Shown: one piece after another, positions 1 through 64,000 of the stretch
Layout of the letters: the number at the start of each line of letters is the position of its first letter
Position numbering within the stretch: the stretch's first letter is position 1
Origin: a virus
DNA length: 64,000 bases
Virus record (IMG/VR): IMGVR_UViG_3300029374_000315
Span: 17,327 to 81,326 of that record
Strand: one strand, 5' to 3'
The notes under the pieces: generated by a model
What the model saw: the letters and a program-made list of their open reading frames with translations, nothing else
Told to the model about the DNA's origin: nothing
Database searches by the model: none
Position numbers and translations under genes: made by a program

Positions 1-1
1 C

Positions 2-364
2 GAAAACGGTGAAATCCAGAGTTACAACGAAGACGATAACACCTACAAAATTTATCTCGACGGCACTGGCGATGAAGTTGATGTCAGAGAGGATGATTTT
101 GAAGTCGAGCGTGACGACTTTCTTCCGATGTGGGGAACGATGTGGCAGTTCAGTGATTCGTGCGACAACTGGTGGCTTGAGAATCATCTTCAGGAAATGG
201 CAGATTGCGGATTCCGTATCTACGAACAGGAAGATTTTGAGTACGTTTTCGGTATTGATGGCTGTGGCTACGACTTTTTTGAAGCTCATTGGATTCCGCT
301 TTATGAAAAGCGTGGATTTCATTGGGACGATGAGACTGTAAAGGAGATGAAAGAAAATGCGTAA
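2..364 (+). CDS. hypothetical protein (5' partial; continues upstream of window)
   Basis: Open frame from window start to stop at 364; the downstream gene overlaps its stop (ATGA); acidic small protein. Confidence 0.5.
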   Translation, partial: ENGEIQSYNEDDNTYKIYLDGTGDEVDVREDDFEVERDDFLPMWGTMWQFSDSCDNWWLENHLQEMADCGFRIYEQEDFEYVFGIDGCGYDFFEAHWIPLYEKRGFHWDDETVKEMKENA

Positions 365-593
365 GTACACTCGGAAAGAACTGAAGAATATGGTTGCCCT
401 TGGAATGGCAGAAGATGTTACTCGTGCAAACAATGAGGATTATGAAAAGATTATCAAAAGAGAAGCTTATCTTTCTCAGGTCGGATATTCCTCTGGTGTT
501 TATGGTTGCAATGGAATGTTACTCAAAGGATACAAAACCGGAACATATTATGCCGTTACTTCCAGAACGTCAGCAATTTATATTTTTGGTTAA
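357..593 (+). CDS. hypothetical protein
   Basis: 78-aa ORF; start overlaps upstream stop; fits the + strand gene train. Confidence 0.5.
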   Translation: MRKYTRKELKNMVALGMAEDVTRANNEDYEKIIKREAYLSQVGYSSGVYGCNGMLLKGYKTGTYYAVTSRTSAIYIFG

Positions 594-596
594 GAG

Positions 597-845
597 GTGA
601 AAACTTTGATTATTGATTCCATTCTCGACCGCCGGGACGGAAGGCACTACAGTGCATACGACTTCTACCTTGAAATCAGAAAGTATGAACATCTGGGTGT
701 AGGTACTCACGGTGAAGATATTTCAATCGCTATGGATTATGGCGACAACAGAGATGTGCAGCGTGTTCTGTGTCAGTATATCCAGCGCAATGGATACCCG
801 GCAGACATTGAGGACTACATAAGAAGTCAAGTCTGGGTAGTGTGA
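597..845 (+). CDS. hypothetical protein
   Basis: GTG start with AAGAGG RBS; 82 aa. Confidence 0.45.
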   Translation: MKTLIIDSILDRRDGRHYSAYDFYLEIRKYEHLGVGTHGEDISIAMDYGDNRDVQRVLCQYIQRNGYPADIEDYIRSQVWVV

Positions 846-933
846 GAGGCAGATGCTAGGTGATTAGCGGTACTAGGGCAGACATAACCGCTACCAATGC
901 GAAAGCATAAAAATATTAAAAGGAGTGTTTGAC

Positions 934-1224
934 ATGAAGAAGTTTAATTCGACCTTAAATAAAGGGTTCAATATGACTTTTGCAAATGGTATTACTGCAA
1001 GCGTCCAGTGGGGAGCTGGGAATTATTGCGATAATCATTTTAGCAAAGACTTCTCTTTCTCAAAAGAAGCAAGTTCTAATACAGCAGAAGTGGCCGCATG
1101 GAATGAAAGCGGCGAATGGGTTACAAATAAGCTCTACGACACCTGGGATGATGTTGCTGGGTATCTTTCACCAAATGAAGTGTTACAGTTTTTGAATAAC
1201 TGTGCGAATTACAAAACGGCTTAA
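934..1224 (+). CDS. hypothetical protein
   Basis: ATG 8 nt after AAGGAG; 96 aa; follows a 90-bp gap containing the hairpin TAGCGGT..ACCGCTA. Confidence 0.55.
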   Translation: MKKFNSTLNKGFNMTFANGITASVQWGAGNYCDNHFSKDFSFSKEASSNTAEVAAWNESGEWVTNKLYDTWDDVAGYLSPNEVLQFLNNCANYKTA

Positions 1225-1253
1225 AATCATGCTTTTATCGGAGGTAAAAAAAT

Positions 1254-1469
1254 ATGTATTGCTTGTCTGCTTACAACAAGGACGACGACGATTATCGAGA
1301 TCTTTTTTGGACTTCAAAATTAGAAGAGTGCATTGAAATCGGATTGTCTCTTGTTCCTTGTCTCAGAAGAGATATTCTCAAAGATAAAGATGGTGCGTCT
1401 TATGATTGGTTTGAAATTTGGGATAATGACGAATTAAGAGTTAAAGTTATTGGTAGATGGAATTGTTAA
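1254..1469 (+). CDS. hypothetical protein
   Basis: RBS GGAGGT; 71 aa. Confidence 0.5.
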   Translation: MYCLSAYNKDDDDYRDLFWTSKLEECIEIGLSLVPCLRRDILKDKDGASYDWFEIWDNDELRVKVIGRWNC

Positions 1470-1492
1470 AGACTTGGTGTGAGGTGTGCAAA

Positions 1493-1651
1493 ATGTATAC
1501 AGTGAAAGATTTTTATGATGCCTATTGCTGGATGTATGGCGTAACAAAAGAAGAAGCAAAGAGAGTTTTTAGAGAAATTAGTGACGATAGTGTTTACGAA
1601 CTGATTTACGGTTACAAAAACCAAGTAAATCAGATATTTTACAATGATTGA
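1493..1651 (+). CDS. hypothetical protein
   Basis: Internal ATG of ORF 1457, preceded by GAGGTG. Confidence 0.45.
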   Translation: MYTVKDFYDAYCWMYGVTKEEAKRVFREISDDSVYELIYGYKNQVNQIFYND

Positions 1652-1661
1652 GGTGATAAAT

Positions 1662-1895
1662 ATGACCGAAAAAGATAAGCGTATTTTAAAATATGCGATT
1701 GACAATTTGATTGCAAGAGAAAACAACTTGTGCGAAGGATTTTGCAAAAACAATCCCGCACATAGAGCAGAACGTGAGCGTGATCGGGATTTGATTATCT
1801 TTGGTATTCGTGATGTTTTGTGTGAAGTTGAGCGTCTTGAAGAACAAGAGAAAGAGATGCTGAAGAAAGTCAAACATGAAGTGGTTCAGTTTTGA
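1662..1895 (+). CDS. hypothetical protein
   Basis: ATG after GAGGTG; charged, coiled-coil-like. Confidence 0.5.
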   Translation: MTEKDKRILKYAIDNLIARENNLCEGFCKNNPAHRAERERDRDLIIFGIRDVLCEVERLEEQEKEMLKKVKHEVVQF

Positions 1896-1910
1896 TTGGA
1901 GTGATAGAAA

Positions 1911-2057
1911 ATGGATACTAACATAAACCATCTTAACAGTAGAAAAGAATATATGGAGCTTGTTTGTCACAATTCTGATCCGTTTGATTTTTGGGAAGAA
2001 GTGCGAAAATTTCACAAGGAACGTGAGCAGGAGGAAAAAGAACATGACCAACACTGA
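1911..2057 (+). CDS. hypothetical small protein (48 aa)
   Basis: Not in ORF track (<60 aa); GGAGTG RBS 7 nt upstream; hand-translated with no internal stop. Confidence 0.35.
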   Translation: MDTNINHLNSRKEYMELVCHNSDPFDFWEEVRKFHKEREQEEKEHDQH

Positions 2058-2229
2058 AAAGAATATCGTTCTCGCAGCTCTTTCTTCTTATCGGCGCAAG
2101 CTGATGGATCAGAGCATTAGTTTTCTAAAAGCTGGCAATCACGAGGATGCAAAGCAGTCAACGATGGAAGCGGCCAACGTGAATGCGTTAGTGATTAAGT
2201 TTACAAGAGAAAAGGAGTTTGCAATATGA
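2044..2229 (+). CDS. hypothetical protein
   Basis: ATG after AGGAGG. Confidence 0.5.
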   Translation: MTNTEKNIVLAALSSYRRKLMDQSISFLKAGNHEDAKQSTMEAANVNALVIKFTREKEFAI

Positions 2230-2459
2230 CTAATCCCTGCCGTTACTGTGTGGCACCGGAGCGTTATCCTGGTTGCCACGACCATTGCGAAAAGCTGAAA
2301 GCTCATCGTGAAAGTGACGAGTATAAGAGATTGTGTGAATACAAAGAAAAGTATTTCAGAAACAATATGCCGAAAAATACGGTAGCAATCTATTATGATA
2401 TGCGTCGTAAGAAGCATAAAGGTTTACATATGATGGGCTATAAAGGAATGGGTGTTTAA
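2226..2459 (+). CDS. hypothetical Cys-rich protein
   Basis: CRYC...CHDHC motif; start overlaps upstream stop. Confidence 0.5.
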   Translation: MTNPCRYCVAPERYPGCHDHCEKLKAHRESDEYKRLCEYKEKYFRNNMPKNTVAIYYDMRRKKHKGLHMMGYKGMGV

Positions 2460-2460
2460 T

Positions 2461-2673
2461 ATGGACGAGAATGTTTTCAATAACATAATGAATTTTTTCG
2501 ATGAATGGGAAGACACGTTAAATCATAGTATCGACACTATCATTAAAATAACAAGTGGGAAACCTGAATTAAACAACTGTAAAGAAATAGTTCTTGATAA
2601 AATTACGGCGCAGAAAAAATTTCTCTGGGAGCTAGAAAAATCTTTCTATAATAGATTTCAAAAGAGCAAATGA
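2461..2673 (+). CDS. hypothetical protein
   Basis: ATG 2 nt after upstream stop. Confidence 0.45.
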   Translation: MDENVFNNIMNFFDEWEDTLNHSIDTIIKITSGKPELNNCKEIVLDKITAQKKFLWELEKSFYNRFQKSK

Positions 2674-2682
2674 GGTAATAAT

Positions 2683-3195
2683 ATGAGAGAATTTGAAGGC
2701 TTTATTTTTCCTAACGGAAGAATTGTAGCGATTCCTGAAGAGGAATATATGGCAGCTATCGAAGCAGGAAAAGAAATTCTTGTGTTTTGTGGTGGATGGG
2801 CTGGTGGATACGCTAGAGCGTTTGGTGCAGATAAGGAACAGGATATTTATGAGCCTAATAAAACTTGTTACATGACCTATTCGTATGATGTCATGGATAA
2901 GACCTTTACGCCAGAAGATATGAAGCGGTTCGCTAAAGTGATTGTCACAGATGGTATCCGTGTGTACATGAAAACAGGTGAGTCGGCCAGTGATTATTAT
3001 TCTGGAACATTCTGTGACTGTTGTACGAAAGACAGGCTCGAAGAACATTACCCTGACACTTGTAGCAACGATATCGAACAATACGATTTCAGTGATTGCC
3101 AGACAGTTGATTTTGATATGACGGTTCGTATGCTGGGTGCAGATGATAAAGATTATGAAGGTATGGTAAAGATGCTCAAGGGGATTTTGAGGTGA
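2683..3195 (+). CDS. hypothetical protein
   Basis: 170 aa; RBS GAGGTAA. Confidence 0.55.
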   Translation: MREFEGFIFPNGRIVAIPEEEYMAAIEAGKEILVFCGGWAGGYARAFGADKEQDIYEPNKTCYMTYSYDVMDKTFTPEDMKRFAKVIVTDGIRVYMKTGESASDYYSGTFCDCCTKDRLEEHYPDTCSNDIEQYDFSDCQTVDFDMTVRMLGADDKDYEGMVKMLKGILR

Positions 3196-3199
3196 TAAA

Positions 3200-3421
3200 A
3201 TGTGGGATTTAGTTGAAAATGAATATTCTAAAAAATATGGGATTGGGTGCGCAACCTTTTTTCGTGACAAACAATTAAAAACAGCAATAGTTATGTATAA
3301 ATATAATGGCCGTAGCGTTATGTTTTGCTATTCCGAGTACGATAATAAGATTCTATCTGACGGTGATAAAGACGAAATTGAGATGACAATCAAAAAGAAA
3401 CTCAACTTTTGGAAGGATTAA
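3200..3421 (+). CDS. hypothetical protein, MWDL paralog family member 1
   Basis: N-terminus MWDLVENEYSKKYGIG shared with the next two genes. Confidence 0.55.
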   Translation: MWDLVENEYSKKYGIGCATFFRDKQLKTAIVMYKYNGRSVMFCYSEYDNKILSDGDKDEIEMTIKKKLNFWKD

Positions 3422-3423
3422 CT

Positions 3424-3660
3424 ATGTGGGATTTAATGGGTAACAATTATTCAGAAGTATACGGTATTGGATATGCTTTACTGAATGGAATTTCAGCTGG
3501 ATTTTATGTGAGTGTCATGTACAAGGATCTTGGAGATGAAATTTACTTCTATTATCTTGATAATGCTCCTTACGGAGAACTCGATGATAATACCAAAAAT
3601 AAAATTGAAGATATTATCCGTGATGACCTTAACAAGCGTCATATTTTTGGGGAGGACTGA
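3424..3660 (+). CDS. hypothetical protein, MWDL paralog family member 2
   Basis: MWDLMGNNYSEVYGIG; paralog of 3200..3421. Confidence 0.55.
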   Translation: MWDLMGNNYSEVYGIGYALLNGISAGFYVSVMYKDLGDEIYFYYLDNAPYGELDDNTKNKIEDIIRDDLNKRHIFGED

Positions 3661-3662
3661 TC

Positions 3663-3911
3663 ATGTGGGATCTGAGGGAAGTTCACGCTTGTTTTGATGG
3701 TGAAGGCTGGGTTTGGAATGAATCTTTTCATCACAAGAATGTGTTCGTAGGAGAGAATGAAGATCCGAAAGAAATCTTTTGGCAGGAATGTCAGATGTTT
3801 TTTCTTCAGGATTATCTAAACAAGTGTGAAATCGTGGATGATGGCGATATTCTGGAACTTCAATTGAAAGGTTCTGGTGAGCCGGTTCTTGCTATGGTGA
3901 TTGCAGAGTAA
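3663..3911 (+). CDS. hypothetical protein, MWDL paralog family member 3 (divergent)
   Basis: MWDLREV... N-terminus; third tandem copy. Confidence 0.5.
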   Translation: MWDLREVHACFDGEGWVWNESFHHKNVFVGENEDPKEIFWQECQMFFLQDYLNKCEIVDDGDILELQLKGSGEPVLAMVIAE

Positions 3912-3924
3912 AGGAGAATGAGTT

Positions 3925-4245
3925 ATGAAAATTCACCCTAAATATATTGATGTTTTGGAATCGCTGGATTGGCGCGTATGTGACTATACAGGTGATGGCA
4001 GAGTTGAAATTGAAAATTATTCTCCAGCAGGAGAGGACTTAATCGTTTGTGTGGAGGTTGAAAATTTTCCTGAATCAGTTTATGAGTATGCCTGTGATTT
4101 TGATGCTGATGAGCACGCAGAGATGTGGGTGGGGCATCGTGGTAAAGGCGGTTGTCCTTCTAGTGTCAGAGAACTTATTGACGACGCTGATGCTATTAAA
4201 GAAATGTTGAAAGAATTAGCTAATAGACTTATGGAGGTGGAATAA
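3925..4245 (+). CDS. hypothetical protein
   Basis: 106 aa, acidic; RBS AGGAGAATGAG. Confidence 0.5.
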   Translation: MKIHPKYIDVLESLDWRVCDYTGDGRVEIENYSPAGEDLIVCVEVENFPESVYEYACDFDADEHAEMWVGHRGKGGCPSSVRELIDDADAIKEMLKELANRLMEVE

Positions 4246-4248
4246 ATT

Positions 4249-4521
4249 ATGACTCGTTTTTATCTTAATGCGGGTGCTCTTGGCTGTTGGATGCACCAGA
4301 ATAAAGCACAACACACTGGTGCTTATGTCGAAGGTGTTTTGGTTGATAGTTTTGTTGTTGAAACAAAGCGTGGTGTTGCAGCTATCTATGAACACGCTCT
4401 GAATGAGTGGACCAGTAACTATTATGTTGAGTTCACCGATTATAAGAACGGTTTTAAGAACGGAGAGGTCGATAAGATTTGGTCTGATTGGTACGCTTTT
4501 GAAGAAAAGGCTAGTGCATAA
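4249..4521 (+). CDS. hypothetical protein
   Basis: 90 aa; GGAGGTGG RBS. Confidence 0.5.
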   Translation: MTRFYLNAGALGCWMHQNKAQHTGAYVEGVLVDSFVVETKRGVAAIYEHALNEWTSNYYVEFTDYKNGFKNGEVDKIWSDWYAFEEKASA

Positions 4522-4528
4522 GAGGTGA

Positions 4529-4720
4529 ATGTCTATGAATGATGTTGAAAAGATTATCAATGCCTTGAAGGACGAATATTCTTATTGCCAAGATATTGCT
4601 TACACTGCACTAAAAGAAAGCGATGAAGAGAGAATGACATGGTATTATGGCAAAGCAAACGGAATTAAAAAGTCTATTGAAATAATCGAAAAAATGAAGA
4701 ATTACGGAATCATTTTGTAA
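4529..4720 (+). CDS. hypothetical protein
   Basis: 63 aa; GAGGTG RBS. Confidence 0.45.
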   Translation: MSMNDVEKIINALKDEYSYCQDIAYTALKESDEERMTWYYGKANGIKKSIEIIEKMKNYGIIL

Positions 4721-4736
4721 AAGGGAGATTTTAGAT

Positions 4737-5603
4737 ATGAAAAACCTGTATTGCTACGACAATGAAATCATAAAGTGGATCTACGGTGATAATCTGTATT
4801 GCTTGCATATCCAGCACGATGATGAAGCAGATAATAATCCTCGTTGGTGGGATGACCATGATTCCACAATGGCCTGTTTCCATTCTCGATACAATCTGGG
4901 TGATAAGATTGATGAAAAAACACCGGAAGAGTTTTGGAATGACCTGGTTTACAAGTATTGTTCTGATGAAGAAATTCTGGATGCACTTCTAAATATGAAG
5001 TTGGAAGATACTTGTGTTGTTGTCGATGAAAATTATATCGATGAAAAACGCTATGCAATCTGTGATATTGGAATTCTATCTGATAAAAAAGTTTCGGAAA
5101 ATCCGATGTGTGTTGGATTGAAATATAACGAAATCATTACATATGTTCGTGGAGATTTTTCTATTAAAGATTGTCAGATCCTTCTCGAAAAACATATTGC
5201 ATGGCTTCCACTCTGGTTACATGACCACTCTGGCTTGTCTATGGATTGCGACACACGGTTTAGAGGTTCATGGGACGATAGCAATGTTGGCTGGATTGTA
5301 ATCGCTATTACAGATGGTTCTGATGAGACCAAAAACGAAGCGGAACGAATCATGCGTGATGAAGTTGAGATTTACAGCGATTATCTTTCTGGTGAAAACT
5401 ACGGCTATACACTTTATCGAGAAGAACACGGAGAGTGGAAAGAAATCGATAGGGCATTTGGATTTATCGGTACTGATGTGTTTGAAAATGGTATTGCATA
5501 CAGCGCTGGATGTGGTCTCGAAACAGCATTAAAGGAAGATCGGTGTAATATCGGTGAAGCAGAGAAAGTTGTTACTGTTACTTATAACTTTGATAACATT
5601 TAA
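4737..5603 (+). CDS. hypothetical protein (288 aa)
   Basis: Long ORF with AAGGGAG RBS; no recognisable motif. Confidence 0.6.
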   Translation: MKNLYCYDNEIIKWIYGDNLYCLHIQHDDEADNNPRWWDDHDSTMACFHSRYNLGDKIDEKTPEEFWNDLVYKYCSDEEILDALLNMKLEDTCVVVDENYIDEKRYAICDIGILSDKKVSENPMCVGLKYNEIITYVRGDFSIKDCQILLEKHIAWLPLWLHDHSGLSMDCDTRFRGSWDDSNVGWIVIAITDGSDETKNEAERIMRDEVEIYSDYLSGENYGYTLYREEHGEWKEIDRAFGFIGTDVFENGIAYSAGCGLETALKEDRCNIGEAEKVVTVTYNFDNI

Positions 5604-5616
5604 GGAGGCATGGATC

Positions 5617-5922
5617 ATGAAGAAACTTACAGCGGAAGAGTTTGCCGAAAAGGTTATGGAGAACGGCACTGAAATTGATTACAGTGAATGTTCTTCTAAG
5701 GATCGCGGTTGCGAGGTCTGGGAAATCTATGCGCATATCAATGAAAATGGCGAAGTAGTCCATGGAAATGGAATCGGAATCGAAAGTATCTGGACGTACC
5801 TAGAACTTGAAAATGAAGAACAGAGCAAGGCGTTTATGAACGGTGAGCTGGATGATATGGAAAAGAAAGTTATTATTGATGATCTTTACCCTGAATATCT
5901 TAAAATTTTGGAAAACCTATAA
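5617..5922 (+). CDS. hypothetical protein
   Basis: Internal ATG of ORF 5554, after AGGAGG. Confidence 0.5.
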   Translation: MKKLTAEEFAEKVMENGTEIDYSECSSKDRGCEVWEIYAHINENGEVVHGNGIGIESIWTYLELENEEQSKAFMNGELDDMEKKVIIDDLYPEYLKILENL

Positions 5923-5944
5923 TAATTTTATTTTATGAGAGGAA

Positions 5945-6148
5945 ATGGATAAAAATATGATGGAAAAAATTAAACTTCTGAAGCGTGAGCTTTTTATGGA
6001 TGGATTTGATACAATTGAAAACTTTGTTGGTTATAAACTGAATGAAGACGAGGATGATGATGTTATTGAACGCCGAGTGGATATTGCAATCGATTCGATG
6101 TCGGAAGATGAGTTGAATATTTGGTTTGTAAAGTATAATATCGTTTAA
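5945..6148 (+). CDS. hypothetical protein
   Basis: 67 aa, acidic. Confidence 0.45.
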   Translation: MDKNMMEKIKLLKRELFMDGFDTIENFVGYKLNEDEDDDVIERRVDIAIDSMSEDELNIWFVKYNIV

Positions 6149-6186
6149 ATTTTCGGATGAAAATATTCTCAATGAGGTGTAAAAGC

Positions 6187-6357
6187 ATGAAGATGAATAT
6201 TGACATTGATATTGAACGTGTTGGAAAGGGTTTATTTAACGTCTATATCAGCGATAATGGAAATTCTGGTGCGGAATACAAAAATGTAAATTGTGATCAG
6301 ATCGGTGAGTATGTAGCAGATTTGATTGATTGTCTGGAAGAAAGTTATGAGGTTTAA
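6187..6357 (+). CDS. hypothetical protein
   Basis: ATG after GAGGTG (internal start of ORF 6157). Confidence 0.4.
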   Translation: MKMNIDIDIERVGKGLFNVYISDNGNSGAEYKNVNCDQIGEYVADLIDCLEESYEV

Positions 6358-6360
6358 AGT

Positions 6361-6696
6361 ATGAGTTACAACGGTGGGCCTTGTTGGTCATGCATTGAGA
6401 AGTCTTGTAAGAACTGTCCATGTGCTGTCGCAGAGTCTTTTGATAGCACATATCTTACTGCACAATGGATGTTAAAACTAAGAGAAAATAAAGATGATTG
6501 TGACAAATTTGTTGAACGTCTTTGGAAGGAGAACACTGATTTTGCATGGGTTGAAAACGAACGTGGAGAATTAGTTCTTGATCAGAAGTGGAGAGGCTTT
6601 CCCGTTGACAATTTCACACAGGATGAATGGTTTCATTGGGTAGATGAGTTCCATAGTAAAGGCGTTGGCTGGATTTACGAGAATGTGAGTGTGTAA
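6361..6696 (+). CDS. hypothetical Cys-rich protein
   Basis: CWSC...CKNCPC motif. Confidence 0.5.
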   Translation: MSYNGGPCWSCIEKSCKNCPCAVAESFDSTYLTAQWMLKLRENKDDCDKFVERLWKENTDFAWVENERGELVLDQKWRGFPVDNFTQDEWFHWVDEFHSKGVGWIYENVSV

Positions 6697-6709
6697 AAGG
6701 AAGAATATT

Positions 6710-6946
6710 ATGTGGTGCGTTATTGAGTGTAGTTGTGATGGTGAAATTTTTGAGCCTGATTTTTTCGATAGCAAAGAAGAAGCAGCAGAATTTATTAAGG
6801 ATGATGCAACTGAATGCTATAGAAATATTTGTGATCTGCCAGAAGCAAATATTAATATTAGAAATGATGGCCTATCTGCTTCTGTAAATACAGATGAATA
6901 CAGCTGGGTTTGGAAAGCGTTTGATATTTCTGACAAACTGATGTAA
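6710..6946 (+). CDS. hypothetical protein
   Basis: ATG after AAGGAAG. Confidence 0.45.
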   Translation: MWCVIECSCDGEIFEPDFFDSKEEAAEFIKDDATECYRNICDLPEANINIRNDGLSASVNTDEYSWVWKAFDISDKLM

Positions 6947-6961
6947 AAGGAGAGTTTTATT

Positions 6962-7147
6962 ATGGAATATGACACTCAAGCGATGGCCGAGGTCCTTTGT
7001 AAAACAGCAGACGTTGAATATAGCTCTGATTTGGAAAAATTGCTGTACCATTTAGATGTTCAAGCACAGAATCCTTACAATGCTGATTTTCGTCGTAATG
7101 GTCTTGCTATCATTGCTAAAGCGTGCGAGGAGCTGAGAGAAAAATAA
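6962..7147 (+). CDS. hypothetical protein
   Basis: 61 aa; AAGGAGAG RBS. Confidence 0.45.
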   Translation: MEYDTQAMAEVLCKTADVEYSSDLEKLLYHLDVQAQNPYNADFRRNGLAIIAKACEELREK

Positions 7148-7341
7148 TGTATTACCATCTTGAATACTCTGTCAGATACTTTATGTACGGTGATACATAT
7201 AGAGGGCATGAAGTCTATCCCACAAAAGAGCTACGTGATGCAGAACTTGACTGGATGAAAACGTGTTACAGCAAGCCGACAAAGCTTATCTATACAACAT
7301 ATGAAACCGAAACGCTTGGTGAAGATAAGATAATAATATAA
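7147..7341 (+). CDS. hypothetical protein
   Basis: ATG overlapping upstream stop (TAATG). Confidence 0.4.
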   Translation: MYYHLEYSVRYFMYGDTYRGHEVYPTKELRDAELDWMKTCYSKPTKLIYTTYETETLGEDKIII

Positions 7342-7354
7342 AGGAGAAAGACGA

Positions 7355-7615
7355 ATGATTAACGTTAATGAACATGATTTCAAAATCAAAATTCATAATG
7401 GTTGGTTGATTGCCACGGGGTCGGCAGACAAAGAATGCTATCCGGGTATGCTGATTTTTTACTCTAAAGACGGAAAGACATTTTCGTGGAACGATTTAAT
7501 TATGGTTATTGAGCAAGATGCAGTAAATGATAAGATTCAAACCGACCTGTATAAGAAAGGCTGCGAAGATTGTTGTCATGTTTTTGATTACGAGGATGGA
7601 GAATTGAGGGAGTGA
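7355..7615 (+). CDS. hypothetical protein
   Basis: 86 aa; AAGGAGAAAG RBS. Confidence 0.5.
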   Translation: MINVNEHDFKIKIHNGWLIATGSADKECYPGMLIFYSKDGKTFSWNDLIMVIEQDAVNDKIQTDLYKKGCEDCCHVFDYEDGELRE

Positions 7616-7620
7616 ATGTT

Positions 7621-7833
7621 ATGATGAAAAGTTTCTTCAATAAAAATTTCTTTAAATTTAAAACAAAGTCTGGGTACATTGTTATTTTGACTTCAATGGA
7701 TAAAAATGGGCACATGACTGCATTTGCATTTAACTCAGTCGATGGAAAAACCTTTCATCCGTGGGATTTGATTAAGGTTTTTGATAACGAGGACGAACGT
7801 ATGGCAGATTTTAATTATGACGACATGAGGTGA
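7621..7833 (+). CDS. hypothetical protein
   Basis: ATG after GAGGGAG. Confidence 0.45.
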   Translation: MMKSFFNKNFFKFKTKSGYIVILTSMDKNGHMTAFAFNSVDGKTFHPWDLIKVFDNEDERMADFNYDDMR

Positions 7834-7838
7834 GAGTT

Positions 7839-8156
7839 ATGACTACACATGAAATTGCAAGAGATTTTATTCGCAAGATGAACCCATGTAGATGGAATGG
7901 ACGTGGATACAAACCGGATACATTTAATGATAAAGATCAGATTAAATATCATGTAGATGGTCACTCCGAAATTGATGTGGATGTTTATTATGAATATGAT
8001 GCTGGCGATAATAGTTGGTGGCATTTTTGTGATGCACGTGATAATGCTTCTGGCGATAAAATTCTTGGTGTGTGTAATCCTAATGTTTGGTCTATTGATG
8101 CAATTGAAGAATCTGTTAAATATTTATTTAGCAAAATGAATATTGAAATTAAATAA
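7839..8156 (+). CDS. hypothetical protein
   Basis: ATG after GAGGTGAG. Confidence 0.5.
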   Translation: MTTHEIARDFIRKMNPCRWNGRGYKPDTFNDKDQIKYHVDGHSEIDVDVYYEYDAGDNSWWHFCDARDNASGDKILGVCNPNVWSIDAIEESVKYLFSKMNIEIK

Positions 8157-8174
8157 AATCGAGGTTTTAGAAAA

Positions 8175-8375
8175 ATGGAACGAACTATGAATGATAAACT
8201 TATGGAAGCAGCACAGGTTCTTATTGAAAATGGAATGAGTGCAGATGATGCGTATGTTGCTTTAAAGGCACAGTGCTATATCCTTTTGGACATTGAAATC
8301 GACGATTATCTCACAGATGAAGATTATGAAGAACTCGAAGAATACGAGCAACAATTGAATAAAAAGGGAATGTGA
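8175..8375 (+). CDS. hypothetical protein
   Basis: 66 aa, acidic. Confidence 0.45.
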   Translation: MERTMNDKLMEAAQVLIENGMSADDAYVALKAQCYILLDIEIDDYLTDEDYEELEEYEQQLNKKGM

Positions 8376-8599
8376 CTATGATTACGGTTGTTTATGACGA
8401 TACGATGTGTAATGGTCCTTACCGTGTAGAATATAAAACAATGGAAGATGCGGTAGAGTCTGTTAATAATGATTTTGAAAGTCTGATGAAAGAACTGCGA
8501 GATGAAGGCTATGAACCTGAATGGATTCGTGACGGCCATCATATGCTTGAGGTTTATGTTCCGAATACGTCTATTAACGCATGGTGGGATTTTGAGTAA
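8372..8599 (+). CDS. hypothetical protein
   Basis: 75 aa; overlaps upstream stop. Confidence 0.45.
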   Translation: MTMITVVYDDTMCNGPYRVEYKTMEDAVESVNNDFESLMKELRDEGYEPEWIRDGHHMLEVYVPNTSINAWWDFE

Positions 8600-8610
8600 G
8601 GAGAATTAAA

Positions 8611-8817
8611 ATGAATACTAACGAAATCAAAATGTTTGAGCAGAAGATGATTGACAGCGCATTTATTGACGCTGTTGATTATGATCCGAAGGTTGCTGCA
8701 CGAGCTGTTGGAGCACGTAGTATGAAAATGAATGGTGTGAGCTCCTTTAATGAATACATTAGCTACTTACAAACAATTACAGGCAATGCAAAGTTGTTCT
8801 GGAAGTATCAGTTTTGA
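8611..8817 (+). CDS. hypothetical protein
   Basis: 68 aa; AAGGAGAA RBS. Confidence 0.45.
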   Translation: MNTNEIKMFEQKMIDSAFIDAVDYDPKVAARAVGARSMKMNGVSSFNEYISYLQTITGNAKLFWKYQF

Positions 8818-8827
8818 GGTGACGATT

Positions 8828-9091
8828 ATGAGTGAATTTGAAAATCATGTTTTTGATGTTTGGAATCGCTTTGTAAGAAATATGCCTTGCTGTCCAGAAG
8901 ATGGTTGTGATCGTTGGTGTGATGGTGAGAATATTCTATGCAAAACATATGAAGATGCACAGAAAGTCGCTGATTATATTGATGAAAAGGCTGGACGAGC
9001 AATATCTGCTACCGGTTTTTATGATCCAGAAGAAGATAAGAGAATGGGATGTGTAGATAAGTATACTGGATGGTATTATGTCACAATCTGA
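8828..9091 (+). CDS. hypothetical Cys-rich protein
   Basis: ATG after GAGGTG; CCPEDGCDRWCDGE motif. Confidence 0.5.
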   Translation: MSEFENHVFDVWNRFVRNMPCCPEDGCDRWCDGENILCKTYEDAQKVADYIDEKAGRAISATGFYDPEEDKRMGCVDKYTGWYYVTI

Positions 9092-9130
9092 TAAAACAGT
9101 TCTTCTATGAAAAATCAGTAACAAAATAAC

Positions 9131-9144
9131 AACGTATATACGTT
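9131..9144. promoter_or_regulatory. perfect 14-bp palindrome AACGTATATACGTT, candidate operator upstream of the antirepressor gene
   Basis: Self-complementary 14-mer in an AT-rich 85-bp gap, ~30 bp before the RBS of the gene at 9175. Confidence 0.4.
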
Positions 9145-9174
9145 ATTAAATGAATGAAAAAGGAGTAAAACAAA

Positions 9175-10494
9175 ATGGCTACTAACAATCCTATGACCGT
9201 TATAACCTCTAAGCCCTTTGGTGCACTGAATGTGGATGTGTACCAGAATGATAAACATCAGTATTATATGACCCGTGAACAGATTGGGCGAGCACTGGAA
9301 TGTAAAGAACCTCGGAAATATATTGCAAAGATTCATGAGCGTAATGCAGACCGTCTTGACTCCTTATCAACTGTCGTCAATTTGACGACAGTTGAAGGTG
9401 GAATCACGAAAGAGCGTGAAATTATTTGTTACAGTTTGCGTGGTGTTATGGAAATCTGTCGTCTGTCTCGTCAGCCGAAGGCAGATGCGTTTATGGATTT
9501 CTGCTGGGATATTATGGAATCTCTGATGCGTGGTGATTCTGTTCTGGCTACTCCTAAAATGGATGCTGCATTGAGCAAGGAGTTTATTGATGTAAGACTT
9601 CACGCTCTGTTTGATAGTATGAAGAATCTTCAGAGTGAACTCGATTCCACCCGTAAAGATCTTAGTGAACAGATTGAGGAAGCTCGTGCTACTAGCAATG
9701 AAGCACTGAATGTGATTAGTAGCGTATCTCAGTGTGTCCATCAGATTAAGGACAAGCAGATGGATGATGCGATTCGTTCTACTAGAAACTTTACTCCTCG
9801 TAAGGATGTGGTGAGTGACTGGCGTAAGAAGATGTATGAACGTATCAATGTGATTGCGGAAATCAATGAGATGAAGGTTCAAGATGTGTTTCGTGATGTT
9901 TACGAATACATGAATAGTGTTTATACCTTCGTTATCGAGGAAGAGCGTAAAAAGTATTGCGCAAGAACTGGTCGTACTGGTTACATTCCTACGATTGATG
10001 TGGTCGAAGCAAGCACAATGTATAAGTCTATCTTTGGTGCTCTGGTTGAGGATCTGTATACCGAAGCGATCAATAAGAAGAAGGAAGAAGCTACTGAACG
10101 GAAAGCTTTGCCTGAAGCGAAAACTATTGAAGCAGCTCCTGAAGTGGCTGTCTGTGATGCTCCTGTGATTGAGGTGGAAGTTAATGAAGTTAAGTCTGAG
10201 CCGGTTGCGGAAGAAAAGCCCAAGAAACAGAGCGAAACGGCGAAGATTCTTATCCCGATTCTGTTACCTTTGGCAGAAAAGCTTAATGATAAGCCGCAAT
10301 ACAAGCACACTTACACTCTGATTTACGAACATATTGGTTATAAGAAGATGAATAATCTGTTTATTGCTTATGAAAAAGCTCACGGTAAAGCACCGAATCC
10401 GAAGACTAAGGTGTTTATTGAAAACGAAAAGAACCTCGCGTTGTTTAAGAAAGCCGTAAAGCAGCTGATGAAGGGGCAATTTGAAAAGAATTGA
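9175..10494 (+). CDS. phage antirepressor-like protein (Bro-N/KilA-N type N-terminal domain)
   Basis: N-terminal 110 aa resemble Bro-N domain proteins; long charged C-terminal region. Confidence 0.5.
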   Translation: MATNNPMTVITSKPFGALNVDVYQNDKHQYYMTREQIGRALECKEPRKYIAKIHERNADRLDSLSTVVNLTTVEGGITKEREIICYSLRGVMEICRLSRQPKADAFMDFCWDIMESLMRGDSVLATPKMDAALSKEFIDVRLHALFDSMKNLQSELDSTRKDLSEQIEEARATSNEALNVISSVSQCVHQIKDKQMDDAIRSTRNFTPRKDVVSDWRKKMYERINVIAEINEMKVQDVFRDVYEYMNSVYTFVIEEERKKYCARTGRTGYIPTIDVVEASTMYKSIFGALVEDLYTEAINKKKEEATERKALPEAKTIEAAPEVAVCDAPVIEVEVNEVKSEPVAEEKPKKQSETAKILIPILLPLAEKLNDKPQYKHTYTLIYEHIGYKKMNNLFIAYEKAHGKAPNPKTKVFIENEKNLALFKKAVKQLMKGQFEKN

Positions 10495-10754
10495 GGTACA
10501 TAAAAATGAAGGTTTATGTTTTGCACGAATGTATTGATTCTAGTGATTTTTACGCAGAAGATAATGTGATTATGGTCACAAAGGATAGAATCAAAGCAAT
10601 TGATAAAATGGTATTCCTGTTTAATGAAAGCAAGAATGATTTACAACCGGTGAGTGATGATGAAACATGGTGCGAAGCTGCGGAAGCATCTGTTGTTTGT
10701 AGTGGTGAAAATTATTATCGTCACCACTGGAAGATTGATGAATTTGAGGTATAA
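10491..10754 (+). CDS. hypothetical protein
   Basis: 87 aa; overlaps upstream stop. Confidence 0.45.
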   Translation: MRYIKMKVYVLHECIDSSDFYAEDNVIMVTKDRIKAIDKMVFLFNESKNDLQPVSDDETWCEAAEASVVCSGENYYRHHWKIDEFEV

Positions 10755-10758
10755 GAAC

Positions 10759-10983
10759 ATGATGAAATATGGAAATATAACATGCAAACGATGTGGTGTC
10801 ACGTGGTATGGGCCAAAGTGTGGAAAGCTTTATTGCGATAATTGCAGAAAGATTGTGGATAGAGAAAAGGATATTAGATGTAAAAATAAAAAGAAACATA
10901 AGCCGACATTTATTGAAATTGCAAAAATGGCAGATGCAGAAGGACTGTCCTATGGAAAGTATTGTTTAAAATATGGAATCTAA
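10759..10983 (+). CDS. zinc-ribbon protein
   Basis: CKRCG...CDNC motif; ATG after GAGGTA. Confidence 0.45.
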   Translation: MMKYGNITCKRCGVTWYGPKCGKLYCDNCRKIVDREKDIRCKNKKKHKPTFIEIAKMADAEGLSYGKYCLKYGI

Positions 10984-10996
10984 AGGAGACGCAAAT

Positions 10997-11842
10997 ATGA
11001 ACGCAGTACCTGAAAAGAACGAAAATAACGCAGTTGAGTTTAATCCGCCAAAGGTTGATCCTGCTCCCAAAGTGAAACATAACCAGGCGAAGAACTATAA
11101 TATCAAACGCAAGGAAGCTTGTAATGGAACGGTGCAGCCTATTAAAGATGTAGAGGATATTAAACGAATTTCGGAATATTTTTGGAATCGTGGGATGTAC
11201 CGTGATTGGTGTTTGTTTAATGTTGGTGTATGTACTGGTTTTCGTGCAAGCGATTTGCTTCGTTTTAAGGTTTCAGATGTTACAACGCAGAGGGTAAATG
11301 GAAAGTTGCAAGTAAATGCAAATGCAAAAATACGAATGAAGGAAAAAAAGACTGGAAAATACCGTATTGTTTTTCTTCCAGAATCTGCTTTGGAAGTGAT
11401 TTCTACTTATATCAATAAAGTTAAGCTCCATTATGACGATTGGCTTTTCCCGTCATGTAAAGGCAGCTCTCGCAATTCACTGAGGAGCACAGGTGGGACA
11501 TCAATTAGTAAAAAGACTGGAATTATGTATACACACGAGGCAAATCCAAAGGTAGCCGGGGAGCCGCTTGATGTGGATAGTTTTGGACGAATTATGAAAA
11601 AGGTTCAAAAGGATATGGCTCTTCCATATAATCTTGGAACACATAGTTGCCGTAAGACATTCGGCTATCAGTTTATGGTACAGCACCGTGATGATGTTAT
11701 GGCTCTGGCCTGGCTTCAGCACGCTTTGAATCATAGTAGTCAGGCAATCACTCTTCATTATATTGGTCTTGATTCAGAAGTGGATGAGAGATATTACTCT
11801 GGAATCAATTATGGTGTGAATACTCATAGTGAGAATTCTTGA
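10997..11842 (+). CDS. tyrosine site-specific recombinase (phage integrase/Xer family, minimal, no arm-binding domain)
   Basis: Catalytic residues in order: R in TGFRASDLL, K-hairpin, HSCRKTF (HxxR), ...LHYIG tyrosine. Confidence 0.8.
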   Translation: MNAVPEKNENNAVEFNPPKVDPAPKVKHNQAKNYNIKRKEACNGTVQPIKDVEDIKRISEYFWNRGMYRDWCLFNVGVCTGFRASDLLRFKVSDVTTQRVNGKLQVNANAKIRMKEKKTGKYRIVFLPESALEVISTYINKVKLHYDDWLFPSCKGSSRNSLRSTGGTSISKKTGIMYTHEANPKVAGEPLDVDSFGRIMKKVQKDMALPYNLGTHSCRKTFGYQFMVQHRDDVMALAWLQHALNHSSQAITLHYIGLDSEVDERYYSGINYGVNTHSENS

Positions 11843-11847
11843 GGTGT

Positions 11848-12531
11848 ATGATGGCTGATACTTATATTAAAATCTGGGATACTTACGAGAGCTACTTTGA
11901 ACCACTTAGTGCTGCTGAGGTGGGGCGTTTGGTACTGGCGATGATGAAATATAAATCGTCTGGAACGGAGCCTGAACTCAACGGAAATGAGCGGTATGTG
12001 TGGCCTGCTATAAAGAGAGATTTAATTAAAGATGCTGAATACATCGAAGGTAAGCGTATTTCTGGAAAAGCTGGTGGCGAAAGCAAACGCAAGCAAAGCG
12101 AAGCAAACGAAAGCAAAAGCAAGCTAGAAAAAGAAAAAGAGAAAGAAAAAGATAAGATATCGTCTTCGTCTTGTGATGGGACGACAACGACGAAACCTAT
12201 CGAGGATGTTTTCCGAGAGAATATCGGGAAGCTTGGTGCTACTGGTCAAAAAGCTTTGGCAGAATATGTTGAACGCATGGGCGATGAACTTGTACTTGCT
12301 GTGATTGGAAAATGTTCTGATCTCGGTGGTAGCACATGGGCTTATGTACGAAAAGCTTTGGATGAAGCGGAATCTCTTGGCTGCAAGACTGCTGATGATT
12401 ACCGCCGGGTTTGTCCGATAGGGAGTGGCCGTAATACAAGAGTGGATAGGCAAGTTCCTAGCGGAAACGACTGGTTAAAAAATGCAACAAAACGTCGTCC
12501 ATTGGTAAAAAGAGAGTTAGAAACGGCGTAA
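11848..12531 (+). CDS. DnaD-domain replication initiation/replisome organizer-like protein
   Basis: C-terminal DnaD-like segment (AEYVERMG...WAYVRKALDEAESLG); low-complexity KEKEKEK linker; N-terminal phage replisome-organizer-like region. Confidence 0.45.
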   Translation: MMADTYIKIWDTYESYFEPLSAAEVGRLVLAMMKYKSSGTEPELNGNERYVWPAIKRDLIKDAEYIEGKRISGKAGGESKRKQSEANESKSKLEKEKEKEKDKISSSSCDGTTTTKPIEDVFRENIGKLGATGQKALAEYVERMGDELVLAVIGKCSDLGGSTWAYVRKALDEAESLGCKTADDYRRVCPIGSGRNTRVDRQVPSGNDWLKNATKRRPLVKRELETA

Positions 12532-12544
12532 ATGGAGGTTTAAA

Positions 12545-12946
12545 ATGGGACTTTTATTTGGTTTGGGTTTGCTTGGTGCAGCGTTTGGTATTGATGCAGT
12601 GAAGCAAGCACCGTTTGATAGGGCGTATCGCCGTCTGGAAAATGAGTGGGGAACTTGCACATCAGAAGAGAGTAGACGGTGCGATGCTCTGAAATATGCC
12701 GTGCAGAACGGCTTGTGTTTCGAGGATGAGAAAAAGCCTGTGATTGAGTGGCAGAAGTTGAGAGATCTTCAGTGGAAGTATCAACTGGCTGGTATCTCTT
12801 GGCCGAGAGAATCTGCGATTCGAGATGTGTGCCGTCTGGCAGCTCGTGACCGTGGATTTGAGTACAAAGGATATCTTCGTAATACATTGACGTTTGGCTA
12901 TATCACTGATCCGAAAAACATTTGCAAGCTTGGTATTGTAGATTGA
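12545..12946 (+). CDS. hypothetical protein with N-terminal hydrophobic segment
   Basis: MGLLFGLGLLGAAFG signal/TM-like N-terminus. Confidence 0.5.
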   Translation: MGLLFGLGLLGAAFGIDAVKQAPFDRAYRRLENEWGTCTSEESRRCDALKYAVQNGLCFEDEKKPVIEWQKLRDLQWKYQLAGISWPRESAIRDVCRLAARDRGFEYKGYLRNTLTFGYITDPKNICKLGIVD

Positions 12947-12960
12947 GAGGAGACTTGAAA

Positions 12961-13266
12961 ATGAATAACACTCGTAGAAAAGCTATTAAGCAGACCATCG
13001 ACCGTTTTGATTCCATCCGTAAGAAGCTAGAAGAGCTTGTGTCGGAGATCGAAAGTGTAAAATCAGACGTTGAGGATATTCAGTGGGAAGAAGAAGAGTA
13101 TCGTGATAACATGCCGGAGAATCTGCAGGGAAGTGAGCGGTATGATAGAGCAGATGATGCTTGCACGAATCTGTCTGATGCTGTGGATACTCTGGATGAT
13201 ATGATTGGTGCTCTGGATCTTGATTTTTGTGACGTGACCACCTCTCTGGAGGAAGCAATGGAATGA
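12961..13266 (+). CDS. hypothetical protein
   Basis: Internal ATG after GAGAGGAG; acidic helical protein. Confidence 0.45.
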   Translation: MNNTRRKAIKQTIDRFDSIRKKLEELVSEIESVKSDVEDIQWEEEEYRDNMPENLQGSERYDRADDACTNLSDAVDTLDDMIGALDLDFCDVTTSLEEAME

Positions 13267-13451
13267 CTTTTATTTCAAATCCGTTGAAAAGAAGTGCTTG
13301 GGCTGTATTTTTGTACAGAGGTAAGCGAGTTGCTTCGTATATTTTACGAGAAAGCAAATTAGGAGATAGGGAGCTAATGGTAGAACGGCTGGCACGAATG
13401 TACATGACGGAGCCAGAAAACATTGTTGTAGATATTGAGTTTAGAGATTGA
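13263..13451 (+). CDS. hypothetical protein
   Basis: 62 aa; overlaps upstream stop. Confidence 0.4.
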   Translation: MTFISNPLKRSAWAVFLYRGKRVASYILRESKLGDRELMVERLARMYMTEPENIVVDIEFRD

Positions 13452-13557
13452 GGTGATAAAGAATGACTGCATTTATGATGTTTGTTTTGAATGTAGTACT
13501 GATAATAACAGTGAATAATAATCCGTTTGTGTTTTGATGAAAAAGGAGATTGGTCTT

Positions 13558-13767
13558 ATGAAAAAGTATGAAGTAGTTTGGACGGAACTTGAAGATGGGA
13601 GTCTTAGATGTAATGCGAACAACGATGGCTTTAGCGGAATGGAAATTTTATGTCTCCTTGAATTAAAAAGAGATGATGTGAAGGCACAGATGTATAACGA
13701 TACGAAGTTTACGAGAACTGTTCTTGACATGAATGGTATTCGAGAGAAAATTACCAATAAAACCTAA
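13558..13767 (+). CDS. hypothetical protein
   Basis: ATG after AAAGGAG. Confidence 0.45.
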   Translation: MKKYEVVWTELEDGSLRCNANNDGFSGMEILCLLELKRDDVKAQMYNDTKFTRTVLDMNGIREKITNKT

Positions 13768-13788
13768 ATTCTGTGGAGGGAAAACAAA

Positions 13789-14307
13789 ATGATTATTACT
13801 ATGTATCGAAGAAAATGGAAATTCTCGGTGATGAGCGCAGAAGACGCAGAAGACTTTATCCGACAGCCACATTTTGAACGGATTCGGTTTATCTCGATCA
13901 CTGAAGCTAATGGCCATCATATTGATTTCCATAAGTGTGAGGGCAATATTACTTTTCTACCGCTGAAGTTTGATGATTGCACTACTGATTTAGAAGGCAC
14001 CTGTATCACTGATATTCAAGCTAAGAATATTGTGAATTTTGTTCTCGATAACCATGAAGAAGATAAGACGGATTGGTTCTGTGTGAATTGTGGTGCTGGC
14101 GTATCAAGATCCGCAGCCGTGTGCGCTGCCGTTATGAGAATTCTGTGTAATGATGATATGCCGGTATTTACAAACAGCTACTTCTGCCCGAATATGACGG
14201 TGTACAGAGAGGTACTGAATGCTTGGGTTAACCGTCTGTCTGATGAAAATGAAAGTGTTTCGACTGAGATATGGAATACTGTAAATAAAGATATGGTAGA
14301 GGAGTAA
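13789..14307 (+). CDS. Cys-based phosphatase (dual-specificity/protein-tyrosine phosphatase-like, CX5R active site)
   Basis: WFCVNCGAGVSRSAAVCAAVM matches the HCxAGxxRS P-loop of DSP/PTP enzymes. Confidence 0.65.
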   Translation: MIITMYRRKWKFSVMSAEDAEDFIRQPHFERIRFISITEANGHHIDFHKCEGNITFLPLKFDDCTTDLEGTCITDIQAKNIVNFVLDNHEEDKTDWFCVNCGAGVSRSAAVCAAVMRILCNDDMPVFTNSYFCPNMTVYREVLNAWVNRLSDENESVSTEIWNTVNKDMVEE

Positions 14308-14310
14308 AAC

Positions 14311-14574
14311 ATGAAATACACAAAGCGTGAAATCATTAGCGCATATCGAATTCTCACGAAGAATATTCAACAGAATGATCTCGGCTGGCGTGGAAAAATG
14401 ATTTTAAGTGATGTACTTGATGACTATTTCAGCCGTATTGAGGGTGAAATAGTTGTTGTAGATCCAAAGTGTGGAAGTTTTCGTTGTCCAAAATGCAATA
14501 CGGTAATTACAAGTAGGTATGATCACTATTGCAGAGATTGTGGTCAGAAGTTTGATTGGAGAGAAACAAGATGA
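14311..14574 (+). CDS. zinc-ribbon protein
   Basis: CGSFRCPKC...CRDCG. Confidence 0.5.
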   Translation: MKYTKREIISAYRILTKNIQQNDLGWRGKMILSDVLDDYFSRIEGEIVVVDPKCGSFRCPKCNTVITSRYDHYCRDCGQKFDWRETR

Positions 14575-14810
14575 AGATTGATTTGACTCTCAATGAAGCA
14601 CGAGTTATCCAAGATGCGCTTGATGCGACGAGCCTGTACTGTTCTGGATGCTACATGGGTTACAAGAGTGGTGATGAGGATTTGTGTTTCAAACTTGATA
14701 AGGATGGGAATTATCGCTGTAAGCTGATGCGAGAAATTGATTCCATCAATGGCAAGATTGAGGATGCAATGGACAAGGGTGATAAAATCCGGGTTCTTGT
14801 GGATATTTAA
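14571..14810 (+). CDS. hypothetical Cys-containing protein
   Basis: ATG after GGAGAG; CSGC...C. Confidence 0.45.
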   Translation: MKIDLTLNEARVIQDALDATSLYCSGCYMGYKSGDEDLCFKLDKDGNYRCKLMREIDSINGKIEDAMDKGDKIRVLVDI

Positions 14811-14973
14811 CAAAATGATGTGTAGACCGATGATATAACTATTGATGACGTAGGATTATTAGTAAAATTTTGGAAAATAAAATTGTTGGATTGAAAATTA
14901 CATTCATGTGGTGTATGATTTAAGCAACCTCAGCACAAGATGTTTAAGCTAAAAGAAATGTGAGGTTAATATA

Positions 14974-15129
14974 ATGTGGATTATGATAATATCGTTTATT
15001 GCATTTTACTTTGTACTGCTTGTTCCTTTTGGGATTTTTGTAATGGGACTACTGAAAGTGACGTCTATTGCTGATGATCAGAGTGAGCGGCTGGAAATGG
15101 AACAGGGAAGGGATGGTCAAAATGTATGA
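14974..15129 (+). CDS. small hydrophobic membrane peptide (51 aa)
   Basis: Not in ORF track; GAGGT RBS 7 nt upstream; MWIMIISFIAFYFVLLVPFGIFVMGLL TM helix; sits in a 250-bp otherwise non-coding gap. Confidence 0.4.
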   Translation: MWIMIISFIAFYFVLLVPFGIFVMGLLKVTSIADDQSERLEMEQGRDGQNV

Positions 15130-15316
15130 TTTGAAATCGTGCCCATGTTGTGGTGGTCCAGCAACGCTTTTTAAATTGAGAGCGCAAGTCATATGTGATT
15201 ATTGTGGACTGAGAACAAAAGCGTATTATGATAATCTTGTTAATTGTGGAATGCCAGATAATAATATGCTTTTGGATGCAGTAAATGCTTGGAATAAACG
15301 AGTTGATAAAAGTTAA
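15122..15316 (+). CDS. zinc-ribbon protein
   Basis: CPCCGG...CDYCG; start overlaps the end of the mini-ORF. Confidence 0.45.
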   Translation: MYDLKSCPCCGGPATLFKLRAQVICDYCGLRTKAYYDNLVNCGMPDNNMLLDAVNAWNKRVDKS

Positions 15317-15331
15317 GTTCTAGGAGTGTAT

Positions 15332-15553
15332 ATGTGGATTAAAGTTGTTGATGAACCAATTCCAACTTATGGAATGAATGGTAAATCGTTTATGCTTAAT
15401 CTTTATTACAAGGACTACTTCGGGCATACTCTTGAAAGAAGTAGTGATCTTGTGATTGCAATTTGGGATAGTGTCTGCGAATGCTTTCGTGAGGTCGGAA
15501 CAAAGAAAGAAATTAACGACGATGATATTTCCGAGTGGTGGAAAGACATCTGA
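15332..15553 (+). CDS. hypothetical protein
   Basis: ATG after AGGAGTG. Confidence 0.45.
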   Translation: MWIKVVDEPIPTYGMNGKSFMLNLYYKDYFGHTLERSSDLVIAIWDSVCECFREVGTKKEINDDDISEWWKDI

Positions 15554-15586
15554 TAAAAGCTGAGATAAAAAAAGAGGTGAAATGCC

Positions 15587-15895
15587 ATGGGAAGAATTAT
15601 TGACGCAGATGCCTTTTATCAACAAGAATGGATTCGCTGTGGGATGTATGAACCAATGATTGGCGTTGATAAAGTGGATTCTAACAAGGAGACATTATAC
15701 AGAACCTTGCGAAGCCGATTAAATAAAGTCCCAGAGGTGGATGCAATCAAAGTTGTTCGCTGCAAGGATTGCGACCTTTGGAATACATGGGATAAGCAAG
15801 GAGAATCATGCAGCTGTGCTCATTTTACTCTTGATAATTCCAATGCTGTATATACCAAGCCAGAGGATTTTTGTAGTTATGCAGAAAAACGATAA
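15587..15895 (+). CDS. hypothetical Cys-containing protein
   Basis: 102 aa; GAGGTG RBS. Confidence 0.5.
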   Translation: MGRIIDADAFYQQEWIRCGMYEPMIGVDKVDSNKETLYRTLRSRLNKVPEVDAIKVVRCKDCDLWNTWDKQGESCSCAHFTLDNSNAVYTKPEDFCSYAEKR

Positions 15896-15922
15896 AAAGA
15901 TGAGATTTAGGAGGAATATGCA

Positions 15923-16111
15923 ATGTTTTGTACTGAAAAATCATGTGAGACTTGTGCAGATTGGAGCCGCGTTCATAACAAGTGTATGGATTCCTTTCAT
16001 CCAAATGTGAACACTGAAACAAAAGGCGATGGAGAGTGTCCTTACTATGAGCGAAGGAGAGAGGCAGTTTGCAATATTGCTTTTCCAAAATCGACGAGAG
16101 AAGAATATTGA
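15923..16111 (+). CDS. hypothetical Cys-rich protein
   Basis: AGGAGG RBS; CTEKSCETCADW...C. Confidence 0.5.
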   Translation: MFCTEKSCETCADWSRVHNKCMDSFHPNVNTETKGDGECPYYERRREAVCNIAFPKSTREEY

Positions 16112-16140
16112 TAGAAGTTGAAAACAAGGATGGATTTGCT

Positions 16141-16398
16141 ATGACTTACGGAGAAATGAACAACTATATCGCCCATGTTAGTGATAATGATTTGGTTGCG
16201 TTGTGCAAGAGCGTTTACGAGTTCAAGAATGGAAATGGAGTGTTGGAGCCAACTTCAACGCTCAAAATTCTTGCAGAAAACCTACAGTTTTCTGATGTGA
16301 GAGCGTTGGAATACACCATTACAGAAGAAGCGCATAAACGATACGAGCAGATTGTTTTACTTCTTATGAAAGATGCTCCGGCGCATTATTTGAAATGA
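16141..16398 (+). CDS. hypothetical protein
   Basis: Internal ATG of ORF 16069, after the upstream stop. Confidence 0.4.
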   Translation: MTYGEMNNYIAHVSDNDLVALCKSVYEFKNGNGVLEPTSTLKILAENLQFSDVRALEYTITEEAHKRYEQIVLLLMKDAPAHYLK

Positions 16399-16419
16399 TG
16401 AGATTTAAGGAGAATCATA

Positions 16420-16593
16420 ATGGGTAAGTATGTGAAGCGAGAAGATGTCTTGAAAAAGTTGAAAGATGTATCGAAATTGGCAGACGGAAAGTCTGGCAGA
16501 GCGGTGATTGCGTTACTTAGATCATCTTTGGAGGGCATTCCGTACATTGTGATTGAAGAAGAAATTAAGCACAACAATAGAACTAAGATTTAA
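16420..16593 (+). CDS. hypothetical small protein (57 aa)
   Basis: Not in ORF track; AAGGAGAA RBS; hand-translated. Confidence 0.4.
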   Translation: MGKYVKREDVLKKLKDVSKLADGKSGRAVIALLRSSLEGIPYIVIEEEIKHNNRTKI

Positions 16594-16607
16594 GGAGGAA
16601 ATATATC

Positions 16608-16805
16608 ATGAAAAAGTTTGTTGCTCTTTTTGAAGGTTGGAATGATAAGCATGACCATGAGTGTATGTGCTATGTTGTTGATGTAGATGATGACTTTGAA
16701 AGTATTTTGAGTGTTGAAGAACAGGCAGAGAGAATGGCTCGAAATGAATATCCTAATCTGAAAAATTTTGAAACGCTTTACATCAAAGAACTGCTTAATA
16801 GATAA
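16608..16805 (+). CDS. hypothetical protein
   Basis: AAGGAGGAAA RBS. Confidence 0.5.
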   Translation: MKKFVALFEGWNDKHDHECMCYVVDVDDDFESILSVEEQAERMARNEYPNLKNFETLYIKELLNR

Positions 16806-16833
16806 GAACTAAGATTTAATGGAGGAAAATATT

Positions 16834-17037
16834 ATGAGCGAAATAAATCATGAAGAGAACAAACATGAAGTGACTCGACTTGACGCAATTAGAAAGATAG
16901 ACATTATGGGGCTTGAAAAGTTTCTTGAGAACATTCAGAAGTATCCAGATCGTTATCCAAAGAATAAATTTGAATGGATTGTATGGTTACAGGAATCAGT
17001 TGAAGATAGAGTACATTTTGATAATAAGGTGTTTTAA
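16834..17037 (+). CDS. hypothetical protein
   Basis: ATG after GGAGGAAAA. Confidence 0.45.
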   Translation: MSEINHEENKHEVTRLDAIRKIDIMGLEKFLENIQKYPDRYPKNKFEWIVWLQESVEDRVHFDNKVF

Positions 17038-17038
17038 A

Positions 17039-17374
17039 ATGATTTATACTGTAACAATGATTGACTCGTTTAAGGATGAGCAGAATGCGAAATTTAGCTC
17101 GCCGGTATCAAATACCAAAGGTATCTATTGGATGCCAGATGATAGTTGGATTGCTGGGTACTTCACGGATTTGAAAGAAGCTATCCAGTCTGTGATTGAT
17201 AATGTGGCTGATGTCTTTGAACACTGCTACAACTATGCAGTTATTGAAGGGTACGAAGAAGGATTCTATCCTGTGGCCGAGCTGACGAAGTGGTTTAAGT
17301 ATGATGCCAAGAGCGACAAGGCATTTGAGATTGAACCGCCGTTGCATAATAATGTGCGTGGATATGCGTTTTAA
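17039..17374 (+). CDS. hypothetical protein
   Basis: Internal ATG of ORF 16913, right after upstream stop. Confidence 0.45.
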   Translation: MIYTVTMIDSFKDEQNAKFSSPVSNTKGIYWMPDDSWIAGYFTDLKEAIQSVIDNVADVFEHCYNYAVIEGYEEGFYPVAELTKWFKYDAKSDKAFEIEPPLHNNVRGYAF

Positions 17375-17391
17375 AGAAGGAGAATAAGACT

Positions 17392-17547
17392 ATGAGTAGT
17401 GTACTTATTGATAGGAACGCAGCTAAGAAGGTAGAATCCATCTTCGAGCATCCTGATAAGGTCTATTCGGTGTATTTGAAGGCTGGCGGAGATGTCATTT
17501 GGCTGCAAGGTGAAATTGAGCTGTATGAATTTTTGCGCAGCTTATAA
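17392..17547 (+). CDS. hypothetical small protein (51 aa)
   Basis: AAGGAGAA RBS; hand-translated. Confidence 0.4.
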   Translation: MSSVLIDRNAAKKVESIFEHPDKVYSVYLKAGGDVIWLQGEIELYEFLRSL

Positions 17548-17571
17548 AACCAATATTTTAGGAGTGATATT

Positions 17572-17751
17572 ATGAAAACTTTTGATGTTTTAAAAGTTGG
17601 ACAGACTATTATGGCCGAAGACGGGGACACAATGAAAGTTATTGATTATGATTTTTATGGGACAGGGCAGAATATCATGTGCTTCATGTCGGATCGTTGT
17701 GTATATCCATCAACTGAGTTTAATGCAGGCGATTGGGAGATTGAAAGTTGA
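17572..17751 (+). CDS. hypothetical small protein (59 aa)
   Basis: TAGGAGTG RBS; hand-translated. Confidence 0.4.
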   Translation: MKTFDVLKVGQTIMAEDGDTMKVIDYDFYGTGQNIMCFMSDRCVYPSTEFNAGDWEIES

Positions 17752-17778
17752 GAGGAGGTTTTATTTATCACTAATAAG

Positions 17779-18393
17779 TTGTTAACAAATCGTGAGCAAA
17801 GCGTTGCTATTGTGTGTATAATGTGCCTGCTGGCAGGGAATTTAGTAATAAAAGCGTTACCGAATACTGAAGTTGGAGGCACATATACATATTATAATGA
17901 TCAATCAGTTCATAATGTTACGCAGGCAACAAAAGAAGATGAGAACGATGAACCTACAATTTTTGTAAAGGAAATCGTTGAGACGAAGGTGGTGAACTTT
18001 AGCCAGGGTAAACATGAACTCACTGATGATGAGCGTGCTCTTGCAGAGCAGATTGTTGCTTGTGAAGCAGGTGCTGACAGTTTGGAAGGCCAGATGGCCG
18101 TTGCTCAATGTCTTTATGATTCCGCTGTACTTGATGGTCTAACCATCCAGCAGGTCTTTAAGAAGTATGGTTATAGTTCCTTATATAATAGGAAGGTTAC
18201 GGCAGAGAATGAGCTGGCTGTCTCTATGGTGTTTGACTATGGTGCTAAAATTTCAAACAAACCTATTCAATGGTTTGTAACCCCGACTGCAGCTCCCGGC
18301 AGTTGGCACGAGCGTGGAGCAACCTTTGCTGGACAATTTGGCGCACATAGGTTCTATTATGATTCGAAGTTGGTTGTGGATGATGCTGAGTGA
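17779..18393 (+). CDS. cell-wall hydrolase (SleB/CwlJ-like Hydrolase_2 domain) with N-terminal signal/anchor
   Basis: Hydrophobic N-terminus; C-terminal ERALAEQIVACEAG...QMAVAQCLYD...QFG..RFYY resembles SleB-type hydrolases; start codon (TTG) uncertain. Confidence 0.5.
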   Translation: MLTNREQSVAIVCIMCLLAGNLVIKALPNTEVGGTYTYYNDQSVHNVTQATKEDENDEPTIFVKEIVETKVVNFSQGKHELTDDERALAEQIVACEAGADSLEGQMAVAQCLYDSAVLDGLTIQQVFKKYGYSSLYNRKVTAENELAVSMVFDYGAKISNKPIQWFVTPTAAPGSWHERGATFAGQFGAHRFYYDSKLVVDDAE

Positions 18394-18447
18394 ATGGCAT
18401 CATCTAAAATTTTGATAAATAATACAACAAAAAGATGTGTAATATAT

Positions 18448-18476
18448 TGACTAAAACAAAAGGCTGTGTATAATAT
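18448..18476 (+). promoter_or_regulatory. sigma70-type promoter TTGACT-N17-TATAAT
   Basis: Exact hexamers with 17-bp spacer in a 90-bp intergenic gap before the gene at 18519. Confidence 0.6.
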
Positions 18477-18518
18477 ATCTTGAAAGTTGTTTGTGTGAGC
18501 GGAAGGCGGTTATTCTTG

Positions 18519-18845
18519 ATGAGCGATAGAAAGGTTTTGAAAGTTATACGGGTTGATGATTTTTTAAAGTACATAAGAAAAAAGCGAGTGTGGGTCTGCT
18601 TTGTTTGTAATGGTGTGGATATTCACATGATCTGCAAAAAGATTGACGACATTGGCGTAGAGACGGGTGGGATTGTTAATGGCGTGGGGTTCTTCGGAAA
18701 TGAGAGTCACATCGAGTTGCGACAAAAATGCCATGAAGTAAGGAGAATTGAACTTAGGTCTGGCTGTGCAGAGAAAGCGTATGAGATGATCTTCGATAAT
18801 ACCAGTGTGTTCGTATCAGAGAATCCTGAGTTGTACGGGCACTAA
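18519..18845 (+). CDS. hypothetical Cys/His-containing protein
   Basis: ATG after GGAAGGCGG, downstream of the promoter; 108 aa. Confidence 0.45.
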   Translation: MSDRKVLKVIRVDDFLKYIRKKRVWVCFVCNGVDIHMICKKIDDIGVETGGIVNGVGFFGNESHIELRQKCHEVRRIELRSGCAEKAYEMIFDNTSVFVSENPELYGH

Positions 18846-18864
18846 AAATATTTTCAAAAACCTC

Positions 18865-18893
18865 TTGACTTCTGTAATTGTATCCTGTATAAT
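18865..18893 (+). promoter_or_regulatory. sigma70-type promoter TTGACT-N17-TATAAT overlapping a reverse-orientation copy of the conserved 20-bp motif
   Basis: Exact -35/-10 with 17-bp spacer; -10 lies inside GTATCCTGTATAATGTAGCT. Confidence 0.65.
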
Positions 18894-18936
18894 GTAGCTA
18901 TGGAACGGAGCTACATCATTGTAGAGGAGAATGACT

Positions 18937-19356
18937 ATGGATAACAATATTGACCCAAAGGTCGGAGAGGTTTGGTTGGTTGATCTATCCAATGCGACAG
19001 GTCATCAGCAGCGCGGCATTCGACCGTTCGTTGTGACAAGTAACAACAAGCGTAACCTCTTCAGCCCAACAATCAAGGGGAATCCGTTATCTTCAAGAAC
19101 GTATAAGCGTTCTCCGGTTCATGTTCTACTCTCAAAGGAAGACTGTGAGTTCCTAGAGGTTGATAGTATCGTTCTCTGCGAAGAGACTGATACACTTAAC
19201 AAAGGACAGTTCATCAAGAAACTTGGTGTCTTGTCGGAGTGTCAGATGAATATGATCGCAATGGCAAGATGCAAGGATGAACCGTTTTTGCTCGCAGCGT
19301 TCCTGAGTGGCGTACAACATACTATAGATTTTCAGAATTTTGCCGCATTTGCTTGA
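18937..19356 (+). CDS. PemK/MazF-family endoribonuclease toxin-like protein
   Basis: GEVWLVDLSNATGHQQRGIRPFVVTS...NLFSPT...VHVLL...LEVDSIVLCEETDTLNKG closely parallels Kid/PemK and EndoA; GAGGAGA RBS. Confidence 0.8.
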   Translation: MDNNIDPKVGEVWLVDLSNATGHQQRGIRPFVVTSNNKRNLFSPTIKGNPLSSRTYKRSPVHVLLSKEDCEFLEVDSIVLCEETDTLNKGQFIKKLGVLSECQMNMIAMARCKDEPFLLAAFLSGVQHTIDFQNFAAFA

Positions 19357-19407
19357 TTTGTTCTCAGGTTTAATGGTACACTACATAATAAGAAGGAGTG
19401 TGCCACT

Positions 19408-20334
19408 ATGCTTACTGAAGAAAAAATCAAAGCTTTTGCCGAAAAGTATTCTGATAGAAGCGGTGAGTTTGTTATATCGACACTGCGTCACGTTATGGAC
19501 TATGAGGCTGAACATGGGTATGAGTTGTTTGACTTTACAAAAGATGATTTTGTAAAGATGTTTGCTAAATACAATTGGGTGAACTCAAGTCGGTCGTTCA
19601 GAAATGTAAAGTCGATAATTACAGGGTACATCAAAAGTGAGGATCGAGCGAGCATGTATGACTTAGCTGAATTCTCGGAAAGCGATGTGAGTTCAGACAA
19701 TATGTACGAGGACAAGTATTTTGCGTCAGTTGATGAGTTTGTTGATTTCTTGGATAAGTATGAAGAACCATATCAGATTCGTATGAATGTGATTGCTGCG
19801 CTGTACTGGATTGGCCTTACTTCTGAAGAAGTTTCTAATCTGACGATTAACGATGTTGACTTTGAATCACGTACTGTTTTGAATAAGACCGGTGTTGACG
19901 CGAGATTGATGAATATCATCAAGCAGTGTTATGAAATGAAACAATACGATGCTCCAAATATGGGTGGATACAGAACGTTTTATGTCATAAATGGTGATTA
20001 CATCCTTCGCAAAACAGAGGATAGAACTGGTGCAGACAGTGATTCAAGAATGTCTACAAACACAATTCATAGTTATTTCACGCGCTTGAATGATATTCTC
20101 GAAAGAAGATATCATTCAAAGGCTTTAGATCGAAGACATCTGACCAGAAACGGCGAGTATGTCAAGGTTTATAACTACTGTAAAACTCATCCAGAATTTA
20201 ATCTTGCAGAACTTAGTTTCGGAAATGGTAAAGATCCTCTTGCGGACATTATCGGAAGAAAGTGCAGCAAGGTTGCCTACATTAGTTTCCGGCAAGGATA
20301 CAAGGGCTGGATCGAATACTTCCACAAAAATTAA
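19408..20334 (+). CDS. hypothetical protein, possibly a divergent/inactive tyrosine-recombinase-like fold
   Basis: LTINDVDFESRTVLNKTGVDARLMNII resembles the start of integrase catalytic domains; RHRY tetrad not recoverable. Confidence 0.3.
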   Translation: MLTEEKIKAFAEKYSDRSGEFVISTLRHVMDYEAEHGYELFDFTKDDFVKMFAKYNWVNSSRSFRNVKSIITGYIKSEDRASMYDLAEFSESDVSSDNMYEDKYFASVDEFVDFLDKYEEPYQIRMNVIAALYWIGLTSEEVSNLTINDVDFESRTVLNKTGVDARLMNIIKQCYEMKQYDAPNMGGYRTFYVINGDYILRKTEDRTGADSDSRMSTNTIHSYFTRLNDILERRYHSKALDRRHLTRNGEYVKVYNYCKTHPEFNLAELSFGNGKDPLADIIGRKCSKVAYISFRQGYKGWIEYFHKN

Positions 20335-20339
20335 AAACA

Positions 20340-20362
20340 GGGGGCTTCGGCCCCTTGATTTT
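20340..20362 (+). terminator. rho-independent terminator (GGGGC-TTCG-GCCCC + T-run)
   Basis: 5-6 bp GC stem, UUCG tetraloop, then TTGATTTT. Confidence 0.7.
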
Positions 20363-20422
20363 AACATTGTAACTATATAACACAGGATACATAAAATACT
20401 ATTTGAATGGAGAATGATAACA

Positions 20423-22492
20423 ATGTCTGATTTCAAGAAATTTCGTGCACTGCTGCAAGACCACTTCAATGAGATGGTGAAGGGCGAAAACCCTCTGTTT
20501 ATCACCGATGCAGACGAGGATGAACTGTACAATCTGTATCTCGACAGCTTCCCGGCTGGCACGAATGAGTTGTTCCGTAAACGGCGCGAGTATGACTGTT
20601 CCTGCTGCCGCCGTTTCGTGAAGAATATCGGCAAGCTAGTAGCGTTTGATGATGGAAAAATGATTACTGTGTGGGATTTTGATGCAAAGTCTGTCAAGTA
20701 TCAGCCTGTTGTGGACGCCCTGGATGCTTATGTGAAGAGCCGCACTATTGTGAATCCGTACTTTGTCAGTCGCAATATGATTGGTTCTGGCGATATGTTC
20801 GGCACCGAGATGAACTACGAGTACGATGAAAATCACAAGGATGTGCATACTTGGGACCATTTCGCAGTCAAGATTCCGCAGCGTTTCATTGTGCGGCCTG
20901 ATGACGTTGCTACCAAGATGGCTCAGTGGCGTGATTCCGCAAACGTATATAAGCGTTCTCTGGAAGAACTGACCATGGATGCTGTTGATACTGTTCTGGA
21001 GCTGATTGCACAGAATAGTCTGTATCGTGGTAAGGAATTTGAAAACGTCGTCAAGGTATTCAAGACTAACAAAATCGAATACGACAATACTCCGACTGAG
21101 AACAAGGCCGCATATGTTTGGTTGGCACCGGCGTGGAGCGATATAGGACAGCTTCGTATCCGTAACACCGCTATCGGTACTTTGCTGGTAAATCTGAGTG
21201 AGGGTATGAACGTGGATGCAGCCGTTACTGCTTTCGAGAAAGTTGTTGCTCCTGCAAACTATAAGCGTCCCAAGGCGATTTTTACCAAGAAGATGTTGGA
21301 AGATGCAAAGAAGACTGTCACCGAACTTGGCTATATGAGCAGTCTGGGTCGTCGGTTCGCCACTCTGGATGATGTTACTATCAACAACATCATGTTCTGC
21401 AACCGTGATGCTGCCCCTCGTGTGATGGGCGCTGTGAATCCGTTTGAGGCAATGGCTAAGACTGTTGCGATTGATCCGAAGAAGTTTGGCCGTGCAGAAG
21501 AAATCGGTATCGATAAATTCATCAGGGATGTTCTTCCGACTGCGACTGGCTTAGAACTGTTCATGGAGAATCGTTTTGAGAAGAATATGATGTCTTTGAT
21601 TGCACCGCAGGATAAGAGTGCGCCGAGCATGTTCAAGTGGCCTAATGGTTTCAGTTGGGCGTATACAGGTAATATGGCAGACAGCGATATTCGCGAAAAC
21701 GTTAAGGCTGCTGGCGGCAAGATGGATGGTGTGTTGCGTTTCTCGATCCAGTGGAACGATGTGTCGGGTGAATGGGATGAAAACGATGAGGATGCTCATT
21801 GCATTGAACCTGATAAGAATCATATCTATTATGGCGATAAGTGGAATCCTCGTACTGATGGCCGCCTAGATGTTGATATCCGTTGTCCTAATCAGGGGAA
21901 AGCTGCGGTCGAGAATATCACCTGGCCTGACATCAAAAAGATGAAGGAGGGCGAGTACAGCTTCTATGTAAACTGCTACGCTAATCGTGGTGGTAAAACT
22001 GGTTTCCGTGCTGAAATCGAATTTGATGGCAACATCTACTCGTTTAACTATGATAAGCCGCTGCATCAGGGTCAGAATGTCGCCGTGGCAAAAGTCACGC
22101 TGAAGGATGGCAAATTCTCTATCAAGGAGCTGCTGCCCAGTTCTACTAGCACCCGCGAGATCTGGGGTGTAAATTCCAATCAGTTCGTGCCTGTGTCTGT
22201 TGTGATGTACTCTCCGAACTACTGGGATGAACAGACTGGTAATGGCAACCGTCACTACTTCTTCATGCTCAAGGATTGTGTTAACCCTGAAAAGCCCAAT
22301 GGCTTCTACAATGAATTCCTGAAGGCGGAACTGTTACAGCATAAGCGAGTATTTGAGGCTCTTGGTTCTCAGATGGCAGTTCAGTCGGTAGATGACCAGC
22401 TGTCCGGCGTTGGGTTCTCTGAGACGAAACATGATTCCTTTGTTGTCAAGGTTCAGGGCGCTACTGAGCGGGTTCTGAAAGTTGTTATTTAA
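20423..22492 (+). CDS. large hypothetical protein (690 aa)
   Basis: Long uninterrupted ORF; preferred ATG 9 nt after GGAGA; no recognisable catalytic motif. Confidence 0.6.
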   Translation: MSDFKKFRALLQDHFNEMVKGENPLFITDADEDELYNLYLDSFPAGTNELFRKRREYDCSCCRRFVKNIGKLVAFDDGKMITVWDFDAKSVKYQPVVDALDAYVKSRTIVNPYFVSRNMIGSGDMFGTEMNYEYDENHKDVHTWDHFAVKIPQRFIVRPDDVATKMAQWRDSANVYKRSLEELTMDAVDTVLELIAQNSLYRGKEFENVVKVFKTNKIEYDNTPTENKAAYVWLAPAWSDIGQLRIRNTAIGTLLVNLSEGMNVDAAVTAFEKVVAPANYKRPKAIFTKKMLEDAKKTVTELGYMSSLGRRFATLDDVTINNIMFCNRDAAPRVMGAVNPFEAMAKTVAIDPKKFGRAEEIGIDKFIRDVLPTATGLELFMENRFEKNMMSLIAPQDKSAPSMFKWPNGFSWAYTGNMADSDIRENVKAAGGKMDGVLRFSIQWNDVSGEWDENDEDAHCIEPDKNHIYYGDKWNPRTDGRLDVDIRCPNQGKAAVENITWPDIKKMKEGEYSFYVNCYANRGGKTGFRAEIEFDGNIYSFNYDKPLHQGQNVAVAKVTLKDGKFSIKELLPSSTSTREIWGVNSNQFVPVSVVMYSPNYWDEQTGNGNRHYFFMLKDCVNPEKPNGFYNEFLKAELLQHKRVFEALGSQMAVQSVDDQLSGVGFSETKHDSFVVKVQGATERVLKVVI

Positions 22493-22506
22493 GAGGAGAA
22501 ATTATT

Positions 22507-22890
22507 ATGGAAAAGAATCTGTTTGAAATTGCAACCCGTAATCGCTATCGCTTCAACTATAAGGGTATTATGACTGTTGAAGATCTGTGGGATCTGAGTG
22601 TCGAGGCACTAGATGCGATTTTTAAGACCCTGAATCGTCAGAAGAAGACCGCAGACGAAGACTCCTTGCTGGCTGTTAAGAGTGCCGAAGATACCGAACT
22701 GGCAAACAAGATTGAGCTGGTCAAGTATATCGTGTCTGTCAAGCTGGCTGAATCTGAGGCTCGTGTGGATGCAGCCGAGAAGAAGGCGCAGCGCGATAAG
22801 ATTATGAAGATTGTGGCAAAGAAGAAGGACAAGGAGCTGGAAGATATGGACGTAGACCAGCTGATGAAGAAGCTGGAAGAGTTGAACTAA
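22507..22890 (+). CDS. hypothetical coiled-coil protein
   Basis: 127 aa, K/E-rich helical; GAGGAGAAA RBS. Confidence 0.5.
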   Translation: MEKNLFEIATRNRYRFNYKGIMTVEDLWDLSVEALDAIFKTLNRQKKTADEDSLLAVKSAEDTELANKIELVKYIVSVKLAESEARVDAAEKKAQRDKIMKIVAKKKDKELEDMDVDQLMKKLEELN

Positions 22891-23000
22891 AATAGACATT
22901 TTATCGTGATTTTCGTTAGAATAATTAACGAAGTATCGTGATGTTTCTTCCTCCAAAAATGCTCTGCGCAGGGCTGACAGCCGGGAAAGACCGGCAATAT

Positions 23001-23085
23001 GGGGATATGGTGAAATTGGCAGCCACGCTTGATTCAAACTCAAGTGTCGAAAGACGTATCGGTTCAAATCCGATTATCCCTACCA
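23001..23085 (+). tRNA. tRNA-Leu (anticodon CAA)
   Basis: Cloverleaf drawn by hand: acceptor GGGGATA/TATCCCT, anticodon stem CTTGA/TCAAG with loop TTCAAAC, long variable arm, T-loop TTCAAAT, CCA encoded. Confidence 0.8.
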
Positions 23086-23282
23086 TGAAGATCAGTTGTT
23101 CTAGCTAGATCGGGGATTGGCCGTTCATTGGCAAACGACAAGCATCACACCGGTAAATGATGCCGAGCCCAATAGGAAGGGGAATAAGGTGCAAGCCGAG
23201 TAGCTGTCGGACGAATACCCTTCAGGTAGCCAGTAAACCGGAATGTAAAACAAATGTTGGCTGTTTCTGATCTTCTATATAA

Positions 23283-23365
23283 GCTACCGTGGTGGAATGG
23301 CAGACACCGGAGACTTAAAATCTCCTGTCGGAAACGACGTGCCCGTTCAAGTCGGGTCGGTAGCA
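23283..23365 (+). tRNA. tRNA-Leu (anticodon TAA)
   Basis: Acceptor GCTACCG/CGGTAGC, anticodon stem GGAGA/TCTCC with loop CTTAAAA, long variable arm, T-loop TTCAAGT. Confidence 0.8.
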
Positions 23366-23372
23366 TTGATAT

Positions 23373-23448
23373 CCGGGTGTAGCTCAGTTGGAAGAGCGCG
23401 TGCTTTGGGAGCATGAGGCCGCAGGATCGTGACCTGTCACTCGGACCA
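23373..23448 (+). tRNA. tRNA-Pro (anticodon TGG), atypical T-loop
   Basis: Acceptor CCGGGTG/CACTCGG, D-arm GCTCAGTTGGAAGAGC, anticodon loop TTTGGGA, CCA encoded; T-loop reads ATCGTGA (non-canonical). Confidence 0.55.
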
Positions 23449-23536
23449 GCCCGAAAGGGCATGTAGAATTTTTCATTCACATTATTCCCAGCTCTCTGGA
23501 AACGGAGCAGTGTGACGTAGTAAGCTGGGTATATGA

Positions 23537-23607
23537 TGCGCCATCGCCAAGCGGTAAGGCAGAGGACTTTGACTCCTCCATCACAGGTTCAACCCCTGTT
23601 GGCGCAA
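23537..23607 (+). tRNA. tRNA-Gln (anticodon TTG)
   Basis: Acceptor TGCGCCA/TGGCGCA (U1:A72, as in bacterial tRNA-Gln), anticodon loop CTTTGAC, T-arm ACAGG-TTCAACC-CCTGT. Confidence 0.75.
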
Positions 23608-23612
23608 TTTAT

Positions 23613-23694
23613 GCGGATATGGTGGAATGGCAGACACGCCAGACTTAGGATCTGGTGCTTCGGCGTGTGGGTTCGATGCCCACTATCCGCACCA
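23613..23694 (+). tRNA. tRNA-Leu (anticodon TAG)
   Basis: Acceptor GCGGATA/TATCCGC, anticodon stem CCAGA/TCTGG with loop CTTAGGA, long variable arm, T-loop TTCGATG, CCA encoded. Confidence 0.8.
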
Positions 23695-23801
23695 CGATCA
23701 TAGAATGGTTGCGTACCGTTTTGTTGATCTCCTTTGACTGCCACTATTATTCCCAGCTCGCCAGTGATGGTGCAGTAGTGCTTTGTAAGCTGGGTGATTA
23801 T

Positions 23802-23876
23802 GCAGCGGTCGTACAATGGTTAGTATATCAGCCTTCCAAGCTGAGGATGAGGTTTCGACTACCTTTCGCTGCTCCA
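23802..23876 (+). tRNA. tRNA-Gly (anticodon TCC)
   Basis: Acceptor GCAGCGG/TCGCTGC, anticodon stem TCAGC/GCTGA with loop CTTCCAA, T-arm GAGGT-TTCGACT-ACCTT, CCA encoded. Confidence 0.7.
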
Positions 23877-24063
23877 ATCTCGTATGGGTAGGATTTTTAG
23901 CGGTCAAATCCGGCTGCGCCTGTGCGAGATACCACCCCGAAAGGGGCGAGATATAGGAAATGTGCATCACTGTTATTCCTTCCTCGTCTATATGATATAG
24001 ATGCAATAGTGTTTATAAGGAAGGTTCCCAGTTGAATAGTTGCAGCTGTTTGACTGGTAATAT

Positions 24064-24140
24064 GGGATAGTAGCTCAGTTGGTCAGAGCTGGCGGCTCAT
24101 AACCGCTTGGTCGCGAGTTCAAATCTTGCCTGTCCCACCA
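24064..24140 (+). tRNA. tRNA-Met/Ile2 (anticodon CAT), elongator-type
   Basis: Acceptor GGGATAG/CTGTCCC, D-arm GCTCAGTTGGTCAGAGC, anticodon loop CTCATAA, T-loop TTCAAAT, CCA encoded. Confidence 0.8.
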
Positions 24141-24282
24141 GCCCAATAGGGTATACATAAAATCTGCTAGAATTTTTGTTTTATAAGCGATGAAATAATA
24201 TGACGTTGATACGTCTATTATTTTTTTGCTCATTTTCGGAGATTTAGCTATGTAACACAGGATACTAAAAGGAGGTGGTTTG

Positions 24283-25822
24283 GTGAAACATTATGGAAGT
24301 ATTTGCGAGATTGATGGTTCTAAGATTGAGCCTGTCTCGTGTATCACTGGTGGTTCACCTTGTTAGCCAAGACCTTTCTATTGCCGGTAAGCGGGCAGGT
24401 TTGGCTGGAGAACGGTCTGGTCTATTTATGGAAATGATTCGTGTGATAAAGGAAATGAGGGATGCCACCAATGGAGAATGTCCAAAATTTGCAATCTGGG
24501 AAAATGTTAGAGGAGCACTTTCCTCAAACAACGGAGAAGACTTCCGATGCGTCTTGGAAGAATTTGCACACATCGTCGAAGCAGACGCTACAATTCCTAA
24601 ACCTTCGGGAAAAGGCGGAAAATGGTCTAAATCCGGCGCAATTTCCGGTAATGGATGGTCTTTGGCATGGAGACTCTTCGATGCTCAATATTGGGGAGTG
24701 CCCCAACGTCGTCAAAGAATCGCGCTTGTCATGGATTTTAGAGGACAACGTGCCGCAGAAATACTATTTGAGCGCACGGGCGTGCAATGGAATCCTGACG
24801 AGAGCATCCCGACGTGGCAAAGCTTTGCCAGAATTACTGAAGAATGCACTGCTAAAGATGATCGAGTGGTGGGAGAAAAAAGCTTTTGTATTGTCGGAAA
24901 CATGATTGACAGAGAAACCAACATGAACGGGACTGGTGTAAAAGAAGATACTGCTTTTACTATAAACACTATTGACCGTAATGCTGTTGCCTACACTTTA
25001 AAGATTCGTTCAGGATGCGAAGGTGGTGGCAAAGGCGCACTGGTACAGACCGAGAAGAGTGCAACGCTTTCTACATTGCAAGATCAAACGCTAATCTGCT
25101 TGGCAGACAACACCTCTTTACATAATTTAAAACAAAAGATTTGTGTCTTGAATGATCAGGGCGGTAGTGTAATGAATGTTTCTTACGATATTGTAGGAAC
25201 AATAAGAGCACAAGAGCATGGTCATCAACCAATTGTATTTGAGAGCCATAGTCAAGATGCTCGATACACCCAGCAAGGTAATACAAGTCCGGCTTGTACG
25301 GCTCAATGGGGAACTGGTGGCAATAATATGCCGCTTGTTGCCGAAAAGAAAGCCTTTGCAATGCAACGCATTGGTGAATACAAGGAAAGTGAACAAGCTA
25401 GTACGATGAAATCTCGTGACTACAAGGATGCTACTGACTTGATTGCAGAGAAGGAAACGAAGAATCTGCAATGGATTGTTCGTCGCCTGACTCCTGTTGA
25501 GTGTGAACGGTTACAGGGTTTTCCTGATGGATGGACCGATATTGGCGAGTGGTTTGATGAGAATGGTAAAAAGCACAAACCTGCCGATTCTCCTCGTTAC
25601 AAAGCACTCGGTAATTCAATCGCTTTGCCTCAGTGGTATTGGATTTTCCAGAAAATGAAACCGTATATCGGTGAAAATCCTACGCTTGGCAGTCTTTTCG
25701 ATGGAATTGGTGGCTTTCCGCTTGTCTTTGAAAGTATGTATGGTGATGGTACTGCTATCTGGGGATCAGAGATTGAACCGTTCTGCGTTGCAGTAACGAA
25801 GAAGCATTTCCCAGAAGACTAA
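24283..25822 (+). CDS. DNA (cytosine-5)-methyltransferase, circularly permuted; N-terminal catalytic segment in a different frame (frameshift/pseudogene or recoding)
   Basis: Frame A (GTG 24283) encodes ...EIDGSKIEPVSCITGGSPC then TAG at 24364. Frame B (24293..25822) continues QDLSIAGKRAG (motif IV), ENV (VI), QRRQR (VIII), RLTPVECERLQGFPDGW (IX), KALGNSIA (X), and at the C-terminus LFDGIGG (I) and SEIEPF...HFPED (II/III). Confidence 0.8.
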
Positions 25823-25859
25823 ATCTCATAAAAGGCTAATTCAAATAAGAGGTGACACG

Positions 25860-26066
25860 ATGAACAGCAAAATTTCTATCAATGCAACCATCGGCCCCGG
25901 TTCTTTGAGTATTCCGGCAAGTCCTATCTTCCAAAAGGAAAAGAATACATATCTTTGTCCGTTTTGTGTGACGAAGCTGGAGAAGTCCGAGCGTGAATGT
26001 TCTGATTGTCATCGCAAGATGGATTGGAGTAGGTTCACTGAAAAGAAGGAGGAGGTGTTCACTTGA
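25860..26066 (+). CDS. zinc-ribbon protein
   Basis: CPFC...CSDCH. Confidence 0.5.
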   Translation: MNSKISINATIGPGSLSIPASPIFQKEKNTYLCPFCVTKLEKSERECSDCHRKMDWSRFTEKKEEVFT

Positions 26067-26341
26067 ATATAGATTTCTTCCGACGGCGCAAGACTCAGCT
26101 TGAAGATACGCTTCTTTTGAAAAATCAGGCCGTCGATATGCTTGATTATCTAAAGACGCACTGCATCAACAATGACCAGTATTGTGCCATTCGAGATTAC
26201 ATTGAAGAAGCTGCGAAGATCCTGGAGAGCGACCTCGAATACGCAAATAATAAGCTACAATCCGCATTCAAACCTAAGTATGGCCGGAACAACAGATTGA
26301 CTCGTGCTCAATCTAAGATGTTCCGTGATAGAGAATATTAA
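26063..26341 (+). CDS. hypothetical protein
   Basis: 92 aa; overlaps upstream stop. Confidence 0.5.
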   Translation: MNIDFFRRRKTQLEDTLLLKNQAVDMLDYLKTHCINNDQYCAIRDYIEEAAKILESDLEYANNKLQSAFKPKYGRNNRLTRAQSKMFRDREY

Positions 26342-26358
26342 AAATGGGGTGATGCCGT

Positions 26359-26571
26359 ATGAACACATGTAAGAAAATATGTAACTGGTGTGGTCGTGAA
26401 ATCAAGCCGATAGGTAGCGAGCAGGGAATCAGTTTTGAGCATCAATACTCTTATGGTAGCCAACTTGATGGTTCGCTTTTGAGTTTTGATTTGTGTCCTG
26501 AGTGTTCAGAACGGTTCCCAGTAGTGCTCGGCGCAATGTTTATACATAATCCATTAAAGGACGATTTCTAA
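26359..26571 (+). CDS. zinc-ribbon protein
   Basis: CNWCGRE...CPEC. Confidence 0.5.
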   Translation: MNTCKKICNWCGREIKPIGSEQGISFEHQYSYGSQLDGSLLSFDLCPECSERFPVVLGAMFIHNPLKDDF

Positions 26572-26719
26572 CGGCGGGTGCTGTATGAAATATAAGCCAT
26601 CAATAAACCAGACGGAGGATAACACATAAAATGAATAGTGCGTAAATTGATTTGAGACAGTGAAACAGGAAACATAAGTGATTACCAATAAAACAAAATT
26701 ACATAAAAGGAGACTTAAT

Positions 26720-27820
26720 ATGGCAGATAGAATTTTTAATCTTCCTCAGACCCGTGGTTCTTTTGAGATGGCTGGTAAGGTCACCGGCACCCAGCGTAGT
26801 AACTTCTACAACGAGAAGGAGACTAAGAGTGGTGCTATGCGCCGTGTCCTGAGCTTTGGCGTTCAGACCTCTAACGAAAACACTTTTTATGTTGATCTGG
26901 CTGGTATGCCTCGTGATAAGGTTTACTTCTTCCGCCGTGCCGATAAGGACAAGGGTATCGAGAAGGATAAGAAGGAAGTCGCTTGGAAGGATCGTCTGAC
27001 TTATGTTGCACCGGAAGGCTATGACATGATTGGTGTTAAGGTCGGTGTCACCAAGAAGACGAATGAGTCTGGTAAGGTCGTCAATGATAACAAGACTCTG
27101 ACCGACTTCGATGCAGCTAAGGAAATCTCCGAGAACCTGCATGACGGTGACAATGTGTATGTCCGTGGCAATATCGAGTACAGCACTTACAACGGTAAGC
27201 ACCAGATTCGCTTTGTTCCTACTCAGGTGTCTCTGAGTTCCAAGGAAATCGACTTCGATGCAGAGGGTTTCGAGGAGCTGGCTCTGTTTACTCAGACCGT
27301 TGTGTACACTGGTTGCCGCAAGAGCGATGAGGGCGATGAAGTAATTGTCGATGCCAAGATTGTGAATTACAACACCATCGAGGACGCTGAGTTCTTCATT
27401 GACTATAAAGCAAACGCTCAGAATAAGGTTCTGGCCGATTCTATTCGTAAGCGTCTGAAGCCTTATACTAGCTTCGAGTGTTTTGGTCCCATCGTCAATC
27501 AGCAGAAGGTTGATGAAGTTGAGACTGAGAATATCTGGGGCGGTCCCAACAAAATGAAGCGTCAGGGAACTCAGGCAGTTCGCAAGCTGTATATCGAGGG
27601 TGTTAATCCTGATTCCTTTGATCCGAATCCCGGCGACAAGGATGCAGAGCCCACTTACACTGAGGACAATATCTCCGAGGCACGGGCAAAGATTGCTGCC
27701 AACACTCAGGCTAAGAAGGACTTTGACGGCAAGGCTGCTGAGAACGACACTTCTTGGTGGGGTGGTTCTAATAAGTCTACTGTAACTCCTGAAGATGAGG
27801 AAGATATCAACTGGGGCTAA
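26720..27820 (+). CDS. putative ssDNA-binding protein-like (acidic C-terminal tail)
   Basis: ATG after AAGGAGA; position before the recombinase ATPase; C-terminal PEDEEDINWG acidic tail; fold not verifiable from sequence. Confidence 0.3.
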   Translation: MADRIFNLPQTRGSFEMAGKVTGTQRSNFYNEKETKSGAMRRVLSFGVQTSNENTFYVDLAGMPRDKVYFFRRADKDKGIEKDKKEVAWKDRLTYVAPEGYDMIGVKVGVTKKTNESGKVVNDNKTLTDFDAAKEISENLHDGDNVYVRGNIEYSTYNGKHQIRFVPTQVSLSSKEIDFDAEGFEELALFTQTVVYTGCRKSDEGDEVIVDAKIVNYNTIEDAEFFIDYKANAQNKVLADSIRKRLKPYTSFECFGPIVNQQKVDEVETENIWGGPNKMKRQGTQAVRKLYIEGVNPDSFDPNPGDKDAEPTYTEDNISEARAKIAANTQAKKDFDGKAAENDTSWWGGSNKSTVTPEDEEDINWG

Positions 27821-27891
27821 AAATTTTTTGCTTTTAACTAAGTAACACAGGATACCAATAAAAAAAAAGATTTAGAGAGGAATTTACATAT

Positions 27892-29052
27892 ATGGCTATT
27901 GTTTGTGATGCATCTGCTATTCGTAAGAAGCTTCGTATGCTTGTGTATGGCGAGCAGGGAACTGGTAAGTCTCGATTTGCTATGCAGTTCTGCTACATGA
28001 AGACTCCTGAAGGCCGTCCGTTCCGTGTTCTGTATCTGGATACTGAGTCTGGTTCTATCGACGATTATCGTGAGGAACTGATGGAGAATGGGCTCGATCC
28101 GATGAATCTCCGTATCGTTTACACTCAGTCTCTCGCAGAGGTACAGGATTTCATTCATACCGTCGCTGATAATGAGGACTTCGAAGATGAGGATGGTAAT
28201 GTTTGGCTTGACGCTGACGGTAAGCCTTTCCGTGCCGATGCTATCGTTGTTGACTCCGCAACTATTCTTAATCTGACTACGAAACAGGGCTTGACTAATT
28301 TCTCGCAGAAACGTGCAAAAGTTAAGGCTGCAGCACAGGGTTTGACCGGCGACGAGAAGTCTGTGAAGATCGAGGGTGCTGGTATGGAGTTGAAGGATTA
28401 TCAGCAGCTGAACTTTAAGGGTCAGTCCCTGATTCTGGATCTGAATGCAACTGGTGTGAGTTACATCGTCATTTGCCGTGAGAAGGATGAGACTGAAACC
28501 AAGCTGGTGAATGGTTCTTCTGTGAGCGTTTCTACTGGCCGCAAGATTCCTGATGGCTTCAAGGGTCAGGAGTACAATGTCGGCACCGAGTTCCGTATGT
28601 ATCATCCCGGCGATGATAAGTCTATCAATTTTGCTTATTTTGATAAGGATCGTACCGGTGTTCATAATGGCGGTGAGGTTGTAGAAGACCTGACTCTGCT
28701 TGAGTATCAGGAATATCTCGACCGTTCCGCAAAGAATCGTGAGGTCATTATCAAGAATGGTCTGAACGATGCAGTCAAGACGGAAATGAAGCTGCGTGCT
28801 CGTGAGCTTGGTCTTGACGACAATGATATCAGTGATGATGTTCCTGCAGAGAATACCTCCGAATCCAAGGAACCTTCTCTGGACGACATCAAGGCAAAGT
28901 TGAACGACCTGATTGCTTCTGCTTCTCCTGTGAAGAAGAGTGCCGCGCAGAAGGCTGTTAAGGCGGCTGGCCTGTCTACCGCATTCCGTTCTATGACTGA
29001 TATTGAGGAACTGAAGAAGGTTGCCGCAATCATGGAGAAGGAACTGGCTTAA
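27892..29052 (+). CDS. RecA-superfamily ATPase (phage recombination/Sak4-like or AAA_24-like)
   Basis: Walker A YGEQGTGKSRFA, Walker B-like VLYLDTES; motif copy F3 just upstream. Confidence 0.55.
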   Translation: MAIVCDASAIRKKLRMLVYGEQGTGKSRFAMQFCYMKTPEGRPFRVLYLDTESGSIDDYREELMENGLDPMNLRIVYTQSLAEVQDFIHTVADNEDFEDEDGNVWLDADGKPFRADAIVVDSATILNLTTKQGLTNFSQKRAKVKAAAQGLTGDEKSVKIEGAGMELKDYQQLNFKGQSLILDLNATGVSYIVICREKDETETKLVNGSSVSVSTGRKIPDGFKGQEYNVGTEFRMYHPGDDKSINFAYFDKDRTGVHNGGEVVEDLTLLEYQEYLDRSAKNREVIIKNGLNDAVKTEMKLRARELGLDDNDISDDVPAENTSESKEPSLDDIKAKLNDLIASASPVKKSAAQKAVKAAGLSTAFRSMTDIEELKKVAAIMEKELA

Positions 29053-29744
29053 TGGAACTTACCCGTAAATGCAAGATTTGCGGGAAGAACATTTTCATCG
29101 AGCGAGACCGTAGCACTTTCTTCTACGACAAGACCGGCTTTTGCCATAAGGATTGTTTTGTAGAGGAAAAGAAAAATCAAAAACGCCCTTGGACAGATGA
29201 CCTGCTGAGGGCATTTTTTGACAAAGTGAAAGAAACTACGGATAAAAAGGTCGATGATCTTCTTTCCAAAAAGAGGGAGCAAGACCACAATCGTGAGCTT
29301 GCACGTATTAAACAGGAAGAAAAAAAGATTCTTTTCGACCATATTCGAGATACATATGCCCCGGCGGTTGTTCCTAGCAGCTTCTACTCGAAACTTACAC
29401 AGTTAATTTCCGGTAATTATTACAAATATAGAGGTTCTATTCCTCCGCTAGAACTTTACGATATGTGGGTTCTAGCGAAACCCCGACTAGATAAGATAAT
29501 TGCCGAGAAAGAAGCAAAGGGCTGTGATATGAGCCAGCGATGGAATTATGACTTGGCTGTTTTGTTAGCTCAATATCCTAGTTATCTCGAACGAAAAGAA
29601 AGACTAGCTTCGATTCGCAGTGAAAGCGAAGACAAAGCGAAGGAAAATTTGACTGAAACGGTACTGAAACGGATGAAAACAGCACCGAAACAGAGTAAAA
29701 ACGAGAATGAAATTGATATAAATGCAATTCTCGATGAGATATAA
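29052..29744 (+). CDS. hypothetical protein with N-terminal zinc finger
   Basis: CKICGKN...CHKDC; basic/helical remainder. Confidence 0.5.
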   Translation: MELTRKCKICGKNIFIERDRSTFFYDKTGFCHKDCFVEEKKNQKRPWTDDLLRAFFDKVKETTDKKVDDLLSKKREQDHNRELARIKQEEKKILFDHIRDTYAPAVVPSSFYSKLTQLISGNYYKYRGSIPPLELYDMWVLAKPRLDKIIAEKEAKGCDMSQRWNYDLAVLLAQYPSYLERKERLASIRSESEDKAKENLTETVLKRMKTAPKQSKNENEIDINAILDEI

Positions 29745-29757
29745 AAGAGGTTGGTAA

Positions 29758-30975
29758 ATGGATAATACAGTTCACGATGCTCAAAGATTGAAGGAGCTTC
29801 GGGCGCTTCCTCTCGAGCGAAAGATTCGGATCACTCAAAACCGCATTCAAGAATGGTATATGCATTACGACGGTGGTGTGTATGTTAGCTTCTCTGGTGG
29901 TAAGGATTCTACTGTACTTGCTCATCTAACAAAGCAGTTGTTTCCAGATGTCCCACTTGTGTTTAGCAATACTGGTTTGGAATACTCGTCAATCCAGAAA
30001 TTTGCACGAGACGCAGATGCGGTTTTTGTTTATCCCAAGATGGGATTTAGTGATGTGGTCTCTACATATGGTTATCCTCTTATCTCTAAAGAAGTGGCAG
30101 AAGCGATTTACTACGCTAGACGAATCAGAAATAGCGGCGCAGCCACCATGAGAGAGAGAGAGAGAGTAAGAACAACTCTCAGGAAAAGACAGGAACTTCT
30201 GGGTTTAAGGACGAACTGTCCGGGAGGTGTCTTTAGCAACCCGTGGCTTTACGATGAAACAGGAGTCTTTCAGGGAAACAGACGGACGATTCTACTTGGT
30301 AATGAACCGGGAGCTGAAATGCAGACTGGAACAAAATCCATGTTCAATAAGGAAAAATGGTTGCCAGCAACACAAGAACTTCCGTTTGCAATTTCTCATT
30401 ACTGCTGTTCAGTTATGAAAAAAGGTCCGATGAAGAAGTACGCAAGGGCAACCAAGCGTAAACCTATTATTGGAACGTTGACTGATGAAAGTCGCGTTCG
30501 CAAGCAAGCTTGGATTCGACATGGGTGTAATGCTTTTGATAGCAAGTCTCCAACAAGTCAGCCTATGAGTTTTTGGACTGAGCAGGATGTGCTCACTTTC
30601 ATCAAACAGTCAGGAATTCAAATTGCGGATGTCTATGGCAATATTGTTCCTACGAGTGATAAACCGGATGCGCCATTGTGCTGTACTGGGTGTGATCGTA
30701 CCGGATGCACGTTTTGTGGGTTTGGAGCTCACAACAAGAACGATAATAGATTCCTGACACTTGCCGAACTTGACCCAAAGAAGTACGAGTATAGTATGAA
30801 CGGTGGTCAATGGGTAGACAATCCAAAATATGATGCTACTGCACCTGAGTATGACGGAGTTTGGAAAAACTGGAATCCGAAGAAAATTTGGGTGCCCAGC
30901 AAAGAAGGTCTTGGACTGAGAAAAGTTTTCGATATGTTTAATGAACTGTATCCAAACAACAAAATTCAATATTAA
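29758..30975 (+). CDS. phosphoadenosine-phosphosulfate (PAPS) reductase-family / PP-loop ATPase protein with C-terminal Cys cluster
   Basis: PP-loop SFSGGKDS; C-terminal CCTGCDRTGCTFCGFGAH; contains a (GA)8 tract at 30150-30166 encoding RERERV. Confidence 0.65.
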   Translation: MDNTVHDAQRLKELRALPLERKIRITQNRIQEWYMHYDGGVYVSFSGGKDSTVLAHLTKQLFPDVPLVFSNTGLEYSSIQKFARDADAVFVYPKMGFSDVVSTYGYPLISKEVAEAIYYARRIRNSGAATMRERERVRTTLRKRQELLGLRTNCPGGVFSNPWLYDETGVFQGNRRTILLGNEPGAEMQTGTKSMFNKEKWLPATQELPFAISHYCCSVMKKGPMKKYARATKRKPIIGTLTDESRVRKQAWIRHGCNAFDSKSPTSQPMSFWTEQDVLTFIKQSGIQIADVYGNIVPTSDKPDAPLCCTGCDRTGCTFCGFGAHNKNDNRFLTLAELDPKKYEYSMNGGQWVDNPKYDATAPEYDGVWKNWNPKKIWVPSKEGLGLRKVFDMFNELYPNNKIQY

Positions 30976-30998
30976 AAAATATAAAGGGAGGTGGATGA

Positions 30999-32522
30999 GT
31001 GGAACTCATTTCAAATATCCCGAACGAAATTCTATTTGTTGGCGCAATTTACAAGCATCCTGACTATTTGGTCGAGTATGGGCATTATGTCAAGAGCAAG
31101 TACGATTTTGCCGATGAAGCAACAAAATTTTTCTACGATGCAGCGTTGATTATTTACGAAACTCGGACTCAAGAATTTAATAAAACGTCTGTTTTAACGT
31201 TTATGGCTGAAGACGAGTCCAGATTGTCCCAATATAAGCGGCTGAAGGGCTGGTCAACCATTGAATACTACATGAGCCTTGCGAATGACGATGATATCAA
31301 GGGATACTTCAATATCCTGAAAAAATATTCGTTACTTCGTGAGTACCAGAGAAATGGATTTAACATTGAAGGAATCTTGAAGCATCGACAGTTTGAAATG
31401 TTTGGTGCTCAGGACATTTACAAATTGATTCGTGGCAAGGCCGACAAGATCAATACGGTCATCATCACAAACGATGATGCTGAGATTTTGAATAATGGTC
31501 TGCTGCCAATGGTTAATGAACGTCTGAGCGTTCCTGATATGGGCTTGCCGTTCCAGTATCCCATCATGAATGATTTGTTCCGAGGATTGAAATTGGGCAC
31601 TGTGATGTTCAATGGTATGCCATCTAACGCTGGTAAGACTAGATACATGATGGCGATTGTTGCCTACGTCACATTGGTTCAAAAGCAGAAAGCTCTTCTG
31701 CTGCTGAATGAGATGGATCTTGAATCCGTCCGGTATTGCTTGCTGGTCACTGCCATCAATAATCCTGAGTTTCAAGAGTTGCATGGTCATCGCTTTCACA
31801 AGGATGAACGAGAAATCACCCTTGGAATGTACCGGGATGCAAATGGAAACTTCATCTTCCGAAAGCAAAACGAAGACGGGGAATACATAGAAAGCATTGA
31901 TGAGTTCACAGCTCGCGTCTATGAGGAAAGCGAAGAGTATCGCAATGTGCTTGATGTTTGCCAGTGGATTGAGAGCGAATCACAAGGCTTGATTATCGCA
32001 AAAGATGTTTCTGCTGATTATAGTGACAAGTCCCTACGATTTGAAATCCAGAAGGCAGCTCTCACTCAGGGAGTTAAGTATGTGTTCTACGATACTCTAA
32101 AGAACGACATTGCTTCGATTGGTGAATGGGCAGCGTTCAAGGTCACGGCCACCGAGCTTGAAGAGATTGCGAAAAATTTGAAGATTTTTATCTATGGTAG
32201 TATCCAGTTGGCCGAAAATGCTCATGAGTATCTTCCTGATGAGCTGAATTCAAACAACATTGCTGAGTCAAAAATGATTAAGCATGTTGCTTGGACGATG
32301 GTTCTATTCAAGGAGATTCCAAAAGATAAGTTCGTAAAGTATCAATACATCTCTCATGACCCTGAGTGGGGCGGTGACTGTGCCCATCGGCTGAATCCAG
32401 ATAAGCGGTATTACGTTGGAAACATCGATAAAAACCGTTTTGGTGAGAAAAAGAAAATCATGTTTGAAGTGAATTTGAACCAGAATGTCTGGAAAGAGGT
32501 CGGTGTCTGCACCAGAAAGTAA
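30999..32522 (+). CDS. replicative DNA helicase (DnaB-like)
   Basis: GTG start after AAGGGAGGTGG; DnaB-like N-terminal domain; Walker A GMPSNAGKTRYM; 507 aa. Confidence 0.7.
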   Translation: MELISNIPNEILFVGAIYKHPDYLVEYGHYVKSKYDFADEATKFFYDAALIIYETRTQEFNKTSVLTFMAEDESRLSQYKRLKGWSTIEYYMSLANDDDIKGYFNILKKYSLLREYQRNGFNIEGILKHRQFEMFGAQDIYKLIRGKADKINTVIITNDDAEILNNGLLPMVNERLSVPDMGLPFQYPIMNDLFRGLKLGTVMFNGMPSNAGKTRYMMAIVAYVTLVQKQKALLLLNEMDLESVRYCLLVTAINNPEFQELHGHRFHKDEREITLGMYRDANGNFIFRKQNEDGEYIESIDEFTARVYEESEEYRNVLDVCQWIESESQGLIIAKDVSADYSDKSLRFEIQKAALTQGVKYVFYDTLKNDIASIGEWAAFKVTATELEEIAKNLKIFIYGSIQLAENAHEYLPDELNSNNIAESKMIKHVAWTMVLFKEIPKDKFVKYQYISHDPEWGGDCAHRLNPDKRYYVGNIDKNRFGEKKKIMFEVNLNQNVWKEVGVCTRK

Positions 32523-32531
32523 GGAACTACA

Positions 32532-33554
32532 ATGGTAAATATCGCAGATTTGAAAAATTACATTCTTGAAGAACAACAGATTGAGCCGATTCTGGAGGAA
32601 CTTGGGTGTCATCACATCAGTCACAAGACTGGTTATTACCAGTGTGCAAATCCAGATGGTGACAATAGAACGGCACTCTGTATCTACGAGAATGAAAATC
32701 TTACTGCGGTAGATTACACACGAGATATTGCCAATGGAAAGACCAGTTATGATTTGATTTCTGTCGTTCAGTTCTTTCTGGAACTGTCTTTTCCAAAAGC
32801 CATTAAGCAAATCTGCGAATGGGTTGGTCTTGACTACTATCACAACTTCGAGGAAGACCTTCCTAAAAGTATGTTGATTCTAAAAGAACTTATCGCCATG
32901 CAAAATGAAGGTGAAGAACACGAGGATGACCGTCCGATAGTCCCCATCTCCGAAGCCATCCTCGGTTATTACAAACCTTATGTGAACCAGATTTTTGCTG
33001 ACGATGGGATATCTTATGAGACGCAGCAGGAGTTTGAGATTGGCTTTGATGAACTGACAAATAGAATCACGATTCCAATCAGAGATGAAATTGGCACTCT
33101 GGTTGGTGTAAAGGGAAGATACTTTGGTAAACCGCCTGAAGGTGAATTAAAGTATCTGTATCTTGAGCCGTGTGCCAGAAACCGTATTCTGTATGGCCTG
33201 TATAAGACAGAGCCGTACATTAAGAATAAAGGTCTGGTATATGTGGGTGAAGCTGAAAAGTCTGTTATGCAGATGTGGAACATGGATGTCTGCAACTGCG
33301 TAGCGACTGGCGGTAAGAAGGTTTCACAGAATCAAATTGAAATTTTGACACGTCTTTGCGTTAATATTTGTTTCGTCTTTGATAAAGACGTTCAGCTTAG
33401 TGAGCTTATGGTTCTCGCCAATCGATTCGTCGATGGCGTAAGTGTGTATGCTGTAGTAGATGATAAAGGGATTCTGGATGAAAAGGAAGCCCCAACTGAT
33501 AATCCTGAAAAATTTAAAGCATTGATTGAGAATTGTGTTAGGAGAATTAAATGA
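32532..33554 (+). CDS. DNA primase (DnaG-like, Toprim domain)
   Basis: N-terminal Cys/His cluster; Toprim signature VYVGEAEKSV...FVFDKD. Confidence 0.65.
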   Translation: MVNIADLKNYILEEQQIEPILEELGCHHISHKTGYYQCANPDGDNRTALCIYENENLTAVDYTRDIANGKTSYDLISVVQFFLELSFPKAIKQICEWVGLDYYHNFEEDLPKSMLILKELIAMQNEGEEHEDDRPIVPISEAILGYYKPYVNQIFADDGISYETQQEFEIGFDELTNRITIPIRDEIGTLVGVKGRYFGKPPEGELKYLYLEPCARNRILYGLYKTEPYIKNKGLVYVGEAEKSVMQMWNMDVCNCVATGGKKVSQNQIEILTRLCVNICFVFDKDVQLSELMVLANRFVDGVSVYAVVDDKGILDEKEAPTDNPEKFKALIENCVRRIK

Positions 33555-35299
33555 ATGTAAAACTCTGGAAGGGGAGTAGGAACGACCTATCAGACCCGAT
33601 TGGAACGATTATGGAGAACAGAGGGGTTGAGGATTATAAGACCTACATGAACCTAGATGATTCTTGTCTGAATTCTCCGTGGGAACTGGACAACATGGAA
33701 GATGCTGTCCGGCTGTTGAACAAACATATCTGGAATAAGTCTATTATCTCTATCCTTGTAGACTGTGATGTGGATGGATTCACAAGTGCTTCAATGATGT
33801 TTCAGTATTTGAAGACGATTGGTTATTTTGGAAAAATTAATGTTCTGCATCATAGTGGCAAGGAGCATGGCCTCTCTAAAGAAATTGAGGTTCCACCTGA
33901 AACTACCTTGCTGATTATTCCTGACGCTGGTAGTAACGATGTTGAGCAGTGTAAGGAACTCCGCGAAAAGGGCATCGATATTCTGATTCTTGACCATCAC
34001 ATCTGCGACAGAGAGAATCTTTACGCAGTAATCGTCAACAACCAGAACGGTACATATCCTAATAAGGAATTGTCTGGCGCTGGCGTGATGTATAAGTTTC
34101 TTCAGGCTGTTGATGAATATAATTGGACTGATGTTGCAGACCGGTATCTTGATCTGGTGGCAGTCGGAAACATCGGTGACGTTATGGATATGCACTCGCA
34201 TGAGACAAAGCGCCTTTGCACGAAAGGTCTGGCACGAATTGTAAATCCGATGATTTGTGCCTTGGTTGAGGCGAATAGTTTCAATATCAAGGGTGATCCG
34301 ACTATCAATGATGTTCAGTTCTACATCGTTCCGATGATGAACGCACTGATTCGCGTTGGCTCATCCGAGCAAAAGAAGCGGATGTTCCGTGCGATGGTTG
34401 GAGAGGAACAGACCTTCCAGTATACTCCGACTCGTGGCAAGAATGCCGGTGTTACGATTGATGAGACTCTGGCGCAGCATGTAGCTCGTGAGTGTTCCTC
34501 TTGTAAGTATCAGCAAAACAAGACCAAGGACAAGGCTGTCGCAGAGCTTCAGGAACTGATTGAGAAGCACAGTGCAGACCAGAATAAGATTCTCTTCTGC
34601 AACTCTACTGGCATTCTTGATAACACTCTGACTGGTGTTGTGGCAATCAAGCTGGCTGAAATGTATGCAAAACCGTGCGTATTGCTTCGTACCTTCGCTG
34701 ACGAACCGGATTATTACGGTGGTTCAATGAGAAATCCTGACGGTTCTCCGATTGAAAGTTTAAAGGAGTTCTTGATGAGTACCGGAGATTTTGAGTCAGT
34801 TCTTGGTCATGATAATGCTGCTGGTGTGAAAATCAAGAAAGAAAATGTGCCAAAGGCGATTGCGGATTGCAATGAACTGCTTAAAGATGTCACGATGAGT
34901 AAGGCAATCGTAGTTGATTTTGATTTTGACTATAGTAAGCTGACCGTTGCATTGCCGAAGACCATGTACGAAATGCATAAAATCTGGGCACAGGGTATTT
35001 CCGAGCCGTATTTCTACATTAGAAATATTCCGTTAGCTCATAGTGGATGTGCTCCGATGGGCAAGAACGGTAATATGTGGAAGTATTCTGATGAAGAAAA
35101 AGGCATTGATTTTGTGTGTTTTAATGATAATGGACGACTGATTGATTGGATTGAAGATAGTTTCGAGGATGATGAAGTTGTTACTTTTTATGGAGACAAT
35201 TATGCAAAAATTATCAATGCTGTGTGTCGGTTGTCTTTAAATCAGTACGGGAATAAGGTTACGCCGCAAGCGCAGATTGTGGATTTTGAGGTGATTTGA
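33551..35299 (+). CDS. DHH-family phosphoesterase (RecJ-like ssDNA exonuclease)
   Basis: DHH motifs VDCDVDG, IPDAG, ILDHH; 582 aa. Confidence 0.7.
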   Translation: MNVKLWKGSRNDLSDPIGTIMENRGVEDYKTYMNLDDSCLNSPWELDNMEDAVRLLNKHIWNKSIISILVDCDVDGFTSASMMFQYLKTIGYFGKINVLHHSGKEHGLSKEIEVPPETTLLIIPDAGSNDVEQCKELREKGIDILILDHHICDRENLYAVIVNNQNGTYPNKELSGAGVMYKFLQAVDEYNWTDVADRYLDLVAVGNIGDVMDMHSHETKRLCTKGLARIVNPMICALVEANSFNIKGDPTINDVQFYIVPMMNALIRVGSSEQKKRMFRAMVGEEQTFQYTPTRGKNAGVTIDETLAQHVARECSSCKYQQNKTKDKAVAELQELIEKHSADQNKILFCNSTGILDNTLTGVVAIKLAEMYAKPCVLLRTFADEPDYYGGSMRNPDGSPIESLKEFLMSTGDFESVLGHDNAAGVKIKKENVPKAIADCNELLKDVTMSKAIVVDFDFDYSKLTVALPKTMYEMHKIWAQGISEPYFYIRNIPLAHSGCAPMGKNGNMWKYSDEEKGIDFVCFNDNGRLIDWIEDSFEDDEVVTFYGDNYAKIINAVCRLSLNQYGNKVTPQAQIVDFEVI

Positions 35300-35300
35300 T

Positions 35301-35648
35301 ATGGGAAATTGGAAACGTGCTATCGCCATCGACTTTGATGGCACTCTCTGTGAGAATAATTATCCTGATATCGGTGAACCAAACTGGAATGTCATTTATC
35401 AAGCAATTCAGGAACAGAAACACGGTGCTGGTCTGATTCTCTGGACTTGCCGTGAAGGGAAGCTCCTGTATGACGCAATTGAAGCTTGCTTCGATTGGGG
35501 TATTCAGTTTGATGCAATCAATGAGAGTCTTCCTGAGTGGAAAGAGCATTTTGGCACTGCTCCTAGAAAGGTTGGAGCTGATGAATATTGGGATGATAAG
35601 GCTAAGGTTGTAAAAAATGGAGAGTTGATTGACAATGCTGATGCCTGA
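35301..35648 (+). CDS. small HAD-superfamily phosphatase (nucleotidase-like)
   Basis: Motif I IAIDFDGTL; T in LILWTCREGK; DD in ADEYWDDKAK. Confidence 0.55.
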   Translation: MGNWKRAIAIDFDGTLCENNYPDIGEPNWNVIYQAIQEQKHGAGLILWTCREGKLLYDAIEACFDWGIQFDAINESLPEWKEHFGTAPRKVGADEYWDDKAKVVKNGELIDNADA

Positions 35649-35820
35649 ACAGTTTGAAGCAGACGTTAAAGAATTTATCGCAGAATGCAAAAGCCATCCA
35701 GTGATAGATTTGTCAAAAGATGATCCATGCGAAGGATGTCGCTTTGAGGACTTTTGCGATAGGTTTTATCCGGGCGATGGTAGCACATGGCATTGGCGAG
35801 TTTATGAGAGGGGTGAATGA
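35629..35820 (+). CDS. hypothetical protein
   Basis: 63 aa; overlaps neighbours. Confidence 0.4.
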   Translation: MTMLMPEQFEADVKEFIAECKSHPVIDLSKDDPCEGCRFEDFCDRFYPGDGSTWHWRVYERGE

Positions 35821-36579
35821 ATGGTTTACATTACAGGCGATATTCATGGTGATTACAATCGGTTTTTAGAATTGGAAAAGTTTTGCCATAAACACAATCT
35901 TGGAATGAATGACTGGATCGTCTGCCTTGGCGATGTCGGTTTGAACTACTACGGCAAGGATGACCCTCGTGAATGGAGTATCAAGACTATCGCCGCAGAT
36001 ATTCCTGCAAATCTGTTTTGTATTCATGGCAACCACGAGCGCCGCCCGTCTCGTAAGGATGGTTACAAACTAAGGAAGATTTGTGGTGATATTTGCGGAA
36101 GAGCGTGGTATGACCCGCAGTATCCAAACCAGTATTTTGCTATTGATGGTGAGGTTTATCAGATTCTTTCTGGCATAGAGATGTTGAATTGTCTTGTTTG
36201 TGGTGGAGCTTATTCTGTGGATAAGTATTATCGGTTGGAGTGTGGATATAATTGGTTTCCCGATGAACAGCCGAATGAAAAAATAAAAAAGAAAGTTGCG
36301 CAGCAGGTAAACGATAGTAATATCGATGTTGTGTTAAGTCACACTTGTCCGACACGCTACGTTCCTACAGAGTTGTTTCTTAGTTGTGTTGATCAAAGTA
36401 CTGTTGATAGTTCTACGGAAGAGTTTCTTGATGATATTCTTGATATTCTGGAAGAGACTCGTATTGGTAAGCCGTTTTGGTATTTTGGTCACTTTCATGG
36501 CAATAAATATACTGACGATTATGTGATGCTTTTTGATGACGTTATTAAATTTGGAGATAAGGTGAAGAGTGATGAGTGA
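35821..36579 (+). CDS. calcineurin-like metallophosphoesterase (Ser/Thr phosphatase family)
   Basis: GDIHG, GDVGLN, GNHE signature motifs. Confidence 0.8.
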   Translation: MVYITGDIHGDYNRFLELEKFCHKHNLGMNDWIVCLGDVGLNYYGKDDPREWSIKTIAADIPANLFCIHGNHERRPSRKDGYKLRKICGDICGRAWYDPQYPNQYFAIDGEVYQILSGIEMLNCLVCGGAYSVDKYYRLECGYNWFPDEQPNEKIKKKVAQQVNDSNIDVVLSHTCPTRYVPTELFLSCVDQSTVDSSTEEFLDDILDILEETRIGKPFWYFGHFHGNKYTDDYVMLFDDVIKFGDKVKSDE

Positions 36580-36817
36580 ATATCATGTGAGCTGTGGCAT
36601 GTTTGGTATTTACGCAGGAACTGTTAAAAAGAATGGAACTGAATGGAAGGATAAAACCTGTGTCACGGACGAAGCTATTGAGGCGGTTCGTGATTGGCTT
36701 CTTTCTGAAGCTCAATCGGATAACAGAACTTCTGGTGGATATGCATGGACAACAAAGGATGGTAAGACTGTGACTTTGAGAGTGTCTATTGAGGGTAAGG
36801 TGAATACGGATGATTAA
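36569..36817 (+). CDS. hypothetical protein
   Basis: 82 aa; overlaps neighbours. Confidence 0.45.
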   Translation: MMSEYHVSCGMFGIYAGTVKKNGTEWKDKTCVTDEAIEAVRDWLLSEAQSDNRTSGGYAWTTKDGKTVTLRVSIEGKVNTDD

Positions 36818-37133
36818 AAATAAAAATTTACGAGTGCTTGATTATATTGATGGCAAGGAAATCCTCATTCAGATGGGTGAGGAAGGTTCTGAGCTGTCGA
36901 AAGCTGCGATAAAGTTTTATCGTGCAATCGACATGAAGAACCCAACGCCTGTAAGCATTAACGAGGCTTATGAGAACCTCGTAGAAGAATTCGGTGATGT
37001 GCTGAACTGTATCTACGCATACTATGATGATGACGAAGATTGCATCTTGGCGTTTACATCGAAAGCGAATGAGATTGCTAACGAGAAGCGCAAGCGTTGG
37101 ATTAAGCGCCTGAAGGAACGCAATCAGTTTTAA
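36810..37133 (+). CDS. MazG-like nucleoside triphosphate pyrophosphohydrolase
   Basis: EEGSELSKA and EEFGDVL acidic helix motifs typical of small MazG domains. Confidence 0.6.
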   Translation: MIKNKNLRVLDYIDGKEILIQMGEEGSELSKAAIKFYRAIDMKNPTPVSINEAYENLVEEFGDVLNCIYAYYDDDEDCILAFTSKANEIANEKRKRWIKRLKERNQF

Positions 37134-37150
37134 TGGTGGAAGGAGAATAG

Positions 37151-40100
37151 ATGTCAGATAATTTTGTAAATCTTCATGTACATACAGCGCAGGGTTCGTT
37201 ACTTGACTCTATTCTTACCGTCAAGGAACTTGTAAACTTTGCCAAAGAAAACGGCCAGAAAGCAATCGCGGTTACAGACCACGGAAAAATGCACTCTTTT
37301 GTTGACCAAGTTAAGGCTTGCAAGGAAGCAGGCATTAAGCCAATCATCGGCTGTGAGGTCTACGAAGTAGATAATCAGAGCGAAAAAGCTGATACGAAAG
37401 ACTATAAACAACCTCGTTATCATCTTGTTCTGCTGGCAAAAAACGAGACCGGTTTGAAAAATCTGTTCAAGGTTGTTTCAAATGCTTGCGTTGATGGCAT
37501 GTATAAAAAGCCTCGAACTTCTTTAAACATCATTGAACAGAACGAGTGGGGTAAAGGTATCATCTGTCTTACGGCCTGTCAAGTTGGTCGAATGAGTAGA
37601 TTGCTTGTTGATGGGAACGAGACTGAGGCATGGCAGTTATGGAACAAACTGAAATGGATCTTTGATGACGTGTTTATGGAAGTTCAGTCTCATGATACGC
37701 CAGATCAGGCTGAAGCTAATGCCAAAATTGCAGCTTTTATCAAAAAGTACAATCTTCCGTATACCATTACAACCGATGCTCATATGCTTTCCAAGGAAGA
37801 TGTTGATGCACATTCAGTTTTTGTAGAAATTGGAGAAGGACGAGAAGTTGGAGAAAGTTATGTTGACTGCTATCTTCAGACCGAAGACGATGTGCTAAGA
37901 ACACTTTCAAAGCAGTTTGATGAAGACTTCATCCGAGAAGGTTGCTCAATGTCTGTGAAAATTGCAGATATGGTTGACGATATTGATATTGGCCTTGGCC
38001 AGCCAAACCAGATGCCAGAAGTAAAAATTGAAGGTAAATTTGATTCGCATCTGGATTACCTGCGTTACCTCGTTTATTCTACTTTTGATGAAAAATTCGG
38101 ATGGATGAGTAAAGAAGAACAGCAAACCAGGCGGGACAGAATTGAGATGGAGCTTGACGTTTTGGAATATGTTGACTACATCGACTATTTCATCATGCTG
38201 TATATGCTTTGTAAGGTGGCCGATGAACGAGGTATCCCTCGTGGCTATTCTCGTGGTTCTGGTGCAAACTGTCTATGTCTATTTATGCTAAACGTTACGC
38301 AGATTGATTCTGTTCGTTGGGATCTTGACTTCTCTCGTTTTGCAAATAAGGGTCGTAAGAGTCTCGCGGACTTCGACTTTGATATTAGCCGTCGTCGTCG
38401 CAAAGAACTTGTTTCTATTGCAGAAGAGCTTTTTGGAAAAGAGAGTGTAGCACCAATCGCAACTTTTAATTCTCTGTCTACCAAGGTTGCCATTAAGGAT
38501 ATTGGAAAGGTACTGAACGAAGATCCAGAAAGCCCATATTATATGCAGATTCCGTATGAATTGCGAAATGAAGTTGCTAAGTTGATTCCGACCGTGAAAA
38601 CATTGGATGATCTCGGAGAAGAAGTTGAGAAGGAAGTTCTATTGAAGGACATTCTTGGAAAGAGCGAGCAGCTTTCTAATGTGTATGATAAGTTCCCTCT
38701 ATGGTTTAAGTACGTTATGCGGCTTGAAGGTTTACCGAAAAGTATGGGTCGCCATGCTGCAGGAACTTTGATTACGCCTAAGCCTGTCATTGAATATTGT
38801 CCTCTCTGTATGGATAGAGAAGGAAATCAGATGTGTCAGCTTGAAATGCACAATGCAATGGACGACTTATCATTGGTCAAGATGGATTTTCTTGGTCTTG
38901 AAAATTTGGACACGATTGATGACACATTAAAGATGGCCGGTCTAACTTGGAAGGATGTTGACATCAACCATCTCGATCTAAACGATAAGGCGGTCTACGA
39001 CGCAGTTTATAAGTCTGGACACACAATTGGTATTTTTCAGATGGAGTCTGCTGAAGCTCGAAAGATGTGTGTTGAAGCAAAATGTGACAACGCCGAGGAT
39101 ATCATTGTTGTGAATGCAGCAAACCGCCCTGGCACTAAGGACAGCTTCCCGACGTATTGTTCCAATAAGCTTCATCCAGAGACTATCAAACTACTTCATC
39201 CTGACATCAAACAGCTTTTTGCCAAGACTCAGTACATTCTTCTTTATCAGGAACAGGCTCTGGCAGTATTTCGTTATGCAGGATTCCCTGAAACTGAGGT
39301 TGACAATGCTCGTCGTGCCATTGGTAAGAAAAAGAAAGATGTTATGGCATCCTTGGAGGTCCAGTTTAGAGATGGTCTTCACAAAAAAGGATGGAACGAT
39401 TATCAAATTTCTGAGATGTGGGCATTGATCTTGAAACAGGCTTCTTATTCCTTCAATCGGGGCCACGCAGTTGCTTATGGACTTCTTTCTTACCTAACAG
39501 CATACTTGAAGACTCATTATACTGAGTATTTCATGGCTGCGTGTATGATTACTAAAGAAGATGATTCTGGCAAAATGGGTGTGTTCATCAATGAATGTGA
39601 CCGTCTACATATTCGGGTCCTTCCTCCAAGTGTTAACAGGTCTGATATGGAATTTAAGGCCGATGCGGAGAAGCACACAATTTTGTTTGGCTTGAAGGCC
39701 ATTAAGGGAATGGGCGAGAGTGTCGCATCAGGGGTGATTGCAGACCGTCCATATTCTGGATTGGCAGACTTTGTTCAGAGAGCAAACGGTGGAAAGATTG
39801 GCACTTCAAACGTTGTCAAGTTGATTAAGGCTGGAGCTATTCCAACAAGGGACAAGAGAAAAATCTTAATCACTTTTGCAAATATGGTTTTTGAGAATGA
39901 GTATAAAGAGAAGGGTTTTCATGAGATGGCATCTCTTCCCAAAATCTCTGTTCTTAAAGACGAATATGGGATTGACACAAATTATATTAAAGATAAGCCT
40001 ACTAGACTTGTTTTATATAATAAGGCACGAAGGGTGCGCTGGGAGGCAGATGCGGAGAACCGTAAGAAGGAAAAAGACAAGAAACGAAAAGATTTCATGC

Positions 40101-40498
40101 AGGCGTTTGCTGAAAAGTATATGCAAGACGAGCACATGTGGGAATTTGAAACCCTTTCAATGTTCTTAACTAGCAATCCAATTAAGGATGCTTGTACCTA
40201 TATTGATGCTTGTCTTGATACTGTAGAGGATGGCGGTGAGGCAACTGCTATTTGTGTCATCGTAGACATTCAAAAAAAGAAGGATAAACGTGGCAACCAG
40301 TTTGCATACTTACATGTTTACACGACAGGTGGTATTGTTGAAATGATTTGTTGGGCTTCCCAATATGCACGATATTCCAATTTGATCTCAAAGGGTAGTG
40401 ATCTTGCAATTCTTTGTAAGAGAAAAGAGAATTCGTACATTGTTGAGAAGATGAAGCCTTACAAGCAGTGGTTGCAAGACAGAGAGATAAAGCAATGA
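37151..40498 (+). CDS. dnaE: DNA polymerase III alpha subunit (DnaE-type, PHP domain)
   Basis: N-terminal PHP motif NLHVHTAQGSLLDS...AVTDHG; 1115 aa. Confidence 0.85.
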   Translation: MSDNFVNLHVHTAQGSLLDSILTVKELVNFAKENGQKAIAVTDHGKMHSFVDQVKACKEAGIKPIIGCEVYEVDNQSEKADTKDYKQPRYHLVLLAKNETGLKNLFKVVSNACVDGMYKKPRTSLNIIEQNEWGKGIICLTACQVGRMSRLLVDGNETEAWQLWNKLKWIFDDVFMEVQSHDTPDQAEANAKIAAFIKKYNLPYTITTDAHMLSKEDVDAHSVFVEIGEGREVGESYVDCYLQTEDDVLRTLSKQFDEDFIREGCSMSVKIADMVDDIDIGLGQPNQMPEVKIEGKFDSHLDYLRYLVYSTFDEKFGWMSKEEQQTRRDRIEMELDVLEYVDYIDYFIMLYMLCKVADERGIPRGYSRGSGANCLCLFMLNVTQIDSVRWDLDFSRFANKGRKSLADFDFDISRRRRKELVSIAEELFGKESVAPIATFNSLSTKVAIKDIGKVLNEDPESPYYMQIPYELRNEVAKLIPTVKTLDDLGEEVEKEVLLKDILGKSEQLSNVYDKFPLWFKYVMRLEGLPKSMGRHAAGTLITPKPVIEYCPLCMDREGNQMCQLEMHNAMDDLSLVKMDFLGLENLDTIDDTLKMAGLTWKDVDINHLDLNDKAVYDAVYKSGHTIGIFQMESAEARKMCVEAKCDNAEDIIVVNAANRPGTKDSFPTYCSNKLHPETIKLLHPDIKQLFAKTQYILLYQEQALAVFRYAGFPETEVDNARRAIGKKKKDVMASLEVQFRDGLHKKGWNDYQISEMWALILKQASYSFNRGHAVAYGLLSYLTAYLKTHYTEYFMAACMITKEDDSGKMGVFINECDRLHIRVLPPSVNRSDMEFKADAEKHTILFGLKAIKGMGESVASGVIADRPYSGLADFVQRANGGKIGTSNVVKLIKAGAIPTRDKRKILITFANMVFENEYKEKGFHEMASLPKISVLKDEYGIDTNYIKDKPTRLVLYNKARRVRWEADAENRKKEKDKKRKDFMQAFAEKYMQDEHMWEFETLSMFLTSNPIKDACTYIDACLDTVEDGGEATAICVIVDIQKKKDKRGNQFAYLHVYTTGGIVEMICWASQYARYSNLISKGSDLAILCKRKENSYIVEKMKPYKQWLQDREIKQ

Positions 40499-40740
40499 AT
40501 GATGTTTTATATAATGGTGTTTTATATACTATTGACGGAGAGGTTCTTTGTGAATTTCCTGAGTTTAAAATTGATTGTTACAAAGATAAAACTGTAATTA
40601 AGATACATTGTACGAATTGTTGCGTCGTTAGAAAAGTTCAGAAGTGGAAGTTTGACTGCGCAGAACAATGCGAGCTTACCACAAAATGGTTTTATTGCAG
40701 AGTGTGCGGAGGACTGACAGAATTTAGATTAGGTGCATAA
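40495..40740 (+). CDS. Cys-rich small protein
   Basis: ATG overlapping dnaE stop (ATGA); CTNCC...CRVCG. Confidence 0.45.
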   Translation: MNDVLYNGVLYTIDGEVLCEFPEFKIDCYKDKTVIKIHCTNCCVVRKVQKWKFDCAEQCELTTKWFYCRVCGGLTEFRLGA

Positions 40741-40755
40741 TAAGAGGGTTATAAA

Positions 40756-43086
40756 GTGGCAGATAAGAAATTTAATGAAAATATGATCCGTTGCTACATT
40801 AGGATAAAACGAGTCTTTTATCCGAAAGATGGGAGGGAGGTGGAGCCCGGCGGCTTCGCCACTTTCTCTGCCGAGGTGGTAAAAATCAAGCAGGGGAATC
40901 CTGTTATGAGTCGATACAGCGACCTCCGGCTAAAGGGCAACGTTCCTAGTCTCGATATGAATAAAACTTATTCGTTCTGTGGTGAGTATGTTCATCATGA
41001 AAAATTTGGCGATCAGTACAAAATCATCTATATGAATGAGTTTCAAGAGATCACTGACCCGGAAGAACAAAAAAGCTTTCTCCGTTTTATCTTGACTGAC
41101 CATCAGTTTGAGATGCTTTACGAAGCATTCGACAATCCGTATGAAATTATCAAGAATGGTGATATCAAGTCTCTTTGTACTGTTAGCGGTATTACGGAAG
41201 GTCGAGCACAAAAGATCATTGACTCTTTTGAAAACAACGTTGATAACAGTGAAGCGTACACAAAACTGGTTGAATACGGTTTGACCCCCAGTGCTATTGA
41301 AAAGCTTGTTCGTCAGTATCACGGTGCAGACACTCTGGTAAGAAAGATTGAGGAGAATCCTTACGTCCTGATCGATGATGCGTATGGCATTGGCTGGAAA
41401 AAAGCTGACACTCTTGCTTTGAATATGGGTTTAAAGCGCAATTCGCAATTCAGAATCGAAGCTTACGTCATGCATTTTCTTGCCGCCCGTGCCGAAGAAG
41501 GTAACTCTATTATCCCAGCAAACCAGACAATCAATAGCTGTATTAAGGAACTTGATTTGAACGAGGGTGACCAAGAAGTCATCAAAAGGGCATTTTTCCA
41601 TCTGCATGATGTTCGTGAAACGCTTTGGTGGAGTGATGACCGTCAGGAATTTGCTTTAACTAGAGTGTGGAATCTTGAAGATGAAATCGCAAAGGAAATC
41701 AAGCGACTGGCGGATGCACCTGTTAAACCGATTGGTCGAAACATGGATGTAGCAATCAATGAAGCTGAGGGTGCGCTTGGCATCGAGTATACTGAAGAGC
41801 AGAGAGATGCTATTAAAAAGGTATGTTCTAGCAACGTCTGTATCTTAACAGGCTACGGCGGAACTGGTAAAAGTACCGTTGTCGCTGGTGTTCTAAAGGT
41901 TCTTCGTGGTAAGTCTTTCGCTCAGACTGCACTCTCTGGTCGTGCCGCAGCTCGTATGCAGGAGATTACTGGTCAGGATGGTAAGACCATCCATCGTCTT
42001 CTTGGTTATGATATTGAGAATGGTGGTTTCATTCATAAGAAGGACAATCCTCTTGAAGAAGATATTATCATTCTGGATGAGACATCTATGGTTGGAGCTC
42101 AGTTGTTCTATGACTTGATTCAGGCAATCGAGACCGGAAAGCGATTCATCATGATTGGCGATGACGGCCAGCTTGAGAGTATCGGTATGTGTAACATTTT
42201 CAAGGATATGCTTGCATCTAAGGTTGTTCCTGTGGCTCGTTTGACTAAGATCCATCGTCAGGCGGCTAAGTCTGCAATTATCACGGAGAGCATCAAGGTT
42301 CGTAACGCTACACAATTGGTGCCTTATGGCTGGGCTGGTAGTGAGATTCGTGGTGAACTTCGTGATTTGGAGCTTGATATCTATAAAGACACAAGTGAAT
42401 CATTCAACCACATCATCAATCAGTACCGTACCTTATATAATAAGGTGGGGAATGATAGTGCGAAGATTCAGATTGTACTTCCACAGAAGCTGCGTGGTAG
42501 TATCTGTACTTATGAAGTCAATAATGCTATTCAGGAAATTGTGAATCCGAGTCGTGGTCAAGCAGAAGCAAAGGTCACAATCTATGGTGATGGCAAGGAT
42601 AGAGTGTATACTCTGCGTGAGGGCGATCAGGTCATCATTAACAAGAATAACTATGAGCTTCACACATACAATCTCAAGACAAAGAAAAAGGAAGAGAAAT
42701 GTCCGGTGTTCAATGGAAACCGTGGCATTATCCGAAAGATTGAGAGTAGTTTTATCCTGGTTGATTTTGACCAGTGGGGAACGATATTTATTCCTCATTA
42801 TTTTGGTGGGAATAACATCTGGGCAACACTTGAACTCGCTTATGCTTTGAGTTGCCATAAACTGCAGGGCAGCGAAGCTCCGTATGTGATTGTCGGTATG
42901 GACAACTCTGCATACCTGATGTTAACGAGAGAATGGCTCTATACGGCCATCACTCGTGCCAAGAAGTATTGTGTGATTTGCGCTGAAACCCATGCTCTTG
43001 ATCGAGCAGTAAAGACTTCGAGAGTACCGTACAAGCGGACGTTCTTGAAGGAATTTTTACGGAAAGAATTTTCAGAAAAGCGTTGA
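40756..43086 (+). CDS. RecD2-like superfamily-1 DNA helicase
   Basis: Walker A TGYGGTGKST, Walker B IIILDETSMV, HhH-like SGITEGRAQKII; 776 aa. Confidence 0.8.
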   Translation: MADKKFNENMIRCYIRIKRVFYPKDGREVEPGGFATFSAEVVKIKQGNPVMSRYSDLRLKGNVPSLDMNKTYSFCGEYVHHEKFGDQYKIIYMNEFQEITDPEEQKSFLRFILTDHQFEMLYEAFDNPYEIIKNGDIKSLCTVSGITEGRAQKIIDSFENNVDNSEAYTKLVEYGLTPSAIEKLVRQYHGADTLVRKIEENPYVLIDDAYGIGWKKADTLALNMGLKRNSQFRIEAYVMHFLAARAEEGNSIIPANQTINSCIKELDLNEGDQEVIKRAFFHLHDVRETLWWSDDRQEFALTRVWNLEDEIAKEIKRLADAPVKPIGRNMDVAINEAEGALGIEYTEEQRDAIKKVCSSNVCILTGYGGTGKSTVVAGVLKVLRGKSFAQTALSGRAAARMQEITGQDGKTIHRLLGYDIENGGFIHKKDNPLEEDIIILDETSMVGAQLFYDLIQAIETGKRFIMIGDDGQLESIGMCNIFKDMLASKVVPVARLTKIHRQAAKSAIITESIKVRNATQLVPYGWAGSEIRGELRDLELDIYKDTSESFNHIINQYRTLYNKVGNDSAKIQIVLPQKLRGSICTYEVNNAIQEIVNPSRGQAEAKVTIYGDGKDRVYTLREGDQVIINKNNYELHTYNLKTKKKEEKCPVFNGNRGIIRKIESSFILVDFDQWGTIFIPHYFGGNNIWATLELAYALSCHKLQGSEAPYVIVGMDNSAYLMLTREWLYTAITRAKKYCVICAETHALDRAVKTSRVPYKRTFLKEFLRKEFSEKR

Positions 43087-43111
43087 CAATTATGTGCGTA
43101 TCCTGTATAAT
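43083..43111 (+). promoter_or_regulatory. sigma70-type promoter TTGACA-N17-TATAAT overlapping a reverse-orientation motif copy
   Basis: Exact consensus hexamers; -35 overlaps the recD-like stop codon; -10 inside GTATCCTGTATAATATAGCT. Confidence 0.65.
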
Positions 43112-43180
43112 ATAGCTATAAAAAGTCTCCATCCCGGAGGCTTAAAATTCTCTCTTTAGCTATATAATACAGGATACGAG

Positions 43181-43220
43181 AAAGAAATGGCTTGCTCGTA
43201 ATGACAAGCCTTTCTTTATT
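43181..43220 (+). terminator. hairpin/terminator-like structure (AAAGAAATGGCTTG-loop-CAAGCCTTTCTTT)
   Basis: 13-bp interrupted stem with 10-nt loop followed by ATT; lies between motif copies F4 and F5. Confidence 0.4.
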
Positions 43221-43259
43221 GGCTTTAACTATATAACACAGGATGCTCAAGGAGGTTTT

Positions 43260-44591
43260 ATGACAGATAAGGAGCTCATAGGTAAGCTCGATGCGATGGT
43301 AAAGGCATTGCAGCGCACGAAGAAAAAGACAGACAAGACCCGCATTTTGCTGGATGCGCGAAAGGATTTTGGGGCTGAAGCTGACGAGTTGATGGCCTTC
43401 TTCCGATTCTTGCTTGATCCGGCAATCATAACTGGACTGTCGGATGCAAAAATCAATAAACAGGTGAGTGCCAAGCCGGATATTGATATTCAGTATCTCA
43501 GTTGCGGATACCTTTATATTATGGCCGGTAGCCACAATACTGGATCGGACGTAGCAATTGCAACCATCCAGAATTATTTACATAAAAATCCTGAGCATGA
43601 AGAGTTTCTAAAGCGATTGTTCACTAAGAACCTGCCGATCGGAGTCGAGGCAGCTACCATCAATAAGGTGTACGGCGAAGAAATTATTCCTGTCTGGGAG
43701 GTTCAGCAGGGGTATCCGATTGATAAAGTAAAGCTGAAGGATGGCATTTGGTTCAGTTTGAGCCAGAAGATGAATGGAAATAGGGGCACCATGTATAAAG
43801 GCGAGCTCATCTCTCGGCAGGCTCAGAAGTTTAAAGGACTCGACCATATAAAGAATGACCTGCTTTCTCTATACGATGGAGACGCCTCAAGGCGAGATGC
43901 GTGGGTGTTTGATGGTGAGCTGATCTACAAGAACCCAGAAAGAATGTCGGACGGAGAGGCTTTTCGTTATGGCACTGGCCTACTTAATTCTGACAACAAG
44001 GACAAGACTGGAATCAAATTTGTGATTTTTGATGTGATTCCTGTTGTAGAGTTCGACCGTGGAAAGTGTACTATCCCATATAAAATTCGCCGTATTGGAT
44101 TAAATTGTCTTCGCGCAGAGATTACTCGCAAGCACCTTGAAAATATTGAGATTGTGCCGATGGTCTATGAGGGCACTGACCAGAGTGTGATTTCGAAGTG
44201 GCTTGATTATGCGGTTGAGAACGATTGGGAAGGTCTTATGTTGAACACGGACGTCCCTTATCGTCGGACTCGTCATAATGGTTGCCTGAAAGTCAAACGC
44301 TTCTACACTGTTGACTTGCGAATCACTGCGATTGAGGAAGGTCAGAACCGTCTGGCTGGTACGATGGGCGCTCTTGTTGTGGATTACAAGGGTAATGAGC
44401 TTCGTGTTGGTTCTGGTTTTGATGATACTACGAGAGCTGCTGTGTGGGCAAATCCTGATAATTACATCGGCAAGATTGTGGAAGTAAAATTCAAGGAAAA
44501 GAGCTGCGATAAGAAGACTGGCGCAGAATCCTTGCAGTTCCCGACTTTTGTGCGTTTCCGAAACGATAAGAATGAAGTAAGCTACGGTTAA
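43260..44591 (+). CDS. ATP-dependent DNA ligase (T7-type, adenylation + OB domains)
   Basis: Motif I KMNGNR (N in place of the usual D), III FDGELIY, IV EGLMLN, V CLKVKR; OB-domain GSGFDD..R...FPTFVRFRNDKN. Confidence 0.75.
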   Translation: MTDKELIGKLDAMVKALQRTKKKTDKTRILLDARKDFGAEADELMAFFRFLLDPAIITGLSDAKINKQVSAKPDIDIQYLSCGYLYIMAGSHNTGSDVAIATIQNYLHKNPEHEEFLKRLFTKNLPIGVEAATINKVYGEEIIPVWEVQQGYPIDKVKLKDGIWFSLSQKMNGNRGTMYKGELISRQAQKFKGLDHIKNDLLSLYDGDASRRDAWVFDGELIYKNPERMSDGEAFRYGTGLLNSDNKDKTGIKFVIFDVIPVVEFDRGKCTIPYKIRRIGLNCLRAEITRKHLENIEIVPMVYEGTDQSVISKWLDYAVENDWEGLMLNTDVPYRRTRHNGCLKVKRFYTVDLRITAIEEGQNRLAGTMGALVVDYKGNELRVGSGFDDTTRAAVWANPDNYIGKIVEVKFKEKSCDKKTGAESLQFPTFVRFRNDKNEVSYG

Positions 44592-44601
44592 GGAGAAAGC
44601 T

Positions 44602-44880
44602 ATGAATCTTTCCAAGAAGTCTATTAAGCATATTCTTCGGATTCTGGATAACAAATGTGTTGAGAATCCATCCAAAACCACAACAATTAGCTTTGGCGGT
44701 AATCGAATTCCAACTCGTGAATTCACGCCTAAGAACAAAGAAGCATATGGATGGTGGTCTATTGTTTACGTTCCATCCGAAGGTTACTTTTGGGGAATCA
44801 AGAATGAAATGTCTGAGGAGTTTGGGATGGATTTGGATATTCCAGATATCTGGTCTCCTGCACAGCTTGCTGATTTGTGA
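44602..44880 (+). CDS. hypothetical protein
   Basis: 92 aa; AAGGAGAAAG RBS. Confidence 0.5.
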   Translation: MNLSKKSIKHILRILDNKCVENPSKTTTISFGGNRIPTREFTPKNKEAYGWWSIVYVPSEGYFWGIKNEMSEEFGMDLDIPDIWSPAQLADL

Positions 44881-44890
44881 GGTGTTTAAA

Positions 44891-45103
44891 ATGCTACTTT
44901 TAACGCAAGACGGAGAAATTATAAATCTTGACCGTATGGCAATCATTGATACCGCAAGCCTTAATGTTTATGCAAGGCAGGGCATGGGTGAGCGTAGAAT
45001 TATCCTTGGTAGTTATGACTCTGAGAGTAGATGCTATGATGTTGTCGCACGTATTTTTGATTGCTATCGGAAAAATGAGAAAGCATACATAATGCCAAAA
45101 TGA
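44891..45103 (+). CDS. hypothetical protein
   Basis: ATG after GAGGTG (internal start of ORF 44657). Confidence 0.45.
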   Translation: MLLLTQDGEIINLDRMAIIDTASLNVYARQGMGERRIILGSYDSESRCYDVVARIFDCYRKNEKAYIMPK

Positions 45104-45155
45104 ATGATTTCAGAGAGCTAACCGTCTCGAAGAAAGCAAAACAGGAAGAAATCAT

Positions 45156-45494
45156 ATGAGAAACATGTCAAAGAAAACTCGTAAAAAGGTTATGCAGATC
45201 ATTAAGGCAAACTGCCATTCTGATAGTAAAGGGTATTGGTGGGAACCATATAAAAGTAGCCGTTTGTGGGAACCATATAAAAGTAGCCGAATGTCCGCAA
45301 TTTGGGAGTATATTATAACGGAAGATCGCTTTGGTTTTGGCGAGTTTGCGGCAGTATATGAGGATTTGGAGGAGAAATTTTCTCCATATTTCTATATTAA
45401 CATTGTGTCTCCTGCACAGCTAACAAATCCACGTCTTCCAATCAATGTAAACAAACAGATTGTAAAGAAATTGGAAGAAGGCGGTTTTATTTGA
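45156..45494 (+). CDS. hypothetical protein with internal 9-aa tandem duplication
   Basis: WEPYKSSRL/WEPYKSSRM encoded by two 27-bp tandem copies at 45240-45293. Confidence 0.5.
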   Translation: MRNMSKKTRKKVMQIIKANCHSDSKGYWWEPYKSSRLWEPYKSSRMSAIWEYIITEDRFGFGEFAAVYEDLEEKFSPYFYINIVSPAQLTNPRLPINVNKQIVKKLEEGGFI

Positions 45495-45730
45495 ATGACT
45501 TCCGAAAACTTGCCATTCCAAAACGTGAACGGCTTGAAGTTCAACTTGCGGATGGTACAGAAGAACACAATATATTGTACATAATTACATCTCTAGCCAC
45601 TATTAAAGGTGCTGAGATTTTTAAAAATTTTCGTTTGTATTCTGTAGGCTCCGCCGGGGAGCTCAACTTATTAGAGAAGCGAGACGGCGACCCCTACTTT
45701 GATAAGCTGAAAGGAACAGAATATGAGTAA
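45491..45730 (+). CDS. hypothetical protein
   Basis: 79 aa. Confidence 0.45.
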   Translation: MNDFRKLAIPKRERLEVQLADGTEEHNILYIITSLATIKGAEIFKNFRLYSVGSAGELNLLEKRDGDPYFDKLKGTEYE

Positions 45731-46070
45731 TTCGATGAATCGAGAAGACCGGCGCAGAGAGCAGCGTAAGGCACGAATCCTTGCCCGGCGAATCAAGAAG
45801 GCTGGTGGTCCCGACTTTCTGGCTGGAATGCCAGCAGAGGAATGGGAACCCAAGATTGGTGATGAGGTCACCATTAAGGTAAAGAGGATTCAGGGAAAGA
45901 AAGACTTCTTTAAGATGAGTCCTCAGTATCAGGATTTTATCAATAGCCTTGAAGATGGAAAGCCTTACAAGATTACCAGTACCGGCATGAAGGGTCAGGT
46001 CTACGGCATTGATGCACATTCTTACTTCCAGATTTGGAAGGGTGATATGGAACCCTACAAGGAGTCCTAA
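45723..46070 (+). CDS. hypothetical basic protein
   Basis: R/K-rich N-terminus; 115 aa. Confidence 0.5.
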   Translation: MSNSMNREDRRREQRKARILARRIKKAGGPDFLAGMPAEEWEPKIGDEVTIKVKRIQGKKDFFKMSPQYQDFINSLEDGKPYKITSTGMKGQVYGIDAHSYFQIWKGDMEPYKES

Positions 46071-46315
46071 TGAGGATGTACTTCAGGACGGACTATTATG
46101 CTGATGTTGGCATAGACGAAGTTGTTCGACTTCAAAGAGGAACTACATACGAAGTAGTTTCAGAAAATGAATTTTTTTATTTTATCGTAACTGATAATGA
46201 ATTATTCAGAAAAATGCTAAACATTGTCATGATTCCAAAAGAAGACCTTGAAGATGATGTATATGTCGTGACTGATAAGAGCGAAAAACTTGAGGAAGGA
46301 GGTGGGGTGATATGA
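46070..46315 (+). CDS. hypothetical protein
   Basis: 81 aa. Confidence 0.45.
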   Translation: MRMYFRTDYYADVGIDEVVRLQRGTTYEVVSENEFFYFIVTDNELFRKMLNIVMIPKEDLEDDVYVVTDKSEKLEEGGGVI

Positions 46316-46509
46316 TTGGTATTGACCATCGTGAGCAGGGTCGTAAGGAACGAGCCCTTGCAGAGTATTATAGAACCTTAGCTCGATATCCTGTCGAGTG
46401 TGGAGAGCCGATTACATATCAGTTGTCAGAAGAGCAGCTTAAACAGGTTCTCTGTGGAGAGGTTACTGTGGATGAGTTGATTGAAAGAGGTGAGGTAAGT
46501 GGCAGTTGA
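46312..46509 (+). CDS. hypothetical protein
   Basis: 65 aa. Confidence 0.4.
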   Translation: MIGIDHREQGRKERALAEYYRTLARYPVECGEPITYQLSEEQLKQVLCGEVTVDELIERGEVSGS

Positions 46510-46783
46510 CCAATACGGGAATTCATTTAGTGTTGGAGATTATGTGTTGATTACAGAGGTTCCATCTGGCCTCCCTTATTTTGCAATGATTTCGGTTGTA
46601 AGGGTCGAAAAAATCGAAAAGGATAATCATCAAAAAGATATAGTTTATTTCGAACGATGGTATCCGATTGAACAACGTGGAGAACTTATTTACCGGGAAG
46701 CAAATGATTGTGTTGTAACAACTGAACATAACTATCTTGTTTCACTAAAACGTAGAGATGAATGGGATAAAGAGGTGAGGTAA
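46499..46783 (+). CDS. hypothetical protein
   Basis: 94 aa. Confidence 0.45.
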   Translation: MAVDQYGNSFSVGDYVLITEVPSGLPYFAMISVVRVEKIEKDNHQKDIVYFERWYPIEQRGELIYREANDCVVTTEHNYLVSLKRRDEWDKEVR

Positions 46784-46948
46784 GTGAAAGATACGATTAA
46801 GATGTGGATCGCTTTCATTAAGATTTTTAAGGATTATCTTATTGCGGTCGGAATTATGATTGCGTTGTGGCTGTTGTCTTGCCTTGTCAAGTATGGGATC
46901 TCAGTATCCAACTTCCCAGATTGGTTTAAGTTTGCACTTCTAAAATAA
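46784..46948 (+). CDS. small membrane protein (54 aa)
   Basis: GTG after GAGGTGAGG; single TM helix LIAVGIMIALWLLSCLV; not in ORF track. Confidence 0.35.
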   Translation: MKDTIKMWIAFIKIFKDYLIAVGIMIALWLLSCLVKYGISVSNFPDWFKFALLK

Positions 46949-46959
46949 AGGAGGATTAA

Positions 46960-47184
46960 ATGGTAACCGATATTCTTAATAGAGAGATTCATGTTGGCGA
47001 CACAGTTCTTAGAGCTAGAACTCGAAATGGTCGCGGAGTTCTTTGGAGCATTCGTAAAGTTGTCTCAATTATGAACGTAATGATTAAAGTTCAAGACGGA
47101 AAGTACACAACGAATGTTGCACCAAGGAATTGCATCGTAATTGACGAGAGTGACATTCCTGAAAACTGGCAGGACGAATATTAA
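46960..47184 (+). CDS. hypothetical protein
   Basis: AAGGAGGA RBS; 74 aa. Confidence 0.5.
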   Translation: MVTDILNREIHVGDTVLRARTRNGRGVLWSIRKVVSIMNVMIKVQDGKYTTNVAPRNCIVIDESDIPENWQDEY

Positions 47185-47194
47185 GGAGAGTTGA

Positions 47195-47986
47195 ATGGTA
47201 GTTAAACTGATTACACATACTCCTGATCCTGAAAAAGTAGTAGCTGCCGCTGCAAAGCTGTGCTATTCCAATTCGAGTATTCAGGATTTGATGGATGGAC
47301 TGACCGATGAGAAGGTCGATGAGTTTCTGAATCGACTTTCTAGCCTTGGTCACGCCAGTCCTACTGAGCATGTGACTTTTACTTTTGGAATCGAAGGTGT
47401 GAGTCGTTCTTTGCTGGCACAGATCACCCGGCATCGCATTGCATCTTTCAGCGTACAGAGTCAGCGCTATGTGCGAATGAACAATGCGGAAATCGTGGTT
47501 CCTGATGTTATCGATGATGATAGCGAAGCACGAGAGGTATTTGAACAGGCGATTCAGACTGCTGAATATTCCTATAAACATCTGTGCCAGATTCTCGAAG
47601 ACAAGATTACTGAGGAATTGATGGTTGCCGATTCTCGCCTGACTGAGAAAAAGGCACGAGCAAAAGCATCAAAGATCGCAAATGAGAACGCGCGTGCTGT
47701 TCTTCCGAATGCTTGTTCTACTAAGATGATTGTTACAATGAACGCTCGTTCGTTGAATAATTTCTTTAACCTGCGTTGCTGCGAACGTGCACAGCCGGAA
47801 ATCAAAGAGCTTGCAACCGAGATGTTGAAGCTTGTCTATCCGATTGCTCCTCATCTATTTAAGTATGCTGGTCCAAATTGCTGTGGTAATGGTTGTACTG
47901 AAGGTATGATGTCTTGTGGTAAGTTCCACGAGATTCGTGATAAATACGACAAACTAAAACAGGAGGCTTTAAATGCAAACACTTGA
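47195..47986 (+). CDS. thyX: flavin-dependent thymidylate synthase
   Basis: ThyX signature RHRIASFSVQSQRY (RHRxxSxxxxSxR). Confidence 0.85.
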   Translation: MVVKLITHTPDPEKVVAAAAKLCYSNSSIQDLMDGLTDEKVDEFLNRLSSLGHASPTEHVTFTFGIEGVSRSLLAQITRHRIASFSVQSQRYVRMNNAEIVVPDVIDDDSEAREVFEQAIQTAEYSYKHLCQILEDKITEELMVADSRLTEKKARAKASKIANENARAVLPNACSTKMIVTMNARSLNNFFNLRCCERAQPEIKELATEMLKLVYPIAPHLFKYAGPNCCGNGCTEGMMSCGKFHEIRDKYDKLKQEALNANT

Positions 47987-48458
47987 CGAAATTAAGAAGA
48001 ACGTCGAGCACCCGTCTTATTACGGCGGTGCAGACAATCCCTATGAGGCTATCAAAGTGCTGCGAGAGTGGCAGTTAGACAAGGATGCTTATCTTTGGAA
48101 TGTTGGTAAGTATCTAAGCCGGGCAGGTAACAAAGATGGCAATTCTCAGCTTCAAGATTTGGCGAAGGCACGTTTTTATTTGGACCATAAAATCCGGCTT
48201 TTAGAGGAACAGCAGAAGGTTACTGAAAGTGTCGTAGATACGCTAAAGAAAGTTCCTAATGATGTTACTGATAAGTTAACTACGATGTCGGATTACGGAG
48301 ACGTATATATTCCTACTATTAGAAAGACAGTAAATGAATGCGTTCAGTATGTTCCTCGTCCTGATGATTCATTCAAAGAAAAGCTGGCAAAGGCAGAGCC
48401 GACGTGCAATATTGAGACTGCCGTGGTTCCTGATTATGCCGATGAGGTCAAGTTTTAA
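47973..48458 (+). CDS. DUF3310-like phage protein
   Basis: HPSYYGG..PYEAIKV...W..GKYLSRAG pattern typical of DUF3310 proteins. Confidence 0.4.
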   Translation: MQTLDEIKKNVEHPSYYGGADNPYEAIKVLREWQLDKDAYLWNVGKYLSRAGNKDGNSQLQDLAKARFYLDHKIRLLEEQQKVTESVVDTLKKVPNDVTDKLTTMSDYGDVYIPTIRKTVNECVQYVPRPDDSFKEKLAKAEPTCNIETAVVPDYADEVKF

Positions 48459-48544
48459 TGAGAAATGAAAACGATACATATTTAATTTTTGTTATATTTT
48501 TCTTCATTATAGTACCAGGACTTGCTTTGATGGCTTTTAGATGA
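48458..48544 (+). CDS. tiny hydrophobic peptide (28 aa)
   Basis: ATG overlapping upstream stop (TAATG); GAGGT RBS; YLIFVIFFFIIVPGLALMAF. Confidence 0.3.
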   Translation: MRNENDTYLIFVIFFFIIVPGLALMAFR

Positions 48545-48555
48545 GGTTTACATAA

Positions 48556-48651
48556 ATGAGAATGAGATACAACTGGGAAGAACCATATGCGGCATTTGCC
48601 CTGTTTGTTATAATGTTGTTTTTTGGCTTTGCCAAGTTTGTTTTAAAATAA
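48556..48651 (+). CDS. tiny hydrophobic peptide (31 aa)
   Basis: GAGGT RBS 9 nt upstream; AAFALFVIMLFFGFAKFVL TM segment. Confidence 0.3.
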   Translation: MRMRYNWEEPYAAFALFVIMLFFGFAKFVLK

Positions 48652-48666
48652 TCAAGGAGAAAATAC

Positions 48667-50190
48667 ATGAATATGATGTTTATTGCAGTTCCTGTCGTTG
48701 TTATCCTTTTGGTTGCCTTTGCATTTACTTGTTATAAGAAGGCTCCTCCGACTCAGGCAATCGTTGTGACCGGCTTTGGACTGTCTAAGCCGAAGGTTAT
48801 CTGTGGTCGTGGAGTGTTCGTCCTGCCTGTTATTCAGCGAGCTGATCGTCTGAATATGCGACTGCTCAAGATTGATGTCAAGACTCCTGAGACCGGTGTT
48901 AAGACTAAAGAGGGCGTTTCTTTGTGGTTGGACTCTGTTGTTACTGTTCAGGTTTACTCTGAAAACTCTACTGTAACTGATGAAGAAATCAAGAGTGCGG
49001 GCTGTGCAGATGCTAAAACCTATATCAGTGCCCGTCAGCAGGCTGCTATTTCTAACTTCCTTGGCATGAGTGAAGATGGTATCAACGAGAAGATTAACGA
49101 TGTCCTTCAGGGCAATCTGCGTGAGATTGTTTCCGAAATGACTGTCAACGACATTCTGACTAACCGTAAGCAGATGGCTATCTCTGTTGTTGAGAATGCT
49201 CGTCCTGATCTTGCAAAGATGGGTCTGGAGGTTGTTACCTTTAATGTTCAGGACATCAAGGATGCTATTGACGCTCAGGGTCATAATCACGGTGTCATCG
49301 AGGCAATTGGTGTTCAGCAGGAAGAACTGGTGAAGAAACAGGCTGAGATTGCCAAGGCAGAGGCAGCTCGTGATATTGCTCGCGCAAAGGCTGATACTGC
49401 CCGTGAAGCAAACGAGAAGGAAATTGAGTCCAAGACTGCTATCGCCCAGCGCAATAATGAGTATCTGCTGGCTCAGGCCGCTCTGAAGACTAAGGCTGAT
49501 AGGGCAAATGCTGATGCCGAGGCTGCTGGTCAGATTCAGATGAACCTTCGTGACAAGGAAATTAAGGAAGCTGAAGCCGATGCAGCTATTGCACAGCAGA
49601 AAAAGATGGTTGAATTGGCTGCTAAGGAAGCAGAAGTTCGCCAGCAGAAGCTGGATGCGGAAGTTCGTAAGCAGGCAGATGCCGATTTGTATAAGCGTCA
49701 GAAGGAAGCTGAAGCAAAGAAGTACGAAGCAGAGCGTTCTGCAGAATCTGCAAAGTTCGCCAAGGAACAGGAAGCAGAAGGCATCCGTATGGTTGGCATG
49801 GCAGAAGCTGAGGCCATCAAGCAGAAGGGTCTTGCTGAAGCAGAAGCTATGTTGAAGAAGGCTGAAGCTTACAAGCAGTACAATGGTGCGGCTATGGGTG
49901 AAATGATCATCAAGATTCTGCCTAACATCGCAGCTGAGGTTGCAAAGCCGCTGGCCTCCATCGATAAGGTTTCTATTATCGGCAGTAATGCAAATGGCGT
50001 TTCTGAGATTTCCGGTAATGTTCCGGCAGTAATGGCTCAGACCTTTGAGGCCGTTCGTGAAGCAACTGGCATCGATATGAAGGAAATTGTCCGTGCTAAC
50101 AGCTATGATGCAAAGGTTACTAAGAATGTGAATCTTGTGAGCGATTCTACGATTGTTTCTGAAAAGAACGATGCGCAGGATGCTGAGTAA
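48667..50190 (+). CDS. flotillin-like SPFH/band-7 domain protein
   Basis: N-terminal TM; SPFH core IVVTGFG...VLPVIQRADRLNMRLLKIDV; C-terminal EA-rich flotillin-type coiled coil. Confidence 0.8.
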   Translation: MNMMFIAVPVVVILLVAFAFTCYKKAPPTQAIVVTGFGLSKPKVICGRGVFVLPVIQRADRLNMRLLKIDVKTPETGVKTKEGVSLWLDSVVTVQVYSENSTVTDEEIKSAGCADAKTYISARQQAAISNFLGMSEDGINEKINDVLQGNLREIVSEMTVNDILTNRKQMAISVVENARPDLAKMGLEVVTFNVQDIKDAIDAQGHNHGVIEAIGVQQEELVKKQAEIAKAEAARDIARAKADTAREANEKEIESKTAIAQRNNEYLLAQAALKTKADRANADAEAAGQIQMNLRDKEIKEAEADAAIAQQKKMVELAAKEAEVRQQKLDAEVRKQADADLYKRQKEAEAKKYEAERSAESAKFAKEQEAEGIRMVGMAEAEAIKQKGLAEAEAMLKKAEAYKQYNGAAMGEMIIKILPNIAAEVAKPLASIDKVSIIGSNANGVSEISGNVPAVMAQTFEAVREATGIDMKEIVRANSYDAKVTKNVNLVSDSTIVSEKNDAQDAE

Positions 50191-50201
50191 GAGGTGATTA
50201 C

Positions 50202-53200
50202 ATGGAATATGTGATTAAACGCGATGGAACGAAAGTTCCTTTTGATAAAAGTAAGATTGTAAATGCAATCGAGAAGGCGATGAATGATTCCTCAGATCCT
50301 GTTGACCACAAGCTGAGTGATAGTATTGCATCGGAAATCGCAGCAATCGATTCTACTATGGATGTAGAAGCAATTCAGAATGCAGTTGAAAATCGCCTTA
50401 TGCAGAGTGGTTACTATGAGACAACTCGTTCTTATATGAACTATCGGTATCTGCATGGTATTGCTCGCAGCAACTACAAGGAGCTGATGGATGCGGTTGA
50501 AGAAAAACTTCTTGGCAAGAAGATTGATAATCAGAATGCCAATGTCGATGAAGCATCTTTTGGCGGTCGTATTGGCGAGATGAGCCGGGTGGTTTCCAAG
50601 CGATATGCTCTTGACTACTGTATGTCTAAGATGGCTCGTGAGAATCACGAGAACAATGAAATTTATATCCACGATCTCGATAGCTACGCAGTTGGTATGC
50701 ATAACTGCTACGATTCCGCTACAAAGTTTATTACTCAAACTGGTGTTAAGCGTTTTGGCGACTGTACCGATGGTCAAATTGTGTATGTTCTGGATAAGAA
50801 TGGCGAGTGGAGAAAAGCAACCGTTCATAAATATGGAAAGCAGAAAATGTATGAGTTGACTTTCAAAAGTAGCCTTACTACTAAAAAAGTCACATGTACT
50901 AGAAATCATCGTTGGGTTCTTGAAAATGGAGAGGTCACTGACAATATCAATATTGGAGATTCTTTGATTCTGACCACAAAAGTGCAAAATAAATATTCAT
51001 CCAATGATAGCTTGTGGTGTTTTGGTTTTGTTCTTGGAGATGGCGTTGACTTTTATATGAAGTCAAAGGATAAGAGCAGAATCACAAACAGCAGTATGCA
51101 GGTTCGTCTTTGTGGGCATAAAATTGAATATATCAATAAATTTTTGGATAATGGCTGGTCAAAAAGACAGACACACAAAAACGGAGATATCACATTGATT
51201 TCTCGTGGGAATGGTGCTTTTAAACAGGCGTTCTTGGATAATGAATTTTGGAAGATCATGTCATATGATGACCTGTGCAATATTTTTGAAGGTTACGTTC
51301 ATGCTGATGGACATTTTAGAGAAAATGGTTCAGTAATGCTGTCAACGTCTGATCCTCGAATGAAGCACTTTATTGAAGATGTGTCATCCGTTTGCGGCTA
51401 TTACATTTGGTCTGAAAATGAGAAATTTAATGACACAAATTTTAAGGATGGCAGAACCTTATACGAGTTTTATTTGGTAAAAGAGCAGTCTACGAAATGG
51501 ACTTTGCAAAGTATTGCGGCCAGCAGAGACGGCGATAATGGGTATAAAACTGCATGGTGTGTCGAGGAGCCCGTAACAAAAACGTTTATTCTTGATGGTT
51601 GTATGACTACAGGTAACTGTTTAAGTATCCCGTTTGATGACCTGCTTGCGAATGGTTTCAACACTCGCCAGACCGATGTTCGTCCTGCACAGTCCATCAG
51701 TACGGCATTCCAGCTTGTCGCAGTCATCTTCCAGATTCAAAGTCTTCAGCAGTTCGGCGGCGTGAGCGCAACACACCTAGACTGGACTATGGTTCCTTAT
51801 GTACGGAAGAGCTTTTCGAAGCATTTTAAAGATGGGATTAAATACATTAAGCCTGAAGATGACCCCAGCAGAGTACCCAAAGAATTATCTTTTAACGACC
51901 TAGAGGCTAATGATCCAAGGAATGCAAAAGTATATCAGTACGCAATGGATATGACCAAACGTGAGTTGAACCAAGCCGTTGAAGGCATGTACCATAATCT
52001 AAATACACTCCAATCACGTAGCGGAAATCAGCTTCCGTTCACGTCTATCAACTATGGCACATGTACGTTGCCTGAAGGCCGAATGGTTATCGAAGCATTG
52101 CTAAATGCTTCCATTAAGGGTATCGGCAAATTACATAGAACTAGCATTTTCCCTTGTGGTATTTTCCAGATGGCTAAGGGAATCAATCGTGCTCCCGGAG
52201 ACCCTAATTACGATATGTATCAGCTGGCACTGCGTTCCACTGCACAGCGTCTTTATCCTAATTATGCCAATGTCGATTGGAGCGGCAATGAAGGATACGA
52301 TAAAAATAATGTAAAAACGTATTTTTCGACGATGGGCTGTAGAACTGCAAATGGTTGGGATGTCAACGGCTTTGAGCAGTTGAAGGATGGCCGAGGGAAT
52401 ATCTGTCCTGTTACGATTATTCTTCCTACTCTTGCAATGGAAGCGAAGGAATATACCATTAAAAACGCTACTGGAGAAGACCTTGAAGGACAGACTGTAG
52501 CCAAGTTTATGTCCATTCTTGACCAGAAGTTGCATGAAGCAAAAGATATGCTGATTGAACGCTTCGAGTGGATTTGCTCTCAGTCTCCTGAGTCTGCAAA
52601 ATTCATGTGGGAGAATGGAACAATGGCCGGATATGACGGAAAAGATATTCGTTCCGCTCTGAAACATGGCACGTTGGCTGTTGGTTTGCTCGGCATGGCT
52701 GAAACTCTTCAGATTTTGATTGGAGAAGATCAAACTTGTGATAATGGCCTTGAGCTTGCAAAGAAAATTTGTCAGCTCTACAAAGATCGCTGCGACGAAT
52801 TCAAGCACAAGTATTCTCTAAATTTTGGCGTGTACTTTACGCCCGCAGAAAACCTTTGTTTTACTGCCATGCAGAGATTTAAGGCAAAATATGGTGATAT
52901 TAAAAACGTTTCAGACAAAGAGTTTTTCACTAACAGTGTCCATGTTCCGGTATGGCGAGAAGTGACACCGTTTGAAAAGATCGATATTGAGTCTCAGCTT
53001 GACGGATATTCAAGCGCAGGCTGCATCGCGTATGTAGAGCTCGACTCGACTGTAAAGAATAATCTCGGTGCGCTGGAAACAATTGTGAACTATGCAATGG
53101 ATCATGACATTCCGTATTTTGCAGTGAATGTTCCAAATGATACCTGTATGGAATGCGGTTATTGTGATGAGATTGGTGATACTTGCCCTGAGTGTGGAAG

Positions 53201-53324
53201 TCATAATATTCGGCGTCTTCGTCGTGTGACGGGCTATCTCACGGGCGATTACACTACAGCTTTCAATCTTGGTAAGCAGCAAGAAGTTGAGCTTCGTGTT
53301 AAGCACAATCGAGTGATTCATTAA
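50202..53324 (+). CDS. nrdD: anaerobic ribonucleoside-triphosphate reductase (class III, NrdD) containing an intein
   Basis: N-terminal ATP-cone; C-terminal Zn ribbon CMECGYC..CPECG and glycyl-radical motif RRVTGYLTGD; 285-aa insertion with Hint and LAGLIDADG blocks. Confidence 0.85.
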   Translation: MEYVIKRDGTKVPFDKSKIVNAIEKAMNDSSDPVDHKLSDSIASEIAAIDSTMDVEAIQNAVENRLMQSGYYETTRSYMNYRYLHGIARSNYKELMDAVEEKLLGKKIDNQNANVDEASFGGRIGEMSRVVSKRYALDYCMSKMARENHENNEIYIHDLDSYAVGMHNCYDSATKFITQTGVKRFGDCTDGQIVYVLDKNGEWRKATVHKYGKQKMYELTFKSSLTTKKVTCTRNHRWVLENGEVTDNINIGDSLILTTKVQNKYSSNDSLWCFGFVLGDGVDFYMKSKDKSRITNSSMQVRLCGHKIEYINKFLDNGWSKRQTHKNGDITLISRGNGAFKQAFLDNEFWKIMSYDDLCNIFEGYVHADGHFRENGSVMLSTSDPRMKHFIEDVSSVCGYYIWSENEKFNDTNFKDGRTLYEFYLVKEQSTKWTLQSIAASRDGDNGYKTAWCVEEPVTKTFILDGCMTTGNCLSIPFDDLLANGFNTRQTDVRPAQSISTAFQLVAVIFQIQSLQQFGGVSATHLDWTMVPYVRKSFSKHFKDGIKYIKPEDDPSRVPKELSFNDLEANDPRNAKVYQYAMDMTKRELNQAVEGMYHNLNTLQSRSGNQLPFTSINYGTCTLPEGRMVIEALLNASIKGIGKLHRTSIFPCGIFQMAKGINRAPGDPNYDMYQLALRSTAQRLYPNYANVDWSGNEGYDKNNVKTYFSTMGCRTANGWDVNGFEQLKDGRGNICPVTIILPTLAMEAKEYTIKNATGEDLEGQTVAKFMSILDQKLHEAKDMLIERFEWICSQSPESAKFMWENGTMAGYDGKDIRSALKHGTLAVGLLGMAETLQILIGEDQTCDNGLELAKKICQLYKDRCDEFKHKYSLNFGVYFTPAENLCFTAMQRFKAKYGDIKNVSDKEFFTNSVHVPVWREVTPFEKIDIESQLDGYSSAGCIAYVELDSTVKNNLGALETIVNYAMDHDIPYFAVNVPNDTCMECGYCDEIGDTCPECGSHNIRRLRRVTGYLTGDYTTAFNLGKQQEVELRVKHNRVIH
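50763..51617 (+). other. intein with LAGLIDADG homing-endonuclease domain inside nrdD
   Basis: Starts CTDGQIVYVLDKNG (block A), then TCTRNHRW (block B), LAGLIDADG-like LWCFGFVLGDGVDFY and IFEGYVHADGHF, ends ...FILDGCMTTGN followed by Cys+1. Confidence 0.75.
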
Positions 53325-53354
53325 CGTGTGAGTTGTGGGTTGGTGGGATTACAT

Positions 53355-53432
53355 ATGAAAGAAATTATTGTTTTCTTTGTGATTGTATGGGTTATCGCCT
53401 ATTACATTTTAAAAGATAACTACAAAGATTGA
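53355..53432 (+). CDS. tiny hydrophobic peptide (25 aa)
   Basis: GGTGGGA RBS; MKEIIVFFVIVWVIAYYIL; not in ORF track. Confidence 0.3.
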   Translation: MKEIIVFFVIVWVIAYYILKDNYKD

Positions 53433-53442
53433 GGAGATATTT

Positions 53443-54294
53443 ATGAAGAAATTTATGGCAATTTTTGTTGCATTCCTCGTTGCGGTTGGCGCAGTGCTTT
53501 GTACCGAGCGAGTACATACTGGTTATGTTGGTGTTGTTTATTCCGCAAAGGGTGTCGAGCAGCAAACTATTTCTCAGGGCTGGCATTTTATGAGCCCTCT
53601 GAAGCATGTGTCTGAGTTCCCGATTACTCAGCAGCGAGTAGTCTTTTCTAATGCTCCGTCCGATTATGGCGCAAAGGAACACGCAGATTGGCACATTGAT
53701 GCTCCTGCTAATGGCGGTACGATTGCAATCAACCTGACTGTCAATTATAACTTCCTGCCGGAGCATGTTGTTGAACTGTACACCAAGTTTGGTGGTATGG
53801 ACGGTGAGAGCCTGATGGAGAGCAAGATCCAGAACGATATTATTGCTTACGTCAAGGAAGTTACTCCTCAGTTCAGTGTCATGCAGATTTATTCTGATGA
53901 TCGCGCAGGTGTTAATACTGCAATCACCAACTATTTGAATGAGAGGCTGACCGCAGAGTATGGAATCAATGTCTCTTCCGCACTGATTGTTGACGCACAG
54001 CCTGATGATACCCTGATGCAGAAGATTCGTGCCAAGGAGCAGGCAAAGCAGGATGCAGAGATTGCAGAGCTGAATAAGCAGACCGCTCTGGCTCAGGCAG
54101 AGACTGATAAAGTTAAGGCACAGACGGAAGCTGACGTTAAGATGATCGAAGCACAGGCCGAGGCTGATGCAAACAAGGTACTCTCGGAGTCTATTACTCC
54201 TGAACTGATTCAGATGAAGGAAGCAGAAGCTCGTCTGAAGCATGGTTGGGTCACCGTTCAGGGTGCAGATACAGTCGTCACCAAGGGTGAGTAA
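53443..54294 (+). CDS. SPFH/band-7 (prohibitin/HflK-like) membrane protein
   Basis: N-terminal TM; SPFH core GYVGVVYSAKG...GWHFMSPL; C-terminal coiled coil. Confidence 0.7.
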   Translation: MKKFMAIFVAFLVAVGAVLCTERVHTGYVGVVYSAKGVEQQTISQGWHFMSPLKHVSEFPITQQRVVFSNAPSDYGAKEHADWHIDAPANGGTIAINLTVNYNFLPEHVVELYTKFGGMDGESLMESKIQNDIIAYVKEVTPQFSVMQIYSDDRAGVNTAITNYLNERLTAEYGINVSSALIVDAQPDDTLMQKIRAKEQAKQDAEIAELNKQTALAQAETDKVKAQTEADVKMIEAQAEADANKVLSESITPELIQMKEAEARLKHGWVTVQGADTVVTKGE

Positions 54295-54308
54295 ATGAGG
54301 CTTTAAAA

Positions 54309-54479
54309 ATGAAAATTTTCGCAAATATCTTAGGATTTATTTTATCCTGGTTTATCACAGTCCTTATTCTCTACGGTGTTTGGAAAATGCTTGGGCCAAA
54401 TTTTAGACTGTGGGTTGCAAGTGGAGTCTGGTTAGTTCTACTTGTGTTTGGAGGTTTTAAAACTAACAAGAGTCAATAA
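54309..54479 (+). CDS. small two-TM membrane protein (56 aa)
   Basis: ANILGFILSWFITVLILYGVW...ASGVWLVLLVFGG; hand-translated. Confidence 0.35.
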   Translation: MKIFANILGFILSWFITVLILYGVWKMLGPNFRLWVASGVWLVLLVFGGFKTNKSQ

Positions 54480-54659
54480 ATAAACAAGCAGGGTGGGTGT
54501 GGTGGCATAAAAACATGGATGTGAAACGTATACGTCAGTTGATTCTCGAAATCATTCGAGCCATACAACAAGCGAACAATATTAGTCAAAATGAAATGGA
54601 AGATATTATTTCTGATGTTGAGTTTGATTTTTATAACGGTCGATAAAGAAAGGAGTCTT

Positions 54660-54836
54660 ATGGATTATTGGTCTGTTGAAGTAATGTACTACGATGATGG
54701 GCATCAGGAACTCAATACATATATGGTCAAAGCACAAGATCAGAATGATGCTATGAACAAGGCACATCATCGCTTTGAAAAATCTCATCCCGGTATGAGT
54801 TGTATGGTCCAGAACACAGAAAAGGTAGGTGGTTAA
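54660..54836 (+). CDS. hypothetical protein
   Basis: ATG after AAAGGAG (internal start of ORF 54591). Confidence 0.4.
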   Translation: MDYWSVEVMYYDDGHQELNTYMVKAQDQNDAMNKAHHRFEKSHPGMSCMVQNTEKVGG

Positions 54837-54837
54837 G

Positions 54838-55056
54838 ATGGAAGACGAAAATATCGTTTATGAAAACATCAATCCTGAAGATGACAACGAAAGATATTTT
54901 CTGACTCCTTGGGGTTGTCTTTGCTGTGCATTTGGAGATTTTGGCTTAAAACCTCCAGAAATCTCTGGAAAGATGGCTGATGCTCTCATGGATGATTTCT
55001 TTGAGATTATGGAAGCAACGGGTATTTTAGAGAAGAAGGGAAACGATGATTGTTAA
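54838..55056 (+). CDS. hypothetical protein
   Basis: ATG after AGGTGG. Confidence 0.4.
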   Translation: MEDENIVYENINPEDDNERYFLTPWGCLCCAFGDFGLKPPEISGKMADALMDDFFEIMEATGILEKKGNDDC

Positions 55057-55201
55057 ATTCTTAAAACATCTTCTCCGTTGGTTTCTTCCAGAGTGCAGTA
55101 GATGTGGCGGTGTTATGCTTTACGATAACACTCATAGCTTGCATGATAAATGGCACTTTGTATGTGATACATGTGGCCGTGAAAAGTGGGGTGCTTTATG
55201 A
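55046..55201 (+). CDS. zinc-ribbon protein (51 aa)
   Basis: CSRCGG...CDTCG; hand-translated; not in ORF track. Confidence 0.35.
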   Translation: MIVKFLKHLLRWFLPECSRCGGVMLYDNTHSLHDKWHFVCDTCGREKWGAL

Positions 55202-55467
55202 ATGTTGAATCAAAATGTTACTTCGATATTGGCCCCCTATTTAACCCATCATATAAGGAAGTGCTCATTATTGAAACCGATAACTGGGCGTCTTGTGAGA
55301 TTGTAAACGAAAATACTCATTATGAAGTGGAGAGCACAATAAGATACGAATACCGCAATAATGAGCAGCTTGAAATAAAACATCTTGAAGCAAAGAAGAT
55401 AAATGGAATTCCGTTGAAGAATCTTTGGATGGAAATGTATTCCAGAGAAGAATGGAGACTGTTATGA
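55198..55467 (+). CDS. hypothetical protein
   Basis: ATG overlapping upstream stop. Confidence 0.4.
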   Translation: MNVESKCYFDIGPLFNPSYKEVLIIETDNWASCEIVNENTHYEVESTIRYEYRNNEQLEIKHLEAKKINGIPLKNLWMEMYSREEWRLL

Positions 55468-55685
55468 ATTATGGTCAAACCTGTGTATACGGTGTAAGTC
55501 TATCATACATTATGGCTAACGGAAAACGCAATTTCTCATATTATGAGATTCCTGCTGACAGTGAGTATGAAGCAATCCAATATGTGCGCGGCCAATGGCA
55601 CCGGGAGCATCTATTTGCTCCTTACGAGCCAGATGTAAGCGCTCGACTTTTGTACACTAACTATTGGAGCTGTTTGAAGGCTTGA
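55464..55685 (+). CDS. hypothetical protein
   Basis: ATG after GGAGA. Confidence 0.4.
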   Translation: MNYGQTCVYGVSLSYIMANGKRNFSYYEIPADSEYEAIQYVRGQWHREHLFAPYEPDVSARLLYTNYWSCLKA

Positions 55686-55713
55686 TAAAAGTGCCGTTTT
55701 GTGAGGTAAATAT

Positions 55714-56172
55714 ATGAAGAAATGGACAAAAGACCTTCTTGAAGCTAATGGATACGAGCTGAGAAACGCATACATTAAAAATGTATCTTTTGGAATAGAA
55801 GATTACGGATTTCTTTCTCTTACACTCACTTTAGAAGGTGATGGATGGGGAGTAAATTACACAGGTCCTTCCATCGGTAGAAAATACTACATCAACGAAG
55901 AGTCTATTAAAGATGGAAATGCTGCAAATTTTGAAGGTTATGAAGACGGAGCTGAAGCTATCGTAAGGATTTTAGATGTTGTTGATTGTTCTAAACTTGA
56001 ATCACTTAAAGGAAAATACATCCGTGCAGCTATCGAAAGAGGAGAACCTGTGAAAATCATCGGTAACATCATCAAAGATCAGTGGTTTGATTACGGTTCG
56101 TTCTTCGATGATATGAAAAACAACACTGCCGATGATAAGGGTACTGAGGTAATATGGAGAAAAAATACGTAA
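55714..56172 (+). CDS. hypothetical protein
   Basis: 152 aa; GAGGTAAATAT RBS. Confidence 0.55.
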   Translation: MKKWTKDLLEANGYELRNAYIKNVSFGIEDYGFLSLTLTLEGDGWGVNYTGPSIGRKYYINEESIKDGNAANFEGYEDGAEAIVRILDVVDCSKLESLKGKYIRAAIERGEPVKIIGNIIKDQWFDYGSFFDDMKNNTADDKGTEVIWRKNT

Positions 56173-56408
56173 AAATTTTCAAATGCCGTGGATGCGATCG
56201 CAATATCATTAAAAATGATGTTGATTTATCTGCTGTTGAGGAATGGAGTCTTTCCGAAATGTTTAAAGATGGTTATGAATACGCTGAAGTGTCTGGCGGT
56301 TCTAGGCTTTCTGGACAGAATAAATTCCTGCTCCACAGGTGTGATCCAGAGAAACTTTGTATTTGTGATTTCATTGGATGGAAAGAAATTGAGGCTAAAA
56401 ATGATTAA
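56154..56408 (+). CDS. hypothetical Cys-containing protein
   Basis: CRGCDRN...C. Confidence 0.45.
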   Translation: MEKKYVKIFKCRGCDRNIIKNDVDLSAVEEWSLSEMFKDGYEYAEVSGGSRLSGQNKFLLHRCDPEKLCICDFIGWKEIEAKND

Positions 56409-56733
56409 CAATCCTTTTGCAGAAGATGGCATCATTTCCTGCCAGTGCTGTGACAGTGGTGAATATCTCTTTAATGAAGATGGTAACCGTAATGGTTACT
56501 GTGGTAACTGCGGAGCTAGAATCGACTGGCCGGAAGATAAAGACGGTTGGAAGAATACAAATACTGACCTGCCGAAATATGGAGTGCTGTGCAAGATTAA
56601 ATATAAAGATGGTCGAGAGGATACGGCTGTTTTAAGTTCTTGTGTTGGATGGCATACTGAAGGCGTACTTAATACTCTTAAAGAGCCGGATTATTGGCGA
56701 TACATGATTGAGGAAGAGAAGAATGGGGCTTAA
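56401..56733 (+). CDS. zinc-ribbon protein
   Basis: CQCCDSG...CGNCG; internal start of ORF 56188. Confidence 0.45.
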   Translation: MINNPFAEDGIISCQCCDSGEYLFNEDGNRNGYCGNCGARIDWPEDKDGWKNTNTDLPKYGVLCKIKYKDGREDTAVLSSCVGWHTEGVLNTLKEPDYWRYMIEEEKNGA

Positions 56734-56951
56734 AGAACACAAAACCGGATGCGCTTTCTAAAATAATTGGTTCTATCGTATTAGTGACATCCCTATGGTG
56801 TATGACAAAGATACGCACGTTATGTATTACTTATTCAGTAAATACTTCGGAAATCAAGGCTACGGCTATATGTCTCCTTATTATAATGAGCACGGTCAGA
56901 TGTGCTATTACGTTGATGGTCAGATTATTCCTGTCGAGGAGGTGCTAATCG

Positions 56952-57152
56952 ATGCTGACTGAGATTGCTTGGCTTATGACCAAGGCTTATATTATTTTGA
57001 TTTTCACCGCAGCAACAATTCGCTCTGAGCAGATTCTGTATGATGCCTCTACATATATTTTTCGAGGTGATAAGAAAAATGGAATGTATGGCTGCATTGC
57101 GCTGAATATTTTTATCATCGTATGTGCAAGTATGTGGATGAGGTTTATTTAA
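56952..57152 (+). CDS. small membrane protein (two TM segments)
   Basis: AWLMTKAYIILIFTAA and CIALNIFIIVCASMWM hydrophobic helices. Confidence 0.4.
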   Translation: MLTEIAWLMTKAYIILIFTAATIRSEQILYDASTYIFRGDKKNGMYGCIALNIFIIVCASMWMRFI

Positions 57153-57153
57153 G

Positions 57154-57822
57154 ATGGGATATTTTGAAGATTATAGCTGGTGTGAACCAGAGGCAGAGTC
57201 TCAGGCTGACCAAATTGTATCTAGTGCAATTGAGCAACTAAAAAATCTTGTTTCTGATAGCGCTAAGACTACCATGAAAGAATATCAAGACTTGGAAACG
57301 AGAAAAATTAAACTTCAGCGTGAAGTCAATGAGCTTGAATACAAAAAACATAAGTCCGAAGAAGAACTTAAAGACCAGATTGCTTTATATAAGCGAATGG
57401 ACGAACATGATTTGCCAAAAGGCTTTGTAAATAAAATCGTTGGTGCGTTGATTGGTGATTTCAAAATTGGAGACGATGCTTGGACAATAGAAGCTAAGTA
57501 TAAGAGTTACGAGTGTCCATTATGTCATGGGAAAGGAGTTGTCTCTACAAAAATCAATGGAAGCATAGACCGTGATATTAAATGTCCTGAATGTAACGGA
57601 TATAAAAGAGTCTCAAATCTTTCCTACTATGCACAAAAAAGAAAGATTGCAAGATTTGATATAAGGCTTAATTTTAATAATCTTAACCAAATGTGGGTAG
57701 CCGACGAAGATCACATTATTTTTTGCGACGGAGATTATAACAGGTATGCAAATGGCCTTTATAAAACTGAGCAGGAAGCAATCGATGCAGCTGCTAAGAA
57801 GAACGCAGAGGTGAGTAAGTGA
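57154..57822 (+). CDS. hypothetical protein with CxxC..CxxC zinc ribbon and coiled coil
   Basis: CPLCHG...CPECNG; 222 aa. Confidence 0.55.
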   Translation: MGYFEDYSWCEPEAESQADQIVSSAIEQLKNLVSDSAKTTMKEYQDLETRKIKLQREVNELEYKKHKSEEELKDQIALYKRMDEHDLPKGFVNKIVGALIGDFKIGDDAWTIEAKYKSYECPLCHGKGVVSTKINGSIDRDIKCPECNGYKRVSNLSYYAQKRKIARFDIRLNFNNLNQMWVADEDHIIFCDGDYNRYANGLYKTEQEAIDAAAKKNAEVSK

Positions 57823-58373
57823 ATTACGCTAAAATTATTCCATGTGATATAGCAAATGGCGAAGGGGTGCGCGTCACATTGTTCGTACAGGGTTGTGACC
57901 ATCACTGCCACGGCTGTCAGAATCCTGCTACATGGGACCCGAATGGCGGTCAGCCATTCACGGATGAAACGCTTGATAAAATTGTAGATTTACTTCGACC
58001 TGATTATATTCAGGGGCTTACGCTTACTGGTGGAGATCCACTATATCCAGAGAACAGGGAAATGATTTGCAAAATTCTAATAAGAGTCAGACACGAGTTT
58101 GAAGGAAGCAAAGACATTTGGATGTGGACAGGATATACATGGGAAGAATTGATTCAACAGGCGGCAGAAGAATTGAAATATCAAACTATTCCGACAACGG
58201 TAACAATTATTCGAAACATAAACGTGCTAGTCGATGGTCCATATATCGAATCTAAACGAGATATCTCTTTGCCGTACATGGGGAGTTCCAATCAACGTGT
58301 AATCGGCTGTAATAAGAGTTTTGCTTTACGAAGACCAGTCCTTTGGTGGACTCCAGAAGAGAAAGGAAAATAA
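57819..58373 (+). CDS. nrdG: anaerobic ribonucleoside-triphosphate reductase activating protein (radical SAM)
   Basis: FVQGCDHHCHGCQNP matches NrdG CxxxCxxC cluster; GLTLTGGDP. Confidence 0.8.
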   Translation: MNYAKIIPCDIANGEGVRVTLFVQGCDHHCHGCQNPATWDPNGGQPFTDETLDKIVDLLRPDYIQGLTLTGGDPLYPENREMICKILIRVRHEFEGSKDIWMWTGYTWEELIQQAAEELKYQTIPTTVTIIRNINVLVDGPYIESKRDISLPYMGSSNQRVIGCNKSFALRRPVLWWTPEEKGK

Positions 58374-58374
58374 T

Positions 58375-58905
58375 ATGGATTTAGGAAATTACGAAAAGTT
58401 CCCGGATTGCGATTCTTTTACTACTATTTACCATCCAAACATTAAAATCAATAAACTGCACGAAGATGCTCATCTGCCGACTTATGGTTCTAAAAATGCT
58501 GCTTGCGCAGACCTTTATGCCTATATCGGTTTTGATGACGCAACGATGGTAAACAAGAATGGTGATCGCTGCATTATGATTCAGCCACATGAGACCGTTA
58601 AGGTACATACTGGTTTACGGATGGCTCCGCCGGAAGGTTGGTATGTCGCTATCTATGCTCGCAGCGGTTTGGCAACTAAGTTGGGACTTGCTCCTGCAAA
58701 CAAAACTGGCATTTGCGATCAGGATTACCGTGGAGAGTATATTGTAGCACTACATAATCATTCTAATATCCCTCAAATGATTACTCACGGTGACCGCATT
58801 GCTCAGATGGCGGTTGTTCCGTTCTGGCAGGCTGATTTTGAAGAAGTTTCCGAATTGGACGAAACTGAGCGTGGAGCCGGAGGGTTTGGGAGTTCTGGAA
58901 AGTGA
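58375..58905 (+). CDS. dut: dUTP diphosphatase
   Basis: dUTPase motifs YARSGLA, GICDQDYRGEY, GDRIAQ, ERGAGGFGSSG. Confidence 0.85.
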   Translation: MDLGNYEKFPDCDSFTTIYHPNIKINKLHEDAHLPTYGSKNAACADLYAYIGFDDATMVNKNGDRCIMIQPHETVKVHTGLRMAPPEGWYVAIYARSGLATKLGLAPANKTGICDQDYRGEYIVALHNHSNIPQMITHGDRIAQMAVVPFWQADFEEVSELDETERGAGGFGSSGK

Positions 58906-58912
58906 GGATACT

Positions 58913-59236
58913 ATGAAAGTATTTCACAAAGAATGTGATGGGAATACGGTTGGTTTTGCCTGTGTTGTTGATGGGGAGAATTTTATCGAAAAACGGTTTT
59001 CCTCGGAAAAAGAGACTTTAATGTATTGTATGGCATTGGAAGACCTTGGATATAAAGAAGTAGACGCGATTTTTCTATGTGCGTGGAACAAAGAAAAGTT
59101 GGCAAGAGAAGATCTTGAGAAAATTTGTAATGAGCGTGAAAGCTTTCAGAAAAGATTATTCTGTGCAACGCAAAAATTTTCAGAAGCTAGTAATGAGTTC
59201 GAGAAACATAAAGAAAGATATAATATCACAGAGTAA
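58913..59236 (+). CDS. hypothetical protein
   Basis: ATG after GTGAGGA. Confidence 0.45.
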   Translation: MKVFHKECDGNTVGFACVVDGENFIEKRFSSEKETLMYCMALEDLGYKEVDAIFLCAWNKEKLAREDLEKICNERESFQKRLFCATQKFSEASNEFEKHKERYNITE

Positions 59237-59249
59237 AGGAGAAATAATT

Positions 59250-59576
59250 ATGGCTAAGTATTTTTATGTTTATCACGTTAACGATGGCACCACTGATTGC
59301 ATCGTAAAGATGTTCAACACTGACTCTGTTGTCAACGGCAAAAGGGGTACTTATATCGCTGAGAAAAAGGTTGCATCCAGTGATCTGCAGGGCTTTACCA
59401 GTGGTATCAAGGCGGCAGGTTTTCAGCTGAATCAGGAACTCGCAAATGCTGATACTGCCGAACAGGAAGCAAAACGAATTCTGGCAGCTAAGATAGCCGA
59501 TTATCATGCCGCACGCGACGCATATACTGAGGCTGCCGATAATCTGAAAAAGGTAAACGCCAAGTTTGGTATCTGA
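59250..59576 (+). CDS. hypothetical protein
   Basis: ATG after AAAGGAGAAA. Confidence 0.5.
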   Translation: MAKYFYVYHVNDGTTDCIVKMFNTDSVVNGKRGTYIAEKKVASSDLQGFTSGIKAAGFQLNQELANADTAEQEAKRILAAKIADYHAARDAYTEAADNLKKVNAKFGI

Positions 59577-59612
59577 TACATAATCGCAGTGGTGGGTGGG
59601 AGGAATAAATAT

Positions 59613-59858
59613 ATGAAACGGAATGTTACAATAAATCAGACTCAAATTTGTAATTGCGATAACTGTACTCAAATTGGAATCATTCACAATGATGAAGCAT
59701 ATGTCATGCAAACAAGTTCTCCGAAAAGAGAAGGCCCAGCGGAATTTACATGCAGTATGCCTGAACAGAAACATTATTTAAAAAACATCCTTTACAAGAT
59801 TATAGAAAAACTAAATAGTCTTATTGGATGGACTATAGATGCGTTTAACGATATTTGA
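59613..59858 (+). CDS. hypothetical Cys-containing protein
   Basis: ATG after GGGAGGAA; CNCDNC. Confidence 0.45.
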   Translation: MKRNVTINQTQICNCDNCTQIGIIHNDEAYVMQTSSPKREGPAEFTCSMPEQKHYLKNILYKIIEKLNSLIGWTIDAFNDI

Positions 59859-59871
59859 TTAAGGAGGTTGT

Positions 59872-60090
59872 ATGAAAGCACATATTCAAGAAGAAAAGAA
59901 AACAGCTACATTAGAACTTGGCAAAGGAACGCTGTATCAAAATAAAGACGGCAAAATTTACAAGGTTTGCGACACAGAAGAATACAACAAGACGTATACT
60001 GACGATGAGATTATCAAGGTTGCTCTATCAGAAGAAAATATGATTCATGCGACGAACTTTTTTAACACACAGTTTGTATTTGCAGATTGA
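59872..60090 (+). CDS. hypothetical protein
   Basis: AAGGAGG RBS. Confidence 0.5.
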   Translation: MKAHIQEEKKTATLELGKGTLYQNKDGKIYKVCDTEEYNKTYTDDEIIKVALSEENMIHATNFFNTQFVFAD

Positions 60091-60101
60091 GGTGAAATGC
60101 T

Positions 60102-60335
60102 ATGATTATGGTTGTTCAACACAAAGGGACTCCAAAGAAAAAGAGATACGCTGCAAAATTTTCGTGCCAATGCGGATGTATATTTTGGGCTGATGACAAA
60201 GATATTAAACTTCCGAGTTATTCCGTTATACGAGAATACGCACCAGGCGTAAAACTGGCAAAATGTCCAGAATGCGGAGAACAAGTCGTTTCTTGTTTTC
60301 CAGCAGTTCCAAGAGAAAAGATTTTTGTGGATTGA
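60102..60335 (+). CDS. zinc-ribbon protein, paralog A
   Basis: CQCGCIFWADD...CPECGEQ. Confidence 0.5.
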   Translation: MIMVVQHKGTPKKKRYAAKFSCQCGCIFWADDKDIKLPSYSVIREYAPGVKLAKCPECGEQVVSCFPAVPREKIFVD

Positions 60336-60343
60336 GGTGCACG

Positions 60344-60643
60344 ATGGCTGTACGAATTGAAGTTCATGGTAAAGAAAGAGAAAAAATAAAATACTCAGTA
60401 GAGTTTAGATGCTCTAGCTGCGGTTGTGAGTTTTGGGTGGATGCAGATTCTCTCGGAGAGTTCAAGCCAGCCAATTATTGTGATTTAAAGTATAACTGCC
60501 CTGAATGTGGTTCTAGTTCTTATCCGGTTGATATTATGGAGAACAGCCGTATCTTTAGTGAGCACAAGTTGGAACCTGTGTTTTGGCAGATTATCGAATC
60601 TCCGTTTCATCGGTATTGCAGAATTTGCGATAAAGAAAAATAA
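60344..60643 (+). CDS. zinc-ribbon protein, paralog B
   Basis: CSSCGCEFWVDAD...CPECGSS; same architecture as 60102..60335. Confidence 0.5.
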   Translation: MAVRIEVHGKEREKIKYSVEFRCSSCGCEFWVDADSLGEFKPANYCDLKYNCPECGSSSYPVDIMENSRIFSEHKLEPVFWQIIESPFHRYCRICDKEK

Positions 60644-60712
60644 TATGCCAAAGCAAGCTTAATTTCAAGAATGTATGTTTTAAGAACTAGACTTTTATAA
60701 GGTGGTAAGAGT

Positions 60713-61204
60713 TTGACTAAGCAAATAGGCTATTATAAATCTGACTGGTACATTATGGGCATCGACGGAAAATATAACAACGCCTGTATCTCACATACAG
60801 AATCGCAGCTTCGATATACAGCTCCAAGGTCGCCAGAATGGACCATCAATGGATTGAGTTTTACTTACCTTAGAGAACATGGATTTGAAGATTATCCTGA
60901 ACTCTATGGTATTGTATTCTATGATATGGAGTGGTGGCGACGAAAACGCTATCCGGGTGACTTTTATGTAGAGATACCAATTTGCGATTTGTGTGCAGAT
61001 GCCTTTCATTTAAAATGGTGTTGTAAGGAATTTCGTGTACATCAGTGGTCTAACTTGAGGAAAGAAACAAAGTGGGTGAAAGGTAGAAGTAACTACACTA
61101 TTTGTGAGCTCGCCCATAAATTACCACATGAAGAGTTTGTTGAGTATTTGAAAGACAACGACATCTATATTGTAAATGAAAGTGGTGTTGAACTTGGATG
61201 GTAA
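60713..61204 (+). CDS. hypothetical Cys-containing protein
   Basis: 163 aa. Confidence 0.5.
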   Translation: MTKQIGYYKSDWYIMGIDGKYNNACISHTESQLRYTAPRSPEWTINGLSFTYLREHGFEDYPELYGIVFYDMEWWRRKRYPGDFYVEIPICDLCADAFHLKWCCKEFRVHQWSNLRKETKWVKGRSNYTICELAHKLPHEEFVEYLKDNDIYIVNESGVELGW

Positions 61205-61601
61205 TAACGAAAAACTCACTCTTGGAGAAAAGATCTTGCTTTTGACAGTCGGTGTGTTCATTACTTTTATTGTTGGATATTTTGTATGGGCGATTGGCGA
61301 CGGTATCTATCGTCATTATAATCCGATTGAGTGGACTGCCATTATTGAAGAACTGGAACCGGGCATCTACGGATATACATCTACTATGGTATCTAATGTT
61401 CCAGCAGAAAATTACGAGATGCTTACGGTTCTTTGCAATGGCACTTATATGAATATCAAAGGACATGTAAAAGTTGTATATGATAGCAACGCTCCATATA
61501 TCGAATATAAGTCAACCAATACTGTTAATGCTGACTCTGTAATAATTCATGTTCAAAAAGGACAGATAAAAAATAATGGAGTTAGTACAGTAACGAGGTG
61601 A
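61176..61601 (+). CDS. membrane-anchored hypothetical protein (start uncertain, possibly TTG ~61236)
   Basis: TM helix ILLLTVGVFITFIVGYFVWAIG; frame overlaps the end of the upstream gene. Confidence 0.4.
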   Translation: MKVVLNLDGNNEKLTLGEKILLLTVGVFITFIVGYFVWAIGDGIYRHYNPIEWTAIIEELEPGIYGYTSTMVSNVPAENYEMLTVLCNGTYMNIKGHVKVVYDSNAPYIEYKSTNTVNADSVIIHVQKGQIKNNGVSTVTR

Positions 61602-61804
61602 TTCTTATGAAAGAATTAGGGTTTTATAAAGACCAAACAGAATATTACAAAAGATCAATCGAATATCTACTGCACCATTATACTGATAGCTGTGGCATGT
61701 GTACGGCTAATTTAGATTGCAGTGAATGCGTTGTGAATGATTTTATCAATCAGCTACGAAATATTCTGTATAGTAGCAGCGAATATAAAGGAGAACATCG
61801 ATGA
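61598..61804 (+). CDS. hypothetical Cys-containing protein
   Basis: 68 aa. Confidence 0.45.
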   Translation: MILMKELGFYKDQTEYYKRSIEYLLHHYTDSCGMCTANLDCSECVVNDFINQLRNILYSSSEYKGEHR

Positions 61805-62199
61805 AAGAACTTGGATATTATATTATCTCTGCTGACTTATGTGGCATTGCTCCATACCGTAGAGAAATCTTTTATAAAAAAACTTTGCTACAATACGTTG
61901 AGAAGAATTCGATTGAAGAATATTCAGTAAAATTTTATAACAGAGATGGAGCTGGACGGCCAAGTTGGATAGGGGAGACAATTAAAAATCATTTTTATGT
62001 TACTATCCCGAATGTCGGTGGGCACTCTGAGACGGTAAAAATTAAAAGAAATAGTGACAGTTATATCGAACTGAAGAAACAATTTCGATACGTCTCTCCG
62101 AATAAAGTATCTACTGCGGAAATTATGCACGACTTATCTTTTGAGGAATTTTTAGAACTTGCACGAGATATGGGTTGCGATATCACTAAACGACCTTGA
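61801..62199 (+). CDS. hypothetical protein
   Basis: 132 aa. Confidence 0.5.
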   Translation: MKELGYYIISADLCGIAPYRREIFYKKTLLQYVEKNSIEEYSVKFYNRDGAGRPSWIGETIKNHFYVTIPNVGGHSETVKIKRNSDSYIELKKQFRYVSPNKVSTAEIMHDLSFEEFLELARDMGCDITKRP

Positions 62200-62231
62200 T
62201 AAAACTTGGATTTTAAAGAAAGGAGAGTTCG

Positions 62232-63164
62232 ATGCTTGTAAAAGATTACGGCGGTGAAATCGATTGGAATATCGGCGCGTTTTGCGGCCATGATGAAATG
62301 ATGTTTGATATTGACAAAGCTTGTAAAATGGCTTGTGAGAAAAATGGCATCAGATATGTGTTTGGCAGCATTTCCACAGTCTTGCAGGGTGGTCGTATCC
62401 CTCAGCAAAATCTTCCTGTGTCAGAAGTCTTATCCAGAGCAGATAAGTATAATGAACTTGGTCTTGGAGTTCGCCTGACATTCTCAAGTCCGTTTGTTAC
62501 ACGCGGCGATCTCGTTGATGAAACTTCAAATATTATGTTGCGGCACCTCGATCATAATAATCAGAATGGTCTTATAAACCGTAACGGCGTTATTGTTATG
62601 TCCGATTTACTTGCTGATTATATTCGCTACATGTATCCCAATCTTGAGCTGATTTCTTCGCAAGTAAAACCGTCTGTCGAAGTCGGTCTTGGGAATGATT
62701 CTGCTGAATATTATAACCGTCTGCTTGACCGTTTTGATATTGTCGTTGTGAATCCATTTAAGATCCATGACGAGCAGTTTATTAAAAACCTGCATGACCA
62801 TGATCGAGTAGAATTTATTGTCAATCACCGGTGTCTGCCGAATTGTCCCATGGCTGGCCGTCACTATCAGCTGAACACAAAGCTGGGTCAGGCTATTGTC
62901 AATGGTGATGATATTACGGAGCTGCAAAATCAGTTGGCGATAGTATATAACTATTGCGGCTCTACTCGAAATAGCAATCCTCTTCTGGGTACATCTATGA
63001 ATGAAGATGAAATAAAAATGTTGGTTTCACAGGGGTTTAAGCATTTTAAAATCGAAGGCCGCGAAAATAATATCATCTCGTTTGTGCGTGACCTTGGTGA
63101 TTATGTTTTTAATCACGAGATATTCGAGAGAGTCATTCATGCCATTACCGGTATGATGCTGTAA
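62232..63164 (+). CDS. hypothetical protein (310 aa; weak resemblance of EFIVNHRCLPNCPMAG to the peptidase-U32-family Cys signature)
   Basis: AAGGAGAG RBS; long ORF; motif match tentative. Confidence 0.5.
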   Translation: MLVKDYGGEIDWNIGAFCGHDEMMFDIDKACKMACEKNGIRYVFGSISTVLQGGRIPQQNLPVSEVLSRADKYNELGLGVRLTFSSPFVTRGDLVDETSNIMLRHLDHNNQNGLINRNGVIVMSDLLADYIRYMYPNLELISSQVKPSVEVGLGNDSAEYYNRLLDRFDIVVVNPFKIHDEQFIKNLHDHDRVEFIVNHRCLPNCPMAGRHYQLNTKLGQAIVNGDDITELQNQLAIVYNYCGSTRNSNPLLGTSMNEDEIKMLVSQGFKHFKIEGRENNIISFVRDLGDYVFNHEIFERVIHAITGMML

Positions 63165-63175
63165 GGAGGTTCACA

Positions 63176-64000
63176 ATGATTATTGATTGCAAATCTATTG
63201 CACAAGATATCAAAAATAAAATCAAGAATATTATCGCAGAAGCTAACGATGCTCCTGTTTTATATATTTATCAAGTAGGGGATAACCCTGCATCCAACGC
63301 TTACATTCGCGGCAAGCTGCGTGACTGTGAAGAGGTTGGAATCGAAGCAGAACTTATCAAATTACCAGAAGAGATAACCGAAGATGGTTTGAAAGATAAA
63401 ATACAAGAAGATTATAATTATGAAAACGCAGATGGTATTATCGTCCAGCTTCCACTGCCAAAACATATCGATCCTAAGAATATCATTATTCCAGACGAAC
63501 TTGACGTTGATGGTTTTAATTCTACATCCAAATTTCAGCCATGTACTCCGCTTGGCGTTATGAAGATTTTTGATTCCATCGGGTACGATCTGGATAGCAA
63601 AAATGTGCTTGTGTGTGGTCAATCTGATATCGTAGGTCGTCCGCTGGTCGATATGCTGATCGGGAGACACTGTAATGTGATCTCTGTTAATAGTACAGGG
63701 AGCTACATGAAGAATACTGCTTACGTTACAAAACTAGCAAATGTTGTCATCTCTGCGGTTGGAAAACGCAATTTTATTTCTCATATAGATCTATTCAACA
63801 CAGACGTCTGCATTGACGTTGGTATTAACTACGACGAGAATGGCAAGCAACATGGAGACTGCGCTGATGAGGTTTACAACATGAAAGATATTATGGTGAC
63901 CCCTCGTATCGGAGGTGTCGACCTTATGACCAGGGCGATGCTCTTATATAATGTGTGCGTGTCACGATACGGGTCGGAGAAGATGGAGGAGATTCTATGA
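63176..64000 (+). CDS. folD: bifunctional 5,10-methylene-tetrahydrofolate dehydrogenase/methenyl-THF cyclohydrolase
   Basis: FolD signatures GIIVQLPLPKH, LDVDGF, PCTPLG, GQSDIVGRP; stop at window end. Confidence 0.85.
   Translation: MIIDCKSIAQDIKNKIKNIIAEANDAPVLYIYQVGDNPASNAYIRGKLRDCEEVGIEAELIKLPEEITEDGLKDKIQEDYNYENADGIIVQLPLPKHIDPKNIIIPDELDVDGFNSTSKFQPCTPLGVMKIFDSIGYDLDSKNVLVCGQSDIVGRPLVDMLIGRHCNVISVNSTGSYMKNTAYVTKLANVVISAVGKRNFISHIDLFNTDVCIDVGINYDENGKQHGDCADEVYNMKDIMVTPRIGGVDLMTRAMLLYNVCVSRYGSEKMEEIL

Follow-up and report, generated by a model that had tools for sequence, protein, structure and literature searches.

A conserved 20-bp intergenic motif of an SPbeta-like gut phage as a possible operator for an MrpR-like repressor

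The analysis of a viral DNA stretch of 64,000 nt (hereafter the window) reveals that a 20-bp motif stands at the head of almost all early and middle gene blocks in a very common human-gut phage, apparently SPbeta-like and belonging to a family whose gene order resembles that of SPbeta. The motif is a real control site, and its reader would be a single phage protein, most likely a master repressor, or else the phage's own RNA polymerase. We tentatively suggest that it corresponds in position and layout to SPBRE, an element that recurs in Bacillus phage SPbeta and is bound there at ten sites by the master repressor MrpR/YopR (PMC10516654), and that it may serve as the operator for an MrpR-like repressor.

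Seven copies of the motif (consensus A[GA]CTA-YRYW-A-Y-ACAGGAT[AG]C) match in the window at three or fewer mismatches, where 100 shuffles give an expectation of 0.01, and a weight-matrix scan places them at 30.4–33.5 bits, with the next-best site at 9.3 bits and no degenerate copies in the window. Both the count against shuffled controls and the scan thus bear out the initial annotation, whose seven copies were found with their coordinates, strands and sequences all as given there (Table 1). All seven are intergenic, in DNA that makes up 5.7% of the window, and the comparable density within coding sequence that had been raised as a possible objection was not seen. The 10-mers common to at least three intergenic gaps of the window are all supplied by the motif copies, and no second repeated intergenic element was found there. 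The motif is asymmetric, without a dyad, and the flanks of its different sites are mutually unrelated. Its conservation peaks outside the TATAAY hexamer, in the RBS-proximal block and not upstream of the AT-rich center. In the forward-only classes, the critical final base of the hexamer is C in ~40% of distinct sequences, and its second base is G in some, as in TGTAAC at 24246; the motif contains TATAAT or TATAAC, with a perfect TATAAT in some relatives.

Table 1. Motif copies and neighboring features, in the numbering of the window
Feature	Coordinates	Strand	Details
Sigma-A-type promoter, TTGACT-N17-TATAAT	18865–18893	+	11/12 consensus positions
Reversed motif copy, AGCTACATTATACAGGATAC on - strand	18880–18899	-	30.4 bits
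PemK/MazF-like toxin gene, first of its operon	18931–19356	+	PF02452, E 5e-19
Gene for 308-aa MrpR-like protein	19408–20334	+	tyrosine-recombinase-like, box-I arginine lost (IGLTSEE)
Intrinsic terminator ending the putative repressor operon	20331–20364	+	-18.2 kcal/mol, z -4.3
Forward motif copy	20371–20390	+	before RBS of 692-aa orphan
Intrinsic terminator after tRNA array	24192–24226	+	-12.8 kcal/mol, z -3.0
Forward motif copy	24246–24265	+	before RBS of C5 DNA methyltransferase
Forward motif copy	27836–27855	+	between YorF-like and Sak4/AAA_24-like genes
Perfect sigma-A-type promoter, TTGACA-N17-TATAAT	43083–43111	+	12/12 consensus positions
Reversed motif copy	43098–43117	-	overlies the spacer and -10 of the 43083 promoter
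Conserved hairpin between inverted-pair arms	43123–43143	+	-11.1 kcal/mol, z -4.2
Forward motif copy	43158–43177	+	followed by terminator hairpin, not gene
Terminator with flanking A- and U-tracts	43181–43217	+	-15.4 kcal/mol, z -3.3
Forward motif copy	43227–43246	+	before RBS of ATP-dependent DNA ligase

Conservation of the motif extends to over 200 related gut-phage contigs of 120–140 kb, in which every orthologous site keeps it while the adjoining unconstrained bases vary; among 185,579 species-representative genomes, no close relative was found. The relatives carry at least five further copies just upstream of the window, bringing the total to 12–13 orthologous classes, all intergenic. Ten of the 13 classes are co-directional with the downstream gene, on both divergent arms, and nine of these ten end 2–44 nt before an RBS, whereas the remaining three run in reverse and supply both spacer and -10 to consensus sigma-A promoters, retaining the full motif and not a sub-block of it. 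The initial proposal that the motif marks the transcription-control layout of the phage is well supported.

Both reversed copies of the window lie, as had been claimed, inside promoters of the form TTGAC(A/T)-N17-TATAAT. At the 18865 promoter, both hexamers (-35 and -10) are identical in 13 of 13 distinct relatives, with the reversed copy spanning positions -20 to -1; the promoter at 43083 is conserved in 26 distinct relatives, and a third promoter with a reversed copy stands ~0.2 kb upstream of the window in relatives. The three reversed classes occupy the same register in TTGAC(A/T)-N9-GTATCCTG-TAT(A/T)AT promoters, which is the classic position of an operator. A fourth sigma-A promoter, TTGAAT-N17-TATAAT with TG, sits between two divergent motif copies and is predicted to drive the arm that carries the phage RNA polymerase gene. 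The reversed copy at 43098 and the forward copy at 43158 constitute an inverted pair with a 40-bp gap, one of three such pairs with gaps of 40, 40 and 41 bp; this constancy across unrelated spacers is compatible with interaction of two bound protomers. Between the arms of the pair at 43098, a hairpin keeps its stem and varies in its loop among relatives, with no U-tract following it on the + strand. Hairpins or terminators are found within 40–100 nt downstream of the strong sigma-A promoters with embedded sites.

The promoter at 18865 is predicted to drive the operon of the MazF-like toxin and the 308-aa protein, the prime candidate for the reader of the motif. By its sequence, the latter appears to be a catalytically dead MrpR-like tyrosine recombinase (box-I R replaced by T in the alignment with Tn1549 Int), with weak homology to MrpR. 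The MrpR family profile PF22822 gives 21.1 bits against the window protein, below the cut-off of 27, and 27.7 bits against the homologue P0066 and 25.9 against P0068, and PF22823 gives weak precomputed matches only; BLASTP against YopR returns E 0.002 with 19% identity over 273 aa, and hhalign against MrpR, with shallow profiles, a probability of 0.7%. The single-sequence AlphaFold model (mean pLDDT 33) is not usable.

The motif, its positions, orientation and conservation, and the promoters, terminators and genes around it are observed, while the identity of the binding protein and repression by its binding are inferred. Seated on the reversed copies (-20 to -1), the repressor would shut the promoters at 18865, at 43083 and ~0.2 kb upstream of the window, including that of its own operon, which would result in autoregulation. 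The host-type promoter of the polymerase arm is flanked by two divergent copies, and the second copy placed 40–41 bp from each promoter-associated site would permit cooperative binding. The copies between terminator and RBS (those at 20371, 24246, 27836 and 43227, plus the copy preceding the polymerase gene) may act as downstream operators or roadblocks, keeping the lytic blocks silent. In favor of such an operator, the motif is sharp, strictly intergenic and kept at all orthologous sites; the copy at 43158 heads no gene; the phage encodes an MrpR-like protein, the operon promoter of which carries a reversed copy, and matches SPbeta in the SPBRE/MrpR layout; the polymerase arm of relatives includes a gene for an Ant/KilAC antirepressor; and the window offers the MrpR-like protein no alternative repeated intergenic element as its operator. 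Against it stand the five site classes having no host-type promoter to regulate; with the motif as operator, the 692-aa, methyltransferase and replication blocks would be left without a promoter of their own and would need terminator read-through. Operator function does not demand co-direction with genes, and all ten non-embedded classes show it. The weakness of the MrpR homology, the unproven lysogeny together with the lack of a close relative among the genomes searched, and a motif sequence unrelated to SPBRE also count against the operator.

The forward copies at 20371, 24246, 27836 and 43227 head gene blocks (27836 the replication block), as the initial annotation had held for forward copies in general; the copy at 43158, leading into a terminator hairpin, does not. 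The distance from motif to RBS, previously put at 15–40 bp, was measured as ~18, 4, ~20 and 3 nt, respectively. The terminator precedes the motif by only 6–20 nt at 20371, 24246 and 43227, the terminator at 43181 separates the two tandem forward copies, and the gene slot of the 692-aa orphan differs between relatives. The forward copies, earlier said to have no equally good -35, include no TTGACA/TATAAT pair with 16–18 nt spacing, and the reversed copies make up only part of such promoters. No -35 or extended -10 was found at the forward-only copies, and no host-type promoter at 20371, 24246, 27836 and 43227 or at the copy preceding the polymerase gene, which make up the five site classes mentioned above.

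These forward copies could quite possibly be promoters of a YonO-family enzyme, with the reversed copies placed in host promoters for a host-to-phage switch exerted by the enzyme itself or by a repressor sharing the site; if true, they would give that enzyme family its first promoter consensus. In relatives with 80–97% identity to the window, the gene for a YonO-like single-subunit RNA polymerase lies ~10 kb upstream of it (927 aa; PF05183, E 3.7e-15; NADFDGD metal site; E 3e-19 to SPbeta yonO; 39% to phage c-st), and the motif stands 14 nt before the RBS of its gene in 61 of 61 distinct relatives. A 251-aa zinc-ribbon ORF, conserved in Enterocloster phage PMBT24 (E 1e-13), overlaps the end of the polymerase gene. 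The initial annotation had left the choice between a promoter for a phage polymerase or sigma factor and an operator over host promoters; both remain in the lead, the former with the YonO-like polymerase now found and with no homologue of the PMBT24 sigma factor, the one phage sigma tested, in ~95 kb of the genome.

In its simpler form, the main rival to the operator and somewhat less likely than it, the motif is the promoter of the two-barrel YonO-like polymerase, possibly with the 251-aa protein as a partner: forward copies would start each early, middle and polymerase/late unit, hairpin terminators would stop the host enzyme only, and reversed copies would let the phage enzyme occlude host promoters, bringing about a host-to-phage polymerase switch and perhaps also antisense transcription across earlier genes. 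This reading rests on the three gene blocks without host-type promoter and would account for the co-direction of ten of the 13 classes with genes on both arms, the motif being the sole promoter candidate shared by the forward-only sites, many of which come after a terminator and none of which shows sigma-A features. The host enzyme can make the first polymerase, since no terminator separates its promoter from the polymerase gene, and a relative with a 52%-identical polymerase has its own distinct repeated motif at the same 14-nt position. However, three fully conserved copies within host promoters are oriented away from any gene; one co-directional class, that of the copy at 43158, runs directly into a terminator; the 40–41-bp gap of the inverted pairs needs an additional assumption; no motif occurs in the 18 kb that follow the polymerase gene; and conservation is strongest beside the RBS. 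Furthermore, YonO of SPbeta works from one promoter and serves only the late operon, the repeated element of that phage being a repressor site. The motif shows no similarity to the SPbeta P-YonO region, whose exact start could not be located on the phage record.

It is improbable, though it would unite the strong points of the two leading readings, that the 20-mer is put to dual use, with the forward copies as promoters of the phage polymerase and the same sequence as operator of the MrpR-like repressor, so that one repressor would silence both host-driven and phage-driven transcription. The blocks without host promoter, the operator-like reversed copies, the pairs and the match to SPbeta would all be accounted for, and SPBRE is comparable in combining a sigma-A promoter core with an MrpR site. 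Two unrelated proteins would, however, have to read one 20-bp site, of which the reversed copies retain the whole, and no YonO-type enzyme is known to transcribe early genes.

Still less probable is a site for loading or recognition of an antitermination factor (lambda Q-like), or an RNA-level site for the MazF-like nuclease or for RNase III, the latter cutting a 20-bp stem formed by the inverted pairs in read-through RNA. The hairpins and terminators close downstream of the embedded-site promoters, the location of forward copies in 5' leaders and the presence of the MazF-like gene would suit such a role, but the forward copies follow terminators instead of preceding them, the reversed copies are untranscribed in the sense direction from their own promoters, single copies have no pairing partner, and no Q- or N-like protein was identified. 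Finally, that the forward copies are weak host sigma-A promoters with a -10 only, alike through duplication of a promoter module, is very improbable: the motif does include TATAAT or TATAAC, perfect in some relatives, but has neither -35 nor extended -10, commonly carries C last or G second in the hexamer, is conserved most strongly outside it, and has unrelated flanks from site to site.

The motif is worth comparing with other phage control elements. Like lambda OR/OL, it overlaps very strong early promoters at their spacer and -10, has paired sites at fixed spacing and appears to go with autoregulation of the regulator's own operon, but it is asymmetric and is found at ~13 sites genome-wide, many of them away from any promoter. 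As in lambda Q/qut, a consensus promoter with a hairpin or terminator close downstream has a putative protein-binding site between its -35 and -10, whereas many more copies lie beyond terminators and a Q-like gene was not found. The promoters of phage single-subunit RNA polymerases (T7-type, 23 bp; two-barrel enzymes of P23-45 and crAss-like phages; P-YonO) are likewise ~20-bp conserved asymmetric sites heading gene blocks without sigma-70 features in phages encoding the polymerase, and one motif copy precedes the polymerase gene itself. They differ in that three copies of the motif face away from genes in host promoters and one precedes a terminator, and P-YonO is the only one used in SPbeta, in contrast to the many copies in the gut phage.

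The closest comparison is with SPBRE, for which our scan of SPbeta (49 kb) recovered the consensus ACAAATACAA-AWAATATGTATAT and nine copies upstream of eight of the ten genes bound by MrpR, yonX having two. All nine are co-directional with the gene, 0–25 nt from the RBS and often after stem-loops, and most lie within or just after a sigma-A-like promoter, none being recognizable at the copy of yopM. SPBRE differs from the motif in its unrelated sequence, in being always forward, whereas the motif is reversed inside promoters in three classes, and in its usual association with promoters, the motif being promoter-associated at four places (18865, 43083, the divergent region and the third promoter, ~0.2 kb upstream of the window) and without host promoter in five classes; inverted pairs with a 40-bp gap, present in the gut phage, were not seen in SPbeta. 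Both phages nevertheless have ~10 or more copies of one asymmetric intergenic element per ~135-kb genome, with tandem copies 64–69 bp apart, and the gut phage, too, encodes a putative MrpR-like dead recombinase. SPBRE copies precede yonP-yonO (polymerase), the mrpR operon and the Sak4 block, and SPBRE also follows the polymerase-III gene; correspondingly, the motif stands before the YonO-like gene and the MrpR-like operon, by YorF/Sak4, and after the polymerase-III and RecD genes.

Searching the window with the consensus AGCTATATAACACAGGATAC, allowing up to three mismatches, recovered exactly the seven motif copies claimed in the initial annotation, against 0.01 expected from shuffled sequences, and this count, far above chance, agrees with a weight-matrix scan of the 64 kb, in which the copies score 30.4–33.5 bits and the next-best site 9.3 bits. 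All seven are intergenic, the gaps between genes amounting to 5.7% of the window, and every 10-mer common to at least three of these gaps comes from the motif, which consists of the near-invariant blocks AGCTA and A-Y-ACAGGAT-R-C with four variable central positions. The reversed copies do lie embedded in the TTGAC(A/T)-N17-TATAAT promoters proposed for them, and the reported want of a good −35 at the forward copies is borne out by the forward-only sites, where no −35 was found. On the other hand, the distance from motif to RBS, put at 15–40 bp, was measured as ~18, 4, 20, and 3 nt, and the statement that every forward copy heads a gene block fails at 43158, where a terminator comes next and no gene.

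Positions of motif copies and neighboring features (window coordinates unless stated)
Feature	Position	Strand or orientation	Description
Motif block			ACAGGATAC
Small early ORFs	1–18.4 kb	+	
Genes	18.9–48 kb	+	PemK/MazF-like toxin, 308-aa recombinase-like, 692-aa orphan, 7 tRNAs, C5 methyltransferase, YorF-like, Sak4/AAA_24, primase, RecJ, polymerase III alpha, RecD2, ligase, ThyX
NrdD and phrog_200 proteins	48–64 kb	+	non-structural
Motif-free promoter	18447–18474		TTGACT-N16-TATAAT, 11/12, 5′ of 121-aa ORF
Promoter	18865–18893		TTGACT-N17-TATAAT with reversed copy 18880
Truncated copy (AGCTACAT...)	18892–18916	forward	9 nt past reversed copy
Toxin–308-aa operon	18931–20334	+	
Motif copy	20371	forward	terminator 5′
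692-aa orphan	20414–22492	+	
Promoter	22893–22922		weak, sigma-A-like
tRNA array	23001–24140	+	Leu ×3, Pro, Gln, Gly, Met
Terminator	24202		after tRNA array
Motif copy	24246	forward	terminator 5′
Motif copy	27836	forward	no terminator 5′
Promoter	43083–43111		TTGACA-N17-TATAAT with reversed copy 43098
Motif copy	43158	forward	
Motif copy	43227	forward	terminator 5′
NrdD region	48667–54294	+	1040-aa NrdD ORF between phrog_200 paralogues
Site b	upstream of window (relatives)		TTGACA-N17-TATTAT promoter with reversed copy, 41-bp spacer with weak hairpin, forward copy, first early gene
Site c	upstream of window (relatives)		divergent copies 40 bp apart; spacer carries TTGAAT-N17-TATAAT (with TG) toward leftward arm
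Site d	upstream of window (relatives)	leftward arm	forward copy 14 nt before RBS of 927-aa gene; no terminator 5′

All genes of the window are encoded on one strand. The ORFs at 48667 and 50202, once candidates for terminase and portal, were ruled out as such, being a phrog_200 protein and NrdD; the latter, an anaerobic ribonucleotide reductase extended at its N terminus by ~460 aa, stands between two phrog_200 ‘lipoprotein’ paralogues of 507 and 283 aa. The tRNA array separates the 692-aa block from the methyltransferase gene. The gene slot after copy 20371 differs among relatives, many of which carry a 736-aa protein with AAA_33, Metallophos, and T4 RNA-ligase domains, resembling Pnkp-type RNA repair (L358:11062–13272), and another an HNH/NUMOD4 gene (L360:12090–12566). 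Together, the truncated motif copy and the end of its reversed neighbor make an 8-bp inverted repeat just 5′ of the toxin-gene RBS. Pfam searches of 28 further ORFs of the window and upstream region found no regulators.

An exact scan of the viral collection located more than 117 motif-bearing loci, nearly all on human-gut contigs of 120–140 kb with 80–100% identity to the window. At orthologous sites the 20 bp are kept, whereas hairpin loops and the 3–4 nt adjoining the motif vary freely, so that the conservation of the motif reflects constraint. Eleven other loci with one copy each were dismissed as chance matches, eight of them being orthologous to one another and belonging to an unrelated group of phages. 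The family abounds in human-gut assemblies, one of its exact protein sequences occurring in 753 index blocks of the assembly collection; to our knowledge, it has no cultured member. Most of its contigs measure 50–200 kb, and a few of 204–784 kb (including the L362, L363, and L368 entries) could be concatemers or integrated prophages, which bears on a possible temperate lifestyle. A scan of GTDB genomes with the polymerase found only 46–56% relatives, in Clostridia, none with the motif, and a search for natural knockouts found the MazF-like and MrpR-like genes both present in every relative spanning the region.

The motif sites fall into 13 classes, ten of which, on both arms, are co-directional with the downstream gene, nine of these ending 2–44 nt before the RBS. 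The other three are reversed and keep the constant register TTGAC(A/T)-N9-GTATCCTG-TAT(A/T)AT. Inverted pairs occur three times, with gaps of 40, 40, and 41 bp and unrelated spacers. A further forward copy lies upstream of the window, the first position of which is placed by the relatives ~210 nt beyond it. Whether the motif is taken as a repressor operator or as a polymerase promoter, one phage protein would read the 20-bp site, which would mark every early or middle transcription unit and overlap the strongest host-type promoters.

We tentatively favor the former, by analogy to Bacillus phage SPbeta, the nearest studied relative, which provides an experimental precedent: there the master repressor, a dead tyrosine recombinase named MrpR (YopR), binds ten sites carrying SPBRE, which is the one repeated element of the intergenic regions (PMC10516654). 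A repressor operator would account for the reversed, paired, and gene-less copies, and the 308-aa protein, a candidate reader, is encoded downstream of the PemK/MazF-like gene in one operon, the promoter of which bears a reversed copy. This protein has a weak match to the N-terminal domain of MrpR, aligns with YopR end to end (E 0.002), and has lost the box-I arginine; its single-sequence structure prediction was unusable (mean pLDDT 33). The presence of an antirepressor gene on the polymerase arm also speaks for repression. Against it, five classes show no promoter to regulate, three gene blocks lack a promoter of their own, lysogeny of the phage is putative, and the homology to MrpR, also in a profile–profile comparison with YopR, is marginal. 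The motif-free promoter just before 18865 is strong and of sigma-A type, and could sustain expression of the repressor operon while the 18865 promoter is shut.

Somewhat less likely is the reading of the motif as the promoter of the phage polymerase. The 927-aa protein carries the sequence NGADFDGD and a match to PF05183 (E 3.7e-15), and has homologues in SPbeta (yonO, E 3e-19), in phage c-st (39% identity), and in Enterocloster phages (39%), which together identify it as a YonO-type single-subunit RNA polymerase. Its recognition of the motif would account for the co-directionality with genes, the missing host promoter features, the position of copies after terminators, and the copy preceding the polymerase gene itself, but makes it harder to explain why three copies lie reversed within host promoters, why copy 43158 runs into a terminator, and why the pair spacing is fixed. 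In the 18 kb downstream of the polymerase gene, no copy of at least 10 bits was found. The YonO promoter was left undefined by Forrest et al. (PMC5467207), so that the motif has no comparison sequence; the SPbeta P-YonO region, located via published primers with its exact start not placed on the phage record, shows no similarity to it. The motif is also absent from Enterocloster phage PMBT24 (L120/L121), which among cultured phages encoding a related polymerase is the closest (39% identity). The 19-bp repeat of that phage, TTCAATTCGTAAAGTAAAA, has six exact copies (1078, 2157, 5034, 73406, 73596, and 87072), four followed by a visible hairpin, and bears no clear relation to genes, and is therefore uninformative on the motif. 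In an Acutalibacteraceae MAG (L233) with a 52% identical polymerase, a different motif, GTACCAACATTCTAT, occurs in 3–4 forward copies upstream of the polymerase gene (8631–9978), the last 14 nt before its RBS; compared with the phage family, the layout seems conserved and the sequence different. Scanning the L233 15-mer across the viral collection gave single chance matches only. Overlapping the 3′ end of the YonO-like gene, a 251-aa ORF (L054:7668–8423 and relatives) with a Cys-rich, zinc-ribbon-like C-terminal motif is conserved at the same position in PMBT24 (29% identity, E 1e-13), and could encode a partner protein or a specificity factor of the polymerase. A search with the PMBT24 sigma factor found no homologue.

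Dual use of the motif, as polymerase promoter and repressor operator at once, is improbable, and a role in antitermination or at the RNA level more so. A plain host promoter is hardly credible; the hexamer of the forward-only sites is often TATAAC, TGTAAC, or AGTAAC, which should be unsuited to the sigma-A enzyme.

The motif provides a complete map of the transcription units of the phage family and points to two candidate reader proteins. Were it the polymerase promoter, it would answer what YonO-type polymerases recognize, a question open since 2017, and offer an orthogonal polymerase–promoter pair for Firmicutes. As a repressor site, which we tentatively prefer, it would extend the SPbeta-type switch, in which a repeated element is the target of a dead recombinase serving as master repressor, from Bacillus to abundant gut phages of Clostridia, and would add a new arrangement, with copies reversed within promoters and inverted pairs spaced by 40 bp. 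SPbeta has the same gene content and order as the window (yorF, yorG, yorI-L, ligase, and methyltransferase), and in its mrpR operon yopM acts on the host MazE/MazF pair, echoed here by the MazF-like gene beside the MrpR-like gene. From the SPbeta record we recovered nine SPBRE copies, upstream of eight of the ten MrpR-bound genes. Each points the same way as the next gene, follows a stem-loop, and lies 0–25 nt from the RBS. Copies precede yonP-yonO, the mrpR operon, and the Sak4 block, and also follow the polymerase III gene; the motif copies described here occupy the same places.

Follow-up and report, generated by a model that had tools for sequence, protein, structure and literature searches.

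The segment at positions 18865-20390 of the window (the whole 64,000-nt stretch of DNA analysed here) forms an operon of two genes that stays in place and has a promoter and a terminator of its own; it is not a cassette that jumps or flips. It consists of a promoter, mazF, a gene for a 308-aa protein and a terminator, together with a flanking pair of boxes (Table 1). Judging from profile comparisons and a structural model, the 308-aa protein is a remote homologue of the SroF/MrpR (YopR) repressor family, not an active recombinase. We consider it likely that the segment is an autoregulated mazF-repressor operon equipped with operators, of the type of the SPbeta repressor system. The source is an uncultured, SPbeta-like human gut phage, whose host is an uncultured gut bacterium. 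Like SPbeta, it is a phage of roughly 135 kb with SPbeta-type replication genes, and YorF, YorH, AAA_24, DnaB and Pol III alpha genes provide an SPbeta-like context near the operon.

Table 1 Features of the mazF-repressor operon, its neighbour orf108, the seven boxes and the integrase gene of the window.
Feature	Position	Strand	Details
Canonical Phage_integrase gene	10973-11842		elsewhere in the window
orf108, 108 aa, no assigned function	18519..18845	+	own promoter TTGACT-16-TATAAT, 18447-18474
Operon promoter, sigma-A/sigma-70-type	18865..18893	+	-35 TTGACT 18865-18870, 17-nt spacer, -10 TATAAT 18888-18893
Box 1	18880..18900	+	GTATCCTGTATAATGTAGCTA; predicted operator
mazF-like endoribonuclease gene, 139 aa	18937..19356	+	PemK_toxin profile match
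SroF/MrpR(YopR)-type putative repressor gene, 308 aa	19408..20334	+	predicted catalytically inactive
Intrinsic terminator	20332..20363	+	hairpin core GGGGGCUUCGGCCCC, U-run tail UUGAUUUU
Box 2	20370..20390	-	+ strand reads TAACTATATAACACAGGATAC; just past the terminator
Box 3	24245..24265	-	past tRNA cluster, 28 nt upstream of C5-methylase ORF
Box 4	27835..27855	-	between YorF-like and AAA_24/Sak4-like genes
Box 5	43098..43118	+	within perfect TTGACA-17-TATAAT promoter 43083-43111; architecture as box 1
Box 6	43157..43177	-	within short structured transcript from the 43083 promoter
Box 7	43226..43246	-	weight-matrix site

The segment had been described, in the original prediction, as self-contained, and as a transcription unit this is what it is. 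The consensus promoter proposed there is present, matches the consensus at 11 of 12 positions, and its sequence is kept across 26 distinct variants from relatives. The GC-stem terminator is likewise present after the 308-aa gene, with a hairpin of dG -17.5 kcal/mol (z -4.5), and is also kept in relatives. Translation of mazF probably starts at ATG 18937, 7 nt past a GAGGAG ribosome-binding site, yielding a protein of 139 aa, as in relatives. The left-hand neighbour had been misplaced: the adjacent gene is orf108, and the hydrolase-like 204-aa ORF (hyd204) lies two genes upstream of mazF, with a Hydrolase_2 match that is not significant (E 0.077).

To place the segment among its relatives, we compared 80 IMG/VR loci, 79 of which are informative (one contig ends first), and six metagenome contigs. 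The genes hyd204, orf108, mazF and 308aa occur in one order and one orientation in 79/79 informative loci and in the six contigs, and the box pair around mazF-308aa is kept in all of them. Neither an empty site nor an inverted segment was found among these 79 loci and six contigs. The presence/absence comparison that the original prediction had proposed thus revealed no polymorphism. The same prediction had offered the segment as a moron, a reading that is right about the autonomous promoter and terminator and wrong about sporadic presence in collinear relatives. The variable slot lies directly outside box 2, at whose outer edge homology among relatives stops; genes for Pnkp/RNA ligase recur directly past the operon in relatives. 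Among INPHARED genomes, the sole close DNA relative was MT835544, which shares the 692-aa and 127-aa genes and was set aside, as both the operon and the box are absent from it.

These data bear directly on the hypothesis of a mobile or invertible cassette, in which the inverted boxes would be recombination sites and the enclosed protein would flip or excise the 1.5-kb segment. Three features speak for it: the flanking boxes are inverted and identical at 17 of 21 positions, the protein that they enclose has a tyrosine-recombinase fold, and the relatives lose their homology right at the outer border of box 2. By contrast, place and orientation are constant in all relatives examined and the segment is never absent. 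Furthermore, the window holds seven boxes, five of them direct repeats across 23 kb that span essential genes; any exchange between these repeats would remove genes essential for replication. No dyad symmetry is visible within the box, and the boxes that flank the gene pair in two diverged lineages, L095 and L098, are direct repeats rather than inverted ones. Finally, the enclosed protein lacks the attributes of a catalyst, as detailed below. Unlike Cre, lambda Int, XerA and the FimB/Hin-type inversion switches, the system combines missing catalytic residues with repeats devoid of dyad, present in seven copies and held in one orientation in 79 relatives. Taken together, these results make a mobile or invertible cassette very improbable, and we do not retain this part of the original prediction.

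The 308-aa gene had been noted as recombinase-like but devoid of a clear catalytic tetrad, and both aspects were found again, with Arg-I replaced by Thr138 in the alignment to Tn1549 Int. The recombinase-like assignment holds for the fold and fails at the profile level: the Pfam Phage_integrase model gave no match at E<=0.1. The MrpR_N_CB profile matches the protein at E 4.9e-4, with 21.1 bits against a gathering score of 27 bits, and matches 35 of 45 family members, with a best E of 1.9e-17; weak precomputed matches to MrpR_C_cat are recorded on relatives. Alignment of the family profile to SPbeta YopR with hhalign gave a probability of 98.2% (E 6.5e-14, 264 columns). Searches of the PDB sequences by phmmer and hmmsearch yielded a marginal match to Tn1549 Int only, sequence alone leaving MrpR undetected, and a tblastn search of cultured phages with the 308-aa protein gave nothing significant. 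An AF2 model was obtained with a pLDDT of 89, after an earlier one, built on a shallow alignment (pLDDT 62), had been discarded as poor. Searched against the PDB with Foldseek, the model retrieved phi3T SroF-DNA (E 1e-8, TM 0.63), SroF-Sar, YopR and MrpR as its top seven matches, with Cre and lambda Int at only ~1e-3. The modelled protein thus has a two-domain, integrase-like CB + CAT fold, for which SroF and MrpR are the nearest solved structures; its identity to these proteins is just 12-18%.

The 45-sequence family is conserved at F43, L132, W134, G136, Y298 and W301 only. No Arg or His column reaches 70% identity and there is no conserved HxxR motif, while Y298, the C-terminal Tyr, is invariant. 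Because Arg-I is replaced by Thr138 and no Arg/His column is conserved, the protein is predicted to be catalytically inactive as a recombinase. It resembles in this respect SroF/MrpR (PDB 8a0a, 8bpz, 9rd5), which combine the CB + CAT fold with loss of the catalytic Arg/His and retention of the C-terminal Tyr. MrpR is likewise without the tyrosine-recombinase catalytic residues (PMC10516654), and showed no recombination activity there; the nearest solved structures are those of non-recombining repressors.

The flanking motif is a 21-nt box, GTATCCTGTRTWAYNTAGYTA. The inverted pair around the operon is real, with boundaries best redrawn as those of boxes 1 and 2 in Table 1; it is not specific to the segment, however, since the window carries seven copies. 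A degenerate 21-mer finds these 7 copies where 0.02 would be expected by chance, and a weight-matrix scan recovers exactly the same seven boxes, with scores of 28.6-34 against a shuffle maximum of 19. All seven are intergenic and asymmetric, and inspection of the sequence reveals no internal dyad symmetry. Two copies point one way and five the other, the latter forming the direct repeats mentioned above. Boxes 1 and 5 overlap sigma-A-type promoters, box 1 overlapping, in the operon promoter, both spacer and -10 hexamer as well as the point where transcription is expected to begin. The other five lie past terminators, 2-37 nt ahead of a ribosome-binding site or start codon. Most relatives carry an equivalent of box 3, and in one relative (L004) the equivalent of box 4 comes after the YorF gene.

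This distribution recalls that of the operators of SPbeta. MrpR/SroF recognises a box, SPBRE, that recurs in some 10 promoter regions, the promoter of its own operon among them, and it binds as a monomer, touching 24 of 26 bp (PMC10516654; bioRxiv 10.1101/2025.11.27.690993). The DNA-reading positions of SroF lie in helices alpha2, alpha13 and alpha18. The SPBRE copies that we located in SPbeta lie over the -10 hexamer or the spacer, or between promoter and ribosome-binding site. In both phages, then, a long asymmetric box occupies intergenic, promoter-proximal sites, one of them at the operon's own promoter, and the putative repressor gene, as for SroF/MrpR, closes its operon ahead of a terminator. 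The box itself is unrelated to the SPbeta box AAWAATATGTATATAA and to the 26-bp phi3T box. By analogy with SroF/MrpR, the box is most likely an operator bound by the 308-aa putative repressor, an assignment that draws on this parallel, on where the boxes lie and on how they co-vary with the repressor in a few lineages.

This co-variation emerged from six diverged lineages, in which the repressor is 25-29% identical to that of the window and the MazF encoded directly upstream is 58-68% identical; the gene pair is strictly kept across them. L095, L098 and L096 carry another, lineage-specific box (TARGCACACRAACAC, TTGKCTAACAAAAT and ATTTGTTATTATATAT, respectively) both at the promoter of the PemK gene and past the terminator of the repressor gene, the two copies being direct or inverted repeats. 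In L091, L093 and L099, a search for 12-mers with <=1 mismatch found no clear shared box, L091 showing only a tandem repeat; this counts against the assignment.

Alternatively, the box could serve as a promoter peculiar to the phage, or as the target of a different regulator (an activator, a YonO-type RNA polymerase or a phage sigma factor, for instance). Where it overlaps two sigma-A promoters, it would then shut off early promoters by occlusion. The five boxes of the second orientation might themselves be phage-specific promoter elements: they follow terminators and precede, by 2-37 nt, the ribosome-binding site or start codon of a + strand gene, without a recognisable -35 element upstream. 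In addition, these boxes contain a -10-like TATAAY hexamer, and four relatives have the box turned round together with the gene that it precedes. However, with respect to the genes downstream, two boxes read one way and five the other, which is unusual for a promoter, whereas both orientations are expected of an asymmetric site bound by a monomeric repressor. Moreover, box sequences differ between repressor lineages, in contrast to MazF and the replication genes, which remain similar, and the SroF-like operon is always bracketed by boxes. On balance, this alternative is unlikely. The operator assignment in turn has against it that no repressible promoter is evident at the five second-orientation boxes, which have no recognisable -35 element.

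The first gene of the operon had been predicted to encode a PemK/MazF-like toxin, and the profile search agrees: the protein matches Pfam PemK_toxin at E 5.4e-19 (68.9 bits, gathering cutoff 23.1) and PHROG 1936, 'MazF-like growth inhibitor', at E 3.6e-21. The structures of S. aureus and B. subtilis MazF match it with E 1.7e-13 to 7e-10. Alignment to S. aureus MazF places the catalytic Arg at R29 and a Ser, Ser52, at the Thr position; the exchange of Thr for Ser52 is a conservative substitution. In B. subtilis MazF, the catalytic residues are R25 and T48, and the T48A variant is inactive (PMC10769878). The protein ends with a conserved C-terminal extension of ~30 aa, which is included in the identity of 58-68% across lineages. 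Counts of UACAU and ACA in the operon were uninformative as to self-avoidance or targeting by MazF. The best match among cultured phages, the MazF of Psychrobacillus phage Perkons (37% identity), was rejected, the nearby 328-aa ORF being not MrpR-like.

The pairing with a DNA-binding protein raises the question of whether the operon serves above all as a toxin-antitoxin or addiction module (or for abortive infection or exclusion), with the integrase-fold protein acting as MazF antitoxin and autorepressor in a toxin-first gene order, and not as a genome-wide phage repressor. This explanation overlaps in part with that of an autoregulated mazF-repressor operon. As in type II mazEF/pemIK, the operon encodes a protein of PemK/MazF fold with the catalytic Arg, co-transcribed with a DNA-binding partner and bearing a likely operator at its promoter, so that the genes for toxin and DNA-binding protein sit together in one operon that could regulate itself. 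A MazE-like gene is lacking, searches of the neighbouring ORFs against Pfam, PHROGs and NCBIfam giving no family match to a MazE-like or PemI-type antitoxin, and the strict conservation of the gene pair across lineages would also suit such a module. Unlike mazEF/pemIK, however, the operon has no antitoxin of AbrB or RHH type, its toxin gene comes first, and the partner is a 308-aa integrase-fold protein with predicted sites over at least 25 kb of the phage genome. The contrast between a conserved MazF (58-68% identity across lineages) and a putative antitoxin of only 25-29% identity is atypical for co-evolving partners, and the five additional boxes far from the operon argue for a wider regulon. 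We therefore regard a primary toxin-antitoxin function as unlikely.

A further candidate for a MazF partner or antidote is, speculatively, orf108. An ORF of ~100-127 aa occupies its position in the six divergent lineages; homology is recognisable in four of them (22-28% identity), the matches in L098 and L099 being not significant. Searches of Pfam, PHROG, NCBIfam and the PDB with orf108 gave no match.

Our preferred explanation, an autoregulated mazF-repressor operon with operators, builds on what the analysis showed directly, namely the features of the sequence, the families to which the proteins were assigned, the invariant synteny and the way in which the boxes are distributed. From these we infer binding of the box by the 308-aa protein, repression, a role for MazF and a temperate lifestyle of the phage. 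The strong host-type promoter would drive a bicistronic mRNA, stopped at the strong terminator, of which the first cistron would yield the MazF-family endoribonuclease and the second a repressor of tyrosine-recombinase fold that has lost its catalytic residues. By analogy with SroF, the repressor would bind the 21-bp box as a monomer, in either orientation. At box 1, over the -10 hexamer and transcription start, binding would cause autorepression; box 2 would present a second site directly past the operon terminator, ahead of the next gene. Each of the other five boxes lies either at another consensus promoter or directly ahead of an early or replication gene, where bound repressor would achieve shut-off through promoter occlusion or a roadblock. 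Since phi3T lysogeny is promoted by the RNase activity of the host MazF (PMC10769878), MazF made together with the repressor may, by analogy, dampen protein synthesis and help to keep the phage repressed, in a lysogenic or quiescent state.

Compared with its Bacillus counterparts, the proposed circuit is reduced. The six-gene sroA-F (yopM-R) operon adjoins aimR-aimP-aimX, whereas only two genes, mazF and the repressor gene, are found here. Unlike in SroF/MrpR phages, neither aimR/aimP nor Sar nor LexA boxes turned up near the operon: no arbitrium genes were seen, the flanks contain no AimR-like or sroA-E-like genes, LexA boxes are not enriched (two matches, both within genes, at chance level), and an Rfam scan of the window returned tRNAs only. 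A scan of 185,579 GTDB species-representative genomes for close relatives of the single protein revealed no copy of the 308-aa protein, and hence no prophage; like the findings on LexA boxes and arbitrium genes, this speaks rather against a temperate lifestyle. The window does contain a canonical integrase gene (Table 1). In the phi3T/SPbeta circuit, MazF is a host protein under the control of the phage-encoded AimX, YosL and phi3T_93/YopM (PMC10769878). The present operon would share with this host MazEF circuit the tie between a MazF-family RNase and a repressor/lysogeny module. It differs in that MazF is phage-encoded, in the same operon and directly upstream of the repressor gene, with a 30-aa C-terminal extension, and in that nothing corresponding to AimX, YosL or MazE was identified.

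It is possible, as a tentative proposal, that these SPbeta-like phages of the gut have taken into their own genomes the step that MazF performs in the SPbeta/phi3T lysis-lysogeny circuit. A phage MazF with its family-specific extension, co-transcribed with a fast-evolving repressor, would then make up a minimal module for decision and immunity that is complete in itself. Either the repressor or orf108 may in this case double as an antidote, and Pnkp/RNA ligase would undo MazF damage during lytic growth.

To our knowledge, integrase-fold repressors (SroF/MrpR) have so far been characterised in Bacillus SPbeta-like phages only, and the present assignment would extend the reach of the family to abundant uncultured human gut phages. 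Homologues of the 308-aa protein occur on hundreds of metagenome contigs, some of them 240-784 kb long, under the public names 'integrase' or 'tyrosine recombinase'. When such a recombinase-like gene lies between inverted repeats, catalytic residues and relatives should be checked before an invertible switch is called. The predicted operator sequence is directly testable. A phage-borne MazF coupled to a repressor is the reverse of the situation in Bacillus, where the phage manipulates the host MazF. If our interpretation is true, the operon would provide a simpler system for how MazF activity steers lysis-lysogeny decisions, and a repressor or orf108 acting as MazF antidote would represent a new kind of toxin-antitoxin-like pair.

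The segment at window positions 18865-20390, in which a mazF gene and a 308-aa gene lie between two copies of a box, is likely to be an autoregulated repressor operon of the SroF/MrpR type, belonging to an SPbeta-like gut phage, equipped with a phage-borne MazF and controlled by a predicted 21-bp operator that occurs seven times in the window. SroF, also named MrpR or YopR, is the integrase-fold repressor of the Bacillus phages SPbeta and phi3T. The parts listed in the original prediction were all recovered: a consensus promoter of its own, a PemK/MazF-like toxin gene (Pfam PemK_toxin profile, 68.9 bits against a cutoff of 23.1), a tyrosine-recombinase-like gene lacking a clear catalytic tetrad, a strong closing terminator and inverted motif copies on both sides, here redefined as a 21-nt box. 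HMM searches on the two proteins thus upheld the toxin assignment, but the Phage_integrase profile of Pfam did not match the 308-aa protein.

Parts of the operon and copies of the 21-nt box in the window
Feature	Position	Strand	Details
Operon promoter	18865-18893	+	TTGACT-17-TATAAT
Box 1	18880-18900	+	inverted arm; 17/21 positions identical between boxes 1 and 2
MazF gene	18937-19356		139/141-aa ORF; likely start ATG 18937, 7 nt past GAGGAG
Recombinase-like gene	19408-20334		308-aa ORF
Terminator hairpin			core GGGGGCUUCGGCCCC, then UUGAUUUU; dG -17.5 kcal/mol, z -4.5
Box 2 (right-hand box)	20370-20390	-	inverted arm
Box 3	24245	-	
Box 4	27835	-	
Box 5	43098	+	
Box 6	43157	-	
Box 7	43226	-	

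The same prediction had interpreted the segment as a mobile or invertible cassette. With the hydrolase-like 204-aa gene upstream as an anchor, we retrieved 80 relatives from IMG/VR, whose copies of it are 77-100% identical. The 204-aa gene, the 108-aa ORF orf108, mazF and the 308-aa gene follow in this order on one strand in 79 of the 80, the remaining contig ending first. In 78 of those 79, a box upstream of mazF is matched by a box of opposite orientation after the 308-aa gene, and one more contig stops inside the 308-aa gene, short of the second box. Six metagenome contigs displayed the same arrangement of boxes and genes. Because order, strand and box pair are fixed in the relatives covering the region, neither an empty site nor an inverted copy of the segment was found among them or the six metagenome contigs. 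Furthermore, recombination at the boxes would be destructive, since five of the seven are direct repeats spanning replication genes. On the fixed position and orientation, together with these direct repeats, we reject the reading as a mobile or invertible cassette.

Several lines of evidence indicate what the 308-aa protein is. Searched alone, it gave a sub-threshold Pfam match to MrpR_N_CB (E 4.9e-4) and matched a PHROG named 'integrase' (E 4.4e-11). Its close homologues form 77 clusters, every one 308 aa long at 74-93% identity, and the contigs that carry them usually measure 130-150 kb; a few contigs with a gene of this type reach 240-784 kb and would be either prophage-bearing chromosomes or assembly concatemers. 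An exhaustive profile search brought in 72 more distant relatives, about 320-345 aa long. MrpR_N_CB was matched by 35 of 45 aligned family members (best E 1.9e-17), and profile-profile alignment of the family with SPbeta YopR/MrpR extended over 264 columns (probability 98.2%, E 6.5e-14). A deeper alignment yielded a confident AlphaFold2 model (pLDDT 89), for which the best seven Foldseek matches in the PDB comprised phi3T SroF bound to DNA (E 1e-8, TM 0.63), the SroF-Sar complex, YopR and MrpR; matches to Cre, lambda Int, XerA and Tn1549 Int came next, weaker by some four to five orders of magnitude. On these profile, model and Foldseek results, we place the family with SroF/MrpR. The first Arg of the recombinase motif GLRxSE is replaced by Thr138 (GLTSEE), the family alignment has no conserved Arg or His column, and the invariant or near-invariant residues are F43, L132, W134, G136, Y298 and W301. 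Judged by its sequence, the protein lacks the residues that a recombinase needs. The names 'integrase', 'tyrosine recombinase' and 'hypothetical protein' are attached to the 77 clusters in public sources, and the recombinase names are, on the evidence here, misannotations of a SroF/MrpR-type repressor. Like the published MrpR/SroF, in which the key Arg and His of the tyrosine-recombinase fold are substituted and the Tyr is kept (PMC10516654), the 308-aa protein combines this fold with loss of Arg/His and retention of Tyr. The same study describes MrpR/SroF as devoid of recombination activity.

The box, of degenerate consensus GTATCCTGTRTWAYNTAGYTA, is not confined to the mazF segment, as five further copies lie elsewhere in the window (7 copies in all, 0.02 expected). 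A weight-matrix scan retrieved exactly these seven sites with scores of 28.6-34, the maximum in shuffled sequence being 19, and nothing in between. All seven are intergenic, and nearly every gene of the window is on the plus strand. Boxes 1 and 5, on the plus strand, each sit within a near-perfect or perfect TTGACx-17-TATAAT promoter, spanning its spacer, -10 hexamer and expected transcription start. The five minus-strand boxes, which read TAGCTATATAAYACAGGATAC on the plus strand, are located downstream of terminator-like hairpins, 2-37 nt ahead of a ribosome-binding site or start codon; the genes behind them, all on the plus strand, encode a 692-aa ORF, a C5-methylase, an AAA_24/Sak4-like protein and DNA ligase. 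The same two placements are seen in SPbeta, where copies of SPBRE, the repeated element of SroF (AAWAATATGTATATAA), were located upstream of yonP, yonT, yonX, yopV and yorE, either over the promoter spacer and -10 hexamer or between promoter and ribosome-binding site. The SPbeta yopR gene also resembles the 308-aa gene in being directly followed by a terminator. SPBRE is bound by MrpR/SroF at ten SPbeta promoter regions, among them the one that drives the repressor's own operon, yopMNOPQR, and SroF binds DNA as a monomer, with contacts to 24 bp of an asymmetric 26-bp box (bioRxiv 10.1101/2025.11.27.690993). We infer that the 21-nt box is the operator bound by the 308-aa protein. No -35 element was recognisable at any of the five minus-strand boxes. 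Instead of acting as operators or roadblocks, these five might serve a phage factor as promoter elements.

Boxes 5 to 7 cluster at 43083-43259, between the genes for a RecD-like helicase and DNA ligase. [quoted passage not shown] Rfam gave no match here, and the transcript may represent a small RNA or a leader that shares the same control.

The pairing of the two genes extends to six diverged lineages, three reached via the repressor (L091, L093, L095) and three via MazF (L096, L098, L099). In all six, a PemK gene (138-149 aa) directly precedes an MrpR-like gene (319-348 aa), with an ORF of about 100-127 aa before the pair and SPbeta-type replication genes after it. Identity to the window proteins is 25-29% for the repressors and 58-68% for MazF, the latter value counting in a C-terminal extension of roughly 30 aa. 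Three of the six carry a different box at the PemK promoter and again just past the repressor's terminator: TARGCACACRAACAC in L095 and TTGKCTAACAAAAT in L098, each in three direct copies, and ATTTGTTATTATATAT in L096, in two inverted copies, the upstream one overlapping a promoter (TTGACT-17-TATTAT) at its -10 hexamer. In L091 a 22-nt sequence is repeated in tandem behind the repressor gene, and searches of L093 and L099 found no clear box. The boxes thus vary with the repressor and not with MazF, and flank the pair in either orientation, as expected of a repressor-operator pair and not of the terminal inverted repeats of a mobile element.

The MazF protein matches the PHROG 'MazF-like growth inhibitor' (E 3.6e-21) and the S. 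aureus and B. subtilis MazF structures (E 1.7e-13 to 7e-10). Alignment to these structures shows that the catalytic Arg is kept (R29) and that Ser52 occupies the position of the catalytic Thr; B. subtilis MazF is inactivated by T48A (PMC10769878). Unlike canonical MazF (about 116 aa), the phage protein is extended at its C terminus by a conserved stretch of about 30 aa (residues ~108-139, consensus IAMARCQDEPFLLxAFLSGVQNTxxFQxFAAYA), which is shared by the six diverged lineages. Homologues at 60% identity or more came only from metagenome contigs, of up to about 130 kb. No MazE-like antitoxin was recognisable among the neighbouring ORFs with Pfam, PHROGs or NCBIfam. Directly upstream of the mazF promoter, in a position conserved across lineages, orf108 is served by a separate consensus promoter (TTGACT-16-TATAAT; region 18447-18845), with a terminator-like hairpin ahead at 18377-18406. 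In a four-sequence alignment of its product, certain Cys, Asp, Gln and Tyr residues are invariant, and searches of Pfam, PHROGs, NCBIfam and the PDB gave no match and no detectable relatives of known function.

SPbeta YopM, encoded in the repressor operon, binds MazE. In phi3T, the RNase activity of host MazF favours lysogeny and is tuned by phage AimX, YosL and phi3T_93 (PMC10769878). Whereas phi3T uses host MazF, the window phage encodes its own within the repressor operon. MazF and repressor would be co-produced from the strong early promoter and then both held down through autorepression at box 1; MazF may promote the repressed state or, as candidate alternatives, serve addiction or exclusion.

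The relatives (L002-L087, L095, L096) are otherwise collinear, and homology among relatives ends precisely where the right-hand box does on its outer side; the hypervariable slot lies immediately beyond (20391-24244). The 692-aa ORF (PHROG 1735, function unknown) and a 127-aa ORF occupy it in the window, as they do in 21 of 79 relatives, about a quarter. Other relatives have a 736-754-aa AAA_33 + Metallophos + RNA_lig_T4_1 (Pnkp/RNA-ligase-like) gene; elsewhere an RNA_ligase + AAA_33 pair, an HNH gene, other genes or no called gene is found. RNA healing-and-sealing genes right behind mazF are suggestive, because the RNA ends produced by MazF carry 2',3'-cyclic phosphate and 5'-OH groups. A distant relative, L001 (MT835544), has only the 692-aa and 127-aa genes in common with the window. 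Around these two (L001 positions 5149-7705 and 10076-10931) stand a 273-aa tyrosine-recombinase-like gene and an array of paralogous genes, at least nine in number and about 90-107 aa each, with the motif C-x-C-x-SLL at the end of their products; the 21-nt box is absent from L001. Seven tRNA genes (three Leu, Pro, Gln, Gly, Met; 23001-24140) lie between the variable slot and box 3. A true inversion polymorphism is present 4 kb downstream of the segment, at 24174-25138: in 4 of about 80 relatives (L017, L031, L054, L075), a block of about 970 bp is inverted, with 75% nucleotide identity against 83-92% in its flanks. Bounded by a perfect 10-nt inverted repeat (TTTTGTTTTA, 24174-24183; TAAAACAAAA, 25128-25137), it takes in box 3, the ribosome-binding site and, from the C5-methylase ORF (509 aa), the 5' ~280 codons; in these four the N-terminal methylase half is a separate minus-strand gene.

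Gene set and genome size are SPbeta-like: genes for Pol III alpha, RecJ-like and RecD-like proteins, DNA ligase, NrdD, ThyX, a YorF-like protein and seven tRNAs lie in the window; YorF, YorH, AAA_24 and DnaB genes adjoin the operon in relatives; and the relatives' IMG/VR contigs measure 130-139 kb (SPbeta, 134 kb). A canonical tyrosine recombinase of 289 aa (10973-11842; Pfam Phage_integrase E 3.7e-16, Xer-like NCBIfam matches), encoded 8 kb upstream and distinct from the 308-aa repressor, is a candidate for the phage's integrase or resolvase. None of the cultured phages in the collection carries the 308-aa protein. Although the phage is putatively temperate, a scan of 185,579 species-representative genomes with this protein found no copy, SOS (LexA) boxes are not enriched and no arbitrium genes were seen near the operon. 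In conclusion, the MazF-repressor operon would represent a further form of a regulatory system described only recently, notable mainly for its conserved coupling of MazF to a repressor and for carrying the SroF/MrpR family beyond Bacillus.

Follow-up and report, generated by a model that had tools for sequence, protein, structure and literature searches.

Among the described systems that most resemble the locus reported here are the chromosomal MazF toxins (EndoA/NdoA of B. subtilis and MazF of S. aureus) and the circuit formed by host MazEF, the sro operon and arbitrium in the phages SPbeta and phi3T (PMC10769878; bioRxiv 10.1101/2023.04.27.537455; PMC10516654). The MazF of B. subtilis, Listeria and S. 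aureus cuts RNA at U^ACAUA (bioRxiv 10.64898/2026.08.06.743204), and Arg24 and Thr47 are the two essential catalytic residues of the S. aureus enzyme (SaMazF) (PMC4041440). Work from 2022 to 2026 found that host MazF is used by Bacillus SPbeta-type phages to choose lysogeny but left open how this is done, the lysogeny of phi3T and SPbeta being promoted by host MazF "by an uncharacterized mechanism" (PMC10769878). The mRNAs of the sro operon are spared by MazF (bioRxiv 10.1101/2025.11.27.690993), and the repressor MrpR binds the SPBRE element at the promoter of its own operon (PMC10516654).

The DNA analyzed here (the window, a stretch of 64 kb) comes from an SPbeta-like temperate human-gut phage of ~131 kb, and its features lie on the plus strand unless stated otherwise. 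It carries a mazF gene which had been taken in a preliminary description for a solo toxin, possibly neutralized by the product of a 108-aa ORF upstream. We propose instead, with a probability of roughly 0.55, that the locus is a counterpart, encoded by the phage itself, of the circuit through which host MazF favours lysogeny of SPbeta-type phages, and that its MazF is part of a lysis-lysogeny module and not one half of a toxin-antitoxin (TA) pair. A large and abundant family of human-gut phages carries its own MazF joined to a master repressor, and the pattern of MazF sites together with an RNA hairpin suggests a mechanism that can be tested. Should this reading be right, it would extend lysogeny control by MazF past Bacillus to phages of gut Firmicutes and would explain why many phage MazF genes are found without an antitoxin. 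It would also offer a compact system (one promoter, a nuclease, a hairpin and a repressor) in which to dissect how cleavage of RNA bears on the choice between lysis and lysogeny. The locus is also a caution against annotating such genes as "orphan toxin" or "growth inhibitor".

The mazF ORF (18937..19356) encodes 139 amino acids; a GAGGAG ribosome-binding site at 18923-18928 fits the start at 18937 better than the alternative ATG at 18931. Its initial assignment to the PemK/MazF-type endoribonucleases, made by eye, is borne out by Pfam, PHROG, PDB-sequence and fold matches. The profile search proposed at that stage, with PF02452 (Pfam PemK_toxin), gave an E value of 5.1e-19 and 68.9 bits over profile positions 1-102 of 109 (curated cut-off, 23.1 bits); PHROG 1936 ("MazF-like growth inhibitor") matched at 7.5e-21, S. 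aureus MazF of solved structure at 1.7e-13, and B. subtilis EndoA at ~7e-10. An AlphaFold2 model (pLDDT 85.6) has the SH3-like beta-barrel MazF/CcdB fold with a C-terminal helix and superimposes on S. aureus and B. subtilis MazF with target-normalized Foldseek TM scores of 0.82-0.88, and the top 50 Foldseek matches in the PDB were all MazF-family toxins (MazF, MoxT, YdcE and other mRNA interferases; E down to 2.5e-11). The catalytic residues Arg29 (codon 19021-19023) and Ser52 (codon 19090-19092) align with SaMazF Arg24 and Thr47 (Arg25 and Thr48 in B. subtilis MazF); across an alignment of 23 family members R29 never varies, and only Ser or Thr occurs at position 52. With dN/dS at ~0.05 against relatives, the gene is under strong purifying selection, which rules out a decaying remnant. 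Judged from its sequence, the product is a genuine MazF/PemK homologue with both essential catalytic residues intact.

The phage enzyme shares with the chromosomal MazFs of B. subtilis and S. aureus the fold, 29-35% identity and the positions of the catalytic Arg and Thr/Ser, and their U^ACAUA specificity fits the sequence statistics of the phage module. In contrast to the type II mazEF systems of these bacteria, it is phage-encoded, is not accompanied by a MazE gene, and carries ~30 additional conserved residues at the C-terminus (residues ~110-139, encoded by 19264-19353). In this extension, which is kept even at 35% identity and is modelled with pLDDT ~72-85, A110, R111, D114, E115, P116, L118, F122 and F132 are invariant. 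The hydrophobic strand "IVAAIT" of chromosomal MazF is replaced by "IKGxxLS/T", with Lys47 invariant and Gly48 nearly so, and the RNA-facing loops also differ. Other phage genes in PHROG 1936 (for example from Enterocloster phage PMBT24, Coprococcus NatCom phages and Psychrobacillus phage Perkons) are likewise solo, with no annotated antitoxin, and 32-39% identical to the present one, but they lie in tail, lysis or replication neighbourhoods rather than beside an MrpR-like repressor, and most of the matches end at query residue ~110, so that they do not include the extension. The phage MazF is predicted to be a catalytically competent member of a small, phage-specific subfamily.

The gene downstream of mazF (19408..20334, 308 aa), which had escaped notice in the preliminary description, encodes a homologue of the MrpR/SroF (YopR)-type master repressor with a tyrosine-recombinase-like fold. 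Pfam MrpR_N_CB matches six of the seven repressor family members (best 8.8e-14), MrpR_C_cat is matched by close relatives, and hhalign against SPbeta YopR gives a probability of 95% and an E value of 3e-8 over 252 columns; a search of PDB sequences with the family profile did not retrieve MrpR, and tblastn of the repressor against GenBank phages gave no match. Gene order in the window matches that of the replication module of SPbeta (yorI-J-K-L), YorF and YorH adjoin the locus in relatives, and a Phage_integrase gene lies 7 kb upstream. A terminator scan found no terminator between mazF and the repressor gene, so the two appear to be co-transcribed; repressor identity and apparent co-transcription together place MazF among the genes by which an SPbeta-like temperate phage controls lysis and lysogeny. 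The resemblance to the SPbeta/phi3T circuit extends to a recombinase-fold repressor, repressor genes free of UACAUA, a collinear replication module, a candidate operator repeated at several promoters including that of the repressor operon itself, and, by analogy, MazF activity tied to lysogeny. It differs in that MazF is phage-encoded and lies within the repressor unit. At E<0.1 no homologues of MazE, YosL, AimR or YopM/N/O/P/Q (the last group by tblastn) were found in the 64-kb window, nor were any of AimP, AimX, SroA, SroB or SroE; the sro (yopMNOPQR) accessory genes sroA-E, i.e., those for MazE binders, an HTH protein, an integrase-like protein and YopQ, were thus not seen there, and neither was the arbitrium arrangement of an AimR receptor and AimP peptide gene beside the repressor module. 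The parallel with arbitrium phages is therefore only partial.

An mrpR-like gene follows mazF in 10 of 11 diverged lineages; counted by locus, the order recurs in 79 of 80 close loci and in nine further diverged loci. MazF identity between lineages is 59-75%, reaching 81% in the closest pair compared, and both flanking genes drop to ~21-27% (the repressor to 21-25%). In lineage L177, whose MazF is 35% identical, mazF lies upstream of a YopQ/SroE homologue (E 3e-12), present in this lineage only, and of an MrpR-like gene, which puts MazF inside an sro-like operon there. In lineage L195 a methylase gene, not a repressor gene, lies downstream of mazF. Viral contigs scanned with the MazF alignment yielded the same close relatives only, a scan with P0008 yielded nothing, and two scans of 185,579 species-representative genomes found no copy or relative.

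The consensus promoter previously described for mazF was confirmed. This sigma-A-type site, P2 (TTGACT-17-TATAAT, 18865..18893, 11 of 12 matches), is assigned to the mazF/mrpR-like unit, and neither its -35 nor its -10 box varies among 12 relatives in which nucleotide differences of 8-22% separate the flanking genes. The mazF leader forms a hairpin (18889..18919, arms 18889-18899 and 18909-18919) that is conserved in relatives; a UACAU at 18912 in the leader is not. A weak internal promoter-like site (TTGATT-18-TACACT, 19353..19382), read by eye, precedes the repressor gene, and TTGnnn-16/18-TAnnCT sites were seen, also by eye, at the equivalent place in other lineages; the promoter scan reported instead an overlapping TTCTCA-17-CATAAT at 19361-19389. 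The unit is closed by an intrinsic terminator-like hairpin (20339..20355), and Rfam returned no known RNA family in 18350-20450. A 21-nt element, GTATCCTGTRTWAYNTAGYTA, overlaps the -10 box of P2 (18880..18900) and recurs on the minus strand between the terminator and the next gene (20370..20390), upstream of a C5-methylase gene (24245..24265) and upstream of an AAA_24 (YorG-like) replication-module gene (27835..27855). Three more copies lie in one intergenic region (43098..43246), at 43098-43118 (plus), 43157-43177 (minus) and 43226-43246 (minus), the first of which overlaps the -10 of a TTGACA-17-TATAAT promoter. The seven copies in the window (0.02 expected) are all intergenic and occur in both orientations. 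The sequence of the element is unrelated to SPBRE, and in other lineages the unit is flanked by repeats of their own. By analogy with SPBRE of SPbeta, the element is a candidate operator.

The 108-aa ORF upstream of mazF (18519..18845) is a fast-evolving but real gene (dN/dS 0.12-0.17) with a predicted PH-like/YojF-like beta fold. It has, as had been noted, its own promoter-like site (P1, TTGACT-16-TATAAT, 18447..18474), which falls within a tandem 25-nt direct repeat (18423-18447 and 18452-18476). It could be read as the antitoxin of a non-canonical type II pair serving prophage addiction or abortive infection, since a small ORF always lies directly upstream of mazF, as in mazEF, and since a MazF-type site in the upstream-ORF mRNA in 9 of 11 lineages (here one UACAUA, at 18570-18575) might give a feedback by which the toxin destroys the message of the antitoxin. 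We regard such a pair as quite improbable: the ORF lies 91 nt away from mazF, has a promoter of its own and is not translationally coupled, its predicted fold is not that of an AbrB, RHH or Phd antitoxin, and its counterparts are 25-27% identical or unrecognizable in lineages whose MazFs are 59-81% identical; it co-diverges with the repressor (21-25%) rather than with MazF. Relative L061 keeps mazF but does not have the 108-aa gene. Searches of the 108-aa protein against Pfam, PHROGs, NCBIfam, PADLOC and PDB sequences gave only weak, sub-threshold matches to unrelated families and nothing antitoxin-like, and none of the six proteins tested matched PADLOC. As to its earlier characterization as a Cys/His protein, a conserved zinc site is unlikely, since the cysteines are lost in relatives of 22-53% identity. 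The claim that no MazE/PemI/AbrB-type antitoxin adjoins mazF holds, with no family match and no MazE similarity in the window, and the adjacent, co-transcribed AbrB, RHH or Phd-type antitoxin gene of a type II mazEF or pemIK operon was not found. The 108-aa protein as partner finds little support, and the reading of mazF as a solo toxin is probably wrong.

A neutralizing partner might also be located elsewhere: the MrpR-like repressor in a reversed, toxin-first pair, host MazE, or the C-terminal extension as a built-in inhibitor, on the pattern of fused, CapRel-type TAs in which a C-terminal segment occludes the active site of the toxin in cis. The repressor is, like antitoxins, a predicted DNA-binding autoregulator next to the toxin, but it diverges far faster than MazF; in one lineage a further gene comes between it and mazF, and another lineage lacks it. 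Non-cognate MazE is known to cross-neutralize MazF (PMC10893535), and host MazF is activated when SroA/SroB bind MazE (bioRxiv 10.64898/2026.08.06.743204); the phage MazF might in the same manner soak up MazE and release host MazF. The extension is conserved down to 35% identity, but visual comparison revealed no similarity to the MazF-binding helix of MazE, AimX or YosL. We consider these variants, taken together, unlikely.

The proposed role of MazF in lysogeny control gains from the distribution of its presumed target. TACATA is absent from 10 repressor ORFs (11.1 kb in total, 6.3 expected), being the sole hexamer of 201 equally common ones missing from all ten. It occurs once in the spacer, just 5' of the repressor ribosome-binding site, in all nine lineages with an adjacent repressor, where it is the top hexamer, and it is present in the upstream ORFs of 9 of 11 lineages (tied top of 4096 hexamers) at differing positions and in differing reading frames. 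The pattern predicted from six lineages was checked on five new ones and was found for the ORFs in 5/5, for the spacer in 4/4 and for the upstream ORF in 3/5 (p ~0.05 alone). Each of the 79 evaluable close relatives has no TACATA in mazF, one in the spacer and none in the repressor gene. The absence of UACAUA from the mazF ORF is unremarkable alone, as 29 of 201 comparable hexamers are absent too. SPbeta yopQ and yopR (2.4 kb) are also free of TACATA. The U^ACAUA specificity of the phage enzyme is assumed by analogy and fits these statistics; phage MazF is ~29-35% identical to MazFs of measured UACAUA specificity, and its RNA-near loops differ (GHQQRG vs GSEQGG, CEE vs LEQ). The avoidance of TACATA could reflect host MazF rather than phage MazF. 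In the spacer, TACATA lies over or right beside the -10 box and start region of the putative internal promoter, so its conservation could in part be promoter-related. A search for 5-mers missing more often than expected from the mazF-mrpR units of six lineages gave nothing significant after correction for multiple testing.

By folding, the Shine-Dalgarno (SD) sequence of the repressor gene (AAGGAG, 19393-19398) is paired with an upstream arm in a hairpin at 19374..19405, and the UACAUA (19382-19387) lies at the top of the stem and in the loop. Opening this SD is computed to cost 11.45 kcal/mol, more than for any other of the 52 genes in the window; cutting at U^ACAUA in the model lowers the cost to 2.3 kcal/mol, and a control cut 40 nt further 5' leaves it at 11.45. 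The masking hairpin is conserved in seven of nine lineages and weak or unclear in L176 and L194 (opening costs of 3.5 and 2.1 kcal/mol). In L193 the ribosome-binding site is buried and a modelled cut frees only part of it, and the UACAUA site is predicted to be partly paired in three lineages. For SPbeta, no such arrangement of a cut site within a hairpin ahead of the repressor gene is on record.

These features suggest, tentatively, a ribonuclease-gated establishment switch in which synthesis of the repressor would require the cutting of a single hairpin-loop UACAUA by MazF and the repressor would then shut the mazF promoter; we hold this specific mechanism to be possible but doubtful. If true, it would explain in molecular terms how lysogeny of SPbeta-type phages is favoured by MazF, and would present a "toxin" domesticated as a regulator that limits itself and can do without an antitoxin. 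Upon infection, the strong P2 would yield a mazF-mrpR transcript in which the repressor ribosome-binding site is predicted to be locked in the hairpin. Phage MazF, and possibly host MazF too, would cut the single U^ACAUA if the specificity of Bacillota MazF applies, and in silico the removal of the blocking arm would allow translation of the repressor. The repressor coding sequence, being without UACAUA, would be immune, and other phage messages, including that of the upstream small ORF, carry UACAUA sites and would be cut. Accumulated repressor may then bind the 21-nt element over the P2 -10 box and at lytic promoters, as MrpR does with SPBRE, to turn off mazF and the lytic genes, and the weak internal promoter may later maintain the repressor from a transcript that does not include the blocking arm. 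A dedicated antitoxin would be unnecessary, because expression would be self-limiting and a six-base specificity would not be broadly toxic. In the E. coli leaderless-mRNA model of Vesper et al. 2011, which is contested, mRNA processing by MazF reportedly alters translation. The proposed switch would likewise involve a MazF cut just 5' of the start region that alters translation of the message, but here the predicted cut keeps the SD and removes the anti-SD arm, and no specialized ribosomes are implied.

The last reading to be weighed is that of a weapon with no role in lysogeny, by which early MazF would degrade host mRNA, or MazF in a lysogen would abort infection by other phages. The consensus early-type promoter would suit it, as would the fact that many unrelated phages have a solo gene annotated "MazF-like growth inhibitor" in a structural or replication context, and the neighbouring variable cassettes that resemble counter-defence genes (an RNA ligase/kinase fusion, tRNAs). 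It leaves unexplained, however, why mazF stays linked to the repressor in one lineage after another, why the repressor gene is purged of UACAUA and why a site lies in the SD-blocking hairpin. Moreover, UACAU(A) is not depleted on the phage mRNA strand, so a take-over nuclease would hit phage messages too. We find host shut-off and abortive exclusion improbable, and they are not where the genomic context points.

On the mRNA strand of the window UACAU(A) is in fact mildly enriched (103 vs 75 expected; 82 vs 63 with codon shuffling); UACAU comes third among 1024 5-mers under a Markov model (z 4.4) but only 36th against synonymous-codon shuffles (z 3.1). We take this enrichment as suggestive and did not count it as evidence. 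No convincing strand-specific depletion that would point to avoidance of a MazF site was seen on this strand; the strong under-representations in the window are of palindromic restriction-type sites, i.e., GATC (148 vs 312 expected), CCWGG and many 6-mers.

The ORF at 18937..19356 (+ strand, 139 residues) is a real gene, and its assignment in the preliminary description as a phage MazF/PemK-type endoribonuclease is correct. The profile search suggested there (PF02452) gave a clear match to Pfam PemK_toxin (E 5.1e-19, 68.9 bits against a cut-off of 23.1, profile positions 1-102 of 109), and the protein also matches PHROG 1936 'MazF-like growth inhibitor' (E 7.5e-21) and MazF proteins of known structure from S. 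aureus (1.7e-13) and B. subtilis (about 7e-10). The closest structures to an AlphaFold2 model built from 23 relatives (pLDDT 85.6) are MazF-family toxins throughout (TM 0.82-0.88, normalised to the target). In the HMMER alignment R29 and S52 pair with Arg24 and Thr47 of S. aureus MazF, the two essential catalytic residues of that enzyme (PMC4041440); R29 is present in all 23 MazF family members and position 52 is Ser or Thr in all. The subfamily also carries a conserved C-terminal extension of ~30 residues (invariant A110, R111, D114, E115, P116, L118, F122 and F132), which forms two additional helices in the AlphaFold2 model and is still present in a homologue at 35% identity. Among the 2445 proteins that match MazF at E<=1e-3 in a library of 1.84 billion representatives, the extension is covered by the alignment in only about a dozen clusters, and the solo MazF genes of other phages mostly lack it and lie in neighbourhoods unrelated to that of the window. 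One possibility is that the extension is a built-in inhibitor.

The 308-aa repressor gene (19408..20334) starts 51 nt after mazF. No terminator was found in the gap, one is located 3' of the repressor gene (20339-20355), and the two genes are probably co-transcribed. Pfam MrpR_N_CB is matched by six of seven repressor family members (best 8.8e-14) and MrpR_C_cat by close relatives, and the family profile aligns end to end with SPbeta YopR (probability 95%, E 3e-8, 252 columns), i.e., MrpR or SroF, the recombinase-fold master repressor of SPbeta (PMC10516654). The order mazF then mrpR-like gene is found in 79 of 80 close loci and 9 of 10 further diverged loci, the single exception among the latter being L195 with a methylase 3' of mazF. 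In a lineage whose MazF shares only 35% identity with its query (family member P0035), the genes run in the order small ORF, MazF, YopQ/SroE homologue (E 3e-12) and MrpR-like, and MazF is therefore within an sro-type repressor operon there; the searchable literature yielded no account of an operon of this kind with a MazF encoded by the phage. A variable cassette occupies the position immediately 3' of the repressor gene (window 20414-22492; also loci L001, L081, L181 and L194), encoding in the window a 692-aa protein of PHROG 1735 (no Pfam family or PDB match, NCBIfam far sub-threshold only) and in 64 of 80 close relatives a 737-754-aa polynucleotide kinase-phosphatase-T4-type RNA ligase fusion, an enzyme that would mend the 2',3'-cyclic phosphate and 5'-OH breaks left by nucleases such as MazF. 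In several other lineages a small divergent HTH_3 (Cro/CI-type) gene on the - strand lies beside the small ORF/mazF/repressor unit, as in a classical genetic switch (L083 5043-5306; L192 3131-3349; L193 3112-3333; L195 1220-1477); none was found at that place in the window lineage.

The preliminary description was right that no canonical antitoxin is present. Its view of MazF as a solo toxin, with the 108-aa protein encoded upstream (18519..18845) as one candidate for neutralising it, is probably the wrong frame. A small ORF does precede mazF in every locus compared, and the dN/dS values against close relatives (about 0.05 for mazF, 0.12-0.17 for the 108-aa ORF, 0.07-0.12 for the repressor gene) indicate that all three are functional genes. 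An antitoxin role of the 108-aa protein is nonetheless unlikely: the libraries searched gave nothing convincing for its family (weak sub-threshold matches to unrelated families only), and it is 25% identical to its L081 counterpart and unrecognisable in others. In two lineages whose MazFs are 81% identical, the upstream proteins share just 27% identity. Since across lineages repressor identity also falls to 21-25% while MazF stays at 59-75%, the small protein tracks the repressor and not MazF. Furthermore, locus L061 has lost the ORF but for its last 19 codons and retains the promoter, mazF and the repressor gene.

MazF-dependent lysogeny control is known in Bacillus SPbeta-type phages, in which MazF is inhibited by AimX and YosL, both phage-encoded, and freed by sro-operon proteins that bind MazE (PMC10769878; bioRxiv 10.1101/2023.04.27.537455); most phage mRNAs are degraded by MazF and the sro operon is spared (bioRxiv 10.1101/2025.11.27.690993). 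The MazF proteins of B. subtilis, Listeria and S. aureus cut the strict hexamer U^ACAUA (bioRxiv 10.64898/2026.08.06.743204), a specificity that the phage enzyme may share. Our data suggest, as the best reading, a variant of this control in which MazF is phage-borne, with a specific and testable RNA-processing mechanism. The promoter ahead of mazF (P2) would fire, MazF would be made and would cut a hairpin in the mazF-repressor spacer; the repressor would then be translated from an mRNA that MazF could not destroy, other site-bearing messages would be cut, and P2 would then be closed by the repressor. Together these steps would form a self-limiting establishment circuit. Against this model, the window yielded no arbitrium genes, and the relevant nuclease could be host MazF rather than phage MazF.

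In six lineages (the window, L081, L083, L170, L176 and L177) mRNA-strand TACATA is missing from the mazF and repressor ORFs, occurs once in the spacer and is found in every upstream small ORF, being the sole hexamer of 4096 present in all six upstream ORFs in an unbiased scan. Five new lineages were fetched to test this pattern. TACATA was absent from mazF and the downstream ORF in 5/5 and present in the spacer in 4/4 of those in which the repressor gene adjoins mazF; for the upstream ORF the prediction was borne out only in part (3/5), which weighs against the model. Over all 11 lineages TACATA tops the hexamers for spacer presence (9 lineages, all those with an adjacent repressor), is joint top for upstream-ORF presence (9/11), and is the sole one of 196 equally common hexamers missing from all 11 ORF pairs, a typical hexamer of its frequency being present in 6-7 of them. 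The mazF ORF by itself is too short to inform on avoidance; in the repressor ORFs alone, which at 21-25% identity are essentially independent samples, 0 TACATA were observed against 6.3 expected in 11.1 kb, and no other of 201 comparable words is missing from all. In each of the 79 evaluable close relatives the spacer carries a single TACATA, and neither mazF nor the repressor gene has any. The differing positions and reading frames of the upstream-ORF sites mean that these are not protein motifs passed on by descent. The two SPbeta repressor genes yopQ and yopR (2.4 kb; 39874-42257 in coordinates of the SPbeta segment 40001-90000, locus L085), taken as a control, contain no TACATA, the surrounding + strand having ~1-1.5 per kb. 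One SPbeta TACATA (38467) lies 22 nt 5' of the yopO start, and window sites at 20388, 26700, 27885 and 59577 (also 19382) lie 7-26 nt 5' of gene starts beside ribosome-binding sites, one of them abutting a copy of the 21-nt element described below.

The spacer TACATA is located 4-18 nt 5' of the repressor Shine-Dalgarno sequence across lineages. The predicted fold pairs the Shine-Dalgarno region with a pyrimidine-rich arm and places UACAUA in or at the loop. The predicted cost of opening the repressor ribosome-binding site in the window is 11.45 kcal/mol, the maximum among the 52 window genes whose site could be recognised (median 3.2, 90th percentile 6.2); a modelled cut at U^ACAUA lowers it to 2.3 kcal/mol, and a control cut 40 nt further upstream leaves it at 11.45. 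The corresponding modelled means for nine lineages are 8.5, 3.1 and 8.0 kcal/mol, and seven of the nine exceed 7.2 kcal/mol before the cut. The arm sequences vary from lineage to lineage. Two of the nine hairpins are unconvincing and count against the model, as does the fact that the spacer motif abuts a putative promoter: a weak promoter-like site (TTGnnn-16/18-TAnnCT) was seen by eye in each lineage, and its transcripts would start at or after UACAUA and thus be made without the blocking arm.

Both promoters claimed in the preliminary description were found, i.e., P2 at mazF (18865..18893, TTGACT-17-TATAAT) and that of the 108-aa ORF (18447..18474, TTGACT-16-TATAAT). A 21-nt element, GTATCCTGTRTWAYNTAGYTA, occurs in seven copies in the window against 0.02 expected (18880-18900, 20370-20390, 24245-24265, 27835-27855, 43098-43118, 43157-43177 and 43226-43246), all intergenic and in both orientations. 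Two copies form the -10 box of consensus promoters, one of these being P2 of mazF, and another copy lies just past the repressor terminator. The promoter, element and leader hairpin keep 96% identity in relatives with 8-22% nucleotide divergence in the flanking genes, and other lineages have different repeats at the same two places (the mazF promoter and beyond the repressor). MrpR acts at SPBRE, including the promoter of its own operon (PMC10516654); by analogy, the 21-nt element is a candidate operator of the repressor and looks like this phage's counterpart of SPBRE. A tandem 25-nt direct repeat (TACAACAAAAAGATGTGTAATATAT and TAAAACAAAAGGCTGTGTATAATAT, 18423-18476) spans the promoter of the 108-aa ORF and may bind a different regulator; only one similar site, at 14809, is found elsewhere in the window.

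The window is from a distant SPbeta-like phage, since its downstream genes are collinear with the SPbeta replication module yorI-yorJ-yorK-yorL (RecJ-like protein 35% identical over 574 residues) and Pfam YorF and Phage_SPbeta_YorH adjoin the module in relatives. MazF is 95-100% identical across 80 IMG/VR contigs (about 110-140 kb long), most of which come from a single human-gut data set; a scan of 185,579 species-representative genomes gave no copy. The 108-aa protein is found on contigs as long as 349 kb, which suggests integrated prophages. All window genes are on the + strand. A Phage_integrase-family gene (10973-11842, 289 aa) and a gene for a 439-aa protein with a weak sub-threshold Bro-N match (9175-10494), neither containing TACATA, lie 7-9 kb 5' of mazF and may be part of an extended lysogeny region. 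Upstream of the module, a 204-aa ORF (17779-18393; 75-100% identity among close relatives) matches PHROG 18750, shows weak similarity to Hydrolase_2 (cell-wall hydrolase) and has a hydrophobic N-terminal segment. Seven tRNA genes (Leu-CAA, Leu-TAA, Pro-TGG, Gln-TTG, Leu-TAG, Gly-TCC and Met-CAT) are located at 23001-24140, about 2.7 kb 3' of the repressor gene, and a C5 cytosine methylase gene at 24293-25822. Throughout the window, both strands show strong avoidance of palindromic restriction-type sites (GATC 148 observed, 312 expected; CCWGG 16 and 68), several 6-mers (CTTAAG, TCTAGA, GCCGGC, CGGCCG and TCCGGA) being absent.
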